DNA from: Vicinamibacteria bacterium | GTDB taxonomy: Bacteria; Acidobacteriota; Vicinamibacteria; Marinacidobacterales; Marinacidobacteraceae | Direction of reading: 5' to 3' | NCBI GenBank assembly: GCA_963668695.2 | Contig: CAXXLQ010000004.1 | Coordinates: 448,001-512,000, forward strand | DNA: 64,000 bases | Shown here: positions 1 through 64,000 of the stretch, piece after piece | Position numbering within the stretch: the stretch's first letter is position 1 | Layout of the letters: the number at the start of each line of letters is the position of its first letter | Made by a program: the position numbers and the translations under genes | Notes under the pieces: model-generated | Told to the model about the DNA's origin: nothing | Database searches by the model: none | The model's input: the letters and a program-made list of their open reading frames with translations, nothing else

Positions 1-67
1 GGAGGAAAGCGGCCCGCCGCCCGGGGCCGCCGACGCGGCTGCCGGCCCGATCGGCGCCGCCGCACTG

Positions 68-1912
68 ATGGACCTTCGAGCCGCGGTCGGGGGAAGTCGT
101 TCCCCGCAATGGGCGCCGGACGGATCCCTGATCACATTCGTGTCGGCCGCGGGCGACCTCGCCGGCGTGGACCCCGAGGACAGGTCGTTCCGGATTCTCA
201 CCCGGGACCTGACGCTCAGCGGGGTGGGATCGCTGGGGGCCCCGCAGCCGGTCTGGTCGCCCGACGGGCGCTTCGTCGCCTACACCTCCGACCGCGACGG
301 CGCGCCGGACATCTGGCTGTGGTCGGCCAAGGAGGGTACGGACCGGCGGCTCACCCGGCTCTCGGCGCGGGCGAACGGGCTCGCCTGGTCTCCGGACGGG
401 GCATGGATCGCGTTCGCCGGCGACCGGTTCGGCAACATGGACATCTGGAAGGTGTCGGTCGCCGGGGGAGAGGTGCACCGGCTGACCAGCGACCCGCTCT
501 ACGAGGGGTATCCGAGCTGGGCCCCGGATTCCGGGGCGCTCTTCTACGTGCGCATGGACGACCGCTGGGTGGATCACGACGTGATCGAGATCACCCCCGA
601 CGGCCGGAATCCGCGCACCGTGGTGGCGGACCGCGGCTTTTTCGACTACCGCGCGGGCCGGTCGTTCGGCGCCGTCCAACCGTCGCCCGACGGCGAGCAC
701 CTGCTCTTCCGCTCCCAGCGCAGCGGCTGGCTGAACTTCTGGATCGCGCCCCGCACGGGGGGTGAGCCCCGGCCCCTGGCGGCTTCGAACCATGACCAGA
801 GCGACGCCCGCTGGTCGCCCGACGGCGCCTGGGTCAGCTACACCGAGAACCAGGGCGGCGTGCATTCCCTGCGGCTGGCGGCGGCGGACGGGTCCGGGGG
901 CCGGACTCTCGTGGAGCGGGAGGCCGGAGCGGCGCTCCGTCCTGAGTGGTCGCCCGAGGGGAACCGGATCAGCTACACCTTCGAGACCCCGGCGCGTCCC
1001 ACGGAGCTTTTCGTGCTCGACGTCGCTTCGGGAGAGAGCGCGCTGGTGCACAGCGAAATCGGCCAGGACGCCAACCCCCGAATCCGGCTCCCCGAAAAAA
1101 TCCGCTACCCGAGCACCGACGGCCTCACCATCGAGGCCTACCTGCACCGGCCGCCGGACGCAGCTCCCGGCGAACGCTTCCCCGGCCTGCTCTGGATCCA
1201 CGGCGGACCCACGTCCCAGTTCGACAACCAGTTCCGGCGGCATCAGCAGGTCCACTTCTTCGCCCAGCGCGGTTACGTCGTGCTCATGCCGAACATTCGC
1301 GGCAGTTCCGGCTACGGCCTCGCCTTCGAGGACCTCAACAACGGTTGCTGGGGACACTGCGACCTCGAGGATGTCCTCGCGGGGGTGGATTACCTGAAGG
1401 GCCGTTCCGACGTGGACCGCGACCGGATCGGGATCACCGGAACCAGCTACGGCGGGATCATGACCATGGCGGCGGTCGCCTTCGCCCCCGGGGTCTTCCA
1501 GGCGGCCGTCTCGCTGTCGGGCTACGGCGACATGACCGAGTTCCACACCACGGTCCAGGAGCTCCAGCACATCAAGCTGCTCGAGTACGAACTCGGCCCG
1601 TATCCCGAAAACCGCGAGACCTACCGGAACAGCTCCGCCATCCTGAAGGCGCACCAGGTCACGACGCCGACCTTCGTGATCCAGGGTGAAGGAGTGGCGG
1701 CCGGCTGGCGGATTCGCGAAGGCCAACCGCAGGCCGCGCTGAACTTCGCGCGCAAACTCGACCAGTACTACAAGATCGTGCGATACAAGGCGTATCCGGA
1801 TGAGGGGTATTACGTGTACGGGAGGGAGAACACGATCCGGAAACTCCGCGACATGCTGAATTTCTTCGAGGAGTTCCTGACCACCGACATCCGGTACCCC
1901 GCCGGGGAGTAA
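68..1912 (+). CDS. S9 (prolyl oligopeptidase-like) family protein with N-terminal PD40/TolB-like repeats; may start upstream of the window
   Basis: Repeated WSPDG motifs, HGGP, nucleophile elbow GTSYGG; the usual catalytic His motif (EGH) reads EGY. Confidence 0.85.
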   Translation: MDLRAAVGGSRSPQWAPDGSLITFVSAAGDLAGVDPEDRSFRILTRDLTLSGVGSLGAPQPVWSPDGRFVAYTSDRDGAPDIWLWSAKEGTDRRLTRLSARANGLAWSPDGAWIAFAGDRFGNMDIWKVSVAGGEVHRLTSDPLYEGYPSWAPDSGALFYVRMDDRWVDHDVIEITPDGRNPRTVVADRGFFDYRAGRSFGAVQPSPDGEHLLFRSQRSGWLNFWIAPRTGGEPRPLAASNHDQSDARWSPDGAWVSYTENQGGVHSLRLAAADGSGGRTLVEREAGAALRPEWSPEGNRISYTFETPARPTELFVLDVASGESALVHSEIGQDANPRIRLPEKIRYPSTDGLTIEAYLHRPPDAAPGERFPGLLWIHGGPTSQFDNQFRRHQQVHFFAQRGYVVLMPNIRGSSGYGLAFEDLNNGCWGHCDLEDVLAGVDYLKGRSDVDRDRIGITGTSYGGIMTMAAVAFAPGVFQAAVSLSGYGDMTEFHTTVQELQHIKLLEYELGPYPENRETYRNSSAILKAHQVTTPTFVIQGEGVAAGWRIREGQPQAALNFARKLDQYYKIVRYKAYPDEGYYVYGRENTIRKLRDMLNFFEEFLTTDIRYPAGE

Positions 1913-1982
1913 ACCCGGCCGCACCCGTCCCGCCCCCGGCGGCGCGAGCGCGGCGCAGCGGGGGTGCCGGAGGTGCCCGTCC

Positions 1983-4040
1983 CTACTGCGGCTCCCCCAG
2001 GTTCACCGGCTCCGGATCCACGAGCTTGACCGCCCAGAGCCCCGAATTGTGGTCGGCGACGAAGATGTGGCCCTTGTAGGGCTGCGGTCCCCAGACCATC
2101 GGCGAGTTCGGGATGAAGCTCTCCGGATCCTGCGGCCGGAAGACCGCGATCTCACGCCCCTGGCGGTAGAGGTCGCCGCGGAGTTCGCCGGAGATGTCCA
2201 CCACCCGCAGGCCGCCGTTGTAGTAGCCGATGTAGAGGATGTCGTCCTCGATCCACAGGTTGTGGGTTCCGGCCTCGGGGACCTGGTAGCGCGCCACCTC
2301 GCGGGCCTCCTTCCAATCGTCCCACTCGAAGACGTGGATCCAGCCGGCCGCCCGATCCGGCGTCCCTTCCTCGCCCATCGTCTGGTACGGGAACGCCTCG
2401 TCGCCGCCGATCATCAGGAACTTCCCGGTGGACTGGCTCCGGTACGGATAGGCGGCGTGGTTCCAGCCGCTCGGATACGGGGTGCTCCCGAGCAACACCG
2501 GGTTGTTCGGAGCGCCGCCCTTGCCGCCGCCGCCCACGTCCACCGCGACGATTCCGTCATCCCAGTTCGAGGAGTAGGCAATCCCGTCCACCACCCACAC
2601 GTCGTGGATGGAGTGGCCCGGGGTATCCAGCTCGAAACGCCCGACCCGGTAGGGGTTTTCCGGATCCTCGGCGTTCAGGATGTCGAAGCGCCGGCCCGCG
2701 GAGAGGGCGTAGATGTGCTCCTCCGCAATGAAGACGTTGTGGACCCCGCCGGTGAGCTGGTCGTCGTAGCGGGCGATGACCTCGATCCCGTTCTGCGGGT
2801 CGCTCACGTCCAGGATCACGAGCCCGTTCTTCCGGTTCGAAGCTCCCTCGCGGCTGATCACGCAGAACTTTCCGTCTTCGGAAACCTTGACGTCGTTGAC
2901 GGTCCGGGCGTCCACCCGCACCGTGTCAACGAGTGACATCGCGGAGGGATCGGTGACGTCCCAGAAATAAGCGTGGCCGTCGGCGCCCCAGGTGCCGGTA
3001 ACCGCGTAGTCCCGGCCGTCGACGCCCTCCCAGACCCAGAGGTCCGAGGTGTGCCGGTCGCGGACGGGGCCCTGCCCCACGATCTCCACGTCCTTCCGGA
3101 CGTTCCGCGCCACCACCGCCACCGTGGCGCTCGCCGACTGCGTGAATCCGTCGGCGATGACGGTGTGCGTCCCCGAGCGCTCCGCCACGAACGCGCCCTC
3201 CTCGTCCACCTGGCCGATGGCGCCCGGCGCCACGATCCCGTCCGCCGGAATCCCGAAGGTCGCGAACTGAATGGGATAGTCCGGCACCGCGTTCCCGGAG
3301 GCGTCGGTCACGCTCGCCTCGAAAAACACCACGTCCCCGGTCGGCACCGCCTCCGCGGGCGCGCCGGTCAGGGTGATCGAGGCGACCGGGTTCGGAAGCA
3401 CCTCGATCCCGACATCGGTCGAAGCCTCCTCGGCGGACACCGTGAGGGTCGTCCGGCCGGCGCCCGCCAGAGTGAGCATCCCGAGAGCGTCCACCCCGGC
3501 TACCGACGGATCGGCGCTACTCCAGCGGACCTCCACGTCGTCGCGGGTGGCGCCCGCGGTGTCGGTGACCAGCGAGCGGAGGCCGATCTCGGTCCCGGCG
3601 TAGAGATGGCCGGGCAGGTTCGCGACCTCTACCGACGCCACCGGCGGGTTCGGGATCGTCACCGGAATCTCCACCATGACGGCCGACTCGGCGCGGCGGT
3701 CGGTGTGCTCCGGGTTCCTCGGCACCATGGCGATCAGCGTGTGCTCGCCGGGCCGAAAGGCCTCCACGATCCCGGCGGGATTCACCCCGACCGAGCGGCG
3801 GCTCCGCGAGAAGAAGACCACGGTGCGGTCCATTACGTTGCCGTCGGCGTCGCGCACCTCGGCCTCGAGGGTGGCGTTCGCTCCCACCTCGAGCGTCAGT
3901 TCGCTCGGGGTGATGACGAGTTCGGTGGGCTCGGGGCCGGTGGCCTCCTCGGCTTCCTCCTGCGCGAACGCGGGGAGGGCGAGGAGGAGCAGCGCGACGG
4001 CCGCGACGGGGATGAGTTGGAGGCGGAAGGTTCGGGTCAT
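1983..4040 (-). CDS. Secreted Ig-like (Big_2-type) plus LVIVD-repeat beta-propeller protein, paralog 1
   Basis: Signal peptide MTRTFRLQ...LPAFAQ, Ig-like repeats (WSSADPSVA), LVILDVSDP and LRVVDIS repeats; start moved to ATG 4040. Confidence 0.8.
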   Translation of the reverse strand: MTRTFRLQLIPVAAVALLLLALPAFAQEEAEEATGPEPTELVITPSELTLEVGANATLEAEVRDADGNVMDRTVVFFSRSRRSVGVNPAGIVEAFRPGEHTLIAMVPRNPEHTDRRAESAVMVEIPVTIPNPPVASVEVANLPGHLYAGTEIGLRSLVTDTAGATRDDVEVRWSSADPSVAGVDALGMLTLAGAGRTTLTVSAEEASTDVGIEVLPNPVASITLTGAPAEAVPTGDVVFFEASVTDASGNAVPDYPIQFATFGIPADGIVAPGAIGQVDEEGAFVAERSGTHTVIADGFTQSASATVAVVARNVRKDVEIVGQGPVRDRHTSDLWVWEGVDGRDYAVTGTWGADGHAYFWDVTDPSAMSLVDTVRVDARTVNDVKVSEDGKFCVISREGASNRKNGLVILDVSDPQNGIEVIARYDDQLTGGVHNVFIAEEHIYALSAGRRFDILNAEDPENPYRVGRFELDTPGHSIHDVWVVDGIAYSSNWDDGIVAVDVGGGGKGGAPNNPVLLGSTPYPSGWNHAAYPYRSQSTGKFLMIGGDEAFPYQTMGEEGTPDRAAGWIHVFEWDDWKEAREVARYQVPEAGTHNLWIEDDILYIGYYNGGLRVVDISGELRGDLYRQGREIAVFRPQDPESFIPNSPMVWGPQPYKGHIFVADHNSGLWAVKLVDPEPVNLGEPQ

Positions 4041-4144
4041 GGTGCAGCGAGGGCCGGAATGCGGTCCCCCATGACCGGGGAATATACGCGCCTCGCGAGC
4101 GCGACACCGCACGTGTACGGTGGAGGTGCAAGCAGGTTTCGTCG

Positions 4145-4342
4145 GTGGTGGCGCTGGTTCAGCCAATGACCCAAAATGCAGCCATGAGAACGGATCTGCC
4201 GAACTTCGCCACCAAACAGGACCTGGCCGATCTGCGGCTGGAGATTGCCGAGCGCGACGCGAGCATCTACAGGTGGATGGTGTATGGAGCGCTGTTTGTT
4301 AACGCAGCACTCATCGCCATTTTCGTGAAGTTGTTGTCCTGA
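4145..4342 (+). CDS. Small coiled-coil membrane-anchored protein (DUF1640/CCDC90-like)
   Basis: FATKQDLADLR motif followed by a C-terminal hydrophobic helix. Confidence 0.6.
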   Translation: MVALVQPMTQNAAMRTDLPNFATKQDLADLRLEIAERDASIYRWMVYGALFVNAALIAIFVKLLS

Positions 4343-4389
4343 CGGGCGCGATCGGGCTCCGAGCACCGAGCACACGCCCGCCTCAGGCA

Positions 4390-4610
4390 CGCGATGCCGA
4401 CTTGGATGGCGGCCCCAGTTCTCCCGCTGGGGACCCTTGCCGGTGGTGCCATCCAGCCCGACAGCGGGCCGCTGTGCCGGCCCCCACCCGGAGAACTGGC
4501 CAGAGGTCGGCCCAGTCCTCCCGGTGGGGGCTCCCTGTCCGGTGCGCCACCCGTTTGAGGCGCGGCGCGCAAGCATCACCCGCCGCGCGGCGGGCGATGC
4601 CGGCCTGATT
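4390..4610. repeat. Cluster of REP-like hairpins carrying three 18-bp units
   Basis: TGCCGGCC..GAGGTCGGC-type palindromes interrupted by 18-mer variants at 4415, 4482 and 4512. Confidence 0.7.
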
Positions 4611-4617
4611 CCTTCCC

Positions 4618-6672
4618 CTACTGGGGTTCGCCCATGTTCACCGGTTCGGCGTCCACCAGCTTGACCGCCCAGAGCCCCGAGGTGTTGTCGGCGAGGAAGA
4701 TGTGGCCCTTGTAGGGCTGCGGTCCCCAGACGAACGGTGCGTTCGGCTTTAGGGTTTCGGGGTCGAACGGGCGGAACATCGCGATCTCGCGGCCCTGCCG
4801 GTAGAGGTCACCTCGCATCTCGCCGGAAATATCCACCACCCGCAGGCCGCCGTTGTAGTAGGCGATGTAGAGGATGTCGTCCTCGACCCACAGGTTGTGG
4901 GTTCCGGCCTCCGGCACCTGGTAGCGCGCCACCTCGCGGGGACTCTCCCACTCGTCCCACTCGAAGATGTGGATCCAGCCGGCCGCCCGGCGCGGGGCCC
5001 GCTCGTCCTCCATCAACTGGTACGGGAACGCCTCGTCGCCCCCGATCATCAGGAACTTGCCGGTGGACTTGCTGCGGTAGGGATAGGCGGCATGGTTCCA
5101 GCCGCTCGGGTAGGGCGTCTTGCCGAGCATCACCGGGTTGTTCGGCGCCCCGCCCTTGCCGCCGCCGCCCACGTCAACCGCAACGACCCCGTCGTTCCAG
5201 TTGGACGAATAGGCGATGCCCTCGTGGACCCACACGTCGTGGATCGAATGCCCGGGGGTGTCCAGCTCGAAGCGCCCCACCCGGTACGGGTTCGTCGGAT
5301 CCTCGGCGTTCAGGATGTCGAAACGCCGGCCCGCCGAGAGTGCGTAGATGTGGTCTTCCGCGATGAAGACATTGTGGACCCCACCGGTGAGCTGGTCGTC
5401 ATAGCGGGCGATCACCTCGATGCCGTTCTGCAGGTCGCTGACGTCGAGGATCACCAGACCGTTCTTCCGGTTCGAGGCGCCTTCCCGGCTGATCACGCAG
5501 AACTTCGCGTCCGCCGAAACCTTCACGTCGTTCACCGTCCGGGCGTCCACCCGAACCGTGTCGATGAGCGAGATCGCCGAGGGATCGGTGACGTCCCAGA
5601 AATAGGCATGGCCGTCGGCGCTGTGGGTCCCGGTCACGGCATAGTCCCGGCCGTCGGTGCCCTCCCAGACCCAGAGGTCCGAGGTGCGGCGATCGCGGAC
5701 CGGGCCCCGTCCCACGACCTCGACGTCCTTCCTCACGTTCCTGGACACGACTGCGACCGTCGCGCTCGCCGAGTCGGTGAACCCGTCCACGATCACCGTA
5801 TGGGTTCCCGACCGCTCCGCCACGAAGGCGCCCTCTTCATCGACCTGGCCGATGGCCCCGGGCGCCACGATCCCATCCGCCGGAATCCCGAAAGTGGCGA
5901 ACTGCACCGGGTAGTCCGGCACCTCGTTCCCGGAGGCGTCCGTGACCTTGGCCTCGAAGAACACCACGTCCCCGGTCCGCACCGCCGCGGCCGGCGCCCC
6001 GCTCAGCGTGATCGAGGCGACCGGGTTCGCGAGCACTTCGATCGTCGCGTCGCTCGAAGCCTCCTCGGCGGATACCGTCAGGGTCGTCCGCCCGGCGCCC
6101 ACCAGGGTGAGCACCCCGAGGGAATCCACGCTCGCCACCGACGGATCGGCGCTGCTCCAGCCCACCCCCACGTCGTTGCGCACGGCGCCCGAGATGTCGG
6201 TGACCACCGGGCGGAGCCCGATCTCGGTCCCCGCGTAGAGGTGGCCGGGAAGATTCGCGACCTCCACCGAAGCCACTGGCGGGTTGGGGATGGTTACCGG
6301 GATCTCCACCATGACCGCGGGCTCGGCGCGGCGATCGATGTCCTCCGGATCCTTGGGCACCATGGCGATCAGGGTGTGCTCGCCGGGCTGGTAGGCCTCG
6401 ACCATACCCGCCGGGTTGACGCCGACCGAACGGCGCCGGCGCGAATAGAACACCACCGTGCGGTCCATCAGGTTGCCGTCGCTGTCCCGGACTGCTGCCT
6501 CGAGCGTCAGCTTGTCCCCGACCTCGAGTTCGAGTTCGGACGGGGTGATGATGAGTTCGGCGGGTTGCGGGCCGGTTTCCGCTTCCTCTTCCTGGGCGAA
6601 CGCGGGGAGGGCGAGGAGGAGAAGCGCGGCGGCGGCAACGGGAATGGCGTGGAAGCGGAGTGTTCGGGTCAT
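4618..6672 (-). CDS. Secreted Ig-like plus LVIVD-repeat protein, paralog 2
   Basis: Highly similar to paralog 1; true start MTRTLRFH at 6672 (the ORF-track extension runs through a MITE). Confidence 0.8.
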   Translation of the reverse strand: MTRTLRFHAIPVAAAALLLLALPAFAQEEEAETGPQPAELIITPSELELEVGDKLTLEAAVRDSDGNLMDRTVVFYSRRRRSVGVNPAGMVEAYQPGEHTLIAMVPKDPEDIDRRAEPAVMVEIPVTIPNPPVASVEVANLPGHLYAGTEIGLRPVVTDISGAVRNDVGVGWSSADPSVASVDSLGVLTLVGAGRTTLTVSAEEASSDATIEVLANPVASITLSGAPAAAVRTGDVVFFEAKVTDASGNEVPDYPVQFATFGIPADGIVAPGAIGQVDEEGAFVAERSGTHTVIVDGFTDSASATVAVVSRNVRKDVEVVGRGPVRDRRTSDLWVWEGTDGRDYAVTGTHSADGHAYFWDVTDPSAISLIDTVRVDARTVNDVKVSADAKFCVISREGASNRKNGLVILDVSDLQNGIEVIARYDDQLTGGVHNVFIAEDHIYALSAGRRFDILNAEDPTNPYRVGRFELDTPGHSIHDVWVHEGIAYSSNWNDGVVAVDVGGGGKGGAPNNPVMLGKTPYPSGWNHAAYPYRSKSTGKFLMIGGDEAFPYQLMEDERAPRRAAGWIHIFEWDEWESPREVARYQVPEAGTHNLWVEDDILYIAYYNGGLRVVDISGEMRGDLYRQGREIAMFRPFDPETLKPNAPFVWGPQPYKGHIFLADNTSGLWAVKLVDAEPVNMGEPQ

Positions 6673-6789
6673 GGTTACGCGGTCCCTCTGTGCACCGGAA
6701 TATACGTCCGCGTGGAAAGGGTCCACTTTCGCGCCGACTTTTCCACACAACCCTGCCGTAGCGGGAAGACCAGGGCGGGAATTCCGTCT

Positions 6790-7407
6790 ATGGGAGTAAC
6801 GGAAGACGCCCCGGTCTTCCGGACGCCGCTTCCGCCCGGAGGAGTCCCGATGCCCCAGCCTGCACCGCAACCACCCGGTCCCGAACCGAAACCGTCCCAG
6901 CCGCCGGTGGACTCGCCGCCCAAGCCGGCGCCAAGGAACGCCCTTTTTCACACGCTGCTGGAAGCCGGCTTCGATCCGCCGATTGCCGAGCAGCCTGTGG
7001 ACAAAGTGACGTGAGCGCCGAGGCCGGCGAGGCGCCCGGCTGACAAGGCGCGCGAGGGAGGAATACCGAGTGTATTCCGACTGAAGCGCAACGATGAGCG
7101 ACGCGCAGCGGCGCGGTTCAGCCGGGATGGATCGCCGGCCGAACGCCGCGTGACTCTGTTCACAGGTTGCTAGACTGCGGAAACGCAGATGAACGCCATG
7201 ACTTCGGAGACCGTCGCCGCACATGTGCAGCCGCTCGTCACGGAGTTGCGGCAGTTGCGCGAAAACATGGTCACGAAAGCGGACTTGGCCGGGTTCGCGA
7301 CCAAAGCGGATCTAGCTGGCCTGGAAACGCGGATGACCAAGTGGATGTTCGGGGCGCTGACGGCTCAGGCGGCGCTCATCATCGCCATCATCAAGCTGTT
7401 GCCCTGA
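6790..7407 (+). pseudogene. DUF1640-like coiled-coil gene interrupted by a MITE; the 3' part (7189-7407) may still be expressed
   Basis: Upstream LFHTLLEAGFDPPIA and downstream TAETQMNAM...VTKADLAGFATKADL...TM helix lie in the same frame on either side of the MITE, with in-frame stops at 7012 and 7171. Confidence 0.6.
6991..7169. mobile_element. MITE family A, empty copy (179 bp)
   Basis: TIRs CAGCCTGTG/CACAGGTTG; shared core GGCTGACAAGGCGCGCGAGGGAGGAATACC. Confidence 0.85.
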
Positions 7408-7449
7408 GGGCCGTCGCCGGAACGGCGGGCACCGTAGGAGCAGCGCAAT

Positions 7450-7625
7450 CGGCGCTGGTTTCGCGCTCCCGCGCGATGCCGGCCGGAGGCCGGCCCAGTT
7501 CTCCCGGTGGGGGCTCCAAGCCGTCCCCGCGCTTCTGCGCGGTTGGCGATGCGCGATCTCGCTGCGCTTTGCGCAGCGGTGCTGGCCAGTTCTCCCGGTG
7601 GGGGCGTGAACACCGGCGTTCCCTC
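7450..7625. repeat. BIME-like unit of REP-like hairpins with two 18-bp units
   Basis: Similar to 57130-57285 and 33958-34030; 18-mers at 7495 and 7586. Confidence 0.7.
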
Positions 7626-7706
7626 TACCGCGCTGCCAAGTGGCTGAGCCGCAGCACGCGGGGATCACCAGCCTGACGGCGGGCGATCCCAGTCTGAGCT
7701 TTTCCC

Positions 7707-9785
7707 CTACTCGGGCTCTCCCATGTTCACCGGTTCGGGGTCCACGAGCTTCACCGCCCAAAGTCCCGAGTTCATGTCGGCCACGAAGATGTGGCCCTTG
7801 TAGGGCTGCGGTCCCCAGACCATCGGCGCGTTCGGGACCCGGCTTTCGGGGTCGAACGGACGGAACATCGCGATCTCGCGGCCCTGCCGGTAGAGGTCGC
7901 CCCGCAGCTCGCCGGAGATGTCCACCACCCGCAGGCCGCCGTTGTAGTAGCCGATATAGAGAACGTCGTCCTCGACCCACAGGTTGTGGGACCCGGCCTC
8001 GGGCACCTGGTAGCGGGCCACCTCGCGGGCGCTGTCCCACTCGTCCCATTCGAAGACGTGGATCCAGCCGGCGGCCCGCCCCGGGGTGCGCTCCTCGCGC
8101 ATGGTCTGGTACGGGAACGCCTCGTCCCCCCCGATCATCAGGAACTTGCCCGTGGACTTGCTCCGGTAGGGATAGGCGGCGTGGTTCCAGCCGCTCGGAT
8201 ACGGGGTGTTCCCCAGCAGCACCGGGTTGTTCGGGGCGCCGCCCTTGCCGCCGCCGCCGACGTCCACCGCCACCACGCCGTCGTTCCAGTTGGACGAATA
8301 GGCGATCCCCTCGTGGACCCACACGTCGTGGATCGAGTGGCCCGGGGTGTCCATCTCGAAACGCCCCACCCGGTAGGGGTTTTCCGGATCCTCGGCGTTC
8401 AGGATGTCGAAGCGCCGGCCCGCGGAGAGGGCGTAGATGTGCTCCTCCGCAATGAAGACGTTGTGGACCCCGCCGGTGAGCTGGTCGTCGTAGCGGGCGA
8501 TGACCTCGATCCCGTTCTGCGGGTCGCTCACGTCCAGGATCACGAGCCCGTTCTTCCGGTTCGAAGCACCCTCCCGGCTGATCACGCAGAACTTCCCGTC
8601 CTCCGAGACCTTCACGTCGTTCACGGTCCGGGCGTCCACCCGCACCATGTCGATGAGGCTGATCGCCGAGGGATCGGTGACGTCCCAGAAGTAGGCGTGC
8701 CCGTCGGCGCTGTGCGTCCCGGTCACGGCGTAGTCCCGGCCGTCAACGCCCTCCCAGACCCACAGATCCGAGGTGCGCCGGTCGCGGACGGGGCCCCGCC
8801 CCACGATCTCGACATCCTTCCGCACCTTCCGCGCCACCACCGCCACCGTCGCGCTTGCCGACTCGGTGAAGCCGTCGGCGATCACGGTGTGGGTGCCCGA
8901 ACGCTCCGCCACGAAGGCGCCCGCCTCGTCCACCTGGCCGATGGCGCCCGGCGCCACGATGCCGTCCGTCGGGACCCCGAAGGTCGCGAACTGCACCGGG
9001 TAATCCGGCACCTCGTTTCCGGAAGCGTCCATCACTCTCGCCTCCAAAAACACCACGTCCCCGGTCCGCACCGCGTCATCCGGCGCCCCGCTGAGGGTGA
9101 TCGAGGCCACCGGGTTGGCGAGCACCTCGATCGCGGCGTCGCTCGACGCCTCCTCGGCGGAGACGGTGAGGGTCGTTCGGCCGGCGCCCATCAGGGTGAG
9201 CACCCCGAGGGAATCCACGCTCGCCACCGACGAATCGGCGGTCGTCCAGCCCACTTCCACGTCGTTCCGGACGGCGCCCGAGATGTCGGTGACCACCGGG
9301 CGGAGCCCGATCTCGGTCCCCGTGTAGAGGTGGCCCGGCATGTTGGCTACCTCGACCGTAGCCACCGGAGGGTTGGGGATGGTTACCGGGATCTCCACCG
9401 TGACCGCGGGCTCGGCGCGCCGGTGGGTGTCCTCCGGATCCTTCGGCACCATGGCGATCAGGACGTGCTCGCCGGGCTGGTAGGCCTCGACCACCCCCGC
9501 GGGGTTCACGCCCACCGACCGGCGGCGGCGCGAGAAGAAGACCACCGCGCGATCCATCGGGTTGCCTTCGCTGTCCCGGACCTCGGATTGGAGCGTCAGC
9601 GAGTCGCCGACCTCGAGCTCGACCTCGGACGGCGTGATGATGAGTTCAGCGGGCTGCGGGCCAACCTCGGTTTCTCCTCCTTCGGCTTCTTCTTCTTCCT
9701 GGGCAAGCGCGAATCCGGGCGCCACCAGAGCACAAAGAAGGACGGCGGACAGCCGCAGCCACGGGTTCGAATTCCTGAGAGTCAT
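7707..9785 (-). CDS. Secreted Ig-like plus LVIVD-repeat protein, paralog 3
   Basis: Signal peptide, RBS GAGGAG upstream, propeller region nearly identical to paralogs 1 and 2. Confidence 0.85.
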   Translation of the reverse strand: MTLRNSNPWLRLSAVLLCALVAPGFALAQEEEEAEGGETEVGPQPAELIITPSEVELEVGDSLTLQSEVRDSEGNPMDRAVVFFSRRRRSVGVNPAGVVEAYQPGEHVLIAMVPKDPEDTHRRAEPAVTVEIPVTIPNPPVATVEVANMPGHLYTGTEIGLRPVVTDISGAVRNDVEVGWTTADSSVASVDSLGVLTLMGAGRTTLTVSAEEASSDAAIEVLANPVASITLSGAPDDAVRTGDVVFLEARVMDASGNEVPDYPVQFATFGVPTDGIVAPGAIGQVDEAGAFVAERSGTHTVIADGFTESASATVAVVARKVRKDVEIVGRGPVRDRRTSDLWVWEGVDGRDYAVTGTHSADGHAYFWDVTDPSAISLIDMVRVDARTVNDVKVSEDGKFCVISREGASNRKNGLVILDVSDPQNGIEVIARYDDQLTGGVHNVFIAEEHIYALSAGRRFDILNAEDPENPYRVGRFEMDTPGHSIHDVWVHEGIAYSSNWNDGVVAVDVGGGGKGGAPNNPVLLGNTPYPSGWNHAAYPYRSKSTGKFLMIGGDEAFPYQTMREERTPGRAAGWIHVFEWDEWDSAREVARYQVPEAGSHNLWVEDDVLYIGYYNGGLRVVDISGELRGDLYRQGREIAMFRPFDPESRVPNAPMVWGPQPYKGHIFVADMNSGLWAVKLVDPEPVNMGEPE

Positions 9786-9811
9786 TGTTTCCTCTCCTCC
9801 TCAGCGAGACC

Positions 9812-10945
9812 TTACGGCTCGCCCTTCCAGTAGATGATGCCGCCGGCCTGTTTGCCGACGTCGATCTGGGAGACGCGCTGAGCAGCTCCGATGTCGTAGA
9901 CCTCCACGGTTCCCGGTTCGCCCCCGACCCCTTCCAGGGTCACGATGGCGTAGCGGTCGTCGTCGGACACCACCACCCCGTGGGGAATCCGCCGCGAGGT
10001 CTCGGGCGCGGCGATCAACTCGCCGCTGATGAGATCCCAGAAGCCGACCTTCTTGCCGGACTTGTAGGTGGCGATCAGCACCGAGCCGTCGGAGGTGATC
10101 GCGAGGTTGTAGGGGTTCTGGCCGGGGCCGGCGTCGAACCGGCGGGAGACCTTCCACTCTTCGAGGTCCACCTCGTAGATGGCGCTGTCGCCGTTCCCTG
10201 CCACGTACACCTTCCCGGCGGGGGAGGGGCTGGTGGCCCAGGTCGGCTTGACCACCGGCATCCGCATGCCGTCCATGTCGGACATGTCGCCCTGGTTCAT
10301 GCCAGCGTGTCCGGCATGCGGGTCGGTCCCGAGAGAGAGACGCCGGGAGATCTCGAAGCGCATCGTGTCCACTTCGACAAGCTCGTCGTCCATCATGTTC
10401 ACGGAGTAGAGCCGGTCGCCCTTCGCGTTCATCCGCGCTCCGTGCGGCATGACCCCGGTGTCGATGGTGGCCACTTCGATCATGGTCCCCGTCTCGACCA
10501 CCGAGATGGTGCCCGGGACCATGTCGCCATGGAGGTTGAAGTTGACGATGTAGAGCAGCCCGGTGCTCGGCGAGATGTCCATGGTCGCCGGGAACATCCC
10601 GAGAGTGGCGTCTCCGACCCATTCGTTGGTTCCGGTCTCGTACTTGTGCACCGCACCGAAGGGCATCCCGTGGGCGATGGACAAGAACCAGTAGCGCCCG
10701 TCGGGCGAGACGTTGATCCCGTGCGGACCCTCGGTTTCCGTCGGAAAGCTGCCGACCGCAATCTCGTCCATCTCCTCGAGCCCGCCGGGGCCGTAGCGGA
10801 GCAGATGCACGGTGTCATCCGACTCCGCGCACACATAGACGAAGTAGTTGCGCTTCGGCGGCTCCAGATCCTCGCCGGCGCTCAGGAGCGGCGCGAAGCC
10901 GAGAGCGAACAGCAGGAAGGAAGTCGCGAGGCGACGGGAAGACAT
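9812..10945 (-). CDS. Secreted YncE/YVTN-type beta-propeller protein with a His/Met-rich loop
   Basis: Signal peptide MSSRRLATSFLLF; GPHGINVSPDG and MPHG repeats; start overlaps the upstream stop (TGATG). Confidence 0.75.
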   Translation of the reverse strand: MSSRRLATSFLLFALGFAPLLSAGEDLEPPKRNYFVYVCAESDDTVHLLRYGPGGLEEMDEIAVGSFPTETEGPHGINVSPDGRYWFLSIAHGMPFGAVHKYETGTNEWVGDATLGMFPATMDISPSTGLLYIVNFNLHGDMVPGTISVVETGTMIEVATIDTGVMPHGARMNAKGDRLYSVNMMDDELVEVDTMRFEISRRLSLGTDPHAGHAGMNQGDMSDMDGMRMPVVKPTWATSPSPAGKVYVAGNGDSAIYEVDLEEWKVSRRFDAGPGQNPYNLAITSDGSVLIATYKSGKKVGFWDLISGELIAAPETSRRIPHGVVVSDDDRYAIVTLEGVGGEPGTVEVYDIGAAQRVSQIDVGKQAGGIIYWKGEP

Positions 10946-13017
10946 CAGTTGGGTTCTCCCATGTTGCGCGGAGTCTCCGGGTCGACGAGCTTTACCGCCC
11001 ACAGCCCCGAGTTGAAGTCGGTGAAGAAGATGGTGTCCTTGAAGGGCTGGGGACCCCAGGTGAAGGGAGCGTTTCGTTTGTAGCCGTCGGGATCGGTCGG
11101 CTCGAAGAAGGCGATCTCCCGGCCCTGCTGATACAGGTCGCCGCGCAGGTCGCCCGAAACGTCCACCACCCGGAGGCCACCGTTGTAGTAACCGACGTAG
11201 AGGACGTCGTCCTCCACCCAGAGGTTGTGGCTGCCGGCCTCGGGCACCTGGTAGCGGGCCACTTCCCGGCCTTCCCCACCGTTCTCATCCCACTCGGCGA
11301 TATGGATCCAGCCGGCGGCCCGGTCGGGAAGCTTCCCGTCGGGGTCGAAGCTCCAGGGGAAGCTTTCGTCCCCGGCGAACACCAGCAGCTTGCCGGTGGA
11401 CTCGCTCCGGTAGGGGAAGCCCGCGTGGTTCCAGCCGTTCGGGTACTTGAAGCTCCCCATCATCACCGGGTTGTTGGGGGCGCCGCCCTGGCCGCCGCCG
11501 CCGATGTCCACCGCGACCACTCCGTCGGTCCAGTTCGAGGACCAGGCGATGCCGTCCTGCACCCAGACGTCGTGGATGCCGTGACCCGGGGTGTCCATCT
11601 CGAAACGTCCGACCCGGTAGGGGTTCGTCGGATCCTCGGCGTTCAGGATGTCGTAGCGGCGCCCGGCGGAAAGCGCCAGGATGTGGTTCTCAGCCACGAA
11701 CACGTTGTGGACGCCCCCGCTCAACTGATCGTCGTAGCGCGCGATGATCTTCACCCCGTTCGTGGGGTTTTCGACATTGAGCACGACCAGCCCGTTCTTC
11801 CGGTTCGAGGCTCCCTCGCGGCTGAGGACCGCGAACTTCCCGTCGGGCGAGACCTTGACGTCGTTGACCGTGCGGGCGTCCACCCGCACGGTGTCCACCA
11901 GATGGATGCTGGACGGATCGGTCACGTCCCAGAAGTAGGCGTGCCCGTCGGCTCCCCAGGTTCCGGTGATCGCGTAATCCCGGCCGTCAACGCCTTCCCA
12001 GACCCACAGGTCCGAGGTGTGGCGGTCACGGACCGGCCCCCGGCCCACGACTTCCCAGTCCTTCTTCACGTTCCGGGCGGTGGCGCGGATCGTCTCCCGC
12101 GCGGTGAAGGATCCTCCGGAGACCACCACCGTGTGGAGCCCCGGACGCTCGGCCACGAAGGCGCCGTCCGGCTCCACGAAGGCGGCCGCACCCGGCGCCA
12201 CCAGGGTGTCGGGCGTGCGAGTGGAAACCGCGTACTGCAGGGGATAGTCCGGGACTTCGTTGCCGCTCGCGTCGAGGGCGCGGGCGCTGAACCAGACCAC
12301 GTCGCCGGTCCGCACTTCCCCTTCGCTCGCGGAGACGTCGAGACGAACCGCCGGGTTGGCGCTCACCGAGATCGCCGCCTCGCCGCTCACCGATTCGGCG
12401 CTCGCCGAGATCGTCGCGGAGCCTTCGCCCAGCAGCATGAGCACTCCGTGCTCGCTGACGGTCGCCACCGAAGCGTCGCTCGAGGACCACCCGAAGTCGG
12501 GCTTGCGCTCAGCGCCGGAAGTGTCCTGGGCGAGAGCGCTGACCCGGAGCGAAGTGCCGGCGTAGAGGCTTGCCGGGAGCGCCGCGATCTCGACGCTCGC
12601 GAGGGGCGGCCACGGCACCCGCACCGCGATCTCGACCATGAGCGCCGGCTCGGCGCGCCGGTCCATGGCGTCCGGGTCCGCCGGCACCATCGCGATGAGG
12701 GTCTGGTCCCCCGGCCGGTGGGCTTCCACCATCCCCGCGGGGTTCACTCCCACGAACCGCCGGGCGCGGGAGAAAAAGACGACGCCGCGCTCGAGCGTGT
12801 TTCCGTCGGCATCCTTGACGGTGGCGGTGAGCTGGGCGGTCTTCCCGACCTCAAGGGTCAGTTCCGGCGGATCCACAACGAGCTCCGCAGGGACGAGCTC
12901 CGCAGGTTCCTGCGCCGTGGCGGACCCGGCGAGCAAAACCCCGGCGCACATCAGCGCACCAAAGAACAAGAGCCGGTCAGAAAGCCTGCCGGCGGAGAAA
13001 CGAATCGTCTTTACCAT
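10945..13017 (-). CDS. Secreted Ig-like plus LVIVD-repeat protein, paralog 4 (most divergent)
   Basis: Same architecture; start MVKTIRFS at 13017. Confidence 0.8.
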   Translation of the reverse strand: MVKTIRFSAGRLSDRLLFFGALMCAGVLLAGSATAQEPAELVPAELVVDPPELTLEVGKTAQLTATVKDADGNTLERGVVFFSRARRFVGVNPAGMVEAHRPGDQTLIAMVPADPDAMDRRAEPALMVEIAVRVPWPPLASVEIAALPASLYAGTSLRVSALAQDTSGAERKPDFGWSSSDASVATVSEHGVLMLLGEGSATISASAESVSGEAAISVSANPAVRLDVSASEGEVRTGDVVWFSARALDASGNEVPDYPLQYAVSTRTPDTLVAPGAAAFVEPDGAFVAERPGLHTVVVSGGSFTARETIRATARNVKKDWEVVGRGPVRDRHTSDLWVWEGVDGRDYAITGTWGADGHAYFWDVTDPSSIHLVDTVRVDARTVNDVKVSPDGKFAVLSREGASNRKNGLVVLNVENPTNGVKIIARYDDQLSGGVHNVFVAENHILALSAGRRYDILNAEDPTNPYRVGRFEMDTPGHGIHDVWVQDGIAWSSNWTDGVVAVDIGGGGQGGAPNNPVMMGSFKYPNGWNHAGFPYRSESTGKLLVFAGDESFPWSFDPDGKLPDRAAGWIHIAEWDENGGEGREVARYQVPEAGSHNLWVEDDVLYVGYYNGGLRVVDVSGDLRGDLYQQGREIAFFEPTDPDGYKRNAPFTWGPQPFKDTIFFTDFNSGLWAVKLVDPETPRNMGEPN

Positions 13018-13094
13018 GGCCGTAGGGGATCCTCCTGCTGCTGCCCCGATGGGCAACAGGCGATTGTAGTCGCCTGCGCCGCGCGGCTCCCAAA

Positions 13095-13180
13095 ACCGGC
13101 ATGTTGAGGGGAGCGCCGAGCTCCGATCGGCGCCGCGTCCCGCAGGTGAGGGAACGCCGGCCTTCAGACCGGCACCGCCC
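13095..13180. repeat. REP-like hairpins without the 18-bp unit
   Basis: GGAGCGCCGAGCTCCGATCGGC and GGAACGCCGGCCTTCAGACCGGCA. Confidence 0.6.
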
Positions 13181-13306
13181 CCGCAGGGGGCGAAACTCCC
13201 ATCGCTGCTCCCCGCAGAACTACTGAACGGCGGAACCGACCCGGGTCTACGCGACCCTCGCTCCGCCCTCGACCCGCACATATGGCGGGGCGACCTGGTT
13301 ACCGCT

Positions 13307-15022
13307 TCAGACGCTGCCGGGCGGGGCGGCGGCATAGGCGTCTGCGATCAAGTTCAACTTCTCGCTGATTTCGGAATCGAGATCCGCGTCCGGGATGTAT
13401 AGGACCAACTCGTGGAATCTCCGCTTCGGCATCCGATCTGATTGCCCGAGTGACCGAAAGAACCGCTCGAACACCGGTTCGAGAAAGTCTTCGCTGGCCT
13501 TCGCGTCCTCCGGCGCGAGTCCGGGGCGCAAAACGGAGGCGGCTGTCCGAACCTCCAGAATTGCCTTCTTCATGGCTTCGTGACGGCGCTTTCGGGTGCT
13601 CTCGGTGAAGAGAGTCGGGGGTCCCGGAGGCGGTGCCTCGGCCCAAGCCAACAGGGTCTCCTCGGACGAGAGATAGTTTTCTATCTCCCGACGCCTCCAG
13701 GTAGTCGCGGGGACGCCGTGCATGTTAGGAAGCCCGTGTTCAAGGCGATCGAAGATCGCGCAAGCGCGAAGCTCCGGGTGCGCCTCTCGCAGGCCATAGT
13801 AATGCTCAAGGGCTTTGGTGGGGCGATTGCCGACGGCTCGGACAAAAGACTTGTCCAGAGCCTGCAACGCCCGCTGGTGATCTAGGCGTTTCGCGAAAGC
13901 TCGAAACACCGGAAGATCGGTGGTCCCCTCGACATACACGACGCAACCGGCCTGCCGCGCACGCTCGTAGTCGCCATACCCGATATCGCGGAGCGCCTTC
14001 ATCACCTGGCTTGTGTTTTCGATACGGTGCGGCGAACCCACAAAAGCCACGATTGCATCGCGTCCGGCTGCCTCCTGAAGCAGCACCTCCGAATGGCTCG
14101 CGGCGATGATCTGACTGCCGCTTCGCTCGGCGGTGCCGATCAACAGCTCGTAGATCCCACGCTGTCGAACGACCTCGAGATGAGCGTCCGGCTCGTCGAG
14201 AATCAGCACCGCTCCGGGATTGAGCGCCAAGTGGGCGAGCAGAAGGGTCGTCTGTTGCAGTCCGCGACCAGCGGAGGTGATATCGAATCGAACACCGCCT
14301 TCTCGGTAAGACATGGCGATCTCGCCCCGCTCGGGGAGATGGTGCGGCGGATCGAGGCGCGCACCAAAAGACTCTTCGATGTCGGTAACCAGGTGCGACC
14401 ACTCTTCCGGGCGTTCTTGATGGACAAGCAGACACAGATTGCGCAAGACCTCAGCGGTCCGGCCCTCTCCGAGTCGGACCTGGACCCCGCCGGGTTCGAG
14501 TCGCAGCTCGCTGGTTGCTAGCCCTGACATCGGCGGGAGATAGGCAAGCCGCACGGCGCCCACCGCCTCCGGGATGGGCATCCGACCCCCACCTTCCACC
14601 CGGAGAGGCCGGCAGTGGAAGGTCTCCTCGTTCGCAAAATCGAACTCCAGCCCGGCGGTCCAAGCCTTTCCACTGTCTCGGCCTTCGACCACGATCTCGA
14701 TGCGGATGTTCTCCGTGCGCTGCTTCCCGTCCACCCGACGAATGTTGCGGACTCTCAAGTTTCGCCAGAGGTGCTTCGCGTCCGGTGCCGGGGAGGTCAC
14801 CAGATCGCGGTGGCTGATCGCGACCCCGGGACGTTTCTCAGGCGCCCCCTTCCCCTGCCGCTTCTCCCGCCAGCGACGGATCCCTAGATCCCATAGCGCG
14901 AGGGCCTGCAAAGCGGTGGTCTTGCCCGAGTTGTTGGGTCCGATGAAGAGCACGGGACTGTCGAGATCAATGACGACCTCTTCGAACCGCTTGAAATTGC
15001 TTACGGTGAGGCGGGTGAGCAT
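13307..15022 (-). CDS. ABC/AAA ATPase with C-terminal TOPRIM-like domain (OLD-family-like)
   Basis: NFKRF start, Walker A GPNNSGKT, Walker B LILDEPDAHL, H-loop ASHS, VYVEGTTD TOPRIM-like motif. Confidence 0.75.
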   Translation of the reverse strand: MLTRLTVSNFKRFEEVVIDLDSPVLFIGPNNSGKTTALQALALWDLGIRRWREKRQGKGAPEKRPGVAISHRDLVTSPAPDAKHLWRNLRVRNIRRVDGKQRTENIRIEIVVEGRDSGKAWTAGLEFDFANEETFHCRPLRVEGGGRMPIPEAVGAVRLAYLPPMSGLATSELRLEPGGVQVRLGEGRTAEVLRNLCLLVHQERPEEWSHLVTDIEESFGARLDPPHHLPERGEIAMSYREGGVRFDITSAGRGLQQTTLLLAHLALNPGAVLILDEPDAHLEVVRQRGIYELLIGTAERSGSQIIAASHSEVLLQEAAGRDAIVAFVGSPHRIENTSQVMKALRDIGYGDYERARQAGCVVYVEGTTDLPVFRAFAKRLDHQRALQALDKSFVRAVGNRPTKALEHYYGLREAHPELRACAIFDRLEHGLPNMHGVPATTWRRREIENYLSSEETLLAWAEAPPPGPPTLFTESTRKRRHEAMKKAILEVRTAASVLRPGLAPEDAKASEDFLEPVFERFFRSLGQSDRMPKRRFHELVLYIPDADLDSEISEKLNLIADAYAAAPPGSV

Positions 15023-15349
15023 GGAGCGCGTCCGGGCGAGTTGGGATTATCGCCTCTGCTCCGGTTCCGCGGCGCGCCTATGCGGCGCCGGCCCCCCGGT
15101 AGCGCTTCCGGATTTCGGTGAGCCGGACAGAGCCCGAAGCGTCACCCGAAAGCCAATCAGGACAAGAGCCACGTCGCCGCCGCGGACCACTGAGTCGATG
15201 TGATTCGAGGTGTGAGGAAGCGAGGTCCACCAGTTGAACCAACTTCGCCAAGAGCCACTTCGATGTGCCCGCCAACACGTCGTCACGGGACCCGCTACGA
15301 GCCCGAAGCACCACATTTTCCGGTGCTGTCGCGCCTCCAGCTGGCATAA

Positions 15350-15547
15350 CAGCCTGTGGCAAAACCCACGCGGCGTTCGACCGGCGATGCATCCCGGCTG
15401 AACCGCGCCGCTTCGCGGCGCTCTGCGTTGCGTTTCGGTCGAAATACACCGGGTATTCCTCCCTCACGCGCCTTGTCAGCCGGGCGCCTCGCCCCCACCG
15501 GGAGAACTGGCCAGCCTCGGCGCTCACGTGGGTTTCACCACAGGCTG
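15350..15547. mobile_element. MITE family A, one inserted unit (198 bp), inverted orientation
   Basis: TIRs CAGCCTGTGG/CCACAGGCTG, flanks ATAA/TTAA, 18-mer at 15493. Confidence 0.85.
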
Positions 15548-15551
15548 TTAA

Positions 15552-15772
15552 CAGCCTGTGGTGAAACCCGGAAGGCATCCATTCGCGGCGCGCAGCGCCG
15601 CGGGGGTGGGGTGTGGGGAGGGGTTTCCCCTCCCCACGAAAGACGATGGTGCGAATCGCGCAGCGATTCGCACCATCAACCCGTGGGGAAAGCGCCCCGC
15701 ACGCACACAAACCGACGGATTCGCCGCGCGCGACCTCCTGGGGCTCGTGCGGGGTGCTTTCACCACGGGCTG
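15552..15772. mobile_element. MITE family B (same termini, different interior)
   Basis: TTAA-CAGCCTGTGGTGAAA...TTTCACCACGGGCTG-TTAA; internal hairpin GTGGGGAGGGG/CCCCTCCCCAC. Confidence 0.8.
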
Positions 15773-15822
15773 TTAACGGTGGGTTTTCTGCGGCTCGATG
15801 CCAGCACCATCAAAGTAGCCTC

Positions 15823-16875
15823 CTACCAGATATCCCCGACCGTGAAGCCCTCCGGGAAGGGATCCGATGGATCCACGGAGTACTGGGCGATCCCCGTGAT
15901 CCAGGCGGTCCCGCTGATCGTCGGGACCACTGCCGGGACCCCGCCAACCGTCGTGGTCCGGATCAGGCGCCCCACGAACTCGGTCCCCACCGGACCGAAG
16001 TGATGGAAATCCTCGCCGATCCCGAGCAGGCCCCGCGCATGGAGCGCCGCCATCCGGGCGGAAGTCCCCGTCCCGCAGGGAGAGCGGTCGAGCGCGCCGG
16101 TCCAGGTCTCGGGACGATTCCAGTCCAGCTCGCCCACGGCCACCGACACCGCGTTCGCGGCGGTCCGGGTTTCGGGATCGAAGGGCCCGGTGAGCTGCCC
16201 GATGCTCGCCTGACGGATCTCGGGGTTTTCCGGGTGGACCGCTTCGAGCTGTTCGCGCGCCGCCTGTTTCACCATCGCCCCGACCCGGGCCAGTTCCCGC
16301 CCGTGTTCCGGCGCGATGCGGAGCCCGAAGCGGGCGGCGTCGGCGATCGCGTAGAACATGCCCCCCCAACAGACGTCCACCTCGACCTCGCCGAAGGTCG
16401 GCACCTCGATCTTCGCTCCCAGATGGGCGGGGAAGGCGGGCACGTTCTCGAAAGTCACCCGGGTCACCTTGCCGCCCTCGACGCTTGCCTGCACCTGGAT
16501 GAGTCCCGCCGGGGTCTCCAGGGTGAGTTCGGTCACCGGCTCGACCGCGGGCACCATGCCGGTCTCGATGAGCGCGGTGACCGTGCAGATGGTGTTCGTC
16601 CCCGACATTGGCGGGTACTCGGTCTGCTCCATGATCACGAAGCCGGCGTCCGCATCGGGATGGGTGGGAGGCAGCACCAGGTTGCAGTTGGCCGCCGGAT
16701 AGCCCCGGGGCTCCCGGAGCATGAGTTTGCGGAGGCCGTCGGCGTGGCGCTCCAGGTACTGCATCTTCCGGAACATCGTCTCGCCGGGCACGTCGAGGAC
16801 ACCACCGACAATCACCCGGCCGGGCTCACCGGCGGCGTGCAGATCCACCGCCTGAATGAGTCGCTCTGAGCGCAT
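15823..16875 (-). CDS. Proline racemase superfamily protein (Ser/Cys type)
   Basis: DLHAAGEP, LMLREPRG, PMSGTNT, DRSPCGTGT. Confidence 0.9.
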   Translation of the reverse strand: MRSERLIQAVDLHAAGEPGRVIVGGVLDVPGETMFRKMQYLERHADGLRKLMLREPRGYPAANCNLVLPPTHPDADAGFVIMEQTEYPPMSGTNTICTVTALIETGMVPAVEPVTELTLETPAGLIQVQASVEGGKVTRVTFENVPAFPAHLGAKIEVPTFGEVEVDVCWGGMFYAIADAARFGLRIAPEHGRELARVGAMVKQAAREQLEAVHPENPEIRQASIGQLTGPFDPETRTAANAVSVAVGELDWNRPETWTGALDRSPCGTGTSARMAALHARGLLGIGEDFHHFGPVGTEFVGRLIRTTTVGGVPAVVPTISGTAWITGIAQYSVDPSDPFPEGFTVGDIW

Positions 16876-16887
16876 TTTCTTCTCCCT

Positions 16888-18582
16888 TTAGTCGCGAGGT
16901 GCGGGGGTTTCTTCGACGACCCGGAACACGCCCGCCCCGTCTACCGGCACCATCTGTTCGACCCCCGTTGGCCAGCGCACCCTAACCGAGTCGGGCACTC
17001 CGGGAGCAAGACCGATCCAGACTTCGCGCGCACCGGACGACAGGTAGCTCGAGCCGGCGGTGACCACGGCGCGCTGCGGCTTCCCGGCTCGCTCCACCAC
17101 CACCTCGGCGCCGACCCCGTCGCGGTTGGACACCCGTCCCACCAGCCGAAGCACGGCCCGCGGAGCCGGGTCCCCGCCGTTTTGGAGGAGCGCGGCGCGG
17201 CCGCCGGAGCGGGAGGCCGCGAGGTCGAGCAAGCCGTCCGCGTTGAAGTCCGCGGCCACCAGGCCCCGGCCCACCGCCGGCGGCAGCCCGAGCGCCACCG
17301 GTTCGAACGAACCGCCCAGGTTTCGAAAGCAGACGTCCCGCTGGCGGTATTCCGTTCCCGGGTAGAGAAGCGGCGCGTTGTCGAGGACGTGCCCGTTCGT
17401 GATGCAGAGGTCCGGCGCGGCGTCGTTGTCGAGGTCCGCGAACACGGCGCCGAAGCCCAGCCAGTCGAGCGACGGCCGCCCCACTCCGGAAAGAAAGGAA
17501 ACGTCGCGGAAGACGCCGTGCCGGTCGGCAACGTAGAGGTTGTTCGCCTCGCCCTGGAAGTTCGTGACAAACAGATCGAGGTCCCCGTCGGATTCGATGT
17601 CCGCCGCCGCGATCCCCATCCCGGCGAGGGCATTCCCGTCTCCGTCGTAGGCGAGGCCGGACGACAGGCCCCGTTCCCGGAAACGGAGTCCGCCCAGGTT
17701 TTCGAAGAGGAAGTTGGGGACCGTGTCGTTCGCCACGTAGAGGTCGGGAAGCGGATCCCCGATCAGGTCGGCGGCGAGGACGCCGAGTCCCTTGCCAGTC
17801 AGGAGCCCCACTCCGGCAGCTTCGGAAACGTCGCGGAACGAGCCGTCGCCGCGGTTTTCGTAGAGCAGATCCGGCACCCCGGAGAAGGCGTCGGGGAGGC
17901 AATAGGACCGGACCCGCTCGCCGGACACCATCCGCGCGCATTCCGGGTTGCTCGCCGGGGACCAGGCGAGGTAGTGCGTCACGAAGAGATCGAGGTCACC
18001 GTCCCCGTCGAGATCGGAAAAAGCAGCGCTCGCGCTCCAACCCGCCGCCCTGAGCCCGGCGCCCTGGATCCCGAAAGTCCCGTCTCCCCGATTCTCGTAG
18101 AGAAGATCCGTTCCCACCCGCGTCACCAGCAGGTCGGCGTCCCCGTCGTTGTCGTAATCGGCGGCCACCGCACCCATACCGAAACCCTCGGCGGGGGCCG
18201 GTATCCCGAACCCGGCGGGTTCGCTTACATCTCGAAAACGTCCGTTTCCTTCATTGCGGTACAGCGCGCCCACCGGCCCCGGCGGAGCGCCCGTCCCCGG
18301 CACTTCCCCGCCCTGCACGAAGAAGAGGTCGGGCGCACCGTCGCCGTCGTAATCGAGCACCGCCAGGCCGGAGCCCATCGTCTCTACCGGATGCCAGTCG
18401 CCCCGCGCGCCCCGATAGTGCTGGAAGGAGAGACCGGCCTCCGTTGCCACGTCCCGCAGCACGATCTGCGTGGATGCGGGCTCGGTCTGGATGAACGCGA
18501 GGAGAAGCGTTGCCACGCCCGCCAAGCGACCCCGGCCCACTAAGACGCGGAGGCCGACAGCGATACGCGGCGGAAAGGTCAT
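16888..18582 (-). CDS. CRTAC1-family FG-GAP repeat protein with ASPIC/UnbV domain
   Basis: DYDGDG/DLDGDGDLD repeats, SNRDGVGA, GSSYLS, VRWPTG. Confidence 0.85.
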   Translation of the reverse strand: MTFPPRIAVGLRVLVGRGRLAGVATLLLAFIQTEPASTQIVLRDVATEAGLSFQHYRGARGDWHPVETMGSGLAVLDYDGDGAPDLFFVQGGEVPGTGAPPGPVGALYRNEGNGRFRDVSEPAGFGIPAPAEGFGMGAVAADYDNDGDADLLVTRVGTDLLYENRGDGTFGIQGAGLRAAGWSASAAFSDLDGDGDLDLFVTHYLAWSPASNPECARMVSGERVRSYCLPDAFSGVPDLLYENRGDGSFRDVSEAAGVGLLTGKGLGVLAADLIGDPLPDLYVANDTVPNFLFENLGGLRFRERGLSSGLAYDGDGNALAGMGIAAADIESDGDLDLFVTNFQGEANNLYVADRHGVFRDVSFLSGVGRPSLDWLGFGAVFADLDNDAAPDLCITNGHVLDNAPLLYPGTEYRQRDVCFRNLGGSFEPVALGLPPAVGRGLVAADFNADGLLDLAASRSGGRAALLQNGGDPAPRAVLRLVGRVSNRDGVGAEVVVERAGKPQRAVVTAGSSYLSSGAREVWIGLAPGVPDSVRVRWPTGVEQMVPVDGAGVFRVVEETPAPRD

Positions 18583-18593
18583 TTCGGCAGGCG

Positions 18594-18839
18594 CTATTCC
18601 GAGAAGAAGCCCTTGCGGAGATCGGCAGCCGGCACGAAACGCGTTGCTTGTCGGTAGTTCGCACGCAAGGTTCCGGAGGCGATTTCCGGGTGCAAAGGCA
18701 CGGTCAGCACCTGCCGCTCGCCCGAGCTGGGCACCCTGATGAGTTTTGCGTGGCTGCCGCGGATTTGTGCGATCACGAATCCGAAGTCACTCAGGATCTT
18801 CAGCACCTCTCGCGAGGTGAGGCGCCGAAGGCGGGGCAT
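18594..18839 (-). CDS. hicA: HicA-family toxin
   Basis: GF...RGSH...TVPLH...GTL pattern, 81 aa. Confidence 0.85.
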   Translation of the reverse strand: MPRLRRLTSREVLKILSDFGFVIAQIRGSHAKLIRVPSSGERQVLTVPLHPEIASGTLRANYRQATRFVPAADLRKGFFSE

Positions 18840-19420
18840 CAGGCCGCGAAGGCCGTTGTCTCATAGCTCACGAGAAGGCGTGGAGCGGCGGAGAGTCCCA
18901 AGCGCGCCATTTCGCCCTCGTCAAGATGAAGCGCAAGCGCCTCCCGAAGGTTGGCGAGGGTTTCATCGAGCGTCCGGCCCTGGGTGACCACCGCCGCTTC
19001 GAGGCATTCGACAACGAACCACGCATCGCTCTTGGAGATCACGGCGTGAATGGCGGACCGCTCAGCGCTGCCGGTTGGGTCGTAAACGATTCCCGCTTCG
19101 GCAACCTGATCGGCCGCCCCAAGCTCTTCGCCACTACGGGACTCGCGTTGGTCCTGACGGAACCCGGGCTCAATCCGGTAGATGCCCCTTCGCAAACGGA
19201 GGAAATAGGGCCATCGGTGAGCATGGTGCCGGGGAGCGTTCACACAGCACCGGCTCGCAACGTGCGTCCGGACGGACCGTTCGTTCAGGTAGGGCAGGGC
19301 GCGCACCACATCGCCGAGCCGGAAAGTCCAGTCTCCGGAACCACTAATGCGCCGTGCCGCGGACAGAACCTCGGCATGGATCGCCTGGCTCTGATGGTCT
19401 CCCGGAATGCTCTGCGTCAC
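18839..19420 (-). CDS. hicB: HicB-family antitoxin domain fused to an N-terminal winged-helix-like domain
   Basis: C-terminal VTQGRTLDETLANLREALALHL; adjacent to hicA. Confidence 0.75.
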   Translation of the reverse strand: MTQSIPGDHQSQAIHAEVLSAARRISGSGDWTFRLGDVVRALPYLNERSVRTHVASRCCVNAPRHHAHRWPYFLRLRRGIYRIEPGFRQDQRESRSGEELGAADQVAEAGIVYDPTGSAERSAIHAVISKSDAWFVVECLEAAVVTQGRTLDETLANLREALALHLDEGEMARLGLSAAPRLLVSYETTAFAA

Positions 19421-19481
19421 TACAGCCCTTATTTTACAAGTTGTAAATAATAAGTTTCAAGTATTCCCGTCACGGTCCCGA

Positions 19482-19721
19482 TCAGCCCCGCGGCTGCGAG
19501 GCGCACGCCGCCGAGCAGAACGTCCGGCCGTCCCGGATGACCGCCCGTTCTTCGGGGACGTGCAGATCGCACCGCTCGCATCCCACCACCCGGCCGCGCA
19601 GCTCGGCCCCGCCGGAACTTGTCGGTGGCGGGCTCGCCGGCCGGCTGAAGAGCGCCCGAACGACTTTCCACACCACGCGCGCCGCGATCAGCGCCAAAAG
19701 GATCTGGAGGAAGCGGGCCAT
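19482..19721 (-). CDS. PP0621-like small membrane protein with zinc-finger-like motif
   Basis: N-terminal TM helix; CERCDLHVP...FCSAAC. Confidence 0.75.
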   Translation of the reverse strand: MARFLQILLALIAARVVWKVVRALFSRPASPPPTSSGGAELRGRVVGCERCDLHVPEERAVIRDGRTFCSAACASQPRG

Positions 19722-19758
19722 GGCCGATGCCCGATCTTAGTGGCGGCGGTGTTGACAG

Positions 19759-20346
19759 CTATGGATGTGCGGAGCGAAGCGACTCGATCTGAGCCCGGAG
19801 CGCCACCGCCTCGGGCGAACCGGGCGCAGCGGCGATCGCGCGCTCCCAGAGCTCGATACCGGCTTCCAGATCCTGTTCCGCAAACAGGCGCACCTGGCCG
19901 AGGGCGACCAGACTCTCGAAGTGTTCGGGGTCTTCCTCCAGCACGCGCTCGTAGGCCGCGACGGCCGCGGCCACGTCCCCAACCCCGAGCTGGGCAAACG
20001 CCACGCGGCTGCGGATGTCGAGGTCCGACGGATCGAGGTTTCGCGCCTGCTGGAGCCAGTACACCGCTTTGCTGAAATCCCGCGCGTCCAGGTACAGCTC
20101 TCCGACCGCGGCGCGCGCCGCCGGCTCCTCGGGCCGCGCTTCAACGGCGTCGAGGAGAGCCTCCAGGGCATCCGGGTTCACGGGTCGCGCCTCGGGAGCT
20201 GAGGCCACTTCCGGCGCCGGAGGCGGCGCCGGAGGCAACGCCGCGGGCGCCTGCGGTCCGGAGGATCCGGAAACCAGGAAACCGACCAGGACCCCGAACA
20301 CCAGCCCGGCCCCGAAGAAGAGGGCGCGCTCGGACAGGGCGCTCAT
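19759..20346 (-). CDS. Membrane-anchored TPR protein
   Basis: N-terminal TM, Pro-rich linker, TPR-like helices. Confidence 0.75.
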   Translation of the reverse strand: MSALSERALFFGAGLVFGVLVGFLVSGSSGPQAPAALPPAPPPAPEVASAPEARPVNPDALEALLDAVEARPEEPAARAAVGELYLDARDFSKAVYWLQQARNLDPSDLDIRSRVAFAQLGVGDVAAAVAAYERVLEEDPEHFESLVALGQVRLFAEQDLEAGIELWERAIAAAPGSPEAVALRAQIESLRSAHP

Positions 20347-21878
20347 CCGGTCACCGAAATCTTGCCGGGGTGGGAACGGCGCGACTCGAGGAGCGAGCGC
20401 CCTCCAACGTAGAGGTAGCCCGCCGCAAACAACAGCAGGAAGGGCGCCGAGGCCGCCACCCCTTCCACGACGGCGTAGAGGGTGGCGCCCGCCAACACGA
20501 GTCCCAGACCGAACTCCAGCGCCGGGATGGCGCCGCCGGGCATCCGGTAGGACTTGCCGCGCCAGGGGTCACCCGTCTGGGCAATGCCGTACTTGGGCGT
20601 CCGGACGAAAGGGGTCGGCCGGCCGAGCACGCCGGCAAGCACCGCGGCGGCGTTGCTGAAGGAGAGGCCGATGCCCACGGCGAGGGCCGCGGGAATTCCC
20701 CGCACCCGGCGCCAGAGCCCCTCCCGCTCGCCTGGCGGCTGAAGACGGAGCAGCCGGCTCTGGGAAAAGGCGTAGAAGGACACCACCGAGAAGGTGGCAG
20801 CGGCGAAGATCGGAATGTCGAGGAGCGCCATTTCCCGGAGTCCGGTGCTCACCCGGGCGAAGAGCACCGGCGCCATGAGCAGGCTCAGCACCGCCATCAA
20901 CGGATAGGCAAGGTTGCTCGTGAGGTGGAAGAACGCCTCCGCCCGGACCCGCAGCGGCAGCCGGGAGGCCAGGATCTGCGGCAGCAACTTCCGGGCGGTC
21001 TGGAGCGATCCCTGAGCCCAGCGGCGCTGCTGCGCCTTGAAGGCGTTCATCGAGACCGGAAGCTCGGCCGGGGCTGCGATCTCGGGCACGAACACGAAAC
21101 GCCACCCCCGGAGCTGGGCGCGGTAGGAGAGGTCGAGATCCTCGGTCAGCGTGTCCCCTTGCCAGCCTCCGGCGTCGTCGATCGCCGCCCGCCGCCAGAT
21201 TCCCGCCGTGCCGTTGAAGTTGAAAAAGCAACCCGAGACGTGACGCCCGCCGTGCTCCGTTATGAAGTGCCCATCCAGGAGAATGGCCTGGACGTCGGTC
21301 AGGAGCGAGTAGTCACGGTTCAGATGGTCCCAGCGGGCCTGGACGAGGCCGGTCCGCTCGTCGCCGAGCAGATACGGGAGCGCCTCCTGTAAGAAGTCGG
21401 GTTTGGGAACGAAATCGGCGTCAAAGATCGCCACGAACGGCGCCTCCGACGCGTCGAGGCCGACCTGAAGAGCCCCGGCCTTGAAGCCTCGGCGGTCGGT
21501 CCGGTGGATGCGGCAGATATCGAGCCCGGCAGCCACGCATTCCGCCACCACCCGGTCGGCGATTGTCCCGGTGTCATCCGTTGAGTCATCGAGCACCTGC
21601 ACGCTGAGGCGCGACCGCGGATAGTCGAGCGCCGCCACCGCGCGGATCAACCGCTCGACGACGTAGCGCTCGTTGAACACCGGAAGTTGGATGAGCACCG
21701 CCGGCGGCTCACGCTCGAGAAGCGGAGCTCCGCGCATCCGCATCCGTTCGGCGGCCGCTCCCGCCCGGGCGCCGTACCGGCTGAGCCGGTACACAAGCAC
21801 GTAGCGATGGGAGCCGTAGATCGAGAGCAGCAGCAGGACGACGAAATAGATGGTCAGGACGGCATCGGCGAGGGACAA
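20343..21878 (-). CDS. GT2 processive glycosyltransferase (cellulose-synthase-like)
   Basis: QLPVFNE, DDSTD, KAGAL, FDADF, TEDLD, QQRRW; TTG start inferred. Confidence 0.9.
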   Translation of the reverse strand: MSLADAVLTIYFVVLLLLSIYGSHRYVLVYRLSRYGARAGAAAERMRMRGAPLLEREPPAVLIQLPVFNERYVVERLIRAVAALDYPRSRLSVQVLDDSTDDTGTIADRVVAECVAAGLDICRIHRTDRRGFKAGALQVGLDASEAPFVAIFDADFVPKPDFLQEALPYLLGDERTGLVQARWDHLNRDYSLLTDVQAILLDGHFITEHGGRHVSGCFFNFNGTAGIWRRAAIDDAGGWQGDTLTEDLDLSYRAQLRGWRFVFVPEIAAPAELPVSMNAFKAQQRRWAQGSLQTARKLLPQILASRLPLRVRAEAFFHLTSNLAYPLMAVLSLLMAPVLFARVSTGLREMALLDIPIFAAATFSVVSFYAFSQSRLLRLQPPGEREGLWRRVRGIPAALAVGIGLSFSNAAAVLAGVLGRPTPFVRTPKYGIAQTGDPWRGKSYRMPGGAIPALEFGLGLVLAGATLYAVVEGVAASAPFLLLFAAGYLYVGGRSLLESRRSHPGKISVTG

Positions 21879-21962
21879 GGGAGTGCATTGTGACGCCGCC
21901 GGCCCGTGGGCGCCCCGAGAGTTCGCGGTCCCGCGGGGTGGTTCGTACACACTCCCCGCCGC

Positions 21963-23291
21963 GTGAACTGGCGATCGTTGGCAGGACTCGGTGGAGTCCA
22001 TGTTCTGCTGGCGGGCGCCCTCTCCACGGTGCTCGAAAGCGCCGCCGGGTTCTGGTGGCACTTCGGAGTCCACGCCCTGCTGTTCGTCCCGCTGGCGCTC
22101 GTGGTCAGCTCAGCCATTCGCGGAGAGAGCTCTCCCGGACGGCGGCAGCTCCTGATCGTCCTGGTCGCCGCGGCTCTGAGCCGCGCGTTGCTCCTGCCCA
22201 CGACTCCCACGCTCTCGGGCGACGTGTACCGGATGGCCTGGGAAGCGCAGGTGGTGCTCGAGGGCAAGGACCCCTGGGCGCAGCCGCCGGACGATCCGGC
22301 GCTGGCCGAGATCGCGGCGGCCCACCCGGAACTGCGGGAGCGGGTCGGGTACTGGAAGCTGCCCGCCATTTATCCGCCGTTCGCGCAGCTCTTCGCCGCC
22401 GGCGTGGGCTGGATCTCGCCGAGCGTCATGGCCCTGAAGGCAGCGCTCCTCCTCGCCGAAGCGGCGTTGATCCTGGCCCTGATCGCACTTCTCCGGCGCC
22501 GCGGGTTGAATCCCCTGCTGGTTGCGGCCTACGCCTGGAATCCGCTGGCGCTCACCGAGATTGCCGGTAGCGGACACGGCGACGCCCTCGCGGTAGCCCT
22601 CCTCCTGCTGGCCGTCCTGGCGCTCGAACGGGGCCGGGCGGCGGGCGGCGCCGCGCTCGCCGCGCTCTCGGGAATGACCAAGTTCGCGGGGTTCGTGCTC
22701 ATCCCCTTCGTGCTGCGCGAGGCCGGGGAGCGCCGCCGCCGGTTGGCCGCGCTGGGGGTCGCGGGCGGCGTCGTTCTCCTCGCCCTGCTGCCCTTCCTGA
22801 CGCCGGAGCGGCTGGCGGACGGCGTCGCCGCGAGGTTCGGAGAGTTCGGGGCGAGCCTCTGGCACTACGCCCGCCACTGGCGCTTCAACGACAGCCTGTT
22901 CTCCCCGCTGGAAGCCGTCCTCGGGGACGCCGCGCGCCCGGCGGCGTTCGCAGCCCTGCTGGTGCTGGGTGCGGTCCTGGTCATCCGGCGCTGCCCCCCG
23001 GGGCTCGCGATCGGCAGCCTGGCGGGAGCCGCCTTCCTTCTCTCGCCGGTAGCCCACCCCTGGTACCTGCTGTGGTCGCTCCCCTTCCTCGTCCTCCATC
23101 CCGAGCGCCGCGGACTGCTGGCCGGCGGCCTGACGCTGACACTGACCGTGGCGCTCAGCTACCACGCCTTCTGGAACGTCCCCGTGGGACTCGACTGGAC
23201 TCTGCCCGCGTGGGTCCGGATCGCGGAATACCTTCCGGTTCCGCTGGCCGCCTTCCTTTGCGCCCGGCCCGGCCGGGCGCGGTCTCTTTAA
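21963..23291 (+). CDS. GT-C fold (GT87-like) polytopic membrane glycosyltransferase
   Basis: LSGDVYR, IYPP, YAWNPL..E...GH.D, HPWY; start approximate. Confidence 0.75.
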   Translation: MNWRSLAGLGGVHVLLAGALSTVLESAAGFWWHFGVHALLFVPLALVVSSAIRGESSPGRRQLLIVLVAAALSRALLLPTTPTLSGDVYRMAWEAQVVLEGKDPWAQPPDDPALAEIAAAHPELRERVGYWKLPAIYPPFAQLFAAGVGWISPSVMALKAALLLAEAALILALIALLRRRGLNPLLVAAYAWNPLALTEIAGSGHGDALAVALLLLAVLALERGRAAGGAALAALSGMTKFAGFVLIPFVLREAGERRRRLAALGVAGGVVLLALLPFLTPERLADGVAARFGEFGASLWHYARHWRFNDSLFSPLEAVLGDAARPAAFAALLVLGAVLVIRRCPPGLAIGSLAGAAFLLSPVAHPWYLLWSLPFLVLHPERRGLLAGGLTLTLTVALSYHAFWNVPVGLDWTLPAWVRIAEYLPVPLAAFLCARPGRARSL

Positions 23292-24079
23292 CCCTCCGGC
23301 TCCGACTCCAGGCGGCGGAAATGCGCCACCGCCAGGGCGGCGGCGTAGCCACCGCCGAAGCCGTTGTCGATGTTGACGACGGTGACCCCCGGAGCGCAAC
23401 TGTTGAGCAGCGAGAGCAGCGCGGTGAGGCCTCCCCAGGAAGCTCCGTACCCGGTTGAGGTGGGGACGGCGATGATCGGGCACGGAACGAGACCCGCAAC
23501 CACCGGAGCCAGCGCCGCTTCCATGCCGGCGACCACCACCAGCGCGTGAAGAGCGCGGAACCCCGAGGCCTCGGCGAGAAGCCGCTGGATGCCGCTGACG
23601 CCGATATCGAAGGTCCGCCGGACCTCGGCGCCCATGAGCTCCGCGGTGAGGGCCGCCTCCTCGGCGACCGTGATGTCCGAAGTCCCCGCCGAAACCACCC
23701 CGATCCGGGCGCCTGTCGGCGAGGGCGAACTGCGGGAAACCACCACCGCCCTGGCCTCTTCCCGCCAGACCGCTCCCGGGATGTCCGTCAGGACGGCCCG
23801 CGCCGTTTCCGGCGAAACGCGGGTCACGAGGGTCTGCCCGGCCGTTTCCGAGAGCGCCCGGACGATCGCGACGACCTGCTCCGCGCTCTTGCCCTCGGCC
23901 AGCACCACTTCGGGGAAACCCCGGCGGAGTTCCCGGTGGTGGTCGAGGCGCGCGAAAGGCGTCTTGCCGTCTTCGCCGACCATTTCAAAAGGAAAGCGCA
24001 GCCGCTGCTCCGCTTCCTGAGGCGTCACCTCGCCGGAGGCGATGTCGTTCAGCAGGCGGCGCAGGGACTCATCGTTCAT
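23288..24079 (-). CDS. larB: Nickel pincer cofactor biosynthesis protein LarB (PurE-like)
   Basis: RLDHHRELRRGFPEV, AGTSD, VVAGME, VPTSTGYG, VVNIDNGFG. Confidence 0.92.
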   Translation of the reverse strand: MNDESLRRLLNDIASGEVTPQEAEQRLRFPFEMVGEDGKTPFARLDHHRELRRGFPEVVLAEGKSAEQVVAIVRALSETAGQTLVTRVSPETARAVLTDIPGAVWREEARAVVVSRSSPSPTGARIGVVSAGTSDITVAEEAALTAELMGAEVRRTFDIGVSGIQRLLAEASGFRALHALVVVAGMEAALAPVVAGLVPCPIIAVPTSTGYGASWGGLTALLSLLNSCAPGVTVVNIDNGFGGGYAAALAVAHFRRLESEPEG

Positions 24080-24191
24080 CGGCGGGGGAGTGTGGCACGT
24101 GGCTTGGGGGGAGATGCGGGCGCTCGCTTCTGCATGTTCCGGCTGACTCGATGGAACGAGGCGGCATTCTCATACTCAGAGTAAGATTCTT

Positions 24192-24494
24192 GTGATGCAG
24201 CGCGTCACCATCACCCTTCCCGAAGCCGTGGTTCTTGAAGTCGATCGCGAGGCGCGCAACCGGAGCCGCTTTGTGTTGGAGGCGATACGGCGAGAGCTTC
24301 GCCATCGGCGCCAGCAAGCCCTTCGCCGCTCGCTCGAAAACCCGCACGAGGAGGCATGCGCGTTGGCAGACGCCGGATTCGATGAGTGGGCCTCGTCGCT
24401 GCCTGACGAAAGCGTCGCCGAAATAGTCCATCTTGAGGGTGGAGAACCAGTCCGGTGGAACCCCGGTAGCGGCTGGCAGACGAACGAGTCTTGA
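24192..24494 (+). CDS. Ribbon-helix-helix antitoxin-like protein
   Basis: RVTITLP...NRSRFVLEAI; overlaps the downstream toxin gene. Confidence 0.7.
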   Translation: MMQRVTITLPEAVVLEVDREARNRSRFVLEAIRRELRHRRQQALRRSLENPHEEACALADAGFDEWASSLPDESVAEIVHLEGGEPVRWNPGSGWQTNES

Positions 24495-24835
24495 ACCTTG
24501 ATCGTGGCTCGGTTGTCCTGGTGGACCTTGATCCCACGCTGGGACATGAACAGCGCGGAGTCCGGCGCTGTGTCCTGGTGAGTGATGCCGAGGTGGTGGC
24601 CGAAGCGCGCTTCCCCCTGGTCGCCGTGGTGCCCGTTTCTCGAAGGGCTGGCGAGGGCGCCCTCTACCCGTTGCTCCGCCCGGGCGCCAGCGGTCTCCTC
24701 CAGGTGTCCTGGGCGTTGACGGACCAGGTGCGATCTGTGGACAAGCGACGCATTCGCCGGCTCTTCGGAAAAGTCTCCCCCGACGAGATTCGGGCCATTG
24801 ACGAGGGTCTGCAACTGTTCCTCGGGCTCTACTAG
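24491..24835 (+). CDS. PemK/MazF-family toxin
   Basis: RGSVVLVDLDPTLGHEQRGVRRC, DQVRSVDKRRI; its stop TAG coincides with the MITE target CTAG. Confidence 0.9.
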   Translation: MNLDRGSVVLVDLDPTLGHEQRGVRRCVLVSDAEVVAEARFPLVAVVPVSRRAGEGALYPLLRPGASGLLQVSWALTDQVRSVDKRRIRRLFGKVSPDEIRAIDEGLQLFLGLY

Positions 24836-25069
24836 CAGCCTGTGGTGAAACCCGGGTGAGCGCCGAGGCCGGCCAGTTCTCCCGGTGGGGGCGAGGCGCC
24901 CGGCTGACAAGGCGCGTGAGGGAGGAGCCCCCACCGGGAGAACTGGCCCGGGTGTATTTCGACCGAAACGCAACGAAGAGCGGAGCGAAGCGGAGTGGTT
25001 CAGCCGGGATGGATCGCCGGCCGAGCCCCCACCGGGAGAACTGGGCCGCGTGGGTTTCACCACCGGCTG
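24836..25069. mobile_element. MITE family A with three inserted units (234 bp)
   Basis: TIRs; left flank CTAG; 18-mers at 24873, 24929 and 25027. Confidence 0.85.
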
Positions 25070-25226
25070 CTGAAGCCGACCTCGGCCTCCCCACGGCTTG
25101 GCCGCATACACAGCCGGGCATCGCCCAGCGAAGGCCGCGTAATGTCGTGTCCGCGACCATCTTGGGATCCACCTTTGGATTCTGACTCGCTCTGGAAGAG
25201 AATCCTGGGGACGGCATATTTGCCTC

Positions 25227-25451
25227 ATGAAGACAATCATTGATATTCCTGGTGGCGAACTGGAGGATGCCATGCGCTTCAGCGGCGCGAAGACCAAGCG
25301 GGAGGCGGTGGTGACAGCGCTCGCGGATTTCAATCGACGGCGCCGCATGGCGGAGCTCATCGCCTGCGCGGGCACCTGTCCCGATCTGATGACCGTGGAG
25401 GAGCTACGGGCGGATCGGCGCCGCCGGGAGGATTCCGTTGATCCTGATTGA
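25227..25451 (+). CDS. vapB: VapB-family antitoxin
   Basis: MKTIIDI...GAKTKREAVVTAL pattern. Confidence 0.8.
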   Translation: MKTIIDIPGGELEDAMRFSGAKTKREAVVTALADFNRRRRMAELIACAGTCPDLMTVEELRADRRRREDSVDPD

Positions 25452-25575
25452 CACGTCGTCATGGATTCATTTGCTGCGGCCGTCCGCAGATCCCGCCGGC
25501 ACGGCGCCGGGCTTGAATCGGCGGACACGGACTTCGAACGGCTGGCCGGCATCTCCCCTGCCGGGGTTGTCTGAC
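25438..25575 (+). pseudogene. vapC (PIN domain) remnant with internal deletion
   Basis: TTG-ILIDTSSWIHLLR N-terminus and an out-of-frame ADTDFERLA C-terminal motif less than 100 bp apart. Confidence 0.65.
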
Positions 25576-25626
25576 CCCCGCGCGGAATAGCCCCCGCGAC
25601 CGGTCCGCCCTCGGTATCCTGACCCG

Positions 25627-27429
25627 ATGGTGGAGCGGGAGGCGTTTCGGGAGCAGGTTCGCGAATCGAGCGACATCGTCGACGTGATCGGGGAGGCGGT
25701 GGCGCTTCGCCCGGCGGGACCCGGGCGCTACACCGGGCTGTGCCCGTTCCACAACGAGACGGCCCCGTCCTTCCACGTCAACGCGGAACGCGGTTTCTTC
25801 CACTGTTTCGGCTGCAAGGAGAGCGGTGACGTCTTCGGTTACCTGATGAAGCGCGAAGGCCTCTCCTTTCCCGAGGCTCTCCATCAACTGGCGCGTCGCG
25901 CCGGGATCCCGATTCCCGAAGCCGACCCCAGGAAGGCCTCCCGCGACGAGAAGCTTCGGGCCGCCAACCGGAAAGCGCTCGACTACTACCAGCGCGCCCT
26001 GCGGAGCGAGGCCGGCGCCCGGGCGCGCGCCTATCTCAAGAAACGTGACATCACCCAAAGCACGATCACCGAGCACGGCCTGGGATTCGCCCCGGACCGC
26101 TGGGACGACCTCACGACCACCCTCGAAAAGTCCGGGATCACCCGCGCGACCCTGATCGAAGCGGGACTCACGCGGGAGGCCCCCCGCGGCGGACACCGGG
26201 ACTTCTTCCGGAGCCGCCTCATCGTTCCCATCCTTGACGGCCAGGGGCGTGCCGCCGGCTTTGCCGGCCGGAGCCTCGACGGGTCGGAGCCGAAGTACAT
26301 CAACAGTCCCGACACCCCCGTGTATCGGAAGCGTTCCGTCCTTTACGGCTTGCATCGGGCGCGAAGCGCCATCCGCCGCGAGCGCACCGCCATCCTGTTC
26401 GAGGGGTATTTCGATTGCCTGTCGGCCTGGCAGGCGGGAATTGCGGGTGCGGTGGCCGTGTGCGGCACCGCCCTGACGCCGGAGCACGCGAAGCTGTTGG
26501 CGTCCCAGGCTCGCGACATCGTGCTCGCCTTCGACGCCGACGCGGGGGGAAGACGCGCCACCCTCGCGAGCCTGCCGATCCTCCTCGAGGCGCAGCTCCG
26601 GGTGCGGGTGGCTCCCCTTTCCGGCGGGCGCGACCCTGACGACGTCATCCGCGAAGAAGGCGCCGCCAACTTTCGGGAGGCGATCCGGACGGCTCCGGCG
26701 TTCGTGGAGTTCCTCGTCCACGAGGCGCTCCAGCGAGCCCATTCCGCCGCCGGCGGCGGCCGGGCGGCGGCGGCCCGGGAGGTCATCGAGATCATCGCCC
26801 GGGCGCCAAGCCCCCTCGACCGGGAGGAATGGCTCGGCGAAGCGGCCGGGCCGCTCGGCTTCTCGCTGGAGAGCGCCCGGGAAGAGATGGCGCGGCTCCG
26901 GGGCCGGGCCCGGGGCGGAAGGCCGCGGGCCCAGGATGGCGGGCCGCCCGGCGGGCCGCCCCCTCCAGCCCCGCCCCGGAGGTCACCCACCCCCGCCGAG
27001 CGGGACCTGATCCGCTGGGCGGATGCCAGACCCGACGAGGTCGCGGACCTCCTCCGGCAAGCGGCGCCGGGGGAACTCGAGGGCCTCGCGAGTTCGTCGA
27101 TCCTGCTGGATCTGAAGCAGGCGGCGGACGCCGGCGGCGCCCGGGTCGCCGGCCGGCTCAAGGAACTGGCCGCCGAAGCGTCCGACCGGCAGCGCCTCCT
27201 GATCGAGATCCAGATGGAGCCCGTGGGCCTCAACACCGAAAAGCAGCGTCCGAAGGACTGCCTCGACGCGCTGAGGGTCTTGAGGCTCCGGCAGCAGCAG
27301 GCAAACCTCCGCTCAGCCGCCCGCGGCAGTGGCGACGAAGCCCTCGACGCCCTGTCGAAGTTACAGCGCGTCAGCGAGGAGATTGACCGGCTCCAGGAAG
27401 CCTTGCCGCCGGAGAGCCACCAGGGCTGA
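25627..27429 (+). CDS. dnaG: DNA primase
   Basis: CPFH..CFGC zinc finger, KYINSPDT, EGYFD, FDADAGG. Confidence 0.97.
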   Translation: MVEREAFREQVRESSDIVDVIGEAVALRPAGPGRYTGLCPFHNETAPSFHVNAERGFFHCFGCKESGDVFGYLMKREGLSFPEALHQLARRAGIPIPEADPRKASRDEKLRAANRKALDYYQRALRSEAGARARAYLKKRDITQSTITEHGLGFAPDRWDDLTTTLEKSGITRATLIEAGLTREAPRGGHRDFFRSRLIVPILDGQGRAAGFAGRSLDGSEPKYINSPDTPVYRKRSVLYGLHRARSAIRRERTAILFEGYFDCLSAWQAGIAGAVAVCGTALTPEHAKLLASQARDIVLAFDADAGGRRATLASLPILLEAQLRVRVAPLSGGRDPDDVIREEGAANFREAIRTAPAFVEFLVHEALQRAHSAAGGGRAAAAREVIEIIARAPSPLDREEWLGEAAGPLGFSLESAREEMARLRGRARGGRPRAQDGGPPGGPPPPAPPRRSPTPAERDLIRWADARPDEVADLLRQAAPGELEGLASSSILLDLKQAADAGGARVAGRLKELAAEASDRQRLLIEIQMEPVGLNTEKQRPKDCLDALRVLRLRQQQANLRSAARGSGDEALDALSKLQRVSEEIDRLQEALPPESHQG

Positions 27430-27803
27430 CCCCCCACGCAGGTTCGGCTCTGACGGGTGACAGCTTTGTACATGCTAGAGTGCCCGGTTGCTGTTTAGCG
27501 TTGCCCGGTCGGCAGTCGCGCGGGCTGGACGCCGGACAGACTCGAACTTGCGCGCGCCTGCTGTCCGTTCCCGCCGGGAATTTCCTGTCCAGAGAGTTGG
27601 CGGGACTTTTTCGTCCGATAGCGCGACAGGCTCAATGCGAACAGGCCCGATGCGAAGGCCGGCGAACCCTCATTCGCCGGCCTCACCCCACCTTGCCCGT
27701 GCGGAGCCGGAACTGACACGACCGGCGCCCTTCCTCTTTCGGCGGTACCCCAAGCCGGTAGCGCACACCGTCTGAGGATCGAGATTCGCCCGGAGGATTA
27801 ACC

Positions 27804-29552
27804 ATGGAACACGCGGAAACCCCCGGGTTCGACCTGGAGCTGCTCCGTGATTTCGGAGTCGAAGCCCAGACCGACGAGGTCAAGGCGCTCGTCGCGCTCG
27901 GAAAAGACCGCGGCTATCTGCTCACCGAAGAGGTTCAGGAAGCCTGGGGCGACGACCCTCCCGAGGAGTTTCTCGAAAGCCTGACCGAATGGGGTATCCC
28001 GATCTTCGAGTCCGAAGTGGAATACGAGAAATCCCGGGACGAAAGCGGCGCCAACCTCGACCTGACCCCGAGCGCCATCGAGCGCACCAACGACCCGGTG
28101 CGGATGTATCTCCGCGAAATGGGCGTGGTTCCGCTGCTCGACCGGGAGGGTGAAGTCCGGATCTCGAAGCGCATCGAGCGCGGGAAGAACCGCTCCAAGC
28201 GGGCGATCACCAGACGGCTCTACATCATCAATCAACTGCTTGAGGGCTTCCAGCCACAGATCGAGGCCGACACCATGCAGCTTCGGGAGAACTTCGAGGT
28301 TGCCGAGGGCGGGACCACGATCCGCCACGACCAGCATCGCGAACGGATCCTCGCGGCGATCTCCAGGCTGGAAGTGTCCTACAAGCTGTATCGAAGGCGC
28401 GTGTCTCTGCTTCGAAAAGCGGCCCGCCGCACCCGTGACTATCGGCGCCGGGCAAACGCCGCCGCACGCACGCGTATCGAGATGAGCCATGTCATCTGGA
28501 CCATGCGTCCGACCGACGGCCTGCTCAGCCGCTGGATGGAGGAACTCAAGGGCCTTTGCGAAGACGCGGGCCGGGCGACGTGTGAACTCGATGTTTGCGC
28601 CGCTCTCCGGAGGGAGATCGACGCTTCCGAAGACGCGACGGCCGAAGACAAGACCGCACTCCGCCGCGACGTGATGCGGCGACAGCGCGAAGCCCAGGGC
28701 AGGCTCGACGGCGCTGGCCACGTCATGCCCGAATTCGGCACCACCAAGAAGATCAAGTCGGCACGGCTGGAAGTGCTGCCGGAGCTCGAAGCCGCCGTCG
28801 CCGACATCGACCTTGGCGAGGAACGCGCCCAACTGGCAAAGCAGGACCTCGTGCAGGCCAACCTGCGGCTCGTCGTTTCCATCGCCAAGAAGTACACGAA
28901 CCGCGGGCTCCAGTTCCTGGATCTCATCCAGGAGGGCAACATCGGCCTCATGAAGGCGGTGGACAAGTTCGAGTACCGCCGCGGCTACAAGTTTTCGACC
29001 TACGCCACCTGGTGGATCCGCCAGGCCATCACCCGCGCGATCGCGGACCAGGCTCGGACGATCCGAATCCCGGTGCACATGCACGAGACCATCAACAAGC
29101 TGCACCGGACCCAGCGGAGCTTGGTACAGGAGCTCGGCCGCGAACCGCGTCAGGAGGAAATCGCGGACCGGATGGGCATGACGCCGTCCAAGGTCCGGAA
29201 GGTCATGAAGATCGCCCAGGAACCGATCTCGCTCGAGACCCCGATCGGCGAGGACGACGACGGCCATCTCGGTGACTTCATCAAGGATCCGAACGCCCCC
29301 TCACCGCAGGAGCTCGTCATCAACAAGCGGCTTCAGGAAACCATCGAAGCCGTGTTGAAGACCCTCACCCCGCGCGAAGAAGCCGTCCTCGAAAGCCGGT
29401 TCGGCCTCGGAGGACTCCAGGAAAAGACTCTCGAAGAGGTCGGAAAACAGTTCGAGGTAACCCGCGAGCGCATTCGGCAGATCGAGACGAAGTCCATCCG
29501 CAAACTGCGTCACCCGGCGCGTGCCCGCAAACTGCGGCAATTCTCCGAATGA
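27804..29552 (+). CDS. rpoD: RNA polymerase primary sigma factor
   Basis: [46 protein letters not shown]. Confidence 0.97.
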
Positions 29553-29559
29553 TCCCGAG

Positions 29560-29756
29560 CAGCCTGTGGACAAAGTCACATGGCGTTCGGCGCGCGATCC
29601 ATCCCGGCGGAACCGCCCCCCCACCGGGAGAACTGGCGCTTCGCACCGCTCGGCGTTGCGCTTCGGTCGAAATACGCCCGGTATTCCTCCCTCGCGCGCC
29701 TTGTCCGCCTGGCGCCTCCCGCGCCTCGGCGCTCACGCGACTTTGTCCACAGACTA
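29560..29756. mobile_element. MITE family A with one inserted unit (197 bp), inverted orientation
   Basis: CAGCCTGTGGACAAAGTC/GACTTTGTCCACAGACTA termini; 18-mer at 29619. Confidence 0.85.
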
Positions 29757-29779
29757 CTCAGCGGCCCCTTCGATCGGCC

Positions 29780-29852
29780 GGGCCCATAGCTCAGTGGTTA
29801 GAGCGGCCGGCTCATAACCGGTTGGTCCCAGGTTCGAGTCCTGGTGGGCCCA
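29780..29852 (+). tRNA. tRNA with CAT anticodon, probably tRNA-Ile2 (lysidine type); CCA not encoded
   Basis: Acceptor stem GGGCCCA/TGGGCCC, D arm AGCTCAGTGGTTAGAGC, loop CTCATAA, T loop GGTTCGAGTCC; resembles ileX in sequence and in position after rpoD. Confidence 0.9.
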
Positions 29853-29939
29853 CCGGCCGCAGTTTCACCGGAGTCCGCGGGTCGTCCGTCCGGTTGCTCC
29901 GCATCGCGCGTAGCGCGCCTCCCGAGAGGGGCTGACACA

Positions 29940-30677
29940 GTGCTCCCCGAGCTCGCGACGCTCCGGGAAGTTCAGGGCTTCGATATACGGCTCGGCGCCT
30001 ACGATCGGGAACTCGCGCAGGCTCCCCGCACCCTGAAGGGCATCGACGCCGAGATCGAGGCGGCCAAATCCCGCGTGATGGCGGTGGAGGAGGAACTCAA
30101 GGAGACGGGGGCCGAACGGCGGCGGGCCGAGACCGAACTCGAAGAAGCCGAGGCGAACCTCGACAAGTACGAAGACCAGCTGCTCGGAGCGCGCAGCAAC
30201 GTCGAATACAAGGGACTGCAACAGCAGATCGCCAGCACGAAGACGAGAATCGGGACGATCGAAGACCGGATCCTCGAGCTCATGGAGAAGGCCGACGAGT
30301 TGGAAAAGAAGCTGGCCGACCGCAAACGGACGTTTCATGATCGGGGTGCCGTGCTGGAAACGCGAAAGACCGAGATTCGGTCCCACGCCCGGCAACAGGA
30401 AGACAAACGGGATCAGCTTCGCCAGCGGCGCGCGGCGGCCTTTACCGGTCTTTCCGAGGAGATCGCGTTCCGCTACGAGCGAATCCGCGGGGCACGCCGC
30501 GGTATTGCGGTGGCGCCCGTGAGGGATGAGCGCTGCACCGGGTGCAACGTGCGCTTACGGCCCCAGCTCCTTGAGGAAATGCACGTGGGACGCTCGATCC
30601 TGGCCTGCGAGACCTGCGCCCGCATCCTGTTCCTGGAACGGTCACCGGCCCCACCGGCCCCACGGGCCCCTGCATGA
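29940..30677 (+). CDS. Coiled-coil plus C4 zinc-ribbon protein (DUF164 type)
   Basis: Long coiled coil, CTGC...CETCARIL; GTG start inferred. Confidence 0.85.
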   Translation: MLPELATLREVQGFDIRLGAYDRELAQAPRTLKGIDAEIEAAKSRVMAVEEELKETGAERRRAETELEEAEANLDKYEDQLLGARSNVEYKGLQQQIASTKTRIGTIEDRILELMEKADELEKKLADRKRTFHDRGAVLETRKTEIRSHARQQEDKRDQLRQRRAAAFTGLSEEIAFRYERIRGARRGIAVAPVRDERCTGCNVRLRPQLLEEMHVGRSILACETCARILFLERSPAPPAPRAPA

Positions 30678-32362
30678 GCCGGCTTCTGAGGGAGCGGGCC
30701 GAGAAAAGGCGCGCTCGGGAAACCTGGCTTGAAGACGCGGACGCCGGCCTGGGGGTTCCGCCTGCAAGCGATACCCAACGGGGACTCCGGGTCGCCGTCG
30801 GCTACCCCAATCGTTACGCGCTCGGGATGTCCAACGTGGGCTTTCAGGCCGTCCATCGCTTCTTTCATCTGTTGCCGGACACGGCGAGCGAGCGGTTCTT
30901 CCTTCCCGACCGGGCCGAAATGGACGAATACCGGAGGACCGGGCTTCCTCTGCGTACGCTCGAGAGCGGGAGTCCCGTCCGGGGTTTCGATGTGGTGGCG
31001 TTTTCGATCACCTTCGAACCCGACCTCATCCACCTCGTCGAGATGCTGCAACTCGCCGGCATCCCCCCGTTGGCGGCGGATCGCAGCGCCCGGGACCCAC
31101 TGGTCATCGCCGGCGGGCCGGTCACGTTCCTGAACCCCGAGCCCCTCGCCCCGTTCATCGACGCCTTCGGAGTCGGAGAGGCGGAGGCGCTGCTTCCGAC
31201 CCTCAGCGGGATCCTGCAAGCGGAGACCCGGGACCAGCGCCTCCGAGGTTTTGCCGAAGAATCCGGGTTCTACGTACCGGCCACCCACGAGGTCGAGTAC
31301 GCGCCGGAAGGGCAAGTGCTCAGCCGCCGCGTCCAGGGTGCGCCGCGGGTGGTGCGGGCCCGCATGGGCAAGGATGCGCGGTTCCCGCCTCCGGCCACCT
31401 ACATCCTCACCCAGGACACCGAGATGTCGGACAAGTTCCTGGTCGAGGTATCGCGCGGCTGCCCCACGCTCTGCCGGTTCTGCTGGGCCGGCTACAACTA
31501 TCTGCCGAAGCGTTCCTTCGACGTGGAGCGTCTGCTGGCGCTGGCCCGCATGGCTCGCCCTCACACCGACCGGATCGGGCTGGTTTCCACCGCGGTGGGC
31601 GCGCACCGCGAAATCGTCCCGCTGGTTTCGGATCTCCGGGATCAGCGATTCCGGGTCAGCGTTTCCTCCATTCGCTTCGAGGATGTCCGCGACGAGTTCG
31701 TCCGGCCGCTCGCCGAGAGCGGGGAGCGCACCGTCGCCATCGCCCCCGAGGTCGGCACCGACCGGCTGCGGAAAGCGATCCACAAGCGGGTCACGAACGA
31801 CGAGATCCTGGACAAGACGAAGATCTTGCTCGACGCGGGAATCGAGAACCTGAAGCTCTACCTGATGGTGGGGCTGCCGGGGGAAACCGACACCGACGTG
31901 GAAGCCATCGTCCCGCTGGTGCGCCGCATCCGCGACCTCGTGCGGGCGAAACGGCGCGGCGGCCGCACCATTGCAAGCGTCAACCCCTTCATCCCGAAGC
32001 CGGGCACTCCCTTCCAGTGGCGCCCCATGGCGCCGCTTCCGCTGCTGACCGCGCGGATCCGGTATCTGCAACGCGAGCTGGGCGCTCTCGCCGGGGTCGA
32101 AGCGCACTGCAAGTCCCCGCGCATGGAACGCCTCCAGGCGCTCCTGGCCCTGGGCGACCGCCGTCTCGCCCCGGTCATCCTCGCGCTCGCCAACGGACGC
32201 GGCCTGAACCGAAGCCTCAAGGATGCCGGACTGTCGCTCGACGCCTACCTCTACCGGCAGCGGGCGCTCGACGAGGAACTCCCCTGGAGTTTCCTCGACA
32301 CCGGCATGAAGGACAGCCTGCTCAAGGACCAGCTCGCCAAGGCCGACCAACTCGTCGCGTAG
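30674..32362 (+). CDS. Radical SAM protein (B12-binding/TIGR03960-like)
   Basis: YPNRYALGMSN, RGCPTLCRFC, MVGLPGET, FIPKPGTPFQW. Confidence 0.88.
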   Translation: MSRLLRERAEKRRARETWLEDADAGLGVPPASDTQRGLRVAVGYPNRYALGMSNVGFQAVHRFFHLLPDTASERFFLPDRAEMDEYRRTGLPLRTLESGSPVRGFDVVAFSITFEPDLIHLVEMLQLAGIPPLAADRSARDPLVIAGGPVTFLNPEPLAPFIDAFGVGEAEALLPTLSGILQAETRDQRLRGFAEESGFYVPATHEVEYAPEGQVLSRRVQGAPRVVRARMGKDARFPPPATYILTQDTEMSDKFLVEVSRGCPTLCRFCWAGYNYLPKRSFDVERLLALARMARPHTDRIGLVSTAVGAHREIVPLVSDLRDQRFRVSVSSIRFEDVRDEFVRPLAESGERTVAIAPEVGTDRLRKAIHKRVTNDEILDKTKILLDAGIENLKLYLMVGLPGETDTDVEAIVPLVRRIRDLVRAKRRGGRTIASVNPFIPKPGTPFQWRPMAPLPLLTARIRYLQRELGALAGVEAHCKSPRMERLQALLALGDRRLAPVILALANGRGLNRSLKDAGLSLDAYLYRQRALDEELPWSFLDTGMKDSLLKDQLAKADQLVA

Positions 32363-32456
32363 ACGCGTAGAGCGGTCCGAAACCGGGGCCGTCGTTTACC
32401 GATTGGGGGGTACTGACACCCGCGTGTTTTGGGATGGGCCCCGGTTCCGACAGGCG

Positions 32457-32487
32457 GGCAGCGAACAAGTTCGCTGCCATCTTTTCT
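32457..32487 (+). terminator. Perfect hairpin between convergent genes, possible intrinsic terminator
   Basis: GGCAGCGAAC-AA-GTTCGCTGCC followed by ATCTTTT. Confidence 0.45.
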
Positions 32488-32595
32488 CGGCGCTCGGCGC
32501 ATTGCCATCGCCCGCCAGAGACCAGCAGAAGCCACATAACGTCACCAACCCTGGCGGCGCGTTCCCAGGCGTCCGCGGCTAAGGGAGGAGGCGAT

Positions 32596-32862
32596 TCAGC
32601 GCTGCGGTATCTCGGGCTCCTCGACAGGAGCCGCAGCCGAGGAATCGACGTCGGAAACCGCACTCCGACTCCGCCGTTCGTCACTCAGCTCGCGCATCTC
32701 TTTGAGACTCCCCACCCGGGTGATGGTCGTTGTAATCTCGTCCCTGCGAAACGAGGCAGTCGCCACCGCCAAAGAGATAAGCGCGACCGTGATCGCCACC
32801 ATCAGCGCGGCGGCAATGAGAAGCCACTTGCCACGGCTCTTGGGAAAAGGCTTCCGGGGCAT
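32596..32862 (-). CDS. Small hypothetical membrane protein
   Basis: Basic N-terminus plus TM helix, directly downstream of pgeF. Confidence 0.5.
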   Translation of the reverse strand: MPRKPFPKSRGKWLLIAAALMVAITVALISLAVATASFRRDEITTTITRVGSLKEMRELSDERRSRSAVSDVDSSAAAPVEEPEIPQR

Positions 32863-32875
32863 TTCTGCTGCGCCT

Positions 32876-33769
32876 CTATCCGATCGCGGCGGTCCCGACC
32901 TTCGGCCCCTCAACCACCACCACCACCACCACCGACCAGTTCCGTCCCACCCCCGAACCCTCGCGGCGATAGGAGTGAAACGCCGGATGGCACCGGGTGC
33001 AGAGCCCAGTGTCCTCGATCGCCTCCTCCCGCAGTCCCGCGTCGAGGAGCTGGAGGCGGTTCGCGAGCACCAGGTCGAGATGGGGTCTACCGCGTGACAG
33101 ACGGGCCTCCGCATCCGGCCAGAGCGCGATCCGGCCGATGTCGTGCCCGTCTTCGGTGAACGCGGAAACGACTTCGGGACCTACCTCGAAACAGCAGGCA
33201 CGGATGGAGGGGCCGATGACGGCCGCGAGCCGCGAAGGAGGGGCGCCCGCCTCCGCGGCGAGCGCGCGGGCCGCCTTCCCGACAACCCGCACCAGCGTGC
33301 CCCTCCAGCCCGCGTGAACTCCCGCCACCGCGCCGGAGACGGGGTCCGCGAGCAACACCGGAACGCAATCGGCGGCCTTGATGGCGACGCCGGTGTTGGC
33401 GGAGCAGGCGATCAGCGCATCCCCCGGAGGTGGAGTCGGGTACCGCGCCTGATCGGCCGCTACCTGCACGCGGTCCCCGTGCACCTGCCGCAGGGAATGG
33501 AGGACATGCGCACCGGTGGCGTGTTCAAGGAGTTCCAAATCTCTATCGGCCTGGTCCCGGACTCCGAGAAACGGGGCGTCCGGCTGCCGGTTCCGTACTC
33601 GGCAGGTGAAGCCGTGGAGGGCGGGGAAGCGCGCGGAGACGAGCGCTTCGATCGGCTCTCCCGAAGTGGACGCGTTCGCGGCGCCGGACCCGAACTCCTG
33701 CCAACGGAAGCCGTCCGGAGGATCGGGAAGAGTGAACCGCGCCGGCAGGGCGTCTGCGTCAGACGTCAT
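32876..33769 (-). CDS. pgeF: Peptidoglycan editing factor PgeF (YfiH)
   Basis: QVHG, ADCVPVL, HAGWRG, GPSIRACCFEVG, SYRR. Confidence 0.92.
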   Translation of the reverse strand: MTSDADALPARFTLPDPPDGFRWQEFGSGAANASTSGEPIEALVSARFPALHGFTCRVRNRQPDAPFLGVRDQADRDLELLEHATGAHVLHSLRQVHGDRVQVAADQARYPTPPPGDALIACSANTGVAIKAADCVPVLLADPVSGAVAGVHAGWRGTLVRVVGKAARALAAEAGAPPSRLAAVIGPSIRACCFEVGPEVVSAFTEDGHDIGRIALWPDAEARLSRGRPHLDLVLANRLQLLDAGLREEAIEDTGLCTRCHPAFHSYRREGSGVGRNWSVVVVVVVEGPKVGTAAIG

Positions 33770-33879
33770 GTTGTCGAGCGCCGAGCTGGATGGCGGCAGG
33801 CACGTCCGTCATTGCGGGGAACACGGGCGGGAGGGCCATCCGTACGATCCAGGCCATGTCTCTCGCCCGCCTCCGGCGG

Positions 33880-34105
33880 GCTGTGCCGGTCTGGAGGCCC
33901 CCACCGGGAGGACTGGCCGGCGTTCCCTCCCGGCGGCACCACGGGGATGTTGAGCAGTGCGCAGTCTCGCTGCGCTTCGCGCAGCGGTGCCGGCCCCCGC
34001 CGGGAGAACTGGCCAGAGGTTGGCGTTCCCCGGCCTGAATCCCGCAAGGGCAGACAGCAACGCGCCGTTCCGCGGCCCTGCGGGCCGCGGGTGCCGACCG
34101 GAGGT
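33880..34105. repeat. REP-like hairpin cluster with two 18-bp units; the last hairpin is the IS110 target
   Basis: TGCCGGTCTGGAGG[unit]CCGGCGTTCCC, TGCCGG[unit]CCAGAGGTTGGCGTTCCC, TGCCGACCGGAGGTC. Confidence 0.75.
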
Positions 34106-34119
34106 CTATACCCTTCGGA

Positions 34120-34335
34120 CTTCGTTTTCTGGGCCCTCCGGTGTGAGAGGCACCGAAGGGCCCTACTTCACCAACCTGTTAGCCGATCCGCCGGGAGCAA
34201 CCAACCGGAGGCATGTGTTTCGAACACCTACGCCGGACTGTGCCTCGACGGATCTTGGCCGTGATGGAACGCACGGTAGAAGGGCAGCGCCATCGAGCAG
34301 CCAGTATAGGCCCCAGCGAACATCACGGCGGCTGA
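34120..34335 (+). ncRNA. Predicted IS110 bridge RNA (ends approximate)
   Basis: Two stem-bounded internal loops with segments matching the target (34204-34211, 34230-34238) and the donor junction (34275-34283, 34304-34311). Confidence 0.8.
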
Positions 34336-34374
34336 CTTCCCTCGGGGGGCTTCCCTCGGAAGGACAACAGCGCC

Positions 34375-35622
34375 ATGACATCTCCTTTTCTGTTTTTCGT
34401 CGGCATCGATTGGGGCTCGACGACCCACCATGGATGCCTGCTGGAGGCGAACGGTTCGGTTCGCGGCAGCCGGGCCTTTCCCCACGGCGGCGCGGGCCAG
34501 GCGGAGCTCGTCCGCTGGCTCCTGGACGAGACCGGGGCCGCCCCCGGGCAGCTCGCGGTCGCCATCGAGACGCCCCACGGGCCGGTCGTCGAGGGCTTGC
34601 TGGTCGCCGGCTTTGCGGTGTTCGCCATCGGTCCCGCCCAGATCCGCGGCTCCCGGCGCCGCTACGTCTCCTCCGGGGCGAAGGACGACCCCCGCGATGC
34701 CTGGATGCTCGCTCGCGCCCTCCGCGCCGACCCCGACCTCTTCCGACGGGTCGAACTCGAGAAGCCTCTCGTCCTCCAACTGCGCGAACGCACCCGGACC
34801 ATCAACGAACTCACCTGCCAGCGCACCCGGCTCTGCCACCAGATCCGCCAGCAGCTCTGGCGCTACTACCCCCAACTGCTCGCGATCCCCGACCTCCTCA
34901 ATCAACTCACCCACCCCTGGTTCCGAGAGCTCTGGAACAAGGCCAAAACCCCCGCACTCGCCCTCAAGCTGCGCGTCTCCACCCTCGCCAAACTCCTCAA
35001 AAAGCACGGCATCCGGCGACTGAACGCCAAAGGCCTGTGGGAGATCCTGCACGCCCCCGCGCTCACCGTCGCCCCCGGAGCCGCCGAGGCCGCCTGCCGC
35101 GCCCTCCAAAGCCTCTTCGCCCAGGCACACACCACCAACCAACTCCTCGCCCAGGCACGAGAAGACGTCCGTGAACTGCTGAAGGCCTTCTCCCAGGCCC
35201 ACCCCGACGACGAACGACCCGACGACATGACCCTCCTCCGCTCCCTCCCCGGTGTCGGGGGCTACGTCCTCAGCACCTTGTTCGCCGAAGCCTTCGACCT
35301 CTTCCAACGCCGCGACTACCCCGCCCTCCGCGCCCGCTCCGGAGTCGCCCCCGTCAGCATCCAGTCCGGCAATACCCGCTGGGAGATCCGCCGCCTCGCC
35401 GTCCAGCACGAACTCCGCAACGCTCTCTACCACTGGGCCCGCGTCGCCGCCGTCCACGATCCCCTCAGCAAAGCCCGCTACCGCGCCCTCCGCGCCCGCG
35501 GCCACTCCCACGGACGCGCCCTCCGCACCGTCGGCGACCGGCTCCTCGCCGTCGCCTGCGCCATGCTCAAAAACGGAACCCTCTACGACCCGAAGCTCTC
35601 CCGAGACAAGCTCGCCGCCTGA
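34375..35622 (+). CDS. IS110-family DEDD recombinase/transposase
   Basis: FVGIDWG, AIE, KDDPRDA, SLPGVG, GVAPVSIQSG. Confidence 0.95.
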   Translation: MTSPFLFFVGIDWGSTTHHGCLLEANGSVRGSRAFPHGGAGQAELVRWLLDETGAAPGQLAVAIETPHGPVVEGLLVAGFAVFAIGPAQIRGSRRRYVSSGAKDDPRDAWMLARALRADPDLFRRVELEKPLVLQLRERTRTINELTCQRTRLCHQIRQQLWRYYPQLLAIPDLLNQLTHPWFRELWNKAKTPALALKLRVSTLAKLLKKHGIRRLNAKGLWEILHAPALTVAPGAAEAACRALQSLFAQAHTTNQLLAQAREDVRELLKAFSQAHPDDERPDDMTLLRSLPGVGGYVLSTLFAEAFDLFQRRDYPALRARSGVAPVSIQSGNTRWEIRRLAVQHELRNALYHWARVAAVHDPLSKARYRALRARGHSHGRALRTVGDRLLAVACAMLKNGTLYDPKLSRDKLAA

Positions 35623-35941
35623 GCAACTCCTCCAAAGAAAAAAGGATCTTCAAGGTGAGCCGGTGGGAAGTGTGGGAAACGCGCCCCTCTCCGCCGCGGC
35701 CGGCGAACAACCGCCGCCGTGGTGCCGCGTTTTCCAAGTCCTGGGGAAATCGCTTCCCGCCCCGCCGGCCCCCGAAGCCCAAACCCACCTCCCATCCCGA
35801 TTTCCCCGGGACGGCACTTTCCACCGGATACCGAGCACCCGCCCGCAGCCCTCCTTCCCCCTTGACAAAAAGGTAGAAGGTCCGGCGTTCCCTGACCTTC
35901 GCGCCACGGTGCCGGCTGGAGGCGGGCGGTCCCTTGCCCCC

Positions 35942-37669
35942 CTACCGCCGGCGGTGGAGGTAGGCAGGCGTATCGAGGTCGCCCCACCGGTCGTCTCCCA
36001 CATGCCCGGGGAGGGACATGGGCTCATCGATTACCAGCCGTGAGCTGCCGGCGCCCGGAGCACTCGCGGCACTTTCCTGGCCCGCCCCGGGGTCGCTTCC
36101 CATCGCTTCCGCGCGGTCGGTCCCGGAAGCGGCGATGGTGGGACGGGTCCCGAGTTTCGGGATGGTCCGGCCGACTCTCACGGTAGCGGCCGCATCGGCC
36201 TGGGCCACCGGCCCGGACCGGCCGGACGCGGGGGTCGCTCCCCGGGCTCCAAACGTACCGGTCGCGCGGTTCGTGAAGCGGGCGAAGTCGTGAGGGGTCG
36301 CTCCCGCTCGGCTTCGGTCGGGGAAGCCGGTGGCAACCACCGTAACCTTGATCTCGCCCGTCTTGTCCATCGCCGGGTCGAGTGCGGTCCCGATCAGGAC
36401 GTTGTCTCCCGGTTCCGCGTCCGCGGATCCGTAGATTCCCGTCGCTTCGGGAGCCACCGCGTCGCGGACGACCTCAACGGCGCGCTGGACCTCGTTCAGC
36501 GTGAGGCTCTCACCGCCCGTTACGTTGACGATGATGCTCGACGCTCCCTTGATCGAGGTGTCCTCGAGCAACGGCGAAGAAATCGCCGCTTCGGTCGCTT
36601 CCTCGACGCGATTGTCGCCCGAGGCCTGTCCAATGCCCATCACGGCGTCGCCGCGGAGCCGCATGGCGGAACGAACGTCGGCAAAGTCCAGGTTGATCTC
36701 TCCCGGCACCTGGATCAGGTCGGAAATTCCCTGAACGGCCTGGCGCACCACATCGTCGGCACACCGGAACGCGTCCCGGATCTTGAGGTTCCCGTACACC
36801 TCCACGACCCGGTCGTTCGGGACGCAGATGAGGGTATCCACAAACTCGCGGAGTTCCCGGATCCCGTCGTTGGCGGTCGTCTTCCGGCGCCTGCCCTCGA
36901 CGGTCATCGGCTTGGTCGCCACCGCGACGCAGAGGGCCTTGATTTCCTGGACCACGCAGGCGATCACCGGCGCCGCGCCGGTGCCGGTGCCACCTCCCTC
37001 ACCCACGGTGATGAAGACCATGTCGGCGCCCGCCAGCGCGTCGATGAGCAGGTTGATGTCGTCGCGCGCCGCCGACCTGCCGACTTCCGGATCGCCGCCG
37101 CAGCCGAGCCCGCCGGTGCGCTCGCTTCCCAATTGAATCTTCACCGGGGCCTTTGACAGTTCGAGAACCTGAGCGTCGGTGTTCGCGGCAATGAACTCCA
37201 CTCCGGTCACCCCGGCCTCGATCATCCGGTTGACAGCGTTGCCACCGCCGCCGCCGACGCCAATGACCTTGATGACGGCCCGTCTTTCCTGCACGTCGTC
37301 GGGAGCCGCCGAGGGCGGTTCCGCCGTCACGGCGGGCGGGGCGCCGGTCGTGGACTCGACTTCCTCCGCTTCAGCCGGTGGCTTCGTGTTCGTGGCGGCC
37401 GGCTCCTCCACCGCCACGGATCGTTCGGCACGCTCCCAAGGCGCGGCTTCCGGCGTCGCCGCCTCCGGTGTCACCGCCTCCTCCGGGTCCGCAGACTCGT
37501 CCTTGGGGGCAGCGCCCGCGCTGGCAAAGAGCGCCGGCTGGACGGCGGGCGGGGACGCCGCGGCGGCCTCCGGCCGCGAGTCCTCGGGCGGCGAGGACTT
37601 CTCCGTTTTCGGGATCCCGGCTTCGGGATCGCTGGCCTTGGGCGTCGTTTCTTCGGCGAAGAAGATCAT
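35942..37669 (-). CDS. ftsZ: Cell division protein FtsZ with long N-terminal low-complexity extension
   Basis: IKVIGVGGGGGNAV, GGGTGTG, INLDFADV, C-terminal LDTPAYLHRR; RBS AAGGAG before ATG 37669. Confidence 0.95.
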   Translation of the reverse strand: MIFFAEETTPKASDPEAGIPKTEKSSPPEDSRPEAAAASPPAVQPALFASAGAAPKDESADPEEAVTPEAATPEAAPWERAERSVAVEEPAATNTKPPAEAEEVESTTGAPPAVTAEPPSAAPDDVQERRAVIKVIGVGGGGGNAVNRMIEAGVTGVEFIAANTDAQVLELSKAPVKIQLGSERTGGLGCGGDPEVGRSAARDDINLLIDALAGADMVFITVGEGGGTGTGAAPVIACVVQEIKALCVAVATKPMTVEGRRRKTTANDGIRELREFVDTLICVPNDRVVEVYGNLKIRDAFRCADDVVRQAVQGISDLIQVPGEINLDFADVRSAMRLRGDAVMGIGQASGDNRVEEATEAAISSPLLEDTSIKGASSIIVNVTGGESLTLNEVQRAVEVVRDAVAPEATGIYGSADAEPGDNVLIGTALDPAMDKTGEIKVTVVATGFPDRSRAGATPHDFARFTNRATGTFGARGATPASGRSGPVAQADAAATVRVGRTIPKLGTRPTIAASGTDRAEAMGSDPGAGQESAASAPGAGSSRLVIDEPMSLPGHVGDDRWGDLDTPAYLHRRR

Positions 37670-37713
37670 GGATTCGCTCCTTGTTCTTGGGGTGGCTGCA
37701 GGGCGCCCCGTAG

Positions 37714-37892
37714 CAGTTCGTGGATAGAGTGACGTGAGCACCGAGATCGGCGAGGCGCCTGGCTGACAAGGCGCGCGAGGGAGGAATACCCGGTGTATTT
37801 CGACCGACGCGCAACGATGAGCGACGCGAAGCGGTGCTGTTCAGCCAGGATGCATCGCCGGTCGAATGCCGCGTGACTCTGTTCACGGGCTG
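37714..37892. mobile_element. MITE family A, empty copy (179 bp) between ftsA and ftsZ
   Basis: Degenerate TIRs, conserved core. Confidence 0.85.
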
Positions 37893-37913
37893 CTTCAGGG
37901 GCTGGGAAAGTGT

Positions 37914-39176
37914 TCATTGCGCCTTCTTGAGGACCCGCCTCAGGCCGTCGCCGATCGCGCGGCGAAGGGAACGGGTCGCGGGGGTTCGCTGGCGCTGGAC
38001 CAGGCCGTAGCGGCAAAGACCCATGGCGCAGGCGAAGTGGGGGCGCGTCGCCAGATCGCGCCGCCCGGTCAACTCCCGGGGACCACGGCTCTCGACGTCG
38101 GCGCCAAATACCAACCGGGCGACGTCGCTCAGCCCGTCGAGGTTGGCTCCCCCTCCGGTGAGCACCAAGCTACCCGGGATCTCCCGAAGCACGCGGCGCA
38201 ACTGGTCGCGGATCTTGGTGAAATCGCTCTCCGCGCGCCGCTGCAGGACATCGGCGAGCAGCCGGCGGCGCCACTGCTTGGGGTAGCCGCCACCCGAAAC
38301 CCGAATTTCGAAGTAGTCGTCTTCCGGAACCTTGTCCACGAGGGCAACCCCGTAGCGGCGCTTCGCGTGCTCGGCGTGGGCATGGGACGTCTTCAATCCG
38401 TAGGCAAGATCGCGCGTGTAGGCTCGCCCGCCACTCGGCATCAGGTCCGAATGCCACAGCGCGCCGCGCCGGAACACCGCGATGTCGGTGGTCATGGCTC
38501 CGATGTCCAGGAGGACGACCCCTCCCTGCCGTTCTTCCTCGTCCAGGACCGCGTAGCCGGTCGCGAGCGGGGCGGCCACCAGGCGCTCGACCCGGATACC
38601 GGCCCCATTCACCGCCTCTTCGAGGTTGCGCAACGTGAGGCGCGGGCAACTGACCAGATGGACGTAGGACTCGATCTTCTCCCCGGTCCAGCCCGTCGGA
38701 TCGTCGGTGGGATCGAGGTCGTCCACCCAGAACTCCTGGGGCAACGCGTGCAGAAGTTCGTACGGTGGGCGAAGCCAGGCCGTGCCGCCGTCCCGGGGCA
38801 CCGCCGCCATGACGGCCCGGTACACGTCGGACTCGCCGATCCGGCGGCGCGGCTCCAGGATGGAAATCGCGCCGGACGAGTTGATGCTGCGACGGGTCCT
38901 GCTGCCCACTGAGACGAAGGCCGACCCGACTTCCACACCTGCGGTCTGTTCGACCTCCTCGACCGCCTGACGCACGGCTTCGGTGACCCCTCCCTGCCGC
39001 ACGACTTCCCCGTACTGGACGGAATTCCGTGACTCCGCCTGCCCGACCGCCAATACCTCGAGCTGCGTAGCCTCCTCCGTCCCGGAGGGGTTGTCGGGCA
39101 CGCGGGCGAGCACGGTCCGCACGTGATCGGATCCGATATCGATGCCGCAGAGCAGATCCGTTGTCCTCGTCGTCAC
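37914..39176 (-). CDS. ftsA: Cell division protein FtsA
   Basis: GIDIGS, LLDIGAMTTD, VLTGGGANL; position in dcw cluster. Confidence 0.93.
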   Translation of the reverse strand: MTTRTTDLLCGIDIGSDHVRTVLARVPDNPSGTEEATQLEVLAVGQAESRNSVQYGEVVRQGGVTEAVRQAVEEVEQTAGVEVGSAFVSVGSRTRRSINSSGAISILEPRRRIGESDVYRAVMAAVPRDGGTAWLRPPYELLHALPQEFWVDDLDPTDDPTGWTGEKIESYVHLVSCPRLTLRNLEEAVNGAGIRVERLVAAPLATGYAVLDEEERQGGVVLLDIGAMTTDIAVFRRGALWHSDLMPSGGRAYTRDLAYGLKTSHAHAEHAKRRYGVALVDKVPEDDYFEIRVSGGGYPKQWRRRLLADVLQRRAESDFTKIRDQLRRVLREIPGSLVLTGGGANLDGLSDVARLVFGADVESRGPRELTGRRDLATRPHFACAMGLCRYGLVQRQRTPATRSLRRAIGDGLRRVLKKAQ

Positions 39177-40057
39177 GTCTGTCCTCCAACAGGATGGGCC
39201 GGTTGCTGCGGGGCGGCGTCCAGCGGGCCGGTGCGGAGGAGAAACCGATCCGGGACCCGGGCGTCAACCCGTGAAATCCCCGGCCAGCGCTCGACCAGAT
39301 CCGGCAGGAGCCCGGCTGTTCGCTCCAGGCCTTCCAAAAAGCCCCGTTCTGTCAACAGGACGGGTAGCGCCGGGGATCTGAAGACCACCCGCAGCCGGTA
39401 TGGACCGTCACTCACGTCCAGTTCCGAGACCAGGCGGTCCAGCTCGGGCCGGCGCGAAAGCGCCGCCGCCAGCCGGCCGGCCAACGAGGCGCGCGCGGCG
39501 AAGTCGCGGTGGCTCCGGTCCGCCCCGCGGACGAGCACCAGATCGGCCGCACCCGCCCAGGCCAGGTCGGCAACCGTTGCCGGTCCGAGGACCGTCCCGT
39601 CCTCGGCGAGGGCTGCGGGCGGCTCCCAGTCGAGGAGAGCCACGGCCCGTTTCTCCTCGATGTCCACCAGGACCCCTCCCGTCAGCGCCCGCTCCACGGA
39701 CACCTTCTTCGGGACTCCGGTTGCGAGGAGGCGCTCCCGGATCGCGGCCGCGTCCGCGAGCAGGCCGCCCGTTCCCAGAACCTCGGGGTCGAAGAGGGCG
39801 TTCAGATGCCCTGCCCCCCGGATCCGCAGTTCGGCCGGGGCCCTCTCGGAGACCGGACTGGCGCCTTCGACAGCCGTCAGCCGACCGACCGCGACACCGA
39901 CGGCAAGCGCGAGCCCGATGGATCCGACGGCAATGCGAAGGGCGAGTCGGGGCAGCGGGGTCCGCGGCGCGGGCGGGGCAACGAGCCGGCGTTCGGGATC
40001 CGCCGCGCGTGGACGGGCGCCGGCATCGGTCCGCGGCGGGAGCTCGACGGGCAACAT
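39173..40057 (-). CDS. ftsQ: Divergent FtsQ/DivIB-like protein
   Basis: Single TM, POTRA-like VSVERAL..GVLVDIEEKRAVA, C-terminal VDAR; lies between murC and ftsA; start uncertain. Confidence 0.65.
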   Translation of the reverse strand: MLPVELPPRTDAGARPRAADPERRLVAPPAPRTPLPRLALRIAVGSIGLALAVGVAVGRLTAVEGASPVSERAPAELRIRGAGHLNALFDPEVLGTGGLLADAAAIRERLLATGVPKKVSVERALTGGVLVDIEEKRAVALLDWEPPAALAEDGTVLGPATVADLAWAGAADLVLVRGADRSHRDFAARASLAGRLAAALSRRPELDRLVSELDVSDGPYRLRVVFRSPALPVLLTERGFLEGLERTAGLLPDLVERWPGISRVDARVPDRFLLRTGPLDAAPQQPAHPVGGQT

Positions 40058-40082
40058 GCCCTGGCGGCCACTGCCTCTTCCG

Positions 40083-41513
40083 CTATGCCACCCGTTCACG
40101 GAGCACCTCCTGCAACATGTCCGGAAGCTGGGTGATGGTCCCCGCACCCAGAGTCATGACGACATCGCCGGACCGGAGATCGGGCGCCAACCGGCTGGCG
40201 ACATCCTCCAGGCGGGCGATGAAACGCGCGTCGGGATGTCCCGTGCTCCGGATTCCCGCGGCGAGCCCTTCACCGTCCACGCCGGGAATCGGCGCCTCGC
40301 CCGCCGGGTAGATGTCCGTGACCACCACGATGTCCGCCGCGCCGAACGCCCGGGAGAACTCCTCGTACAGGGCCTGCACCCGGCTGTAGCGATGCGGCTG
40401 GAAGATGGCCACCGTCCGCGCGGAAAATGCCGCGCGGGCGGCGGCGAGAGTCTCCGCAATCTCGGTCGGATGGTGGGCGTAGTCGTCCACGATGCGGACG
40501 CCGCCCACCGTGCCGCGCCGCTGGAAGCGGCGTTCGACTCCGGCGAACGCCTCGAGTCCCTCGCGGATCGCGGGGGTCCCGAGCCCGAACTCGAGCCCGA
40601 CGGCGGCGGCGGCCAGGCTGTTGAGGACGGCGGTCCGGCCCGGCTGCCGGAGATGGACGGTGCCGGCGAGGCCGCCACGGATCCGCAGCTGGTAGCGGGT
40701 GCCGTCTTCGGAGATCGAGATCCCATCGGCCGAAACCTCGGCATCCGGAGAAAGTCCATAGGTGATGACCCGGCGGCGGATGCGCGGCAGCAGCGACCGC
40801 ACGTTCTCGCAGTCGAGGCAGACGATCGCCCCCCCGTAGAAGGGGGTCATGTTGATGAAGCGCACGAAGGAATCCACGAGATCGTCCATCCCTTCGTAAG
40901 CGTCGAGATGCTCGCGGTCGATCCCCGTAACCACCGCCAGCACCGGGAGCAGCCTGAGGAAGGTGCGGTCCGATTCGTCGGCCTCCGCCACCAGGATTTC
41001 GCTCTTCCCGACGCGGGCGCCCCCACCGATGGTGGCGACCCGCCCACCGATTACCGTCGTCGGGTCGAGCCCCGCGTGGTCGAGCAGGACCGAGGTCATC
41101 GAGGTCGTCGTGGTCTTGCCGTGCGACCCCGCGACGGCCACCGCGAACTTCATCCGCATCAGCTCGGCGAGCATTTCGGCCCGCGGAATGATGGGGAGCT
41201 GTCGTTCCCGCGCCGCGACCACCTCGGGGTTGTCGGCTGGAACCGCCGAGGAGGTGACCACCACATCGGCGGACCCCACCTGTGCCGCGTCATGTCCCTC
41301 GAACACGATGGCCCCGAGTTCGGCCAGCCGCCGGACGCTGGCGCCGGCCCGGAGGTCGGAGCCGCTCACCCGGTACCCGAGGCTCAGCAGCACCTCGGCG
41401 ATGCCGCTCATCCCCACCCCGCCGATGCCGACGAAGTGCACCCGGATCCGTTTCGAGAAGAGCAGTCCGCCCCCCGTCCCGCTGGAGGAAAAACCCGGTA
41501 CGCGGCCGTTCAT
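40083..41513 (-). CDS. murC: UDP-N-acetylmuramate--L-alanine ligase
   Basis: HFVGIGGVGMSG, GSHGKTTT, EADESD, DDYAHHPTE, FQPHRYSR. Confidence 0.96.
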   Translation of the reverse strand: MNGRVPGFSSSGTGGGLLFSKRIRVHFVGIGGVGMSGIAEVLLSLGYRVSGSDLRAGASVRRLAELGAIVFEGHDAAQVGSADVVVTSSAVPADNPEVVAARERQLPIIPRAEMLAELMRMKFAVAVAGSHGKTTTTSMTSVLLDHAGLDPTTVIGGRVATIGGGARVGKSEILVAEADESDRTFLRLLPVLAVVTGIDREHLDAYEGMDDLVDSFVRFINMTPFYGGAIVCLDCENVRSLLPRIRRRVITYGLSPDAEVSADGISISEDGTRYQLRIRGGLAGTVHLRQPGRTAVLNSLAAAAVGLEFGLGTPAIREGLEAFAGVERRFQRRGTVGGVRIVDDYAHHPTEIAETLAAARAAFSARTVAIFQPHRYSRVQALYEEFSRAFGAADIVVVTDIYPAGEAPIPGVDGEGLAAGIRSTGHPDARFIARLEDVASRLAPDLRSGDVVMTLGAGTITQLPDMLQEVLRERVA

Positions 41514-42589
41514 CGCTGGCCTCCGGCGAGATCGTGAAGACGCGCGGCGAGCCGCTCCGCGGGACGGTCGCGCACCAATTGCCGCGCCGCGCGCGACATG
41601 TCCGTGCGGCGAGCAGGGTCGTCCAGCAGGGAGCAGAGCGCGTTCGCGAACTCGGCTCCCGAAGCGCTCTCGTCGAGCGTGAGCGCCGCCCCGGCATCCG
41701 CGAGAGCGGCTGCATTGTGCCGCTGGTGTCCGCCCGCAACCGGCGCCGGCACCAGGATGCCCGGCCGCCCGGCGGCGCTGAGTTCGGCGCAGGTAATGGC
41801 TCCTGCCCGGCCGACCACCAGATCCGCCGCCTCCATCGCCCGGGGCATATCGTCGAGGTAGGCCGTCACCCGGGCGCCCAGTCCGGCTTCCCGATACGCG
41901 TCGCGAACCTGCGCTTCCTCCGCGGGGCCGGTCTGATGGGTGATCCGCAGACTGCCGCGTCGCTCGCGAAGCGCCGGCAACGAATCCACGACCAGCCGGT
42001 TCAGGCGGGAAGCGCCCTGGCTGCCGCCGGTGACGAGCACGGATACCGTCCCGTTGTTGCCCGGCGGGGGAGCCACCGCGAAGAACTCCGAACGCACCGG
42101 AATGCCGGAAACCACCGCCCCCCGACGGAAGAACCGCCGCGTCGGCTCCCACGCCACGGCGACTTCGGTCGCGAAGGGCGCACTCCAGCGGGTCGCGAAG
42201 CCAGGCTCGGCGTTGGGTTCGAGAATCAGCGATGGGATCCGGAGAAGCCGGGCAGCGAACACCGCGACGCCGGACACCGACCCTCCGGTTCCGAACACCG
42301 CGTCGGGACGGAACTCCTTCAGCAGCCGGCGCATGTCGCTGAGGGAACGGAGAAGCCGGAACGACGTCCGGGGCAGAACGAGCGGCGAACGGCCGCGGAT
42401 GGGCGGAACCTCCACGAGTTCGAGACGGAACCCGTGCCGCGGCACGAGGCGTCCCTCGAGGCCCTTCGCAGTGCCCACGAAACAAATCTCGGCCGGCCCC
42501 AGCTCCGAGAAGGCGCGCGCCACCGCGAGTCCCGGATAGATGTGTCCGCCGCTGCCCGCGGCCGCGACCAGAAGACGGCTGCTGGTCAC
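41510..42589 (-). CDS. murG: Undecaprenyl-PP-MurNAc-pentapeptide GlcNAc transferase
   Basis: GSGGHIYP, GGSQGA, HQTG, RAGA, HQRHNA. Confidence 0.95.
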   Translation of the reverse strand: MTSSRLLVAAAGSGGHIYPGLAVARAFSELGPAEICFVGTAKGLEGRLVPRHGFRLELVEVPPIRGRSPLVLPRTSFRLLRSLSDMRRLLKEFRPDAVFGTGGSVSGVAVFAARLLRIPSLILEPNAEPGFATRWSAPFATEVAVAWEPTRRFFRRGAVVSGIPVRSEFFAVAPPPGNNGTVSVLVTGGSQGASRLNRLVVDSLPALRERRGSLRITHQTGPAEEAQVRDAYREAGLGARVTAYLDDMPRAMEAADLVVGRAGAITCAELSAAGRPGILVPAPVAGGHQRHNAAALADAGAALTLDESASGAEFANALCSLLDDPARRTDMSRAARQLVRDRPAERLAARLHDLAGGQR

Positions 42590-43674
42590 GGAACCCTCTG
42601 CGAAACGGACAGCACCAGCCCCGCCGCCAGCAAGGTGGTGACGAGCGCGGAACCCCCGGCGGACACGAACGGGAGCGGCAATCCGGTGGTGGGAAGGATC
42701 GCGGTCGCAACGCTGAAGTTCAAAAACGCCTGCACCGCGATGGTCAAGGTGGCGCCCGCCCCGAGCAGCATGCCGAAGCGGTCCGGCGCCCGGCAGGAAA
42801 CGACCAGGCCCCGGATGGTGAACAGGAGGAAAAAGACCACGAGCAGCCCGGCCCCGATGAAGCCCAGTTCTTCGCCGACGACCGAGAAGACGAAGTCGGA
42901 GTGGGGCTCGGGAAGATAGAGAAGCTTCTGGCGACTGGCGGCGAAACCCACGCCGGTGACGCCCCCGCTGCCGAGAGCGATGAGCGATTGGCTCAACTGG
43001 AATCCGTCGCCGAGCGGATCCGCGAAGGGATCGAGAAAGGTGAGGATCCGGGCGACCCGGTAGTCGGCGGCCAGCACTCCGGCCACAAAGAGGGGAACGC
43101 AGACCGCAGTCAGGAGGGCGAGGTGCTTGAGACGCGCCCCACCCACGAAAATCACCGCCGCCCCGACGAGCACCAACAGGGTCGCCGTTCCGAGATCGGG
43201 CTGGAGATAGATCAGGCTGGCGAGAAATCCCGTACAGGCGAGCGGCAACAACAAGGTGCGGAAGGAGTCGGCGCGCCGGATGGCGAGCAGATGGGCAAGC
43301 GCTACCACCAGCCCGAGCCGCGCCGGCTCGGAGGGCTGCAGGGAGAAGCCGGCGACCTGCACCCAGCGGTGCACCCCGTTGATCGAAGGAGACAGCAGGG
43401 CGGCGAAGAGCGACACGATGACCGCCCCGTACACCGCCCACACCACGGCCGGACGATTCAGGAGCCGGTAGTCCGAACGGGCGACCGCGATCATCGCCAG
43501 GCAGCCGAGTGCGGCCCAGACCGACTGGCGCCCCAGGAAGTAGGAGGGGCTGCGGTCGCTGGCGTCCGCCAGGATGGCCGAGGCGCTGTAGAGCATGACC
43601 AGCCCAAAGACGAGAAGCCCGAGCGTGAGGAGGAAGAGCGGCACGTCGGGAGCCATCATCCGCCGCCCCTTCAT
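42586..43674 (-). CDS. ftsW: Peptidoglycan polymerase FtsW
   Basis: LQPSE, QPDLG, YLPEPHSDF, GEELG, LPFVSAGGS. Confidence 0.95.
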   Translation of the reverse strand: MKGRRMMAPDVPLFLLTLGLLVFGLVMLYSASAILADASDRSPSYFLGRQSVWAALGCLAMIAVARSDYRLLNRPAVVWAVYGAVIVSLFAALLSPSINGVHRWVQVAGFSLQPSEPARLGLVVALAHLLAIRRADSFRTLLLPLACTGFLASLIYLQPDLGTATLLVLVGAAVIFVGGARLKHLALLTAVCVPLFVAGVLAADYRVARILTFLDPFADPLGDGFQLSQSLIALGSGGVTGVGFAASRQKLLYLPEPHSDFVFSVVGEELGFIGAGLLVVFFLLFTIRGLVVSCRAPDRFGMLLGAGATLTIAVQAFLNFSVATAILPTTGLPLPFVSAGGSALVTTLLAAGLVLSVSQRVP

Positions 43675-45266
43675 CGCCGGCCCCCTTGGGCGCCTTCCAG
43701 GCGCGCGACCAGCGCGCGGAATCGGGTGCCCCGGTCCGCGTAGTTTTCGAAAAGGTCGAAGCTGGAGCAGCCGGGGGAAAGAAGGACGATCCCGCCAGGG
43801 CGGGAACGCGCGAAGGCGGCCGCCACGGCTCCGTCGAGGGTGCCCTGGACCTCCACCGGCACGCTGCTGATTTCGGTTGCGATCCGGGCCTTCGTCCGCC
43901 CGATCGCCTGGATCCCCTCCACCCGGCCGAGCGACCCCTCCAGATCGGAAAACCGGCCGCCCTTGAGGATCCCTCCCAGAATGAGCTGGATCCCGCCGCC
44001 CGCCGTTCCGGAAAGCGCATCGAGGGCCGCCCGGGTCGCCTGCAGGTTCGTCGCCCGGGAGTCGTTGATGAACCGGACCCCCGCCACCGAGCCCGCTTCC
44101 TCGAGGGCGTGGGGCAGGCCCGAAAAACGGGCCGCCGCCGTTTCGATGGCGTCCCGGCGAACCCCAAGCACACTGGCGGCCGCGGCCGCGGCCGCCAGGT
44201 TCTTCTGCTGGTGGCGGCCTGGGAGCCGGAGCGCGGACAGCCGGGCGAGGACCCGCGTTTCTTCTCCGTCCCGCCGGAGGACACTTTCGGAATCCAGGAG
44301 GACTTCCGGATCGTGCGCGCCGGCCGGCCCGGCGAACGGCAGCCAGCGCGCGCTGCTCGCCCGGATGCCGGCGGTCGCGAGATCGTGAGCCACGGGGTCA
44401 CCGCCGTCGCAGACGACCCAGTCGATGGCCGTCTGGTTCTCCAGGAGCCGGGCCTTGGACCGGCGGTAGTCGGCGAGATCCGGGTGCCAGTCGAGATGGT
44501 CCTGACCCACCTCCAGCAGCACGGCGACGTGCGCCCGGAAGCGGGCGATCGTCGCCAACTGGAAACTCGAGGTCTCGACCACCGCGATCTGATCGGGGCC
44601 GAACGATCCAGCGAGCGCGGTAAGGGGTTCGCCGAGGTTCCCGCAGGCCCTGACCGGGGTCCCCTGCGCCTCGAGCGCTTCCGCAAGCAGAGTCACCACG
44701 CTGGACTTTCCCTTGGTCCCCGTCACGGCCACCAGCCGGTCCCAGGGTTCGCCCAGCGCTCGGTATCCCAGCTCGAGTTCGCCCCAGACCGGGATTCCCT
44801 CGCGCTTTGCCGCTCTCAGGATGTCCGCCCGCGGCGGGACTCCGGGGCTCGTCACCACGAGCGCCATCCCGGCCAGCAAAGACGGGGGATGGCCCCCGAA
44901 GTGAACGCGCGCTCCCAGCGACCGGAGCGCGGAGGCCGCCGGAATGGCGGGCTCCGGTCGGGAGTCCGCAACCAGCACCCGCCGCCCGATACTGCAGAGA
45001 TAGCGCGCCGCCGCCTGGCCGCTCGCGCCGGCGCCGAGCACCAGTACGTCCGGCCCCGGGACAGGGTCTGCACAGCCTGTGGACAAAGTGGCGTGAGCGC
45101 CGAGAGCGGTGAGGCGCCCGGCTGACGAGGCGCGCGAGGGAGGAATACCGGGTGTATTTCGACCGAAGCGCAACGACGAGCCACGCGAAGCGAGGCGTTT
45201 CAGACGGGATGGATCGCCGCTCGAACGCCGCGTCGCCTTGTGCACAGGCTGTGTTAGTGCCGTCAT
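43671..45266 (-). CDS. murD: MurD ligase with an in-frame MITE in its N-terminus
   Basis: VLGAGASG, VTGTKGKS, ETSSFQL, DHLDWH, NDSRATN, LLSPGCSSFD. Confidence 0.92.
   Translation of the reverse strand: MTALTQPVHKATRRSSGDPSRLKRLASRGSSLRFGRNTPGIPPSRASSAGRLTALGAHATLSTGCADPVPGPDVLVLGAGASGQAAARYLCSIGRRVLVADSRPEPAIPAASALRSLGARVHFGGHPPSLLAGMALVVTSPGVPPRADILRAAKREGIPVWGELELGYRALGEPWDRLVAVTGTKGKSSVVTLLAEALEAQGTPVRACGNLGEPLTALAGSFGPDQIAVVETSSFQLATIARFRAHVAVLLEVGQDHLDWHPDLADYRRSKARLLENQTAIDWVVCDGGDPVAHDLATAGIRASSARWLPFAGPAGAHDPEVLLDSESVLRRDGEETRVLARLSALRLPGRHQQKNLAAAAAAASVLGVRRDAIETAAARFSGLPHALEEAGSVAGVRFINDSRATNLQATRAALDALSGTAGGGIQLILGGILKGGRFSDLEGSLGRVEGIQAIGRTKARIATEISSVPVEVQGTLDGAVAAAFARSRPGGIVLLSPGCSSFDLFENYADRGTRFRALVARLEGAQGGRR
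45073..45251. mobile_element. MITE family A, empty copy (179 bp), inside the murD reading frame
   Basis: TIRs CACAGCCTGTG/CACAGGCTGTG; ORF continuous from ATG 45266 through the element. Confidence 0.88.
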
Positions 45267-45269
45267 CGG

Positions 45270-46352
45270 TCATCGCAGCTTCAGGGTGGTCAGGGTGGCG
45301 AGCGCGCAGAGGACGGCCAGGATCCAGAACCGGACGCTCACCTGGGTCTCGTGCCAGCCGGCCAGTTCGAAGTGGTGGTGGAGCGGCGCCATCTTGAAGA
45401 GCCGCCGTCCAGTGAGCTTGAAGCTGGCCACCTGCAGAATGACCGAGGCGGCTTCGAGGACGAACACCCCGCCCACCAGCACGAGCAGCATTTCCTGCCG
45501 GATGAGGATCGCCTGCATCCCGATGCCGGCGCCGAGGGCGAGCGAACCCACGTCGCCCATGAAGACGCGCGCGGGGTGGGCGTTGAACCACAAAAAACCC
45601 AGGGCGGCCCCGGTAATCGCTGCTCCGAAGATGGTCACCTCGGAGGCGGCCGGGAGGTACAGGATGTCGAGATAGGCCGAGAACTCGGCGTGGCCGGCGA
45701 GATAGGTCAGGGCGGTGTACACGGCGGCCGCGATCAACACGCAACCCGCGGCGAGACCGTCCAGACCGTCGGTCAGGTTCACCGCGTTCGAGGAGGCGAC
45801 GAGGACCAGCATGGCCGCGGGCACGAACAACAGCGCCAGTTCGGGCTGGAACTCCTTCCAGAAGGGGAAGACGACGCGGGTGGTGAAGCCGCCGGTGCCG
45901 GAGTACCAGAGCAAGAAGCCGCCGACCGCCAGCCCGAGGAGCAGTTGGACGCCGAACTTGGATCGCGCGCTCAGCCCGATCCCATCCCCGCGCCGCAGCT
46001 TCTTCCAGTCGTCGAGGAAGCCGAGCGTGCCGTACCCCGTCATGGTCAGGACCGCCACCCATACGAGCACGTTCCCCAGATCGGCCCAGAGCAGCGTGGA
46101 CACGACCACGGAACCCACGATCAGGACTCCGCCCATCGTCGGGGTCCCGGCCTTGTGGTGGTGCGCCGGGCCGTCGGCGCGGATCCGCTCACCCACCCGG
46201 AGGCGGGACAGACGCGAGATCACAAAGGGCCCAAGGCCGAGCGAGAGGATGATGGCGGTGGCGGCCGCCGCCGCGGTGCGCACCGACACGTAGCGGAACA
46301 CGTTGAACGCGCTGATCTCGTCCGCGAGGGAGAACAGCAGTTCGCCGAGCAT
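45270..46352 (-). CDS. mraY: Phospho-N-acetylmuramoyl-pentapeptide transferase
   Basis: KAGTPTMGG, NAVNLTDGLDGLA, FMGDVGS, MAPLHHHFE. Confidence 0.97.
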   Translation of the reverse strand: MLGELLFSLADEISAFNVFRYVSVRTAAAAATAIILSLGLGPFVISRLSRLRVGERIRADGPAHHHKAGTPTMGGVLIVGSVVVSTLLWADLGNVLVWVAVLTMTGYGTLGFLDDWKKLRRGDGIGLSARSKFGVQLLLGLAVGGFLLWYSGTGGFTTRVVFPFWKEFQPELALLFVPAAMLVLVASSNAVNLTDGLDGLAAGCVLIAAAVYTALTYLAGHAEFSAYLDILYLPAASEVTIFGAAITGAALGFLWFNAHPARVFMGDVGSLALGAGIGMQAILIRQEMLLVLVGGVFVLEAASVILQVASFKLTGRRLFKMAPLHHHFELAGWHETQVSVRFWILAVLCALATLTTLKLR

Positions 46353-47755
46353 CAGGCGCCTCCCCCAAGCCCCGTCACCGGAGCTTCCAGCCGGCGGAGC
46401 GACGCATCGAGTCCAACCGCCCGGGACGCCTTGAAGAGCACCAGGTCTCCCTCGCGCAACGCGCCCTCGAGCAACTCTGCGGCCTCGTCCGGATCCTCCG
46501 CGGCGAGGGTGCTCGATCCGAGAGCGTCGGCCGCCTCGGCGAGCACCCGTCCCAGGGGTCCGACCCCAACGACCAGATCGAGGCGCAACTCGTTCGCGAG
46601 CTCTCCGCAGGCGCGATGCATCGCCTCGGCGTCTTCGCCGAGCTCGAGCATGTCGCCCACCACCAGGATGCGCCGCGCGGCGGGCAAGGCCGCGAACTCG
46701 TGCAACACGGCGCGTAGCGCACCGGGGCTGGAGTTGTACGTCTCGTCGAGCGCGACCGCCCCTCGGAGAAGCCGCACCCTCGTTCCCCGCCCCGGGAGCG
46801 GCGCCAGCCCCGCGACTCCGCGGGCCGCGCGCTCGAGCGGCACGTCGAGGACGGTCGCCGCCGCGAGCCCGGCGAGCACGTTGCCCGCGTTGTGCCGGCC
46901 GCCGAGCCCGCACGACACCGATACGGCGGGACCGCCGAAGGCGCGGACCTCGAAAACAAGACCGGCGGGGCTCGCCGCGTAGGCCGCGCCCCGGACGTCC
47001 ACCCCCTCGGAAAACCCGTACGTCACGTGCCGTCCCGAGAAGCGGAGCGCCTGCGCTCGAACGCGCTCGTCGTCGGCGTTCACCACCGCGGTCGCCCCGG
47101 GGGGCATGGCCTCGAAGAGTTCCCCCTTCGCCGCGGCAATGGCGCTGAGCGATCCGAAGTACTCCAGATGCGCTTCGGCGATGGTGGTGAGGACGCCGCA
47201 GTCGGGCACCGCGATCTCGGTAAGGGTCCGGATCTCGCCCGGAGCCGACATCCCGAGCTCCACGACCCCCACTTCTTCGTCTTCGCGGGCGAGCAGCGAG
47301 AGCGGAAGCCCCCACTGGTTGTTCAGATTCCCCCGGGAACGAAAAACGGTCCGTCCGGCGCCGATGGCGGCCGCCGCCGCTTCCTTGGTGGTGGTCTTGC
47401 CCAGGCTTCCGGTGATCGCAACGATCCGGACGCCGCTCTTCAACCGCTCTTCCCGGGCGAGCGCCCCGAGCGCCTCCGTGGGATCGGACACCCGGATCAG
47501 GAAACGGCCCGTTATCGTTTCCGGCAGGGTTGCCGGCCGGTCCCGGTATCCGCTCCCGACAACCGCACCTGGGGCGCCGCGGCGGAACGCGTCCGCGACG
47601 AAGGCGTGACCGTCATGACGGGGCCCCCGGATCGCGAAAAAGAGATCGCCCGAAGCGAGCGTGCGGGAGTCGATCGAGACGCCGGTAAGCATTCCGGCCG
47701 GGCCTTCGAGAGCGCCGCCCATCGTCCTGGCTGCCTCTTCGCCGGGGAGTCTCAT
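46352..47755 (-). CDS. murF: UDP-MurNAc-tripeptide--D-Ala-D-Ala ligase
   Basis: DSR, ITGSLGKTTTKE, NLNNQWGLP, DETYNSSP, GDMLELG. Confidence 0.95.
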   Translation of the reverse strand: MRLPGEEAARTMGGALEGPAGMLTGVSIDSRTLASGDLFFAIRGPRHDGHAFVADAFRRGAPGAVVGSGYRDRPATLPETITGRFLIRVSDPTEALGALAREERLKSGVRIVAITGSLGKTTTKEAAAAAIGAGRTVFRSRGNLNNQWGLPLSLLAREDEEVGVVELGMSAPGEIRTLTEIAVPDCGVLTTIAEAHLEYFGSLSAIAAAKGELFEAMPPGATAVVNADDERVRAQALRFSGRHVTYGFSEGVDVRGAAYAASPAGLVFEVRAFGGPAVSVSCGLGGRHNAGNVLAGLAAATVLDVPLERAARGVAGLAPLPGRGTRVRLLRGAVALDETYNSSPGALRAVLHEFAALPAARRILVVGDMLELGEDAEAMHRACGELANELRLDLVVGVGPLGRVLAEAADALGSSTLAAEDPDEAAELLEGALREGDLVLFKASRAVGLDASLRRLEAPVTGLGGGA

Positions 47756-49410
47756 GAGAGCGCGAGTTCCAGCGCATTGGCGGCGACTTGCCGGTCATCA
47801 AAGGGGATCCGCGTGTCCCCCAACTGCTGGTGTGTCTCGTGGCCCTTGCCCGCGACCAGGACCAGGTCGCGCGGCCCGGCCACCGACACCGCGTTCTCGA
47901 TGGCGCGCCGCCGATCCGGTTCCAAAAGCACCTCGGCGCCGAGGGCCGGGTTCTCGGCGCCGACCCGGATCTCCGCGATGATGGCGTCAGGCTCTTCCCC
48001 GCGGGGATTGTCCGAGGTGAGGATCACCCGGTCGGCGAGCCGGGCCGCGGCGTCTCCCATGAGCGGTCGATTGCCCCGGTCCCGTTCGCCCCCGCAGCCG
48101 AAGACCACGAGCAGCCGGCCGTCTCCCACCAGGCAGCGGGCGGCGGCCAGGGCCCGGGCCAGCGCGTCCGGAGTGTGCGCGTAGTCCACCAGGACCGCCG
48201 GCTCCCGCCGACGCCGGCGCCGTCCACCGGGTGCTCCGACCCGCTCCATGCGACCGGGAGGCGCGGCGATGGCGGCAAGGACCTCGGCGACGCGGGCTCC
48301 GTCGAACCCCATGGCGGTGAGCGCTCCCCACGCCGCCGCCAGGTTGAGGCCGCTGAAGTGCCCGAGCATCGGGCTCGCGAGCTCGTGAGACCCCGCCGGA
48401 CCGTCCACCGCCACCCGGGTGCCGTCGAGGTCGGAACGGATCGCACCGAGTCGGATCGTGGCCCCGGGAGCGGTCCCGAAGCCCACGATGCTCACGTCGG
48501 GACGAAGCGCCCGAAGGTCCTCGGCGAGCCGAACGCCATAGGGATCATCCCAGCCGACCACCGCCGTCCCGCCGGGACGGAGCAGATCCGTGAAGAGTTC
48601 CCGCTTGGCCTCGAAGTAGGAGTCGAACCCGCCGTGAAAATCGAGATGGTCGCGGGTGAGGTTCGTGAAGATCGCCGCCTCGAAGACGGTGCCCGCGAGC
48701 CGTCCCTGCCGGAGGCCGTGCGAGGAACACTCGACCGCTCCGGCGCGGCAGCCGGAAGCGAGGGCGGTGGCCAACAGGGACTGAAACTCGGGAGCCTCGC
48801 GGGTGGTGAGGCCCGAAGCGGTGGGCTCCAGGAGCCGGCCGCCCACCCGCGCGCGGTGCCCTACCGTGCCGCAGTAGAGGCTTCTTGCTGTTTCGCGATG
48901 AAAGAACTCGTCGAGCAGCCAGGCCACGGTCGTTTTGCCATTCGTCCCGGTGACTCCCACGAGCCGCATCCCTTCCGAAGGGCGGCCATGGAACGCGGCG
49001 GCGACCGGACCGGCGGCGCGGCGGGAATCGCGGACCAGGGCAAAGGGAATTGGCGAGTTCGGCGGCGGCGCTTCCACGACCGCGGCCACGGCCCCCGCGG
49101 CGGCGGCCGCCGGCACGAAGTCATGACCGTCGAAGCGCTCTCCCCGGGTCGCGATGAAGAGGCTTCCGCGCCCAACACGCCGCGAATCGGAGGTGACGTC
49201 CCGAACCTCCTGCTCGCCGGCGCCTTTCGACAGTTCTGCGTCGAGGCCTTCCAGGAGTTCTCGCAGGCGGCAGGATCGGGCTCCTCCGGCCACCCGCCCA
49301 GACGCATCGAGAACAGACGCATCGAGAACAGACGCGTCGGAAACTCCGGCGTTCGCTGGACGGCAGGACACTCCCTCGGGCACTCCCTCGGGCACTCCCT
49401 CGGCGGTCAT
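47752..49410 (-). CDS. murE: UDP-MurNAc-L-Ala-D-Glu--meso-DAP ligase
   Basis: GVTGTNGKTT, NLTRDHLDFH, DYAHTPD, DNPR, AGKGHE. Confidence 0.95.
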   Translation of the reverse strand: MTAEGVPEGVPEGVSCRPANAGVSDASVLDASVLDASGRVAGGARSCRLRELLEGLDAELSKGAGEQEVRDVTSDSRRVGRGSLFIATRGERFDGHDFVPAAAAAGAVAAVVEAPPPNSPIPFALVRDSRRAAGPVAAAFHGRPSEGMRLVGVTGTNGKTTVAWLLDEFFHRETARSLYCGTVGHRARVGGRLLEPTASGLTTREAPEFQSLLATALASGCRAGAVECSSHGLRQGRLAGTVFEAAIFTNLTRDHLDFHGGFDSYFEAKRELFTDLLRPGGTAVVGWDDPYGVRLAEDLRALRPDVSIVGFGTAPGATIRLGAIRSDLDGTRVAVDGPAGSHELASPMLGHFSGLNLAAAWGALTAMGFDGARVAEVLAAIAAPPGRMERVGAPGGRRRRRREPAVLVDYAHTPDALARALAAARCLVGDGRLLVVFGCGGERDRGNRPLMGDAAARLADRVILTSDNPRGEEPDAIIAEIRVGAENPALGAEVLLEPDRRRAIENAVSVAGPRDLVLVAGKGHETHQQLGDTRIPFDDRQVAANALELALS

Positions 49411-51710
49411 TCCGGATGGCTCCGGCGGTTTCCCACGGACGGTTTCGGCGTGGACTCGACTGCCGCCGCCGGGTCCGCTCCGGCCGCCGGATCCTCCGGG
49501 CCGCCTTGGGATTCGGTCGCGACGTCCGGGAGCGAGGCCGGGATCAGGGACCCGGCCGTGGGCGCAGGGGATTGGACGTCGTCCGCCACGGTGCGCAGAC
49601 GCCCCGCAGCCGGCGCGGCGGTCCCCGCGATCAGAGTGCTTTGTGTTGTTCCCGGTGTTGTTCCCGGTGTTGTTTCCGGTCCCGCGGCGTCGGCGCGGCG
49701 CAGCCGCCGGGCAACAACGTCACGCGCCGCGAGGCTCCGATCGGCCGGCGTTCCGTCCGGCGTTTCGTCGCGCCAGGAAGCGGGGGCCACCCGGCCGGTC
49801 CGATCTCTCCCGAGCTGGCGAATACCCCGGCCGGAACTGACCAGACGCTCGGTCCCCCATCCGGTCTTCCGATAGCGCCAGAGCACGCGGTCCGCGATCC
49901 TTCCGAACACGCGCGCCGCGTTGGCCCCGCTGTGGTTGGGCTTTTGGACGTCGAGGATCACCACCCCGGTGAACAGGGGATCGCCAGCGGGCGCAAAGCC
50001 GGCGAACGTGGCGGTGTAGTCGGTCGCCGAGTAGCCTCCCGGCTCCGCCTTCTGAGCGGTCCCGGTCTTCCCGGCGACGGAGAAGCCGTCCACGCCCGCG
50101 GCGCCGCCGGTTCCATTCTGGACGACCCCGACCAGAAGCTGGCCCACCCGGGCCGCAGTCATCGGGGTCACGACCCGGTGGCCGGTTGCGATCGGTTGCG
50201 CCTCCCCTCCGATCCCGCGGATCAGACGGAGGGGCAGGCGGACGCCGCCCGTTGCGATCGTGTTGACGCCCTGGACGAGCTGGACGGGAGTCACGGCGAT
50301 CCCCTGGCCGAAGGACACGGTCGCCAGCCGGATCGGTCGCCACACACCCCTGGCCGGCACGATTCCGCGACTCTCCGCGCCGAGCGGCAGCCCCGTCGGT
50401 TCTCCGAATCCGAAGGCGTCCAGATATGCGTGGAGGGTTTCGGAGCCGAGGCGCGAAGCAACCTGAAGGGTGCCGATGTTGGAGGAGCGCTGGATCACGC
50501 CGGCAAAGGTCAGCGGCCCGAGCGGTTGCCAGTCGCGGACGACCCGCCCGCCGATGCGGTAGCTGCCCCCAAAGGTGTCGAACTGCTCTCCCTCATCCGT
50601 CACTCCCTCCTCGAGAGCGGCGGCGGCGGTGAAGATCTTGAAGACCGATCCGGGCTCGTACGGATCGGTGATCGACCGATTGGCGAGCGTCGCCGTGGGA
50701 TATTCCTCTGCCTGGTTCGGGTCGAAGGACGGAGCGCTGGCCATCGCCAGCACCTCGCCGGTCTGGGGCTCAACCAGAATGACGGCGCCCGAAGTTGCCG
50801 AAAACTCGGCGACGGCCCGCTCGAGTTCTTCCTCGGCAACAGCCTGCAGGTAGGAATCGATCGTCAGTTCGATGTCGGCCCCCGGGCGCGACTCCCGCAC
50901 CACGCGGCTTCCCCGGCCCGTTCGCCGGCCGTCGGTCCAGACGGTGCGGCGTCCGGGCTCTCCTCGCAGCACCCCGTCAAGGGCGAACTCGATGCCCCCC
51001 AGGCCGTCGTTGTCCGCCCCCACGAAACCCAGAACGTGAGCGGCGAGTTCGGCGCCGGGATAGAAGCGGCCGTATTCCTCGATGGTCCCCACCGGGAAAC
51101 CGGTTTCGCTGGCGCACGCGACCTGAGACGCCGTGGCCTTGCGCTTGAGCCAGGAGAACCGGGAGGCGCGCCGCAGTCGTCGCTCGACCAGGGCGCTCGG
51201 TACCTCGAGACACGCTGAGAGACGACCCGCCGCTTCCGGGATCGCCGCCGCTGAGTAATCGGGCGGGACCACATACACCGAGTCCACCGCGACGGTGAGC
51301 GCCAGTGGCCTCCCGTTGCGGTCGTAGATCCTCCCGCGGAACGGCGGAATGGTGAGTTCGTGATGATGTTGACTGGCGGCGCGCCGCACCATGGTTTCGT
51401 GATCGAGAACCTGGATCTGGACCAGTTGGCCGAGGATCAGCGCCGCCCACACCCCAATCAGGACCGCGCCCACCACCGCCCGCCGCCGCAGCGCCGCTCT
51501 CCCGTCGTTTCCCGACGATCCGGCGCCGGTGCCCGTGGACGGCGGCGGGAATTCCGGAGCGGCGGCGGGTGAAGGTTCGCGCCGGCGCTTCGGCCGGCGA
51601 GACGCCTCCCGGGCCGCCGATCGAAGGAGCGGCGCCGGGATATCGGGGAACAGGCTGTTCGGAGGGCGTTTCCACCCACCTGAGCCCGGGTTCGGTCGCC
51701 GGGGGCTCAT
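49407..51710 (-). CDS. ftsI: Division transpeptidase PBP3
   Basis: RGRIYDRNG, EPGSVFK (SxxK), SSN, KTGT. Confidence 0.93.
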   Translation of the reverse strand: MSPRRPNPGSGGWKRPPNSLFPDIPAPLLRSAAREASRRPKRRREPSPAAAPEFPPPSTGTGAGSSGNDGRAALRRRAVVGAVLIGVWAALILGQLVQIQVLDHETMVRRAASQHHHELTIPPFRGRIYDRNGRPLALTVAVDSVYVVPPDYSAAAIPEAAGRLSACLEVPSALVERRLRRASRFSWLKRKATASQVACASETGFPVGTIEEYGRFYPGAELAAHVLGFVGADNDGLGGIEFALDGVLRGEPGRRTVWTDGRRTGRGSRVVRESRPGADIELTIDSYLQAVAEEELERAVAEFSATSGAVILVEPQTGEVLAMASAPSFDPNQAEEYPTATLANRSITDPYEPGSVFKIFTAAAALEEGVTDEGEQFDTFGGSYRIGGRVVRDWQPLGPLTFAGVIQRSSNIGTLQVASRLGSETLHAYLDAFGFGEPTGLPLGAESRGIVPARGVWRPIRLATVSFGQGIAVTPVQLVQGVNTIATGGVRLPLRLIRGIGGEAQPIATGHRVVTPMTAARVGQLLVGVVQNGTGGAAGVDGFSVAGKTGTAQKAEPGGYSATDYTATFAGFAPAGDPLFTGVVILDVQKPNHSGANAARVFGRIADRVLWRYRKTGWGTERLVSSGRGIRQLGRDRTGRVAPASWRDETPDGTPADRSLAARDVVARRLRRADAAGPETTPGTTPGTTQSTLIAGTAAPAAGRLRTVADDVQSPAPTAGSLIPASLPDVATESQGGPEDPAAGADPAAAVESTPKPSVGNRRSHPE

Positions 51711-52090
51711 TGCGGGTCCGAACTCCCTGGATCCAGAAGCACCCCGGCGGCGCCCGGGGCTTCGAGCACCACCCGCTCCCCGGCGGGTTCCAACCCATAT
51801 GTTTCCCGGGCAATCCGCTCAACGGACCGCGGGTCGGTGAGTTCGCTCAGCTCGAGTTGGTACCGCTCGATGTCTTTTTCGAGCTGGTCCCGCTCCAGGC
51901 GCAGTTCTTCCACCCGGTAGCCGAGCCGGATTGCTTCGAGGTGCGGCCAGGTGGCGGCGACCGCCGCCGCCAGGGCGAAGATGCCGATGGCGAGATAGAG
52001 AAGAAGCTGCGCGTACCGGGTGCGGTCGAGTTTCCGGTGCAGCCACTGGTTGTCCGGGCGGTAGGTCACCTCGAAACGTTCCGGAGTCAT
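51707..52090 (-). CDS. ftsL: Cell division protein FtsL
   Basis: TM plus coiled coil, ERIARE; lies between rsmH and ftsI. Confidence 0.8.
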   Translation of the reverse strand: MTPERFEVTYRPDNQWLHRKLDRTRYAQLLLYLAIGIFALAAAVAATWPHLEAIRLGYRVEELRLERDQLEKDIERYQLELSELTDPRSVERIARETYGLEPAGERVVLEAPGAAGVLLDPGSSDPQ

Positions 52091-53034
52091 CGTCCATCTC
52101 CCTCAGGGCGCGCAGCCTCCCCCGGGGCCTCTTCGATGCGGCGCAAGATGCGGAGGCAAGCACTCCGCGACCGGCGGTTCGCGCTGGACTCGTCTTCGTC
52201 CGGACGAATGGGCCGCCGCGTGCCCACCTCGAACCGGGACTCCTCGGCCAGTCGCCGGAAAGTGTGCTTTACGGGGCGATCCTCCCCGGAGTGATAGGAG
52301 ATCACGGCCAGGACGCCGTCCTTCCGGAGCCGGGCGGGGGCCTCGTGCAGTGCGGCCGCGAGGACCTGCGGCTCGCGATTCACCGCGGAACGGACCGCGA
52401 GGAAGGTCCGGGTGGCGGGATCGATGCGCCCCCGCCGAGGACCGACGGCGGCGATCACCGCCGCGCGCAGATCTCCGGTCGTGCGGAGCGGCCGACGCCC
52501 CACGATGCGCCAGGCGATGGCGCGGGACCGGCGCTCCCCCATCCCGAACAGCAGATCGGCGATCTCCCGCTCCTCGAGCCGGTCGAGCAGTTCGGCCGCC
52601 GTCTCCCCCGAGCCCGGGTCGAACCGCATGTCCAGCGGGCCGTCGTGCCGGAGCGAAAAACCGCGTTCCGGCGTTTCGAGCTGCGGGCTGGAAAGCCCGA
52701 GGTCGAGAAGGATCCCGTCCACCAGGTCCCAACCCACGCGGTCCAGCGCGGAACCAAGCTCGGAGAAGTCCCCCGCGAGGAAGCGGAAGCGAGGCTCCCC
52801 GGCGGCCAGCGCGGCCGCGGCCGGCGCCGCCTCCGGATCCTTGTCGAGACCCAGCACCTCAGCACCCGGAGCGGCCTCGAGGATGGCTTTCGTGTGTCCG
52901 CCGCGCCCGAAAGTGCCATCGACATAACGTCCGGCGGAGCGCGGTGCCAGCCAGCGCAGCACCGTGTCCCGCAGCACCGGCACGTGCGCCGGCGATTCGG
53001 GTGTCATGGGCGCGGTCATCTTGGGCGCGGTCAT
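52087..53034 (-). CDS. rsmH: 16S rRNA m4C1402 methyltransferase
   Basis: HVPVL, DGTFGRGGH, DLGLSSPQL, PLDMR, ISYHSGEDR; start approximate. Confidence 0.95.
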   Translation of the reverse strand: MTAPKMTAPMTPESPAHVPVLRDTVLRWLAPRSAGRYVDGTFGRGGHTKAILEAAPGAEVLGLDKDPEAAPAAAALAAGEPRFRFLAGDFSELGSALDRVGWDLVDGILLDLGLSSPQLETPERGFSLRHDGPLDMRFDPGSGETAAELLDRLEEREIADLLFGMGERRSRAIAWRIVGRRPLRTTGDLRAAVIAAVGPRRGRIDPATRTFLAVRSAVNREPQVLAAALHEAPARLRKDGVLAVISYHSGEDRPVKHTFRRLAEESRFEVGTRRPIRPDEDESSANRRSRSACLRILRRIEEAPGEAARPEGDGR

Positions 53035-53149
53035 CTCAGGCTGGGTCCAAAAGGAGGGACCCACCCGGAACGCCGGAAGCGGGAAACGGACCGGCGCCGG
53101 ACGGGGAGCGGAGGGAAGCTGAGAGAGCATGCCGGCCGGAACCCAGGAG

Positions 53150-53590
53150 TCAGATTCCCTCCTGGTGTGCGAGCTTCAGATCGTCGTCGGTAAGCGGGTC
53201 GTCGGTGATCCGCGAGAACAGGGTTGCGTGGTTCCACACTTCGAGATAGCGCTCCATCCCCAGGACATCCACCTTCCCGACGATGTTCGCCAGGGTCCGA
53301 AGGTGTTGGGGAAGAACGATCCGGTGCTGCGTATCGAGCTCGACTTGCTGTCCGTAGAAGTTCGTGATGCGGGAGAACCTGCGCCAAGTCGGATGGAGTT
53401 CTCCCAACTTGCGCACACGGGCCACCATGTCCTCCCAGACCTTCATCGGGTAGATGGAGGCGCTGTGTCCGTCGAGGCTGGTAACGAAGACCTGGGTGCC
53501 GAGCTGTTCCAGCGTTTCAAGAAACGCGGCCGGGACCTTCAGCCTTCCCTTCACATCCACGGTGGCGGGGTGGTTGCCGTGGGGAAACAC
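53150..53590 (-). CDS. mraZ: Transcriptional repressor MraZ
   Basis: DVKGRLKVP, ELDTQHRIVLP, YLEVWN; first gene of the dcw cluster. Confidence 0.92.
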   Translation of the reverse strand: MFPHGNHPATVDVKGRLKVPAAFLETLEQLGTQVFVTSLDGHSASIYPMKVWEDMVARVRKLGELHPTWRRFSRITNFYGQQVELDTQHRIVLPQHLRTLANIVGKVDVLGMERYLEVWNHATLFSRITDDPLTDDDLKLAHQEGI

Positions 53591-53687
53591 GAGGTCTGAA
53601 GGGGCTTGGTGAGGTCTGCGGTTGCCTGCCCGCCCACTCCAGGACCTGAGTCTGGATTTAATCGTAGAATGAGAGGGAAAGGTTCTG

Positions 53688-53725
53688 TATTTTTACCACT
53701 TCTAGCCACAATTTTCCACCACAAG
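53688..53725 (-). promoter_or_regulatory. dcw promoter region with MraZ-box-like GTGG repeats
   Basis: Minus strand TGTGGTGGAAAATTGTGGCTAGAAGTGGTAAAAT: GTGG at 10-nt spacing in an AT-rich patch. Confidence 0.6.
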
Positions 53726-53754
53726 AACCGTACTCGCCCCCGGTGACCGCCTAG

Positions 53755-53933
53755 CAGCCTGTGGTGAAACCCACGTGAGCGCCGAGGCCGGTGAGGCGCC
53801 CGGCTGACAAGGCGCGTGAGGGAGGAATACCCGGTGTATTTCGACCGAAACGCAACGCCGAACGCAGCGAAGCGGAGTGGTTCAGCCGGGATGGATCGCC
53901 GGTCGAACGCCACGTGGGTTTTGCCACCGGCTG
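53755..53933. mobile_element. MITE family A, empty reference copy (179 bp) with CTAG duplication
   Basis: CTAG-CAGCCTGTGGTG...GCCACCGGCTG-CTAG. Confidence 0.9.
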
Positions 53934-53944
53934 CTAGCCCCACA

Positions 53945-54205
53945 AGGGCCGGCCCGTTCTCCCGTTGGGGGCCGCCACCGCGGCCCGGAGGTCGGAAACG
54001 CCGACCGGTTCTCGCGGTAGCGGCCTTCAGACCGGCACCGGCAGCCCGGAGGTGAGGAACGCCGGGCAGTCCTCCCGGTGGGGCCCTTCAGACCCCCACC
54101 GGGAGAACTGGCCGGCACCGCGGCCGCAGGCCGCGAAACTCCCATCGCCAACCGCGAAAAAGCGCGGGGACGGCTGGAAGCGCCGACCTCTGGTCGGCAC
54201 TGCGG
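53945..54205. repeat. REP-like hairpin cluster with three 18-bp units or variants
   Basis: GGCCTTCAGACCGGCA empty at about 54022 and filled at 54058-54118; GCGCCGACCTCTGGTCGGCA. Confidence 0.7.
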
Positions 54206-54317
54206 CAGGCTACGATGCTCAGCACTTGGTCCCCGCCGGACTCGCCGAAAGGCCCCGGCGGGGTTATTCGTGTCCGACCGCGCTTGGCCTCAAGCGCGCT
54301 GTTTCGTTCGCCGGCCC

Positions 54318-55382
54318 TCAGCCCACGTGGAACCGGATCACCAGCACGTCCCCATCCTGGACCGGATAGTCCTTCCCCTCCAGCCGTAGCGCTCCCGCCT
54401 TCCGCGCGCCGTCCCAGGAGCCGCAGTCCACCAGCCTGTCGTAGGAGACCACTTCCGCCCGGATGAATCCCCGCTCCAGATCGGAGTGGATCTCGCCGGC
54501 AGCCTCCTGGGCCCGCGTATTCCGGCGGATCAGCCAGGCCCGCGACTCGGTGTCGCTGGCGGTGTAGAAGGTCGCGCGGTCCATCAACTCGAAGATGGCC
54601 CGGACGATCCGCTCGGCGGCGCCCGCCTCGACCCCGATGTCCCGCCGGAACTCGGCGGCGTCTTCCTCGGGAAGCTCCGCGATTTCCGCCTCGATCCGGG
54701 CCGAGACCGCCGCGAGCCGGGTCTCCGGACGCCGGGCGATCTCGTCGAGCCCCGGCCAACTCGCGGGGTCCCGTGCGGCCTCCGTGTCGCCGGCGTTCAC
54801 GACCAGGAGTTGCGGCTTCGCACTCATCAACCCGTAGCCGGCAAGGCGTTTCCGGTCCTCCGCGCTCAGCGCCTCGCGTACCGGAACTTCCCCTTCCACC
54901 GCCTGACGCGCCCGGTCGAGCAGGTCACGCTCTCCCCGCACCGCTTCCGGTTTGCCCCGGGCCCGATCCGCGTCGAGCCGCGTAATCCTCTTCTCGAGAA
55001 CCGCCAGATCGGCCAGCAGCAGCTCCAGCTCCAGATTCGCGGCATCGCGCCCGGCGTCTACCGAGTCGAACGGCGTGGGAACCGTCGGATCCTCGAAGGC
55101 GCGCACGGCGTGGACGATCGCGTCCACCTCCCGAAGCGCCGCCAGGTTTTCCGTCTGACCCGAGGCTCCCCGCCGGAGCGCGGGGATGAGCACCACCTCG
55201 ACGGTGGCGGGAGTGGTCTTTTTCGATTCGTGGAGGCGCGTCAGCGTTTCGAGCCGCTCGTCGGGAACGGCCAGCACGCCGCGCTTCGCACCGGCCGCAA
55301 AGCCCACCTGGGCCACCTGGGTCAGGAGCGAAAAGAGGGTCTTCTTGCCGGAAGCGGCAAACCCGACGATACCGGCGCGCAC
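54318..55382 (-). CDS. ychF: YchF-like protein (DUF933/TGS) with degenerate NTPase motifs
   Basis: AAGEIHSDLERGFIRAEV, RLEGKDYPVQDGDV; P-loop reads GFAASGKK. Confidence 0.8.
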   Translation of the reverse strand: MRAGIVGFAASGKKTLFSLLTQVAQVGFAAGAKRGVLAVPDERLETLTRLHESKKTTPATVEVVLIPALRRGASGQTENLAALREVDAIVHAVRAFEDPTVPTPFDSVDAGRDAANLELELLLADLAVLEKRITRLDADRARGKPEAVRGERDLLDRARQAVEGEVPVREALSAEDRKRLAGYGLMSAKPQLLVVNAGDTEAARDPASWPGLDEIARRPETRLAAVSARIEAEIAELPEEDAAEFRRDIGVEAGAAERIVRAIFELMDRATFYTASDTESRAWLIRRNTRAQEAAGEIHSDLERGFIRAEVVSYDRLVDCGSWDGARKAGALRLEGKDYPVQDGDVLVIRFHVG

Positions 55383-55611
55383 GAGGCGGTGATGGTAGCC
55401 GTGCGGACCCGGGACGTCGGCAAGCGACAGCTCCGGGGAACCATCGGCATGAGCCTTGCTTGCGCATCGTGGCGTACGCGTCGGGACTGAAAGAGCCCGG
55501 TGGCCGCCAGTGCTGCGGGCCCTCGAAGGCGCGCGCCCAAGGAAGAGACGAAAAGACCGTGACGGGCGGTTGCGGGGCGTCCACCGGTCGCGCGACTGGC
55601 AGGAGACGGAA

Positions 55612-57018
55612 ATGACGATCCGACTGTTCATGATTCTTGGAGTTCTGCTTGGGTGCCAGGCCTGCGACGACGACTCCACGGCACCGACCAGCCCACAGCG
55701 GATGCGGACGCCGACTCCGCCCCCCGCTCCGGAGCCTGACCCCGGACCCGGTCCGGTGCCGCCCGAGATCGCGGCGTGGGTCGAGGCCAATGCGCTTCCA
55801 TTCAGCGGAACCCACCTGTCGCTTCCCCACACGGATATCGAGTTCCTGCGCGACCTGGTGGGCGATGCCCGGATCGTCGCCCTCGGAGAAAACACGCACG
55901 GCACCCGCGATTTCTTCGAGATGAAGGCCCGGATTCTCCGCTTCCTCGTCGAGGAGATGGGCTTCAACACCTTCGCCATCGAGGCGACCTGGCCCGAATC
56001 CCTCCTCCTGGACCGCTATGTGCGCACCGGCGAGGGCGACCCGGCGCGGCTCCTCGCCGGGCTCTACTTCTGGACCTGGAACACGGAATCGGTGCTCGAA
56101 ATGATCGAGTGGATGCGGGAGCACAACGAAGCCGGCGGCGACGTCGGTTTCCACGGGTTCGACATGCAGTATCCGGGGATGGCCCTCGATAACGTCCTCG
56201 AGTACGTCGGAGAAGTGGACCCCGACCGGGTTGACGAAGTCACCATGCTGGTGGAATGCCTGCAGTTCTACGCGAACCGCGACGGCGGCAGGTTTCCACG
56301 TGACCGGTACGACGACCTGAGCGCAACCTATCGGGCCGAGTGTGGCCAGTCCCTCCAAGAAGCGCGTGAACTGCTCCTGGCGAACGGGGAGGAGTACGAG
56401 GCAGTGTCGGGAGAAGACGCCTTTGAAGTGGCCCTCCAGAGCCTGCGGGTCGCGTTCCAGTACCACCTCAACGCTACCGGCCACCAGTATCGCGACGAGT
56501 CCATGGCCGAGAACACGGAATGGATCAGCCGCCGGATCGGCCCGGAGGGACGGATGGTGCTCTGGGCGCACAACTACCACGTCTCGAATCAGAGGTATGC
56601 GCAGGGTTCGTATCTGAAGGAGACGTTCGGCGACGACATGCTCGTGCTTGCCTTCACGCACGAACGCGGCAACTTCACGGCGTATAGCCGAAACGCCCAG
56701 AGCAATCAGGCGTGGGAGCTCGATCCCCCGGTCGCGGATTCGGTCGAGCACTACCTGTCAGCCGCTTCCGCCCCGCAGTTCATTCTGGACCTGCGCGAGG
56801 TGGACGAGAACACGGTTGGCGGTTCGTGGCTCACCGAGCCCCGCCAGACGCGCCACATCGGTTGTTGCTACGAGCAGGACGAGCCAGAGGGCTACTGGGT
56901 CTCCCGCCGGATGACGGCGCTCTACGACGTGATCGCCCACTTCGAGTCCACCGAAGCGACCACCGTCCTTCCCTTCTACCTCTCGGTCTTCGAGACGGAC
57001 GGAGTCGGAAGCCGATAG
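55612..57018 (+). CDS. Erythromycin esterase family protein, probable lipoprotein
   Basis: IVALGENTHGTRDF, RDESMAEN, VLWAHNYH; Cys after hydrophobic signal peptide. Confidence 0.88.
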   Translation: MTIRLFMILGVLLGCQACDDDSTAPTSPQRMRTPTPPPAPEPDPGPGPVPPEIAAWVEANALPFSGTHLSLPHTDIEFLRDLVGDARIVALGENTHGTRDFFEMKARILRFLVEEMGFNTFAIEATWPESLLLDRYVRTGEGDPARLLAGLYFWTWNTESVLEMIEWMREHNEAGGDVGFHGFDMQYPGMALDNVLEYVGEVDPDRVDEVTMLVECLQFYANRDGGRFPRDRYDDLSATYRAECGQSLQEARELLLANGEEYEAVSGEDAFEVALQSLRVAFQYHLNATGHQYRDESMAENTEWISRRIGPEGRMVLWAHNYHVSNQRYAQGSYLKETFGDDMLVLAFTHERGNFTAYSRNAQSNQAWELDPPVADSVEHYLSAASAPQFILDLREVDENTVGGSWLTEPRQTRHIGCCYEQDEPEGYWVSRRMTALYDVIAHFESTEATTVLPFYLSVFETDGVGSR

Positions 57019-57129
57019 ACCCGCCGCTCATGGCCTCCACCGGGAGAAACGCCCATGATCGGGTCCGCCTGCACGCCGCGCCAGTCATGAAAAAAGCGCG
57101 GCCCTCGCCTTGGCAGGGCGCAACGTCAT

Positions 57130-57285
57130 CGGCGCCGGTTTCGCGCTCCCGCGCGATGCCGGCCGGAGGCCAGCGTTCCAAGTCGTCCCCGCGTTCCTTC
57201 TCGTTCGGCAGTACGCGGTTTCGCGGCCCGGTGGGCCGCGATGCCGGCCAGTTCTCCCGGTGGGGGCGTGAACACCGGCGTTCCC
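57130..57285. repeat. BIME-like REP unit with one 18-bp unit
   Basis: Aligns with 7450-7625; the first hairpin is empty here but filled at 7495. Confidence 0.7.
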
Positions 57286-57289
57286 CGCC

Positions 57290-59199
57290 TCAGAGATCCA
57301 GCGCGGCCGGGTCGGGGGCGCCGTCACGGATGAGCAGTCGGCGCTCGGCGGGGTCCTTGCCCATCAGCTTGACGATGAAGGCGTCCGCGGTTTTTCGGTC
57401 GGGGATTTCCACCCGGAGGAGACTCCGGGTCTCGGGGTTCAGCGTCGTGTCCCACAGCACCTTGGGCTGCATCTCCCCGAGACCCTTGAAGCGGGTGATC
57501 GTCGGGTTCTTCGCGCCCGCGTTCCGGAGGATGACTTCCTTGTCCGCCTCGTCCCGGGCCCAGTGGGTCGTGCTCCCGATATCAACCCGGTAGAGCGGCG
57601 GCTGCGCGACAAAGATCCGTTCCGCTTCGAGCAGCTTCCACATGAACTTGACGAAGTAGGCGAGCAGCAGGGTCGTGATGTGGTTCCCGTCGGCATCGGC
57701 GTCGGCGAGCAGCACCACCCTCCGGTAGCGAAGCTTTTCGGGGTCGCAGTCGTCGCCGGTCCCGCAACCCAGCGCGAGCGCGATGTCCCTCAGCTCGGCG
57801 TTGTCGGCAACCTTCGCCCGGGTAGCCTGCGCGGCGTTCAGGATCTTGCCCCGGAGAGGGAGCACGGCCTGGCGCATGCGGTCCCGCCCCTGTTTCGCGG
57901 ACCCTCCGGCGGAGTCTCCTTCGACGATGAATATCTCGGTCTCCTCGGCATTCCTCAGGGCGCAGTCGCTCAGTTTGCCCGGCAGGACGCTGCGGGTCCT
58001 GGTTTCGGCCTTTCGGGAGACCGCCGCCGATGCGGCGCGCGACGCCTCGCGGGCCCGGGCGGCGAGCACCACCCGGTTCGCGATCCGCTCCGCCGCGGTG
58101 GGCGACTGATTGAGCCAGCGCTCGAGTTCGAGGCGCACGGCGGCGTCGACCGGCGCCCGCACCTCGGGGTTGTTCAGCCGATCCTTCGTCTGACCCTGGA
58201 ACTGAGGGTTCGGCAGGAACATGCTGAGGATCGCGAGCACCCCCTCCCGTACGTCTTCGGCCGCGATGGTCAGGCCCCGCGGGATCAGGGAATGGGTCTC
58301 GAGGTAGTTCCGGACGGCCTTGGAGAGTCCGTCGCGGAGACCCGTTTCGTGGGACCCGCCGGACCCCGTCGGGATCCCGTTGACGTAACTGCGGAACTCC
58401 TCGCGCGGAGCCTCGGTCCAGCCGAGCACCAGTTCCAGGCGGCCTTCGCCGTCGAGCGGATCCCGCGAAAGCTCGAACGCCGCCTCGTGGGCCAGGGTCA
58501 GCTTCCGGTCCCGGACCACGGCGTCGAAGTAGTCGGGCAGGCCGCGCGCCTGCTTCCAGTCGTGCGCTTCCCCGGACGCTTCGTCCGAGAAGGTCAGTTG
58601 AAGACCCCGGTGGAGGTAGCTGGTCTCGCGCATCCGGGCGGCGATCCGCTTTCCGTCGAGCTTCGGGTCCGGAAAGATCTCGGGATCGGGCAGAAAGGCG
58701 ATCTCCGTGCCGGTGCCCTTGCCCGAGCCGGTCTCCTTCAGTTTCCCGAGGGGCTTGCCGCGCCGGAAACGCATTTCCCACTGCCGGCGGTGGCGCCGCA
58801 CCTTCGCCGTAAGCGAACAGCTCAGCGCGTTCACCACCGAGGCCCCGACGCCGTGCAGGCCGCCGGAAGCGTGGTACGCCCCCCGATCGAACTTCCCGCC
58901 CGCGTGGAGCGTCGTGAGGATCACCTCGATGGCGGGCTTCCCGGAGGGTTTGTGGACATCCACCGGGATCCCGCGGCCGTTGTCCGTGACACAAAGCTCG
59001 CCGCTCTTCTTGAGGGTCACATCAATCCGGGACGCGTGCCCATTCATGGCTTCGTCCACGCTGTTGTCCAGGATTTCCCACACCAGGTGGTGGAGTCCCT
59101 CGACGTCCGTTCCCCCGATGTACATCGCCGGGCGCTTCCTCACCGGCGCGAGACCCTCGAGGACGGTGATGTCGCGGGCGGTGTAGTCGTCCCGGGGGC

Positions 59200-59203
<4 letters not shown>
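57290..59203 (-). CDS. parE: Type II topoisomerase subunit B (ParE-like)
   Basis: [48 protein letters not shown]; no large GyrB insertion. Confidence 0.8.
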
Positions 59204-61551
<2,348 letters not shown>

Positions 61552-61558
61552 GGGTTAA

Positions 61559-61809
61559 CAGCCTGTGGTGGAACCCGGGTGAGCGCCGAGCCCGGTGAGG
61601 CCCAGTTCTCCCGGTGGGGCCAGTTCTCCCGGTGGGGGCCCGGCTGACAAGGCGCGTGAGGGAGGAATACCGGGTGTATTTCGACCGAAACGCAACGAAG
61701 AACGCCAGTTCTCCCGGTGGGGGGGCGAAGCGGAGTGGTTCAGCCGGGATGGATCGCCGGGCGAGCCCCCACCGGGAGAACTGGGCCGCCTGGGTTTCAC
61801 CACAGGTTG
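61559..61809. mobile_element. MITE family A with four inserted units (251 bp), TTAA duplication
   Basis: 18-mers at 61602, 61620 (tandem), 61705 and 61767. Confidence 0.88.
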
Positions 61810-61813
61810 TTAA

Positions 61814-62046
61814 CAGCCTGAGGACGGAGTGACGTGAGCGCCGAGGCCAGTGAGGTGCCCGGCTGACAAGGCGCGCGCGAGAGGAGCCCCCACCGGGAGA
61901 ACTGGGCCGAGTGTATTTCGAGCGAGGCGCAACGATGAGCGCCGCGAAGCGGCGCGGCCAGTTCTCCCGGTGGGGGCCAGCCGGAGTACATCGCTGGCCG
62001 AGCCCCCACCGGGAGAACTGGGCCGCGTCACTCTGTTCTCCGGCTG
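61814..62046. mobile_element. MITE family A with three inserted units (233 bp), in tandem with the previous copy
   Basis: Shares TTAA 61810-61813; 18-mers at 61888, 61958 and 62004. Confidence 0.85.
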
Positions 62047-62088
62047 TTGGCGGTTTACCGGGCAGCGGCCGGCGCCGGAGCGGAGAGA

Positions 62089-62469
62089 ATGAACGCCGTG
62101 CTCAGCGGCCGGCATCAGGGATTTGCGCTCCTCGCGCTGTCGGCGATCAGCCTGGGCGTCTCCGTTCTGCTCCGGGAGCTGGCCGGAGACGTCACCCTCT
62201 GCGGCGTCAAGGCCCTGTCGGGGCTGCCCTGTCCGTTCTGCGGCGGTGTCCGCGCCACGGCGGCGCTCGGACGCGGCGCACTCGTGGAGGCGTTCGGCTG
62301 GAATCCGGCGCTCACCCTGCTCCACGCCGGGATGGTCATTAGCGGAGCGGCGCTGGTCCTGGGAGTGACGCCGCCGTGGTTCGCTCCCGACCGCCAGCGG
62401 TTCGTGTTCCGCGCCGCGATCGCCATCCTGCTGGTGAACTGGGTCTATCTGGTGGTAGCGGGCCGCTGA
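62089..62469 (+). CDS. DUF2752-like membrane protein
   Basis: C....GLPCPFCGGVRA...NP motif with TM helices. Confidence 0.8.
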   Translation: MNAVLSGRHQGFALLALSAISLGVSVLLRELAGDVTLCGVKALSGLPCPFCGGVRATAALGRGALVEAFGWNPALTLLHAGMVISGAALVLGVTPPWFAPDRQRFVFRAAIAILLVNWVYLVVAGR

Positions 62470-62505
62470 AGGCCTCCGGCGGGTGGATGCCGGGGCGGGC
62501 CGGAC

Positions 62506-63183
62506 TCACCCGGCGGCTTCGACATATACCCGCACCTTCAGACGCGTCGCTCCACGCGAGCCGTTGGACCGGATGGTGAGCCAGCGCTCCAGCACGCCCC
62601 GGTAACGCCGGGTTTCGAGGGTCACCCTGAGTGTCGCCGCCTCCCCCGGAGGGATCACCATGCGGTCGGTCACCGCCGCCGCGCACGCGCATGCCGAGGC
62701 GATGCGGCCGATCTCCAGATCCCGCTGTCCGGTGTTCTTCAGAGCGAACTCGCGAACGAGCACCTCACCGGGGGCCGCCCGCCCGAAGTCCCACTCCCCG
62801 GGCTCGATCTCGAGGCGCGGCCCCCGCTGAAGGGCGTTCCCGGAAGCCGCCGCGAAACCTCCGAAGAGCGCCGCGGCGAGAAGGCAAGCCAGCGCTAGCA
62901 GCCCGTGGTGGAACTCGCGTGAGCGCCGAGAGCGGTGAGGCCCAGTTCTCCCGGTGGGGCCAGTCCTCCCGGTGGGGGCCCGGCTGACAAGGCGCGCGAG
63001 GGAGGAGCCCCCACCGGGAGAACTGGCCCGAGTGTATTTCGACCGAAGCGCAACGCAGAGCGCCGCAAAGCGCCAGTTCTCCCGGTGGGGGGGCGGTTCA
63101 GACGGGATGCATCGCCGCTCGAGCCCCCACCGGGAGAACTGGGCCGCGTGAGTTTCACCACGGGCTGGTCGACTTCGTTTCAA
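62506..63183 (-). CDS. DUF1573-domain secreted protein with an in-frame MITE in its signal peptide
   Basis: WDFG, FALKNTG..L.I..IASACAC, IPPGE; TTG start with AGGAGG RBS. Confidence 0.7.
   Translation of the reverse strand: MKRSRPARGETHAAQFSRWGLERRCIPSEPPPHRENWRFAALCVALRSKYTRASSPGGGSSLARLVSRAPTGRTGPTGRTGPHRSRRSREFHHGLLALACLLAAALFGGFAAASGNALQRGPRLEIEPGEWDFGRAAPGEVLVREFALKNTGQRDLEIGRIASACACAAAVTDRMVIPPGEAATLRVTLETRRYRGVLERWLTIRSNGSRGATRLKVRVYVEAAG
62899..63167. mobile_element. MITE family A with five inserted units (269 bp)
   Basis: TIRs CAGCCCGTGGTG/CACCACGGGCTG; 18-mers at 62942, 62960, 63009, 63073 and 63125. Confidence 0.88.
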
Positions 63184-63187
63184 CCGA

Positions 63188-63466
63188 TCAGTCCTCCTGG
63201 TCAGAGGTTTCGACCATCCTGAGAAAGGCCGCGAGTCGCTCGTTCTCATAGCGGACGACGTTCAGGAACACGCTTTCTATCAGGTAGCTGCGGCGCTCGC
63301 CGGCATCCATCTCGTCCACGAGGTGGCTGATCTCCCGGGTCATGGCCTCGTAGGTGTTGCGGAACTCGCTCCGCACCGAGACCTCGCGGTAGAGCGCCTC
63401 AAGAATCGCGAGCAGGTCGCCATCGAGCTCGATTTCGCGGCCGCCCCGCATTTGAATGGACCGCAT
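63188..63466 (-). CDS. Hypothetical protein
   Basis: ATG overlaps the STAS gene stop (TGATG); protein-like composition. Confidence 0.65.
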   Translation of the reverse strand: MRSIQMRGGREIELDGDLLAILEALYREVSVRSEFRNTYEAMTREISHLVDEMDAGERRSYLIESVFLNVVRYENERLAAFLRMVETSDQED

Positions 63467-63825
63467 CAATCGTTCCCCCCAGAGCTTCCCACAAGGGCGC
63501 GAACCGCCTCCTCCGCCGATCCGTAGATCGGAATGAACTCGTGGGCCCCCGTCATCCTGAGCATTCTCTCCACCCGTTCCATGACCCCCGAGAGGGCGAT
63601 CCGGCCCCGGTTTGCCGAGGCCCGCCGGTAGAGGTCCATGAAGCACCCTATCGCAGCCGAATCCAGATAGTTCACCGGCGAGAGATCGAAGACCACCGCC
63701 GGCCGGTCGGCTTCGAGGTGGGCGCCGACCTGCTCCACAAAGGAATCGAGGGTGGCGTAGACAAGGCGGGCGACTTCGACGCGAACCACTACGGCGCTGC
63801 CGTCGGTGCGAGTGCTGAGTTTCAT
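63466..63825 (-). CDS. STAS-domain anti-sigma factor antagonist
   Basis: VVFDLSPVNYLDSAAIG. Confidence 0.9.
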   Translation of the reverse strand: MKLSTRTDGSAVVVRVEVARLVYATLDSFVEQVGAHLEADRPAVVFDLSPVNYLDSAAIGCFMDLYRRASANRGRIALSGVMERVERMLRMTGAHEFIPIYGSAEEAVRALVGSSGGND

Positions 63826-63839
63826 GACGTGAATCTCCG

Positions 63840-64000
63840 TTAGCCGTTGGAACCGGGCGGCCGGCCGGGCGCGCTCCTGGAAGCGATGAGGAGACGCTTC
63901 AACTCGGCGCGCCCCCGGTGGATGCGGCTCTTGACGGTTCCCTCGGGGACGCCGAGGCGGTCGCGGATCTCCTCGTACGGCATCTCCTGGAAGAACCGGA
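63840..64000 (-). CDS. ECF sigma factor, 3' end only (region 4)
   Basis: Manual translation RFFQEMPYEEIRDRLGVPEGTVKSRIHRGRAELK; truncated by the window edge. Confidence 0.85.
   Translation of the reverse strand, partial: RFFQEMPYEEIRDRLGVPEGTVKSRIHRGRAELKRLLIASRSAPGRPPGSNG

Follow-up and report, generated by a model that had tools for sequence, protein, structure and literature searches.

How did a fixed 18-base sequence (hereafter the 18-mer) come to be copied into more than 1,000 places of a sponge-type acidobacterial genome, for the most part inside other small repeats? The question was addressed starting from a 64,000-nucleotide stretch of that genome (the window), together with the remainder of the genome (G000), the sister species G004 and further related genomes.

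Copies of the 18-mer in the window and genome

A search for the 18-mer allowing up to two mismatches returned 28 matches in the window (20 exact, six with one mismatch and two with two), 15 on the plus strand and 13 on the minus strand, at exactly the 28 starts listed in the first-pass annotation. Chance expectation is zero, with no match being obtained in 100 dinucleotide-preserving shuffles. What had been listed as a degenerate copy near position 57035 does contain a 12-nt partial match (57037-57048) but represents a different kind of site. Across the 4.1-Mb genome, 1,288 exact copies were found, and 1,631 at two mismatches or fewer, shared equally between the two strands.

The sequence itself offers few features. 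A single unit is not palindromic, as had been proposed, showing no self-complementarity (fold z = 0.59), and none of its six frames contains a stop codon when read from the sequence. It was likewise confirmed that units occur in either orientation, that they are found in two or more unrelated repeat families and that terminal inverted repeats and target duplications are lacking. Unit orientation showed no bias relative to replichore and hence gave no hint of a single-strand mechanism. One variant, T5C, accounts for 156 copies in 20 distinct contexts, and decayed copies also exist. Of 601 islands of 18-mers, 259 hold a single, unpaired unit; inverted pairs form perfect stems of 19-23 bp. According to crude gene calls, islands occupy 111 of 336 spacers between convergent genes vs. 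66 of 336 between divergent genes.

The three units at 4415-4529 were recovered with no differences in short-read contigs from other public runs. More generally, contigs with the 18-mer came from independent runs of nine studies, and it also occurs in metagenome-assembled genomes (MAGs) with different record prefixes, such that a match to an adapter or primer, or an assembly artefact, was rejected as its origin.

Host repeats and passive spread

The principal host is a MITE of about 181 bp, present in some 650 copies. The empty reference copy (181 bp; 53755-53935, plus strand) has terminal inverted repeats and folds as a long hairpin; other empty plus-strand copies, given as the extents of BLAST matches, lie at 6991-7142, 37727-37865 and 45072-45224. 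About 80% of the 18-mers (1,297 of 1,631) reside in this one family, at roughly five fixed sites and in fixed orientation. Among 435 near-full-length copies, 109 lack the 18-mer, and almost every combination of filled sites among the five is represented.

Within the window, the plus-strand MITE copy at 24833-25075 holds three units, at site 36/37 (24873-24890, plus), site 74 (24929-24946, minus) and site 154 (25027-25044, minus). Two adjoining plus-strand copies (61554-62050) hold four and three units. In the first, a tandem pair occupies site 43 (61602-61637, plus), with further units at a minor site at about position 110 (61705-61722, plus) and at site 154 (61767-61784, minus); the orthologous MITE of G004 lacks both tandem units (-36), while G004 also lacks the unit at the minor site and that at site 154, reading GAAC where GAGC is found here. 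In the second, units fill sites 74 (61888-61905, minus), 120 (61958-61975, plus) and 154 (62004-62021, minus), the latter two forming a stem of about 23 bp. Five units are found in the plus-strand copy at 62896-63170, namely, a tandem pair at site 43 (62942-62977, plus; the second unit being the T5C variant) and units at sites 74 (63009-63026, minus), 120 (63073-63090, plus) and 154 (63125-63142, minus). Reverse-oriented MITE copies at 15377-15552 and 29594-29755 contain the minus-strand units at 15493-15510 and 29619-29636, respectively.

A REP-like hairpin family, unrelated to the MITE, likewise presents filled and empty sites. A plus-strand unit with one mismatch (4415-4432) lies in a REP-like hairpin cluster. 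Near it, a minus-strand unit with one mismatch (4482-4499) forms a hairpin with the T5C unit at 4512-4529 (plus), the orthologous site of which is empty in G004, with GT there rather than the GC that follows the site here. REP-like units also hold the plus-strand 18-mers at 7495-7512, for which the G004 site is again empty (GT vs. GC here), and 7586-7603. Two minus-strand units, a T5C variant (33899-33916) and one with a single mismatch (33995-34012), belong to a REP-like cluster left of an IS110-family element. Another REP-like unit is shared by a plus-strand copy with two mismatches (54066-54083) and, 10 nt after it, a copy in the opposite orientation (54094-54111, minus), and the plus-strand 18-mer at 57248-57265 occupies a REP-like unit with an empty first site (about 57170). 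Finally, a decayed plus-strand copy with two mismatches is found at 53953-53970.

Because about 80% of all units lie at five fixed sites of one MITE, the abundance of the 18-mer is mostly passive, reflecting MITE spread and recombination between repeats. Differences in 18-mers between haplotigs (99.5% identical) coincide with clusters of SNPs and with MITE rearrangements, and one such difference is a deletion between two units; therefore, most copies spread by MITE amplification and by recombination or gene conversion. As such, the description of the 18-mer as repeatedly written into repeats stands in that insertion is recurrent, but overstates the number of events.

Insertion of the 18-mer and its junctions

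When MITE copies of the window were aligned, sites differed by exactly the 18-mer, by +36 where units are in tandem and by +19 at one site (36/37), and the same behavior was seen in the REP-like family, in agreement with the filled and empty pairs originally described. For 355 of 1,630 units, the exact empty form of the site was found elsewhere in the genome. Comparison of orthologous loci in G000 and G004 over about 431 kb of aligned sequence revealed 20 differences in fill state, 12 involving extra units in G000 and eight involving extra units in G004; of the units that could be aligned, G004 lacks 15 of 59 from G000, and G000 lacks 11 of 62 from G004. Flanking sequences fell into 99, 140 or 213 clusters, depending on arbitrary thresholds, giving about 100-200 distinct contexts as an estimate of independent events. 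In the genome of G018, an 18-mer with its GC sits within an older unit (locus L126).

The 18-mer had been reported as absent from ordinary coding sequence. This holds for the window; genome-wide, clear coding DNA accounts for two of the 1,631 units, which represent one locus on two haplotigs. There, the 18-mer is in frame inside an RND-transporter gene, adding six residues, with both the G004 orthologue and a G004 paralogue lacking it. This is the only insertion into unique sequence.

In other genomes, the 18-mer is exactly conserved in at least five genera, with 100% identity between genera in which MITE identity is only 77-82%. At least 43 MITE matches were found in G020, most of about 181 bp (i.e., the empty length), but a single 18-mer, while in G019 other MITE positions are filled (about 41 and 138). 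Within one genus, genomes contain from about 5 to 1,288 units, a range due in part to poor assembly of repeats in short-read MAGs. The copies of the 18-mer are thus true, recurrent insertions: the number of contexts, the two-way differences between orthologues, the sites used in other genera and the coding insertion speak against a single ancestral event. Within repeats, de novo insertion is indistinguishable from short-tract gene conversion, as both predict linked changes in the flanks.

The junctions follow a rule. Insertion brings a net gain of 18 bp and no target duplication, and the next two nucleotides become GC, with GT, AT, GA or CA after the site being replaced at every independent site examined. 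The change to GC is 98-100% diagnostic of filling at MITE sites 74 and 154, and was also seen at two REP-like sites, two G019 sites, the G020 copy and the coding site. For units not directly followed by a second unit, GC comes next in 1,217 of 1,479 cases. Donor and target flanks have short GG/GC and CCGG motifs in common. What was described as an 18-nt insertion therefore corresponds to that length only as net gain, behaving instead as a 20-nt cassette, made up of the 18-mer and GC, that takes the place of 2 nt. None of the empty sites checked carries a GC scar, which favors copy-and-paste over cut-and-paste.

Possible routes of insertion

These observations are probably best accounted for by regarding the 18-mer as a tiny, non-autonomous DNA element that moves by copy-and-paste through a putative trans-acting activity. 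A dedicated enzyme would insert the unit, facing either way and leaving no target duplication, at G/C-rich positions with a 5' flank ending in GG or GC, such that the 20-nt cassette takes the place of two target nucleotides. Nearly all sites fall in non-coding, hairpin-forming repeats, and hairpin DNA may be preferred as target and not merely tolerated. Roughly 100-200 primary insertions would have created the distinct sites, and most of the 1,288 exact copies would be secondary, as units carried in the MITE were multiplied by its transposition and shuffled among MITE copies by gene conversion and unit-unit recombination. An existing unit would itself offer a good target at its 3' junction (GGGG^GC), which would explain the many tandem pairs, and inverted pairs build the perfect stems. 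Use of copies, or of two master templates, as donors would predict the occurrence of T5C in 20 contexts.

The first-pass annotation saw no candidate enzyme. Indeed, neither reverse transcriptase (PF00078) nor Y1/RAYT (PF01797) genes were detected in the G000 genome, the completeness of which is estimated at 91.7%, such that a gene could be missing, and no TnpB scored above cut-off there. The absence of reverse transcriptase and Y1 genes counts against RNA-templated synthesis and an HUH footprint. RAYT-like genes of sister genomes had no exact 18-mer in flanks of roughly 1.3 kb. A recombinase gene is, however, found in the window: an IS110-family insertion sequence (34125-35891, plus strand) lies within a REP-like unit, at a distance of 3 nt from where the 18-mer inserts in that unit, and encodes a 415-residue recombinase with DEDD_Tnp_IS110 and Transposase_20 domains (34375-35622, plus strand).

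It is doubtful that no dedicated machinery is involved and that template switching or microhomology-mediated repair copies the 18-mer into G/C-rich, hairpin-prone sites, with gene conversion spreading it. Very abundant existing units would provide the source, and forks would stall at hairpin-prone repeats. The strong folding of the repeats that hold the sites, the motifs common to donor and target flanks, the co-conversion of unit-adjoining bases (as in a templated patch), the resemblance of haplotig differences to conversion tracts and the arrival of variant units in new contexts all fit such repair. Yet variable lengths and donor-specific flanks would then be predicted, whereas at each independent site the inserted segment has precise ends on both sides, down to the nucleotide, with a gain of 18 (19 at one site). 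Moreover, the replaced dinucleotides lack consistent microhomology to GC, and the unit is identical across genera in which the MITEs have diverged.

We consider it improbable that the 18-mer is a minimal IS110-family (bridge-RNA) derivative, comprising only the donor recognition sequence and moved in trans by an IS110 recombinase, possibly in the form of a small single-stranded circle. These are the sole recombinases shown here to recognize 18-mer or REP-like sequences: in one group, 13 of 13 right junctions place the element 3 nt from the 18-mer site of the REP-like unit, while a second group targets the inside of the 18-mer itself in nine of 10 copies. For IS621, the available text describes a 22-bp donor as sufficient (PMC11208160), while that of a preprint describes copy-and-paste release of a single-stranded circle and insertion with donor-only recognition (10.64898/2026.08.31.748434). 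Among genomes in 1-4 contigs, which are mutually related and hence not independent observations, those with IS110 homologues contain 6-1,288 units vs. 0-36 in those without. Still, none of the three IS110 groups examined has ends that match the 18-mer or its ends, no core dinucleotide is duplicated and, by reasoning, no combination of core and element fits a net gain of 18 with two nucleotides becoming GC. Both orientations and varied targets are used, G019 has 36 units but no homologue at E <= 1e-10, and the genome richest in units, G000, carries just one intact IS110 gene.

There is likewise little likelihood that the 18-mer serves mainly as a functional module, its exact sequence being maintained by selection and its route of insertion being secondary, be it as a putative site bound by a conserved protein or RNA, or as a building block of long hairpins (terminators or mRNA stabilizers). 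Exact conservation across genera, the stems of inverted pairs, the spacer distribution of islands and a contig from an RNA library that covers two units (which is not proof of transcription) would suit a function; the many unpaired units, the decayed copies and copy numbers within one genus that are typical of selfish spread, if partly a matter of MAG assembly, would not, and insertion itself would be left unexplained. Hardly credible is that one or a few ancestral MITE insertions were amplified by MITE transposition alone, or that an artefact is involved, since the concentration of units at five sites of one MITE family is set against nearly all site combinations, two-way differences in fill state between orthologous MITEs, units in unrelated REP-like families and a coding gene, other sites in other genera and the independent runs.

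In comparison with known systems, the copy-and-paste element proposed here appears closest to the small dispersed repeats SDR1-8 of Nostocaceae cyanobacteria, reportedly described by Elhai and colleagues in 2008 as 21-27 nt long. These resemble the 18-mer in being very short, highly repeated and non-palindromic, in showing up as insertions in comparisons of related genomes or of repeat copies, often nested in repeats or hairpins, and in being confined to one family-level lineage. To our knowledge, no enzyme has been assigned to them. The 18-mer differs in phylum (Acidobacteriota, Vicinamibacteria-type), in its unrelated and shorter sequence (18/20 nt), in that most copies ride one MITE and in being targeted by IS110 elements; its junction rule is defined here, 20 nt replacing 2 nt with no duplication. 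SDR5 prefers a short target, HIP1, according to the available text of PMC5861425.

REP/REPIN elements, mobilized by RAYT (Bertels and Rainey, 2011; PMC3116915) and targeted by IS621 (PMC11208160), are, as far as the available texts describe them, also short, extremely abundant and extragenic, form hairpins as inverted pairs and attract IS110-family elements. By contrast with these descriptions, the 18-mer has no palindrome and is inserted as a single unit rather than a doublet, and no RAYT gene was found in G000, G004, G018 or G019. The dRS3 repeats and NIMEs of Neisseria are of about 20 bp, occur in hundreds of copies, bound mosaic intergenic segments and are integration targets of mobile elements. 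In size, number and targeting they recall the 18-mer, but dRS3 has terminal inverted symmetry, and we know of no evidence that it inserts into genes or other repeats as a unit. MITEs and Rickettsia palindromic elements are at least 100 bp long, with inverted repeats or palindromes and, for MITEs, usually target duplications, all of which the 18-mer lacks; like the 18-mer, they are non-autonomous elements that may be found in frame within coding genes.

Copy number and distribution of the 18-bp unit

The first-pass annotation had listed 28 copies of a fixed, non-palindromic 18-bp unit, and a pattern search of the window allowing up to two mismatches found each again at the listed start. Twenty were exact, six contained one mismatch and two contained two, with 15 on the plus and 13 on the minus strand; no match was obtained in 100 dinucleotide-preserving shuffles of the window. 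Genome-wide counting, as the annotation had proposed, revealed 1,631 units with up to two mismatches, 1,288 of them exact, equally divided between the strands of the 4.10-Mb assembly (here termed G000; 4 contigs, 67.5% G+C), with no orientation bias relative to the replichores. The window occupies positions 448001-512000 of contig C4 of this assembly. These G000 units are grouped in 601 islands, 259 of which hold a single unit. Recurrent spacings of 18 (151 direct tandem pairs), 25, 71 and 98 bp separate units on the same strand, while inverted pairs recur at spacings of 49, 56 and 52 bp. As the flanking bases of the G000 copies are also conserved (G at -2 in 92%, G or C at -1, G at +1 in 86% and C at +2 in 88%), conservation extends slightly beyond the 18 bases. 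The commonest variant, with C for T at position 5 (T5C), is represented by 156 copies in 20 contexts, followed by variants of 26 and 19 copies. This suggests that the copies themselves, or two master templates, serve as donors.

The exact unit was present in 21 of the 41 genomes searched, G000 included. Each of the 15 further genomes of the genus carried between 5 and 631 exact copies, and four other genera of the family also contained the unit, whereas the 16 genomes from two sister families did not; low counts in assemblies of many contigs may reflect only unassembled repeats. A reversed-pattern control gave no match in any genome searched. Named records containing the exact unit were those of Candidatus Marinacidobacterium and of Vicinamibacteria and Acidobacteria metagenome-assembled genomes (MAGs), while four unrelated taxa gave single matches each, close to what would be expected by chance in 596 Gb by our own estimate. 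A literature search on "Marinacidobacterium" returned no paper. The region 3600-8400 of the window was found, whole or in part, in public runs of nine studies, some labelled as sponge metagenome. Because the three units at 4415-4529 showed no differences in independent short-read contigs from two of these runs, the unit cannot be explained as adapter sequence or as an error of a single assembly, as had been entertained. Contigs of four public runs contained no 18-bp indel at the units of the window, although contigs cannot show rare empty alleles; such contigs attest to presence, not to transcript ends or expression.

Host repeats and recurrent insertion

Most units reside in a MITE of ~181 bp with terminal inverted repeats and a long-hairpin fold (z = -5.0), present in roughly 650 copies in G000; a reference copy in the empty form, i.e., lacking the unit, spans 53755-53935. 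Indeed, 1,297 of the 1,631 units lie within MITE matches, at few positions and in an orientation fixed for each position. Alignment of the MITE copies after excision of all units from a working copy of the genome placed the units at MITE sites 36/37 (plus strand, 215 filled copies), 43 (plus, 233, of which 139 hold a tandem pair), 74 (minus, 306), 120 (plus, 63) and 154 (minus, 285), as well as at sites 34 (minus, 12), 110 (plus, 3), 126 (plus, 9) and 138 (minus, 3). These sites lie near small loops of the predicted fold, although that fold comprises many loops. The other 334 units are mostly found in the unrelated REP-like hairpin families, with the flank consensus CGCCGG^GCC. As seen around 53755-53935 and at 61800-61815, the MITE itself has CTAG or TTAA-like tetranucleotides on its flanks, and its copies are frequently joined head to tail. 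A single unit with its flanks (23 nt) yielded a predicted folding energy of -2.7 kcal/mol (z = 0.59), with 143 of 200 shuffles folding equally well or better; inverted unit pairs are predicted to form stems of 19-23 bp.

The units are true insertions, arising from more than one event. That all filled copies derive from one ancestral event, an alternative raised in the annotation, is contradicted by the combinations of filled sites, by differences from a sister species (G004), by sites in another genus and by the variety of contexts. Of 435 near-full-length MITE copies, 109 contain no unit, almost all combinations of the five main sites are seen and the filling of one site is weakly to moderately associated with that of another. 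For 355 of 1,630 units, the exact empty form of the site exists elsewhere in G000. Comparison of orthologous loci between G000 and G004 (mean identity of syntenic alignments 88% overall and 90-94% in long blocks), likewise recommended at the outset, revealed 20 sites at which the two genomes differ precisely by a single unit or tandem pair, 12 with the extra sequence in G000 and 8 in G004. Among alignable units, 15 of 59 from G000 and 11 of 62 from G004 were missing from the counterpart genome, and window units absent at the orthologous G004 sites include those at 4512, 7495, 61602-61637, 61705 and 61767. In a genome of another genus (G020), at least 43 MITE matches were found, mostly of ~181 bp, corresponding to the empty length, together with one unit. 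In a further related genome (G019), units occupy MITE positions ~41 and ~138, opposite each other in the hairpin. Depending on the clustering threshold, 99, 140 or 213 distinct flank contexts were distinguished in G000.

When a strict test was applied for location in coding DNA (at least 240 nt in frame on both sides and high third-position G+C), only two of the 1,631 units qualified, these being one locus on two haplotigs. At C4:394434, outside the window, an RND-transporter gene carries the unit without loss of reading frame, which lengthens the product by six residues; the insertion is missing from both the G004 orthologue and a G004 paralogue. The added residues are placed in a loop that follows a conserved transmembrane segment of this efflux transporter, and both G000 haplotigs contain the insertion. 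The 217 units assigned to genes by the first gene calls, which covered 66% of the genome, were discounted as lying mostly in false ORFs across repeats.

Contigs C1 (144 kb) and C3 (31 kb) of G000 correspond to haplotigs of C4:304-421 kb and C4:3505-3538 kb, respectively, aligning with C4:304184-421223 and C4:3505137-3538141 at 97.6-99.9% identity (for C1, ~99.3-99.9% in long aligned blocks). They represent strain-level variation inside one assembly and explain the 9% contamination estimate for G000. Unit differences between haplotigs coincide with SNP clusters and, in one case, with loss of the sequence between the unit at MITE site 74 and that at site 154. These patterns indicate that MITE copies are reshuffled by gene conversion and by unit-to-unit recombination. 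With MITE transposition added, the near-random association of sites is accounted for, and fill differences within repeats cannot, as such, be counted one-for-one as new insertions. A rough figure is 100-200 primary insertion events, with the remaining copies amplified passively; it would be wrong to regard the ~1,600 units as having each been written in separately. The core of the earlier proposal, namely, that a fixed oligonucleotide is deposited in trans, is compatible with these findings, if unproven. Hundreds of intergenic regions are reshaped by the unit through the long perfect hairpins and the portable homology that it introduces.

Junctions, candidate activities and known repeat systems

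The rule formulated for every independent site with a known empty form is a clean 5' junction, a net gain of 18 bp and GC as the next two bases, whichever bases stood there in the empty form. At MITE site 154, GAAC on the MITE strand becomes GAGC upon filling (100 and 98% diagnostic), while at site 74, AT becomes GC, with one further base changed on the other side (98-100% diagnostic). The same outcome is seen at two REP-like sites (GT to GC), at two G019 sites (GA to GC and AT to GC) and at the single filled copy of G020, where the flanks are likewise converted. At the coding site, a valine codon was replaced, two bases having been exchanged for the unit and GC. Filling of MITE site 36/37 replaces one base and adds 19 bp net, and at site 120, two bases become GG. 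Overall, GC follows 1,217 of the 1,479 units with no directly adjoining next unit. By this rule, the element acts like a cassette of 20 nt taking the place of 2 nt. The tandem pairs are explained in the same manner, since a new cassette entering at GGGG^GC displaces the GC that belonged to the first unit. So too are the tandem arrays of another related genome, G018, in which the unit and GC lie within an older unit, just after its internal CCGG. These arrays have periods of 44 and 92 bp (loci L125 and L126), with one unit per period, and are not CRISPR-like in that the sequence between units is identical from period to period. No GC scar was detected at empty sites among the MITE copies, nor were signs of unit excision seen, such that copy-and-paste movement is likelier than cut-and-paste.

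Mobile DNA is usually thought to require either an enzyme gene of its own or ends of tens of bp for recognition by a transposase. A unit of 18-20 nt that is inserted with exact ends in either orientation at over 100 sites, one gene among them, lies at the lower limit for any known mechanism. One tentative, and on balance improbable, explanation is a dedicated "oligonucleotide writer", a trans-acting enzyme other than a conventional reverse transcriptase or a RAYT (a Y1 HUH transposase), which would put in a fixed 20-nt cassette, take out 2 nt and leave nucleotide-exact ends. Such an enzyme could be an RNA-guided recombinase using tiny single-stranded donors, or could act by nick-primed template-directed synthesis. 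Were this so, no smaller mobile element of defined insertion chemistry would be known, and the small dispersed repeats (SDRs) of cyanobacteria might have the same explanation.

A minority rival holds that the unit is moved by the bridge recombinases of IS110-family elements, the only recombinases linked to these sequences here. This route is conceivable given the single-stranded circles and donor-only recognition described for IS621 in a 2026 preprint (10.64898/2026.08.31.748434). The ends of three IS110 groups, however, differ from those of the unit, and on this ground an IS-excision footprint was rejected as well. Moreover, no assignment of an IS110 core dinucleotide, which would be repeated on both sides of the element, fits a 5' flank of GG, GC or CG, a 3' flank of GC and a net gain of 18 bp. 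Nor is there one target in one orientation, given the 99-213 contexts and the presence of site 34 (minus) and site 36/37 (plus) in the same region of the MITE. That IS110 elements target the unit does not, as such, show that their enzymes move it.

Reverse transcriptase, Y1/RAYT and TnpB proteins were rejected as inserting agents, none being found above the cut-off in G000. Among 28 genomes of the family, reverse transcriptase genes occur in four, and in none of G000, G004, G008, G018 or G019. PF01797, the RAYT domain, was not matched in G000, G004, G018 or G019, nor did a RAYT-like protein from G001 find anything in these four genomes. Of the 15 further members of the genus, 13 (all except G004 and G015) carry a RAYT-like Y1 gene, with one or two matches in each, and no exact unit was found at six such loci (in G001, G008 (two), G009, G010 and G014; among L162-L170). 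A larger parent element with split ends was rejected because 10-mers taken from either end of the unit are found apart from full units at near-chance levels by our own rough estimate (left end, 23-26 occurrences; right end, 103-125). Of known RNA families, only a tRNA was found in the window. A phage link was dismissed as chance, the one match in one viral contig lying in an unrelated context.

As the annotation had argued, the unit lacks the defining features of a REP, a CRISPR repeat and a conventional MITE. It folds poorly alone, and G000 offers no PF01797 protein; whereas the mobile form of a REP/REPIN is an inverted doublet, the empty and filled pairs here differ by one unit or a direct tandem pair. 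No terminal inverted repeat is visible, and the 2 nt 3' of the unit become GC, instead of a target-site duplication being formed as for a MITE. CRISPR repeats, which are regularly spaced by unique spacers next to cas genes, were rejected on architecture: the spacings of 18, 25, 49, 56, 71 and 98 bp are fixed by the position of the units in a repeated MITE, and what separates the units is itself repetitive. DNA uptake sequences (DUS/USS) originate by point mutation, are common inside genes and spread by uptake bias; the unit, by contrast, is an 18-bp indel with one coding locus (2 of 1,631 units).

The closest likeness is to the SDRs of Nostocaceae, reportedly presented by Elhai et al. in 2008 as "very small mobile repeated elements". 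An SDR is a unit of ~20 nt, devoid of coding capacity, that inserts into other repeats and hairpins, which is what the comparison of empty and filled sites reveals here. To our knowledge, SDRs are the only comparable case, and have been without a mechanism since 2008. The behaviour of the unit appears to match that reportedly described for SDRs by Elhai et al. and in two citing papers. The two differ in sequence family and lineage, with the unit being found in Vicinamibacteria-type MAGs and as single matches in four unrelated records; according to one citing paper, SDRs were found only in Nostocaceae. The unit is real and recurrent, of a kind already known and mechanistically unsolved, with an unusually informative junction signature. 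The value of a second SDR-like case lies in this signature, in several close long-read genomes and in co-resident IS110 elements reading the same sequence, which together render the question of mechanism testable.

IS110-family elements at the unit and its empty sites

An IS110-family element of ~1.77 kb spans 34125-35891 of the window and contains a 415-aa ORF (34375-35622) with DEDD_Tnp_IS110 and Transposase_20 domains. Thirteen copies of this type were examined, one in G000, five in G004 and seven in G008. All 13 share the right junction, which lies in a REP-like unit, and 12 share the left junction, L145 being the exception. The insertion point is 3 nt from the position at which the 18-mer enters, and the flank is always in the empty form. 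Members of a second group, with 42-44% protein identity to the first, are instead inserted inside the 18-bp unit (L133, L134 and L148-L155), splitting it after CCCC (minus reading) and leaving CC at both junctions. This pattern was seen in nine of the ten copies examined (from G014 and G009), with the tenth in a related 12-nt partial site. Two IS110 lineages are thus specialised on the filled and empty alleles of one REP-like unit, such that the unit is old enough for this adaptation to have occurred. As such, the unit is a natural target site for bridge-RNA recombinases, paralleling IS621, which targets REP elements (PMC11208160).

The window-type element is present as a single intact copy in G000, in five to six copies in G004 and in seven in G008 (L131, L132 and L138-L147). 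Within its left non-coding end are words that match exactly the left half of the target and the right end of the element itself, together with the complement of the right half of the target, a composition anticipated for bridge-RNA guides. Relative to the other copies, those of G000 and L131 are missing ~350 bp of the left end. At 57037-57048, considered a degenerate copy in the annotation, a 12-nt partial match to the unit lies 5 nt upstream of an ATG and includes a Shine-Dalgarno-like GGGAG ~8 nt before that codon; the 18-mer, in its minus reading, contains this GGGAG as well. One G014 IS110 copy (L150) is inserted at an off-target site of nearly the same sequence as that at 57037-57048.

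Follow-up and report, generated by a model that had tools for sequence, protein, structure and literature searches.

A recurrently gained 18-nucleotide repeat in marine Vicinamibacteria behaves like a very small mobile insertion cassette

The window, the whole stretch of 64,000 nucleotides that was analyzed, belongs to a 4.1-Mb MAG (G000; 91.7% complete) of a marine member of the Vicinamibacteria (Acidobacteriota), and it is studded with an 18-nt unit, CCAGTTCTCCCGGTGGGG, here called U. U matches 29 times at three or fewer mismatches, where shuffled sequences predict 0.18. Many of the units lie in a host element of about 187 bp that qualifies as a MITE, as it is short and non-coding, is bounded by terminal inverted repeats (CAGCCTGTGGTG.../...CACCACAGGCTG), occurs in high copy number and is polymorphic for insertion; it folds into a long hairpin. 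Re-mapping of the window reproduced the lettered site patterns that the initial annotation had assigned to the filled copies. Pattern a is found in the minus-strand copy at 15347-15551 (U at 15493-15510, minus), a+c+g in the plus-strand copy at 24833-25069 (U at 24873-24890, plus, and at 24929-24946 and 25027-25044, minus), and e in the minus-strand copy at 29560-29755 (U at 29619-29636, minus), directly upstream of tRNA-Met (29780-29854). The remaining copies are on the plus strand. Pattern b+b+d+g occupies 61555-61815 (U at 61602-61619, 61620-61637 and 61705-61722, plus, and at 61767-61784, minus) and adjoins a diverged copy with pattern c+f+g at 61810-62026, a partial HSP with 78% identity to the query copy (U at 61888-61905, minus, 61958-61975, plus, and 62004-62021, minus). 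Pattern b+b+c+e+g occupies 62896-63167 (U at 62942, plus; 62960, plus, a T6C variant; 63009, minus; 63073, plus; and 63125, minus). Finally, the copies at 45072-45252 and 53752-53936 are empty of U.

Other units in the window lie beside or within smaller hairpins. A small REP-like hairpin of a second repeat family (family 2; GCCGG-loop-CCGGC) at 54056-54121, plus strand, carries U on both arms (54066-54083, plus, and 54094-54111, minus) and folds into a 23-bp-class stem (-27.8 kcal/mol, z = -7.0). The two arms differ at 2 bases, which means that neither arm served as the template of its partner. U also lies in the opposite arm of a family-2 hairpin at 57248-57265, plus strand, in the context GATGCCGG[U]GCGTGAACACCGGCG. 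Two minus-strand units within 33899-34012 (33899 and 33995) are in family-2 and family-3 hairpin repeats, and two plus-strand units within 7495-7603 (7495 and 7586) are in small hairpin-repeat contexts outside any full-length MITE. Moreover, three units within 4415-4529 (4415, plus; 4482, minus; 4512, plus), each with 1 mismatch, sit beside short GC-rich hairpins outside the MITE family.

Across G000, U occurs in 1631 copies at two or fewer mismatches, 1288 of them exact and 1324 of them within MITE hits; the reversed pattern, searched at the same threshold as a control, gave no match. U departs from its consensus at 0.78% of bases versus a mean of 9% and a median of 1.7% for the MITE backbone, and the conserved span around it is about 22 nt (G-S-U-GC). 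The exact 18-mer is kept across five genera and was present in 20 of the 24 genomes sampled from the family but in 0 of 16 genomes from two sister families, all genomes compared being MAGs. Likewise, among the 80 U-bearing stretches listed of 112 found, 77 come from Vicinamibacteria or Acidobacteria MAGs. U is not itself a MITE, as it has no terminal inverted repeats, nor is it alone a palindrome or hairpin, as the 23-mer folds at -2.8 kcal/mol with z scores of +0.47 and +0.23 on the two strands.

Full-length copies of the MITE, counted after in silico deletion of all U units, number 364 in G000. Ninety are empty, and 66, 72, 69, 51, 15 and 1 carry one, two, three, four, five and seven units, respectively. 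U occupies eight positions, with orientation fixed at each, in 47 combinations, and the sites are used very unequally (c 166, g 155, b 131, a 117, e 37, d 2, f 2 and h 1). The initial annotation had proposed seven insertion sites, and while all seven are filled genome-wide, a rare eighth, h (position 142, minus orientation), must be added. That the combinations are non-nested proved true of the whole genome, and the four-gamete test that was suggested gave all four gametes in 10 of 10 pairs among the five common sites, a, b, c, e and g.

Filled MITE alleles carry a 20- to 21-nt cassette in place of 1 to 3 target bases. At site c, ATA becomes GC[U']C, such that empty copies read AATA (192 of 198) and filled copies read AGCC (160 of 166), with AGCC in none of the 198 empty copies. 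At site g, empty copies read GAAC (199 of 209) and filled copies GAGC (151 of 155), with 2 exceptions each way, and the G/C flank is already present in 2 of the 209 empty alleles. Empty alleles that already have G/C flanks, which the initial annotation had named as a possible refutation, are thus not common at c or g. GT follows single b units in 46 of 48 copies and is the state of 0 of 233 empty copies, and GC follows double b units in 82 of 82. The earlier proposal that flanks are overwritten toward G-[unit]-GC at a net gain of 18 bp therefore stands for the overwriting at c and g but not throughout, as the filled flank becomes GG at sites d and e and the net gain is +19 at site a and mostly +19 in family 2. 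In the latter, the filled middle is 21 nt in 53 alleles and 20 nt in 10, replacing 2 nt. Target-site duplication was absent from the junctions examined in the MITE, family 2 and the pump gene described below, where 1 to 3 nt are replaced instead. Finally, the left flank of U usually ends in GG, GC or CG and the right junction reads G(C), so that 1 to 2 nt of microhomology is available.

Recurrent gain of U in resident MITE copies was seen directly. The MITE at 62896-63167 is filled at b, b, c, e and g in G000, but its orthologue in a sister species (G001) is wholly empty, and neither another genome (G004) nor a contig of run X13 has the element at the orthologous site. The filled and empty backbones are otherwise nearly identical and keep locus-specific variants, and each site of the filled copy has the same flank rewriting as elsewhere. 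Over 400 kb of synteny at about 95% identity, G000 and G001 share 22 to 23 units, and 6 unit-sized indels with good flanks are specific to G000 and 4 to G001. About 8 are clean, and the clean differences have no extra SNP within 30 nt. The junctions do not vary from event to event and include GT to [U]GC at site g, seen at separate loci in G000 and G001, as well as TAT to G[U]GC at c, AT to [U]GC at h and GA to [U]GG at d. Moreover, two haplotig-like contigs, C1 (about 99.5% identical to contig C4) and C3 (97.6 to 99.7%), differ from C4 in the presence of U at b (twice), in bb versus b and in the presence of U at c (twice).

U is also found where no MITE is. In G000 and G001, U lies in frame (PHRENW) in an AcrB-type ACR_tran pump gene (Pfam E 5.8e-237) and adds 6 residues to a loop of this AcrB-family pump, and it is absent from all 14 other orthologues compared. 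There, GAGCCCG-CG-CGGG becomes GAGCCCG-GC[U']-CGGG, and the return junction has no microhomology. The pump gene is the only clear in-gene case among the 1631 units and the sole insertion into unique sequence with clean outgroup polarity; insertions at the further unique loci examined were either old or equivocal. In addition, U is inserted into itself (CCAGTTCTCCCGG[U]GC-GGGG) 63 times in a genome of another genus (G018) and 3 times in a further genome (G023), with at least 4 different outer contexts, and self-nesting was found 0 times in G000. In the pump gene and in U itself, a 20- to 21-nt cassette replaces 1 to 3 nt in the absence of homology, and thus true insertion exists. Contig C4 alone has 295 units outside MITE hits, in at least 5 other repeat families, 29 single contexts and 4 small clusters, some directly after short GC hairpins. 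Family 2, a stem-loop (z -3.3) that U enters at the stem-loop junction, has 127 empty alleles, GG-(TC/TG/CC)-TTCAG, and 63 filled ones. One arm is preferred (58 versus 6 by anchored count, 98 versus 36 by cluster size), and both arms are filled once.

We favor, at a probability of roughly 0.62, the reading that U, which is non-coding, serves as a tiny insertion cassette, mobilized in trans and written repeatedly into DNA. In its behavior, U ranks with the smallest known mobile elements. The written piece would be the 18-nt core plus one or two constant bases at its flanks, (G/C)-CCAGTTCTCCCGGTGGGG-G(C/T/G), or about 20 to 21 nt, and it would take the place of 1 to 3 target bases to give a net gain of 18 or 19 without target duplication. 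Targets would be short G/C-rich motifs in or beside hairpin-forming repeats, each with a fixed orientation, the clearest being CCGG^T and others being GGC^G(C/T), CG^G and GCGG^T. Resident MITE copies may have been hit independently at few sites while filled copies kept transposing, which would give rise to the non-nested combinations. The initial annotation had offered either recurrent site-preferential insertion from a template of about 21 nt that overwrites its target or gene conversion between copies, and the direct gains and the insertion without homology lend support to that proposal.

Short-patch gene conversion is an unlikely substitute for repeated writing but possibly accounts for part of the MITE-internal events. 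Each site would have received U on one or a few occasions, and the state of U would have been copied between MITE copies together with its 1 to 3 flank bases, shuffling the sites into all combinations and permitting precise "losses." Indeed, U state and the adjacent 1 to 3 nt are almost perfectly coupled (r2 0.94 to 0.98), as copying of one allele would give, and the differences between G000 and G001 run in both directions. At one locus, G000 and G004 share a g unit that G001 lacks, the canonical GT being restored there, such that either precise loss or parallel gains are needed. Moreover, about 5 SNPs cluster within about 80 nt around the haplotig difference at C1:44543, as in a conversion tract, and two neighboring repeats (C3 19541 and 19671) changed in concert. 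Conversion, however, cannot put U into a single-copy pump gene, into U itself or into unrelated repeat families, and thus insertion without homology must exist anyway. Conversion tracts would also need to end about 3 to 5 nt from U, but U state is hardly linked to backbone SNPs 1 to 10 nt away outside the rewritten flanks (mean r2 about 0.04 over 16 pairs, highest 0.13 at c+3; mostly below 0.05 at 3 to 10 nt), versus an r2 of 0.20 for backbone SNP pairs 1 to 5 nt apart. Finally, the five-unit MITE retains private backbone variants between its four sites, and the clean events brought in no neighboring SNP.

Perhaps no dedicated enzyme is needed, and replication stalled at hairpins switches template to one of the roughly 1600 units by way of G/C microhomology, copies it and switches back, in a form of copy-choice mutagenesis. 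The hosts do form hairpins, the MITE as one long hairpin and family 2 as a stem-loop with U at its junction, other contexts directly follow short GC hairpins, flank microhomology is available, and RAYT and reverse transcriptase genes were not found in G000 and G004. We consider such switching improbable nonetheless, as the ends of the cassette are constant whatever the target and partial units are seldom found (11 of 1351 for the 5' part alone, 57 of 1602 for the 3' part alone). The return junction in the pump gene, moreover, is not microhomologous, and units show no leading/lagging strand bias (762 versus 803; all site tests p >= 0.05). Mirror positions of the MITE hairpin are not co-filled (b 131 versus h 1, c 166 versus d 2), and with the family-2 arms also filled unequally, templating from the opposite arm in the manner of quasi-palindrome template switching was rejected. 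Alternatively, master MITEs with different U sets might have amplified as subfamilies and recombined ordinarily, with U an inert module of a BIME-type mosaic. Some patterns are over-represented (for example bbcg, 26 copies), all sites are positively associated in occupancy, and copies with greater private backbone divergence hold no more units (rho -0.03), contrary to simple accumulation with age. Site e is tied to a backbone subfamily (r2 up to 0.24), and thus part of the pattern is inheritance. These points indicate that filled copies do transpose. Orthologous MITE copies nonetheless differ in U content, U occurs outside the MITE, and 20 of 36 MITE pairs with identical backbones differ in occupancy. 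The earlier claim that the patterns fit no simple tree also held, with 87 to 107 state changes per common site versus 100 to 120 for shuffled labels, on a poorly resolved tree of about 120 columns, control columns included, that together with the weak backbone linkage limits the power of the linkage and parsimony tests. As a sole explanation, subfamily amplification is contradicted by the orthologous gains and the pump gene and is very improbable, but it survives as a contributing process.

What moves U is probably not one of the two obvious candidates. A profile search for RAYT/Y1 (PF01797) gave no match in G004 and two scored candidates in G000, neither significant. Thirteen of 15 further genomes in the genus gave weak, partial matches (profile positions about 40 to 121; E about 1e-7 to 1e-11) that bore no relation to U count. 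Reverse transcriptase (PF00078) gave 0 matches in G000, G004 and G008 and one or two in G001 and G002 only, and retroelement-templated insertion of the retron, DGR or group II intron type was therefore rejected. With neither gene found in the U-rich G000 (91.7% complete) and G004, both were dismissed as movers of U. We infer that U is moved by sequence-specific DNA-level machinery acting in trans, neither RAYT/IS200-type Y1 nor reverse transcriptase.

U shares features with several known repeats. Rickettsia palindromic elements, which are 100 to 150 bp, reportedly lie in frame within protein genes, as Ogata and colleagues are said to have described in 2000. U similarly is a non-coding repeat tolerated in frame in an essential-type protein gene, but it is 18 nt and does so in one clear case. 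U resembles DNA uptake sequences (Neisseria DUS, Haemophilus USS) as one exact short word in thousands of copies, equal on both strands, kept across genera of a family and often in inverted pairs behind genes. Uptake sequences, however, originate through point mutation and drive and lie largely in genes, whereas U comes in as a whole block with defined junctions and keeps out of genes. Mosaic repeats (E. coli BIMEs and Neisseria NIMEs with the 20-bp dRS3) set short modules side by side. U-bearing elements likewise are intergenic and combine few short modules variably, but U enters a TIR-bounded MITE at set internal positions, replaces target bases and is gained at orthologous loci. BIME/PU are mentioned in an excerpt of PMC2884548. 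REP/REPIN, in excerpts of two reports, are short, very abundant, mostly extragenic, often inverted pairs that form long hairpins and are presumably mobilized in trans by a host RAYT (TnpA-REP) Y1 gene present in single copy (PMC3116915, PMC6006769). U too is short, very abundant and mostly extragenic, but it enters other repeats at fixed positions and replaces target bases. Moreover, as U alone is not a palindrome and G000 and G004 lack a PF01797 match, membership in REP/REPIN-RAYT was rejected.

Our best reading is that U is closest to the small dispersed repeats (SDR) of cyanobacteria. SDR4 to SDR6 of Nostocaceae reportedly are 21 to 27 nt, high in copy number and non-coding, and Elhai and colleagues are said to have found them, in 2008, nested in MITEs, other repeats and copies of themselves. 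No enzyme is known to move SDRs. U likewise is a repeat of tens of bases in high copy number, without coding capacity, that lies inside MITEs, other repeats and itself, is present or absent in otherwise identical sequence and chooses its sites precisely. U differs from SDRs in belonging to another phylum and having a presumably unrelated sequence, in a core of 18 nt that is slightly under the SDR range, in junctions that replace 1 to 3 target bases and in its documented in-frame gene insertion and nesting within itself at CCGG^T. SDR5 enters between the third and fourth base of HIP1, according to an excerpt of one report (PMC4390886), and another states that, among HIP1-rich cyanobacteria, SDR-like repeats were not found beyond Nostocaceae (PMC5861425). 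As its host is an acidobacterium, U is at most an SDR analogue and not a member by descent.

We tentatively suggest that marine Vicinamibacteria could harbor an undescribed DNA-writing activity that recognizes an 18-nt word and copies it as a 20- to 21-nt cassette into CCGG^T-like targets and removes 1 to 3 bases, with neither reverse transcriptase nor HUH/Y1, terminal repeats or target duplication involved. If so, U would be smaller than any other mobile element documented outside cyanobacteria and could lead to a new class of enzymes for insertion, and the SDRs of Nostoc may rely on an enzyme of that kind.

The 18-nt unit U (CCAGTTCTCCCGGTGGGG) is abundant and nearly constant. The window, positions 448001-512000 of contig C4, holds 29 matches with up to 3 mismatches where 0.18 are expected, and the source genome (4.10 Mb, 67% G+C, 4 contigs) holds 1631 with up to 2 mismatches (829 forward and 802 reverse); a reversed-pattern control gave no match in that whole genome. 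Exact copies number 1288, and one recurrent variant, T6C, accounts for 156. Units diverge from U at 0.78% of bases, compared with a mean of 9.0% and a median column of 1.7% for the backbone of the host MITE, in which the least divergent 18-column window stands at 2.0%. Very few degenerate units occupy MITE sites, and partial units are rare (5' part alone, 11 of 1351; 3' part alone, 57 of 1602). The flanking bases are constrained as well, with G at -2 (0.92), G or C at -1, G at +1 (0.86) and C at +2 (0.87), and thus the conserved word is about 22 nt. By itself U has no fold (z +0.47 and +0.23). Units showed no replication-strand bias (762 leading versus 803 lagging, p 0.31), nor did MITE orientation or the filling of any site (every p >= 0.05), and thus a lagging-strand, single-strand mechanism gets no support. 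We note another 21-nt micro-insertion, of the ACTCTCC..GAGAATGCAAGG type, which lies inside a unit near position 255890 of the sister-species (G001) segment where the unit of the source genome is intact (C4:615214). Three related copies occur in the source genome (C4:311970, C4:793857 and C1:136862), and the insertion may represent a second, rare mini-element.

Most units reside in the MITE family, with 1324 of the 1631 lying within matches to it and 307 elsewhere. The MITE is about 187 bp long, has terminal inverted repeats (CAGCCTGTGGTG.../...CACCACAGGCTG) and folds as a single long hairpin. When all units were deleted from the genome by script and a unit-free copy was used for the search, 364 full-length copies were found, of which 90 are empty and 66, 72, 69, 51, 15 and 1 carry 1, 2, 3, 4, 5 and 7 units, respectively. 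The positions used are very few, and each takes units in one orientation. Units in plus orientation fill site a in 117 of the 364 copies, b in 131 (often as a tandem pair), d in 2, e in 37 and f in 2; units in minus orientation fill c in 166, g in 155 and h in 1. The six filled window copies named in the initial annotation have exactly the patterns described there, namely, a (15350), a+c+g (24836), e (29560), b+b+d+g (61559), c+f+g (61814) and b+b+c+e+g (62899), and copies at 45072 and 53752 are empty. The idea that the sites map to bulges or junctions of the folded empty MITE does not hold generally, as only b and g fall at helix/internal-loop junctions and the positions of a, c and e are within helices. 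Rfam matched neither the MITE nor the unit, its sole match being tRNA-Met; within 29560-29854, the MITE copy with pattern e ends 25 bp upstream of that gene (29780-29854).

Filling a site rewrites its edge in a fixed manner, as the initial annotation had claimed. In unit orientation, empty CCCGG-TAT-TCC at site c becomes CCCGG-G[U]GC-TCC, such that AATA is found in 192 of 198 empty copies and AGCC in 160 of 166 filled copies but in none of the empty ones. At site g, CGCGGC-GT-TCGG becomes CGCGGC-[U]GC-TCGG, with 199 of 209 empty and 151 of 155 filled copies conforming and 2 exceptions each way. The rarer sites change likewise: GG-TT-CAG to GG-[U]GC-CAG at f (both filled copies), ACG-GA-GCG to ACG-[U]GG-GCG at d, GCG-GC-GCGG to GCG-[U]GG-GCGG at e, and TCC-AT-CCCGG to TCC-[U]GC-CCCGG at h. 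At site a, CCGG-N-GAGGC becomes CCGG-[U]GC-GAGGC, a net gain of 19. A single unit at site b converts GAGGC-GC-CCGG to GAGGC-[U]GT-CCGG, with GT following the unit in 46 of 48 copies and present in 0 of 233 empty ones, and double units read [U][U]GC in 82 of 82. The general form of the event is a 20- to 21-nt cassette in place of 1 to 3 nt. Most sites gain a net 18 bp, as noted earlier for c, f and g, and some, such as a, gain 19. In tandem b pairs, the second unit is often T6C (39 T6C and 34 canonical units in the two most frequent junction strings), and the GTCC of the single-b flank recurs inside that variant unit (window pairs 61602-61637 and 62942-62977), which hints that the second b insertion is partly homology guided.

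The combinations in which sites are filled are indeed non-nested. We counted 47 occupancy patterns, and each of the 10 pairings of sites a, b, c, e and g yields all four gametes. On a maximum likelihood backbone tree of about 120 columns, from which columns near sites were excluded, a, b, c, e and g changed state 87, 91, 100, 25 and 107 times, against 99.6, 107.4, 119.5, 35.7 and 116.8 changes when labels were shuffled. Five control backbone SNP columns changed 12 to 55 times versus 66 to 85 when shuffled, but the contrast between sites and controls is indicative only, as the controls themselves went into the tree and its columns are few. Moreover, copy pairs with identical backbones were unlike in occupancy in 20 of 36 cases. 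Unit number did not correlate with private backbone divergence, a measure of age (rho -0.03), and some patterns have been amplified (bbcg occurs in 26 copies); thus, filled MITE copies also transpose.

Units have been gained in resident copies. The MITE at 62896-63167 carries b, b, c, e and g in the source genome, and its same-place orthologue in G001 carries no unit, even though the two backbones are nearly identical, including locus-specific variants; all four sites show the canonical rewriting. Another genome (G004) lacks this third MITE altogether, as does a contig of 1616 nt from public run X13, in which 62891 is joined to 63162. The MITE insertion is polymorphic between closely related strains and species. 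All four public runs compared over 61300-63400 gave short contigs that break inside repeats, and their 36- to 39-nt skips over b units are not locus specific, since MITE copies cross-map. When anchors and gaps were aligned between 400 kb of G001 and C4:447772-759834 (about 95% identity), 22 to 23 units were common to both. Unit-sized indels with well-aligned flanks numbered 6 in the source genome only and 4 in G001 only. Discounting one messy or diverged indel from each set, about 8 events are clean. Site g was gained at unlike loci in the two genomes with an identical GT to [U]GC junction. A further 75 and 23 units, respectively, have poorly aligned flanks or lie in larger gaps, many of them where one genome has a MITE and the other does not, and 30 and 7 fell in an unclassified group.

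Allele pairs within the assembly show similar differences. Contig C1 (144,504 bp) is a near-duplicate of C4:304184-421223 (about 99.5% identity) and contig C3 (31,195 bp) of C4:3505137-3538141 (97.6 to 99.7%). Both resemble alternative haplotypes from mixed strains, in keeping with an estimated contamination of 9.34%, and can serve as natural allele pairs. C1 and C4 have 51 and 52 units to compare, 50 in the same columns, and differ by b filled or empty and bb or b. C3 and C4 have 14 and 17, 11 in the same columns, with clean differences at b once and at c in two adjacent repeats. Separately, the 35-nt flanks of C4 units 61069 and 92470 are identical to those of units 3834977 and 3866468, respectively, and both pairs are spaced by about 3.774 Mb. 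This suggests that C4 at about 60-95 kb recurs at about 3,834-3,868 kb, whether through a large segmental duplication or through duplication in the assembly.

Outside the MITE, C4 offers 295 units in other contexts. A small REP-like hairpin family (family 2, GCCGG-TCTTCAGA-CCGGC) is filled in either arm, in clusters of 98 and 36 units; a related hairpin family holds 34, and two families just after a GC hairpin hold 13 and 9. Another 67 lie in tandem arrays whose repeat joins the 53-bp right end of the MITE to a g unit; units exactly 71 bp apart in such arrays occur, outside the window, at C1:82285-82515, C1:144111-144341 and C4:196642-196871. Of the remainder, 8 units form 4 small clusters and 29 contexts are single. 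In family 2, 127 empty alleles read GG-(TC/TG/CC)-TTCAG. The middle of the filled alleles, 63 in all, is 21 nt long in 53 (13 are exactly [U]GCC, and variants occur as well) and 20 nt long in 10, of which 5 are [U]GC. The hairpin at 54056-54121 has both arms filled and folds at -27.8 kcal/mol (z -7.0). Family 2 has 12 units, 54066-54083 among them, whose first base is G rather than C (GCAGTT...), and in all 12 the bases after the unit are CC rather than GC. This joint change of the first base and the base behind the unit either marks a subfamily or indicates that the two ends are paired or read jointly.

Units have also entered a gene and the unit itself. An AcrB-family pump gene (ACR_tran, E 5.8e-237; ORF C4:393139-396336, GC3 0.91) contains an in-frame unit that adds PHRENW after ...HRRRHGGEPG. 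The source genome (C4 and C1) and G001 have this unit, 14 other aligned orthologues of six genera lack it, and its junction reads GAGCCCG-CG-CGGG to GAGCCCG-GC[U']-CGGG. In a genome of another genus, G018, units lie inside units, at the CCGG^T of the outer unit (CCAGTTCTCCCGG[U]GC-GGGG). That genome has 63 nested structures of this kind and G023 has 3, in at least 4 unlike outer contexts; none occurs in 26 other genomes searched, the source genome included. The rule CCGG-T to CCGG[U]GC is common to unit-in-unit structures, site a and family 2. Other gene-like loci said less. Long ORFs across other units were mostly spurious frames, ruled out by wrong GC3; the C4:3267755 unit is common to four species at a diverged gene end, and that at C4:1220079 is likewise shared between genomes, and was uninformative. 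The T6C unit at C4:2611742 encodes PVLPVG, in frame, close to what may be the N-terminus of a membrane protein (MSDRRRPVLPVGTRP...). In both G001 and G004 the unit there has a further internal duplication of 12 nt, and the origin of the unit is ambiguous because G014 has a similar sequence, matching at 13 of 18 positions.

The initial annotation offered either recurrent site-preferential insertion that overwrites the target or frequent gene conversion between copies. Gains in resident copies and insertions without homology support the former. Short-patch gene conversion may nonetheless add gains and precise losses within the MITE family: SNPs cluster around the C1:44543 difference, the two adjacent repeats that distinguish C3 from C4 changed together, and at one locus the source genome and G004 have a g unit where G001 has none and the canonical GT. 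Unit state, however, is tightly linked to the 1 to 3 rewritten bases only (r2 0.94 to 0.98). With rewritten flanks excluded, linkage to backbone SNPs 1 to 10 nt away averaged an r2 of about 0.04 (16 pairs; highest 0.13, at c+3), although the power of this comparison is limited, as backbone SNP pairs themselves average only 0.20 at 1 to 5 nt and 0.10 at 6 to 10 nt. Moreover, clean orthologous events show no further difference within 30 nt. Our conclusion is that true insertion does occur and is the best account of the pattern.

With up to 1 mismatch, the 18-mer occurs in 15 of 15 other sampled genomes of the genus and 20 of 24 of the family (8 to 776 copies); none of 16 genomes representing two sister families has it. 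The source genome, G001, G004, G008 and G018 are rich in units, and G007, G010, G012 and G015, which belong to the genus, hold fewer than 20 copies apiece. Scanning 185,579 species genomes gave at least 112 stretches, and among the 80 matches listed, all but three single copies were in Vicinamibacteria/Acidobacteria MAGs. Among candidate enzymes, the Y1/RAYT domain PF01797 had no match in the source genome or G004 and only weak partial matches elsewhere in the genus, without relation to unit count, and the reverse transcriptase domain PF00078 had none in the source genome, G004 or G008.

Mobile DNA is usually thought to need recognisable ends of tens of bases and a transposase, or a hairpin and a Y1 enzyme. 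To our knowledge, the sole described exception is the 21- to 27-nt small dispersed repeats (SDRs) of Nostocaceae, reportedly presented by Elhai et al. in 2008 and a single unexplained case since. These SDRs are the closest described things to U. REP/REPIN-RAYT systems differ from U in two defining features, the palindrome and the RAYT gene. According to a passage of PMC4390886, SDR5 enters HIP1 precisely between its third and fourth bases, and the passage of PMC5861425 on HIP1-rich cyanobacteria reports no SDR-like repeat outside Nostocaceae. The literature searched, which did not extend to subscription journals, held no description of this unit, yielded only cyanobacterial, REPIN and HuH papers on SDR-type elements, and contained no paper on 'Marinacidobacterium'.

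The observation is real, and U is a second, phylogenetically independent case of a very small mobile repeat, in another phylum than the Nostocaceae SDRs. The case is unusually clean: copies number about 1,600 and are near identical, targets are few and their junctions exact, empty orthologues can be paired with filled ones, the unit nests in itself, and one unit sits in frame in a gene. Because unit number in several closed genomes spans a few to about 1,600, the question of what mobilises elements this small becomes testable through comparative gene content and long-read population data. In practice, the units make long perfect hairpins behind genes and add residues to a protein, and they inflate and fragment MAG assemblies.

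Follow-up and report, generated by a model that had tools for sequence, protein, structure and literature searches.

An IS110-group insertion sequence from a Vicinamibacteria bacterium with a putative bridge RNA matching a REP hairpin and the element's own ends

Introduction

Insertion sequences of the IS110 group, as opposed to those of the IS1111 group, have a long left end and a short right end (Durrant 2024). An example is IS621 from Escherichia coli, the recombinase of which has the catalytic residues D11, E60, D102, D105, S241 and G242 (Hiraizumi 2024) and which also targets REPs, as mentioned in an earlier note on the DNA studied here and stated in Durrant 2024. Thousands of bridge RNAs have already been predicted (Durrant 2024), so that a further element of this kind is in itself no surprise. 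The Pseudomonas putida element ISPpu10 inserts into many copies of one intergenic repeat, in which a GC-rich stem-loop lies 5' of the base-paired target (10.64898/2026.03.19.712850). For the modular circles of ISPpu9/MITEPpu9 and the 'partial circles' of IS110 elements, it has been described that sub-element pieces reuse one true terminus together with one internal boundary and are found as solo copies in targets of the same kind (PMC12288879; 10.64898/2026.08.14.744561).

Here, we analysed a 64,000-nt stretch of DNA from a Vicinamibacteria bacterium, referred to as the window. It very probably contains an intact and recently mobile IS110-group insertion sequence, whose left end specifies a bridge RNA that reads a REP hairpin and the element's own ends.

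Results

Organisation of the element

The intact IS110-group element spans 1.78 kb at about 34106-35882, or 34106-35881 on the convention of the earlier note. The interval given there, 34091-35892, holds the element but also includes about 15 nt and 10 nt of flank; every sequence statement of that note was recovered at its position. The left junction reads ACCGGAGGT up to the boundary and CTATAC beyond it, with GT at 34104-34105, and the right junction consists of GGTAGAAG (35872-35879), GT (35880-35881) and CCGGCGT (35882-35888). The parts of the locus, all on the + strand, are as follows; the guides are labelled LTG and RTG in the target loop and LDG and RDG in the donor loop.

34069..34090, + strand: GC-rich stem-loop of a REP unit (CCGCGGCCC-TGC-GGGCCGCGG), just 5' of the target; read from the sequence
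34091..34106, + strand: left half of the REP target, GTGCCGACCGGAGG plus TC; from the sequence, the empty allele, the REP census and the sister junctions
34097-34104, + strand: left target ACCGGAGG, within the left REP half
34105-34106 or 34104-34105, + strand: candidate core, TC in our reading or GT in the earlier one
34107..34130, + strand: left terminus of the element, TATACC..., right-donor half-site; from the concordance of RDG with the left end and the sister junctions
34109-34114, + strand: -10-like TACCCT in the left terminus
34131..34163, + strand: 5' stem-loop of the RNA, GGGCCCTCCGGTG / CACCGAAGGGCCC; from the fold, the solo units and a unitig branch at 34163/4
34185..34254, + strand: target-binding loop module; from the fold, the alignment and guide co-variation
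34185-34201 with 34240-34254, + strand: outer helix of the target loop
34204-34211, plus 34212-34213, + strand: LTG in the target loop, with the inner hairpin at 34215-34227
34230-34236, + strand: RTG in the target loop, with a probable handshake dinucleotide AC at 34237-34238
34258..34329, + strand: donor-binding loop module; from the fold, the alignment and guide co-variation
34258-34266 with 34321-34329, + strand: outer helix of the donor loop
34275-34284, + strand: LDG in the donor loop, with the inner hairpin at 34287-34301
34304-34310, + strand: RDG in the donor loop, with a probable handshake dinucleotide CC at 34311-34312
34375..35622, + strand: recombinase gene, encoding 415 aa with the domains DEDD_Tnp_IS110 and Transposase_20
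35623..35881, + strand: right non-coding end of 259 nt, an unusual length for an IS110-group right end, which tends to be short
35862-35867, + strand: perfect -35 hexamer TTGACA in the right non-coding end
35872-35881, + strand: left-donor half-site GGTAGAAGGT in the right non-coding end
35882..35892, + strand: right junction with CC at 35882-35883 (donor-type core in our reading), right target GGCGT and REP TCC

The position of the guide RNA upstream of the gene, in the left end (34185-34329), is a trait of the IS110 as opposed to the IS1111 group. The element deviates from the long-left/short-right layout, as its ends are nearly equal in length (269 and 259 nt). The right end gave no match in Rfam.

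The recombinase

The 415-aa protein matches PF01548 (E 4.1e-27, 95.3 bits, cut-off 29) and PF02371 (E 8e-13, 49 bits, cut-off 21.3) in a Pfam search. Residues D12, E65, D105, D108, S331 and G332 are invariant among 14 homologs, and alignment to the ISCro4 chain recovers D12 (GIDWG), K103-D105-D108 (KDDxxD) and S331-G332 (SG). As E65 lies two residues out of register in this pairwise alignment, its catalytic assignment rests on invariance. The NCBIfam model NF033542, 'IS110 family RNA-guided transposase', matches over its full length (8-402, E 5.5e-39), but at 134.3 bits stays under the curated cut-off of 140, a narrow miss that marks the recombinase as a divergent member of the IS110 family. 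Similarity to the IS621 protein is weak (E 1.3e-7 over the C-terminal 140 residues). Of the previous description as an 'intact ortholog' of IS621, the word intact is borne out by the full-length frame and the complete set of catalytic residues, whereas ortholog is a loose term.

A structured RNA in the left end

Three stems had been named in the left end, namely GATCCG (34185-34190) with CGGATC (34249-34254) and the inner hairpin GTGTT (34215-34219) with AACAC (34223-34227) in loop 1, and GCCGTGATG (34258-34266) with CATCACGGC (34321-34329) in loop 2. All of them recur in the minimum-free-energy fold (-113.2 kcal/mol, z -2.58), and 2 of 200 shuffled sequences fold equally well. The internal loop of loop 1 is smaller than described, since the outer helix runs further inward (CCGGGAGC.AC with GU.GCCUCG). 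RNAalifold applied to 33 related left ends returned 29 consensus pairs, and compensatory changes were seen in 21. Of the cells in the 29 pairs, 95.5% are paired, as compared to 29.4-49.5% with slid partners, and none of 500 shuffles reached the observed value on any of five measures. The fold and covariation check proposed beforehand thus shows that the helices co-vary in related RNAs, and protein domains, catalytic residues, helix co-variation, guide co-variation and the junctions in sister genomes all agree with an IS110-group element of IS621-type two-loop bridge architecture. A search of Rfam with the RNA returned no matches at E up to 1.

The guides and their co-variation with flanks and ends

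The four guide words lie in the left end where they had been placed, ACCGGAGG at 34204-34211, ACGCCGGAC at 34230-34238, GGTAGAAGG at 34275-34283 and GTATAGGC at 34304-34311. Loop 1 repeats the left target in the same sense on its 5' side and is complementary to the right target on its 3' side, and loop 2 follows this polarity for the element's own ends. We counted 8, 9, 9 and 6+3 guide pairs, respectively. When the 255-nt left end was shuffled 200,000 times, the words arose with chances of 0.0089, 0.0031, 0.00094 and 0.026; the product is 6.8e-10 if the words are taken as independent and their order is ignored.

Across 54 distinct loci, the reverse complement of RTG matches the 7-nt right flank at 6.57 of 7 positions (4.19 when permuted) and agreement between LTG and the left flank is 6.54 of 10 (4.94 when permuted), values reached in 0 of 10,000 permutations in both cases. 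For example, L010 has an LTG ending in CCAGAGGT and the flank CCAGAGGT, while L103 combines the LTG GCCGGAGGCC with the flank GCCGGAGGCC. LDG and RDG variants likewise agree with right-end and left-end variants among relatives, the corresponding guide/end pairs in the window being GTAGAAGG and GTATAG/CTATAC. The proposal that the guides are programmed against a REP-like hairpin and the element's own ends is thereby strengthened, as they co-vary with flanks and ends across relatives.

Copies in sister genomes and an empty allele

The element is single-copy in its own genome. That other copies should sit in the REP motif had been put forward as a check, and in two sister genomes the same junctions recur at 14 further left ends whose flanks are distinct; the sister copies occupy many different REP sites. 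Stem-loops like the REP hairpin at 34069-34090 lie upstream of every sister-genome insertion site (flanks of L011-L016). The left end of the sister copies measures about 600 nt, and that of the window's element is 330 nt shorter than in most of them; L101, a near-identical copy with a short left end, is present at another locus in a sister genome. When six sister-genome insertions were set against the orthologous sites of the window's genome, the REP clusters were too variable to read empty sites.

An empty allele of the window's own locus was found in two runs of different studies. Run X1 contains both the empty and the occupied allele, and in run X4 the empty-allele contig has a depth of 226.6 versus 74.7 for the occupied junction. 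The insertion sequence is intact and recently mobile, and its insertion is polymorphic in natural populations.

A promoter-like arrangement at the joined ends

Joining of the ends places TTGACA of the right end 17 nt from TACCCT of the left end, and a -35-like box is present at the equivalent place in seven of the ten families compared. The -10 candidates at the junction are weak, TACCCT at 17 nt (3/6) or TATACC at 15 nt, and a junction promoter with TACCCT would fall below the thresholds of the promoter search; in the linear state, no promoter-like site was found. In an RNA library, contigs over 34125-34251 have depths of 2059.5 and 452.8 as compared to 23-42 over the gene; these are assembled contigs, without strand or ends, of a relative at 94% identity. 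Parts of the 64-kb stretch are without cover in the RNA runs, which contain small shares of its words.

Solo left-end units of 58 bp

Four solo units of 58 bp keep the left terminus and end at a common inner boundary, 34163/4, which corresponds to the 3' foot of the RNA's 5' stem-loop; a unitig branch lies at the same position. This boundary matches the left-donor guide only in its last 6 nt. We considered that the true left end might be at about 34164, with the element inserted into an older 58-bp REP insertion, and rejected this, since the full sister copies all carry this part behind the same left terminus and the match of RDG is to TATAC at 34107 rather than to what stands at 34164. A microhomology deletion between two GAAGG words predicts GAAGGT+CCGG, a sequence present in 0 of the 4 units. 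Solo left ends are also not a general feature, as all 19 left-end matches in the L020 genome are full-length and the sister genome G002 has no solo units. At the orthologous loci in sister genomes, no full element was found. The REP clusters at the solo-unit loci are too variable to tell a scar from a reinsertion.

Discussion

By homology to IS621, we infer a bridge mechanism for this element. The 415-aa DEDD/serine recombinase would act together with an RNA of about 210 nt from the left end. The 3' side of an RNA loop, being complementary to the right half-site, would pair with the top strand, and with loop pairing on both halves, one RNA could hold the host REP hairpin next to the excised element's joined ends so that the two recombine site-specifically. 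A putative promoter at the joined ends (TTGACA/TACCCT) would drive the RNA and the gene.

Two other explanations question whether the element still moves or whether the matches are guides at all. The locus might be a dead relic, that is, a copy that has the structure of a bridge-RNA insertion sequence and no longer moves, for which one could cite its single-copy state, several decayed IS110 fragments elsewhere in the genome, the shortened left end and the NCBIfam score below the cut-off. However, we regard this as improbable: the frame is full-length with all catalytic residues, helices and guides are all intact, a near-identical copy with the same short left end is found elsewhere in a sister genome, the insertion is polymorphic, and exact targets stand empty, seven of the one-C and four of the two-C form. 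Even less credible, to the point of being very improbable, is that REP- and end-derived sequences are carried passively in a structured 5' leader that regulates only the recombinase gene. REP-like words do occur in the left end, 9 of 13 positions in the 3' arm of its 5' stem-loop are as in the target, and the leader of ISPpu9 is regulatory (PMC12288879). But in 34 different guide pairs from other taxa, these loop positions vary together with unrelated targets and the helices persist, and the strand polarity is as shown for IS621 (Durrant 2024).

The junctions alone permit GG, GT or TC as the core, because GGTC is common to both. In its exact form, the model of the earlier note comprised a two-C target, ACCGGAG-GT-CCGGCGT, a GT core shared by both partners, a circle of 1776 bp and long right guides (RT 7 nt plus core; RD 6 nt plus core). 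This model has merits: GT stands on both junctions and no heterologous cores are needed, RTG pairs with nine contiguous bases of the rejoined flanks plus a wobble and RDG with nine, one a wobble, the rejoined 16-mer occurs exactly four times in the genome in a REP context, and LTG position 10 tracks the flank in L010 (T) and L103 (C). Nevertheless, we consider it rather unlikely. The empty allele of the locus itself has one C fewer, skips 1777 and not 1776 nt and reads GGAGGT+CGGCGT; the two-C form is a minority REP (9-11 copies versus 61-92); compared with all relatives, the register of RTG and LDG would be shifted by 2 nt; both handshake positions would be mismatched; and the four solo units would need two different registers. 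The 'probable GT core' is thus probably wrong, as the empty allele, the relatives' register and the REP census favour a crossover one or two bases further to the right. We lean towards a reading in which a donor CC core (GGTAGAAGGT, CC, TATACC) recombines with the common REP form ACCGGAGG-TC-GGCGT, the TC of the target staying on the left and the CC of the donor on the right. In the census, GGAGGTCGGCG was found 92 times in the genome, as compared to 9 times for the two-C form. Relatives of about 50% identity have a CC core, which is unambiguous from the empty site adjoining L062, and with the CC/TC crossover the positions of RTG, RDG and LDG share their register. The left junction dinucleotide is TC in 14 of 15 cases and the right one CC in all eight, and such a constant pair is the pattern expected from an exchange of the top strand only. 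The right-hand guides, previously described as long, would then probably break down into a 5-nt guide, the 2-nt core and a 2-nt handshake guide.

Several observations speak against CC/TC. The LTG positions opposite the core read CA, as do those of LDG, which means poor pairing and leaves the core positions of both largely unpaired. In the state that precedes recombination, pairing of the RNA is more extensive if the target is the two-C form and the core is GT or GG, and exact two-C sites are present (n=4); GT needs two mismatches and a wobble, whereas GG (34103-4 / 35879-80) is the only dinucleotide paired by all four guides, on both strands and in both loops. In addition, the empty allele could reflect an unrelated 1-nt change or REP gene conversion. 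More tentatively than the core assignment itself, we speculate that CC-donor/TC-target recombination, with the left dinucleotide from the target (14/15) and the right from the donor (8/8), goes together with 58-bp units that represent the smallest known IS110 derivative and are made or moved through the 6-nt left-donor half-match at the foot of the 5' stem-loop.

Judged from its sequence, the element is a well-documented addition to the bridge-recombinase systems. It is apparently active, comes from an uncultured, GC-rich lineage that is marine or sponge-associated, and offers four readable guides, a non-CT core and a range of target variants that occur in nature. The asymmetric junctions and the single base by which the empty allele departs from the rejoined flanks bear on whether IS110 elements move by double-strand cut-and-paste or by one-strand exchange; if the CC/TC reading is true, they would provide population-genomic support for single-strand copy-and-paste transposition. 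The solo left ends represent natural partial-element products with one fixed internal boundary.

Comparison with known systems

The kind of element is known from IS621 (Durrant 2024), to which the window adds a member whose clade could already be in the supplementary tables of that study. Like IS621 (Durrant 2024, Hiraizumi 2024), it combines a DEDD (RuvC-like) domain and a Tnp domain with its serine with a left-end RNA made up of a 5' stem-loop, a target-binding loop and a donor-binding loop, has a 2-nt core and a REP target, and carries a -35 element in the right end, from which a promoter may form across the joined ends. The polarity of the guides, with the 5' side in the same sense and the 3' side antisense, is also that of IS621 (Durrant 2024). 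In contrast to IS621, the protein is longer (415 aa versus 328 residues in the solved IS621 chain) and only distantly related, the core is other than CT and that of the donor may depart at one base from that of the target, the right end (259 nt) roughly equals the left end in length, the RNA is matched by no Rfam model, and the host is a GC-rich uncultured bacterium.

As described for ISPpu10, a GC-rich hairpin lies a few bases upstream of GCCGACCGGAGG at every insertion site, although here its sequence varies between sites and the repeat family is a different one. The 58-bp solo copies, which reach from the left terminus to 34163/4 and sit in the same kind of target, resemble the pieces described for ISPpu9/MITEPpu9, but they are far smaller and without a gene, and are absent from a relative with 19 copies.

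A further comparison is with the relatives L017-L089, of about 50% protein identity, which come from Alphaproteobacteria, Gemmatimonadota, Rhodothermales, Vicinamibacterales and other MAGs. Common to them and the window's element are the RNA scaffold (CCGGGAGCAACC ... GGAC-TGTGCC; GCCGCGATGG ... GCATCGCGGC) and the distance of the -35 box from the right terminus, and their left terminus is (C)TGTACC. Their donor ends read GGTGGGGAGT / TGTAC as compared to GGTAGAAGGT / TATAC in the window, their right ends are mostly shorter, at about 50-390 nt from the aligned gene end as taken from copy boundaries and protein match ends, and most of their targets are rich in C, donor and target both having a CC core.

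Recombinase and ends of the element

The IS110-group insertion belongs to a known kind of system, of which it is a new and apparently active representative from an uncultured lineage. Its left junction reads ACCGGAGGT/CTATACC and its right junction GGTAGAAGGT/CCGGCGT, with the T before the slash at 34105 and 35881, respectively, and the following feature lies between them:

34375-35622, + strand: recombinase frame, 415 aa, the single long frame between both junctions

The protein exceeds the Pfam cut-offs for the domains DEDD_Tnp_IS110 (E 4.1e-27) and Transposase_20 (E 8e-13), and matches the NCBIfam model 'IS110 family RNA-guided transposase' over its full length with 134.3 bits, narrowly below the cut-off of 140. 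Residues D12, E65, D105, D108, S331 and G332 are shared by all 14 homologs aligned, the most distant of them 50% identical. The only related solved structures are the ISCro4 (E 2.6e-8) and IS621 (E 1.3e-7) transposases, and because these match only at such values, the recombinase is a distant member of the family and no close ortholog of IS621; the earlier note had called the element an ortholog.

At the right end, GGTGGGAAGT (35662-35671, 40 nt past the stop codon) is identical to the right terminus of the distant relatives L056 and L088, which suggests that this end may have been extended by approximately 210 nt; alternatively, the match may be due to chance. Contigs of the public sequencing runs X1, X4 and X16 skip 41 nt (35686-35726) and have one A instead, which is a right-end variant of other copies or strains. 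Just downstream of the element, a 599-aa frame (35942-37741, - strand) contains an FtsZ-like glycine-rich motif, GGGGGNAVNRM, preceded by an extended N-terminal region in which Ala, Pro and Glu are abundant.

Predicted fold of the bridge RNA

The predicted fold of the 269-nt left end (-113.2 kcal/mol, z -2.58) consists of a 5' hairpin at 34131-34163 and the two stem-loop modules, with their internal loops, that the earlier note had described; 2 of 200 shuffles folded equally well. An Rfam search gave no matches at E up to 1. Relatives were collected by a protein search (6215 among 8000 scored candidates) and a scan of species-representative genomes, in which 476 of 529 candidate stretches were confirmed and the best 80 loci kept. 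We chose 34 loci by eye, one per sequence family, dropped one that was identical and aligned the remaining 33 left-end segments. RNAalifold yielded 29 pairs, 21 with compensatory changes, which bears out the two internal-loop modules read earlier. Standard pairs were present in 95.5% of 954 cells, versus 29.4-49.5% when the 3' partners were slid by 1-3 columns, and the observed pairing was matched by 0 of 500 column shuffles on each of five measures; the tested structure was derived from the same alignment, which biases the comparison somewhat in its favour, but the gap is far larger than that bias. The helices are conserved. Within the RNA, variation is greatest in loop 1, on both its 5' and its 3' strand; loop 2 hardly varies among distant relatives and is different in the lineage of the window.

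Guides and their covariation with targets and ends

The pairing map places target guides in loop 1 and donor guides in loop 2:

34204-34211: left target guide (LTG), same sense as left flank 34097-34104
34230-34238: right target guide (RTG), complementary to 34104-34105 and 35882-35888
34275-34283: left donor guide (LDG), same sense as right terminus 35872-35880
34304-34312: right donor guide (RDG), complementary to 35879-35881 and 34106-34111, with one G:T pair

On re-reading and in this map, all sequence statements of the earlier note proved correct, position by position. The four guide words occurred in left-end shuffles at 0.0089, 0.0031, 0.00094 and 0.026 (product 6.8e-10).

Junctions in 81 loci (the window and L010-L089) were placed by conserved end motifs alone, leaving the target guides unused. 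A 10-nt LTG and the motifs of both junctions could be located in 67, of which 54 are distinct, with 34 different guide pairs; the remaining 14 had a motif missing or were misaligned, among them L015 (no left-end motif) and L059 (left end interrupted). Over the 54 loci, the reverse complement of the RTG averaged 6.57 matches to the 7 nt past the right terminus, versus 4.19 with guides permuted among loci (0/10,000). The LTG agreed with the 10 nt preceding the left terminus at 6.54 versus 4.94 (0/10,000) when the best of two registers was taken in observed and permuted data alike, and at 4.81 versus 3.95 (0/10,000) in one fixed register. The LDG variants GTGGGGAGT, GTAGGGAGT, GTGGAGAGT, GTGGGAAGT, GTAGAGAGT and the window's GTAGAAGG are each found with the same right terminus, with two one-base exceptions, and the RDG variants GTACAG, ATACAG and GTATAG pair with the left ends CTGTAC, CTGTAT and CTATAC, respectively. 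Flank and guide have changed together in L010 (both CCAGAGGT) and in L103 (both GCCGGAGGCC). The two-loop, IS621-type guide architecture read from the window is therefore upheld, with guides at the proposed positions that covary with flanks and ends over 54 distinct loci.

Position of the crossover

Since GGTC is common to both junctions, GG, GT or TC are all possible as a common core. The earlier note had chosen GT, which does fall within GGTC, but five observations favour a donor with a CC core that recombines with a TC-core target in the REP, the host repeat with a hairpin; we regard this as fairly probable and the GT core as rather unlikely. The empty allele, in which 1777 nt are skipped, reads GGAGGT+CGGCGT and thus has one C less than the rejoined flanks ACCGGAG-GT-CCGGCGT (the two-C form). 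The prevailing REP has one C, with 92 copies of GGAGGTCGGCG in the genome versus 9 of the two-C form, and this one-C form is a perfect hairpin, GCCGACC-GGA-GGTCGGC. In distant relatives the core is unambiguously CC, as the empty site GGGGTC-CC-TTTTC adjoins L062, where the right end stops ...GGGGAGT and the left end begins TGTACC. In the register given by the RNA alignment, the window's RTG reads ACGCC (right target GGCGT), GG (core) and AC, and its RDG GUAUA (left terminus TATAC), GG (core) and CC. Of the trailing dinucleotides, AC is complementary to the terminal GT of the right end and CC to the terminal GG of the left target, which is the place and role of the IS621 handshake guides in Hiraizumi 2024. 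Finally, the dinucleotide at the left junction is TC in 14 of 15 copies; L103, the exception, has CC both there and in its guide. At the right junction it is CC in 8/8.

Precisely these junctions would result from a CC-core donor and a TC-core target, provided that the top-strand products were kept; single-strand excision has been reported for IS621 in a preprint. Against the CC/TC reading stand the LTG and LDG positions facing the core, which are CA and CA, the pairing map, in which no dinucleotide other than GG is paired in both loops and on both strands, and the four exact two-C sites in the genome. The empty allele might also differ by an unrelated 1-nt change.

Mobility and natural polymorphism

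The window's own genome holds one full copy only; copies 91-93% identical to it are present in two MAGs titled Candidatus Marinacidobacterium sp. In the window and the sister genomes, all 15 IS-type left junctions with distinct flanks lie in the same REP motif and the right junctions are alike in 8/8, so that the proposed check for other copies in this motif is answered positively in the sister genomes, the own genome being single-copy. In run X1, a 1323-nt contig (depth 32.1) joins 34105 straight to 35883 and represents the empty allele of the window locus; the occupied allele is present in the same run, on a contig of 1800 nt with depth 43.4. The contig of the right flank in X4 (depth 226.6) continues into GGTGCCGACCGGAGGT, as in the X1 empty allele, and the occupied junction in X4 has a depth of 74.7. 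As both alleles occur in public runs, the insertion is polymorphic in nature.

Most sister copies have a left end approximately 330 nt longer (L011:930-1270); the extra piece includes a long inverted repeat, and portions of the piece are also found by themselves at other places. At one and the same locus, the left end is short in sister genome G001 (L101) and long in G002 (L016), and another copy (G002:C1:1834491-1836717; L102, L104) is interrupted by approximately 1.6 kb within the long left end. A second, decayed IS110 element is present twice with identical flanks in the own genome, G000 (C4:310700-311750, L007; C1:137100-138150, L008); its own bridge-like left end (LTG AAGAGGCCCC, flank TCAGGCCCC) immediately precedes what is the C-terminal half of a recombinase gene.

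Solo left ends and host repeats

Terminus, -10-like box and 5' hairpin together make up the first 58 nt of the element. Such units stand alone at the same REP position in three other places of the own genome (99, 99 and 89% identical) and once in a sister genome:

G000:C4:3527770-3527842: solo 58-bp unit L002
G000:C4:1498537-1498609: solo 58-bp unit L003
G000:C4:788834-788908: solo 58-bp unit L004
G001:C1:2331647-2331722: solo 58-bp unit L107, sister genome

All four stop at the hairpin's 3' foot (34163/4); the next bases are CC or TC and, after these, GGCGT or CGGCGT. The final six bases of the unit, GAAGGG, match the LDG in register. In sister genome G001, a fifth remnant (L120) breaks off at another point, after approximately 44 nt. 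In X4, a 71-nt unitig (34093-34163) has a depth of 387 versus 246 for the remainder of the element. A relative with 19 copies yielded no solo left ends. The units may be scars of partial excision or reinserted mini-donors.

The REP family has at least 150 copies genome-wide that fit a loose pattern, in which a variable GC-rich hairpin is followed by GCCGACCGGAGG(T/C)C(C)GGCG(T/G)TCC, the main form itself being a 7-bp hairpin. Two further variants lie just upstream of the element (33905-33930 and 33995-34025). A different repeat of approximately 105-111 nt, with hundreds of copies in the own genome (e.g. C4:1336028-1336139), is matched by the right flank of L013.

Expression and promoter

In the RNA library X15, contigs covering 34125-34251 have depths of 2059.5 and 452.8 and, being 94% identical to the window, derive from a relative's copy. 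Gene contigs have depths of 23-42 and the right end 0-6, and two DNA-like runs are flat over the element. This is a weak hint that the left-end RNA is expressed, as the contigs carry neither strand nor ends and RNA libraries may contain DNA. A promoter scan found no sigma-70-like site in the linear element. The right end contains a perfect TTGACA (35862-35867), and of the 10 families shown, 7 have a -35-like box at the same place (TTGACA in 3, TTTACA or TTGCAA in 4). With the ends joined, as predicted, the spacing from TTGACA would be 17 nt to TACCCT (34109-34114) or 15 nt to TATACC; either is a weak -10 box. A terminator-like hairpin spans the left junction (34098-34128; flank CCGGAGG with element CCTTCGG, then a T-run) and may be due to chance, since the scan found 2 such sites versus 1.5 expected.

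Comparison with known systems

The kind of system was read correctly in the earlier note; core and target form probably need revision. Bridge RNAs of this kind were described in 2024 and, in Durrant 2024, are predicted for most IS110 elements (85.7% of IS110-group and 93.0% of IS1111-group entries in ISfinder); guide polarity and layout here are those given there for IS621. The junction asymmetry and the solo units are what merits experiment. The latter are comparable to the sub-element products described for ISPpu9/MITEPpu9 (PMC12288879) and to the IS110 'partial circles', in which one terminus is reused and only a half-match is needed (preprint 10.64898/2026.08.14.744561).
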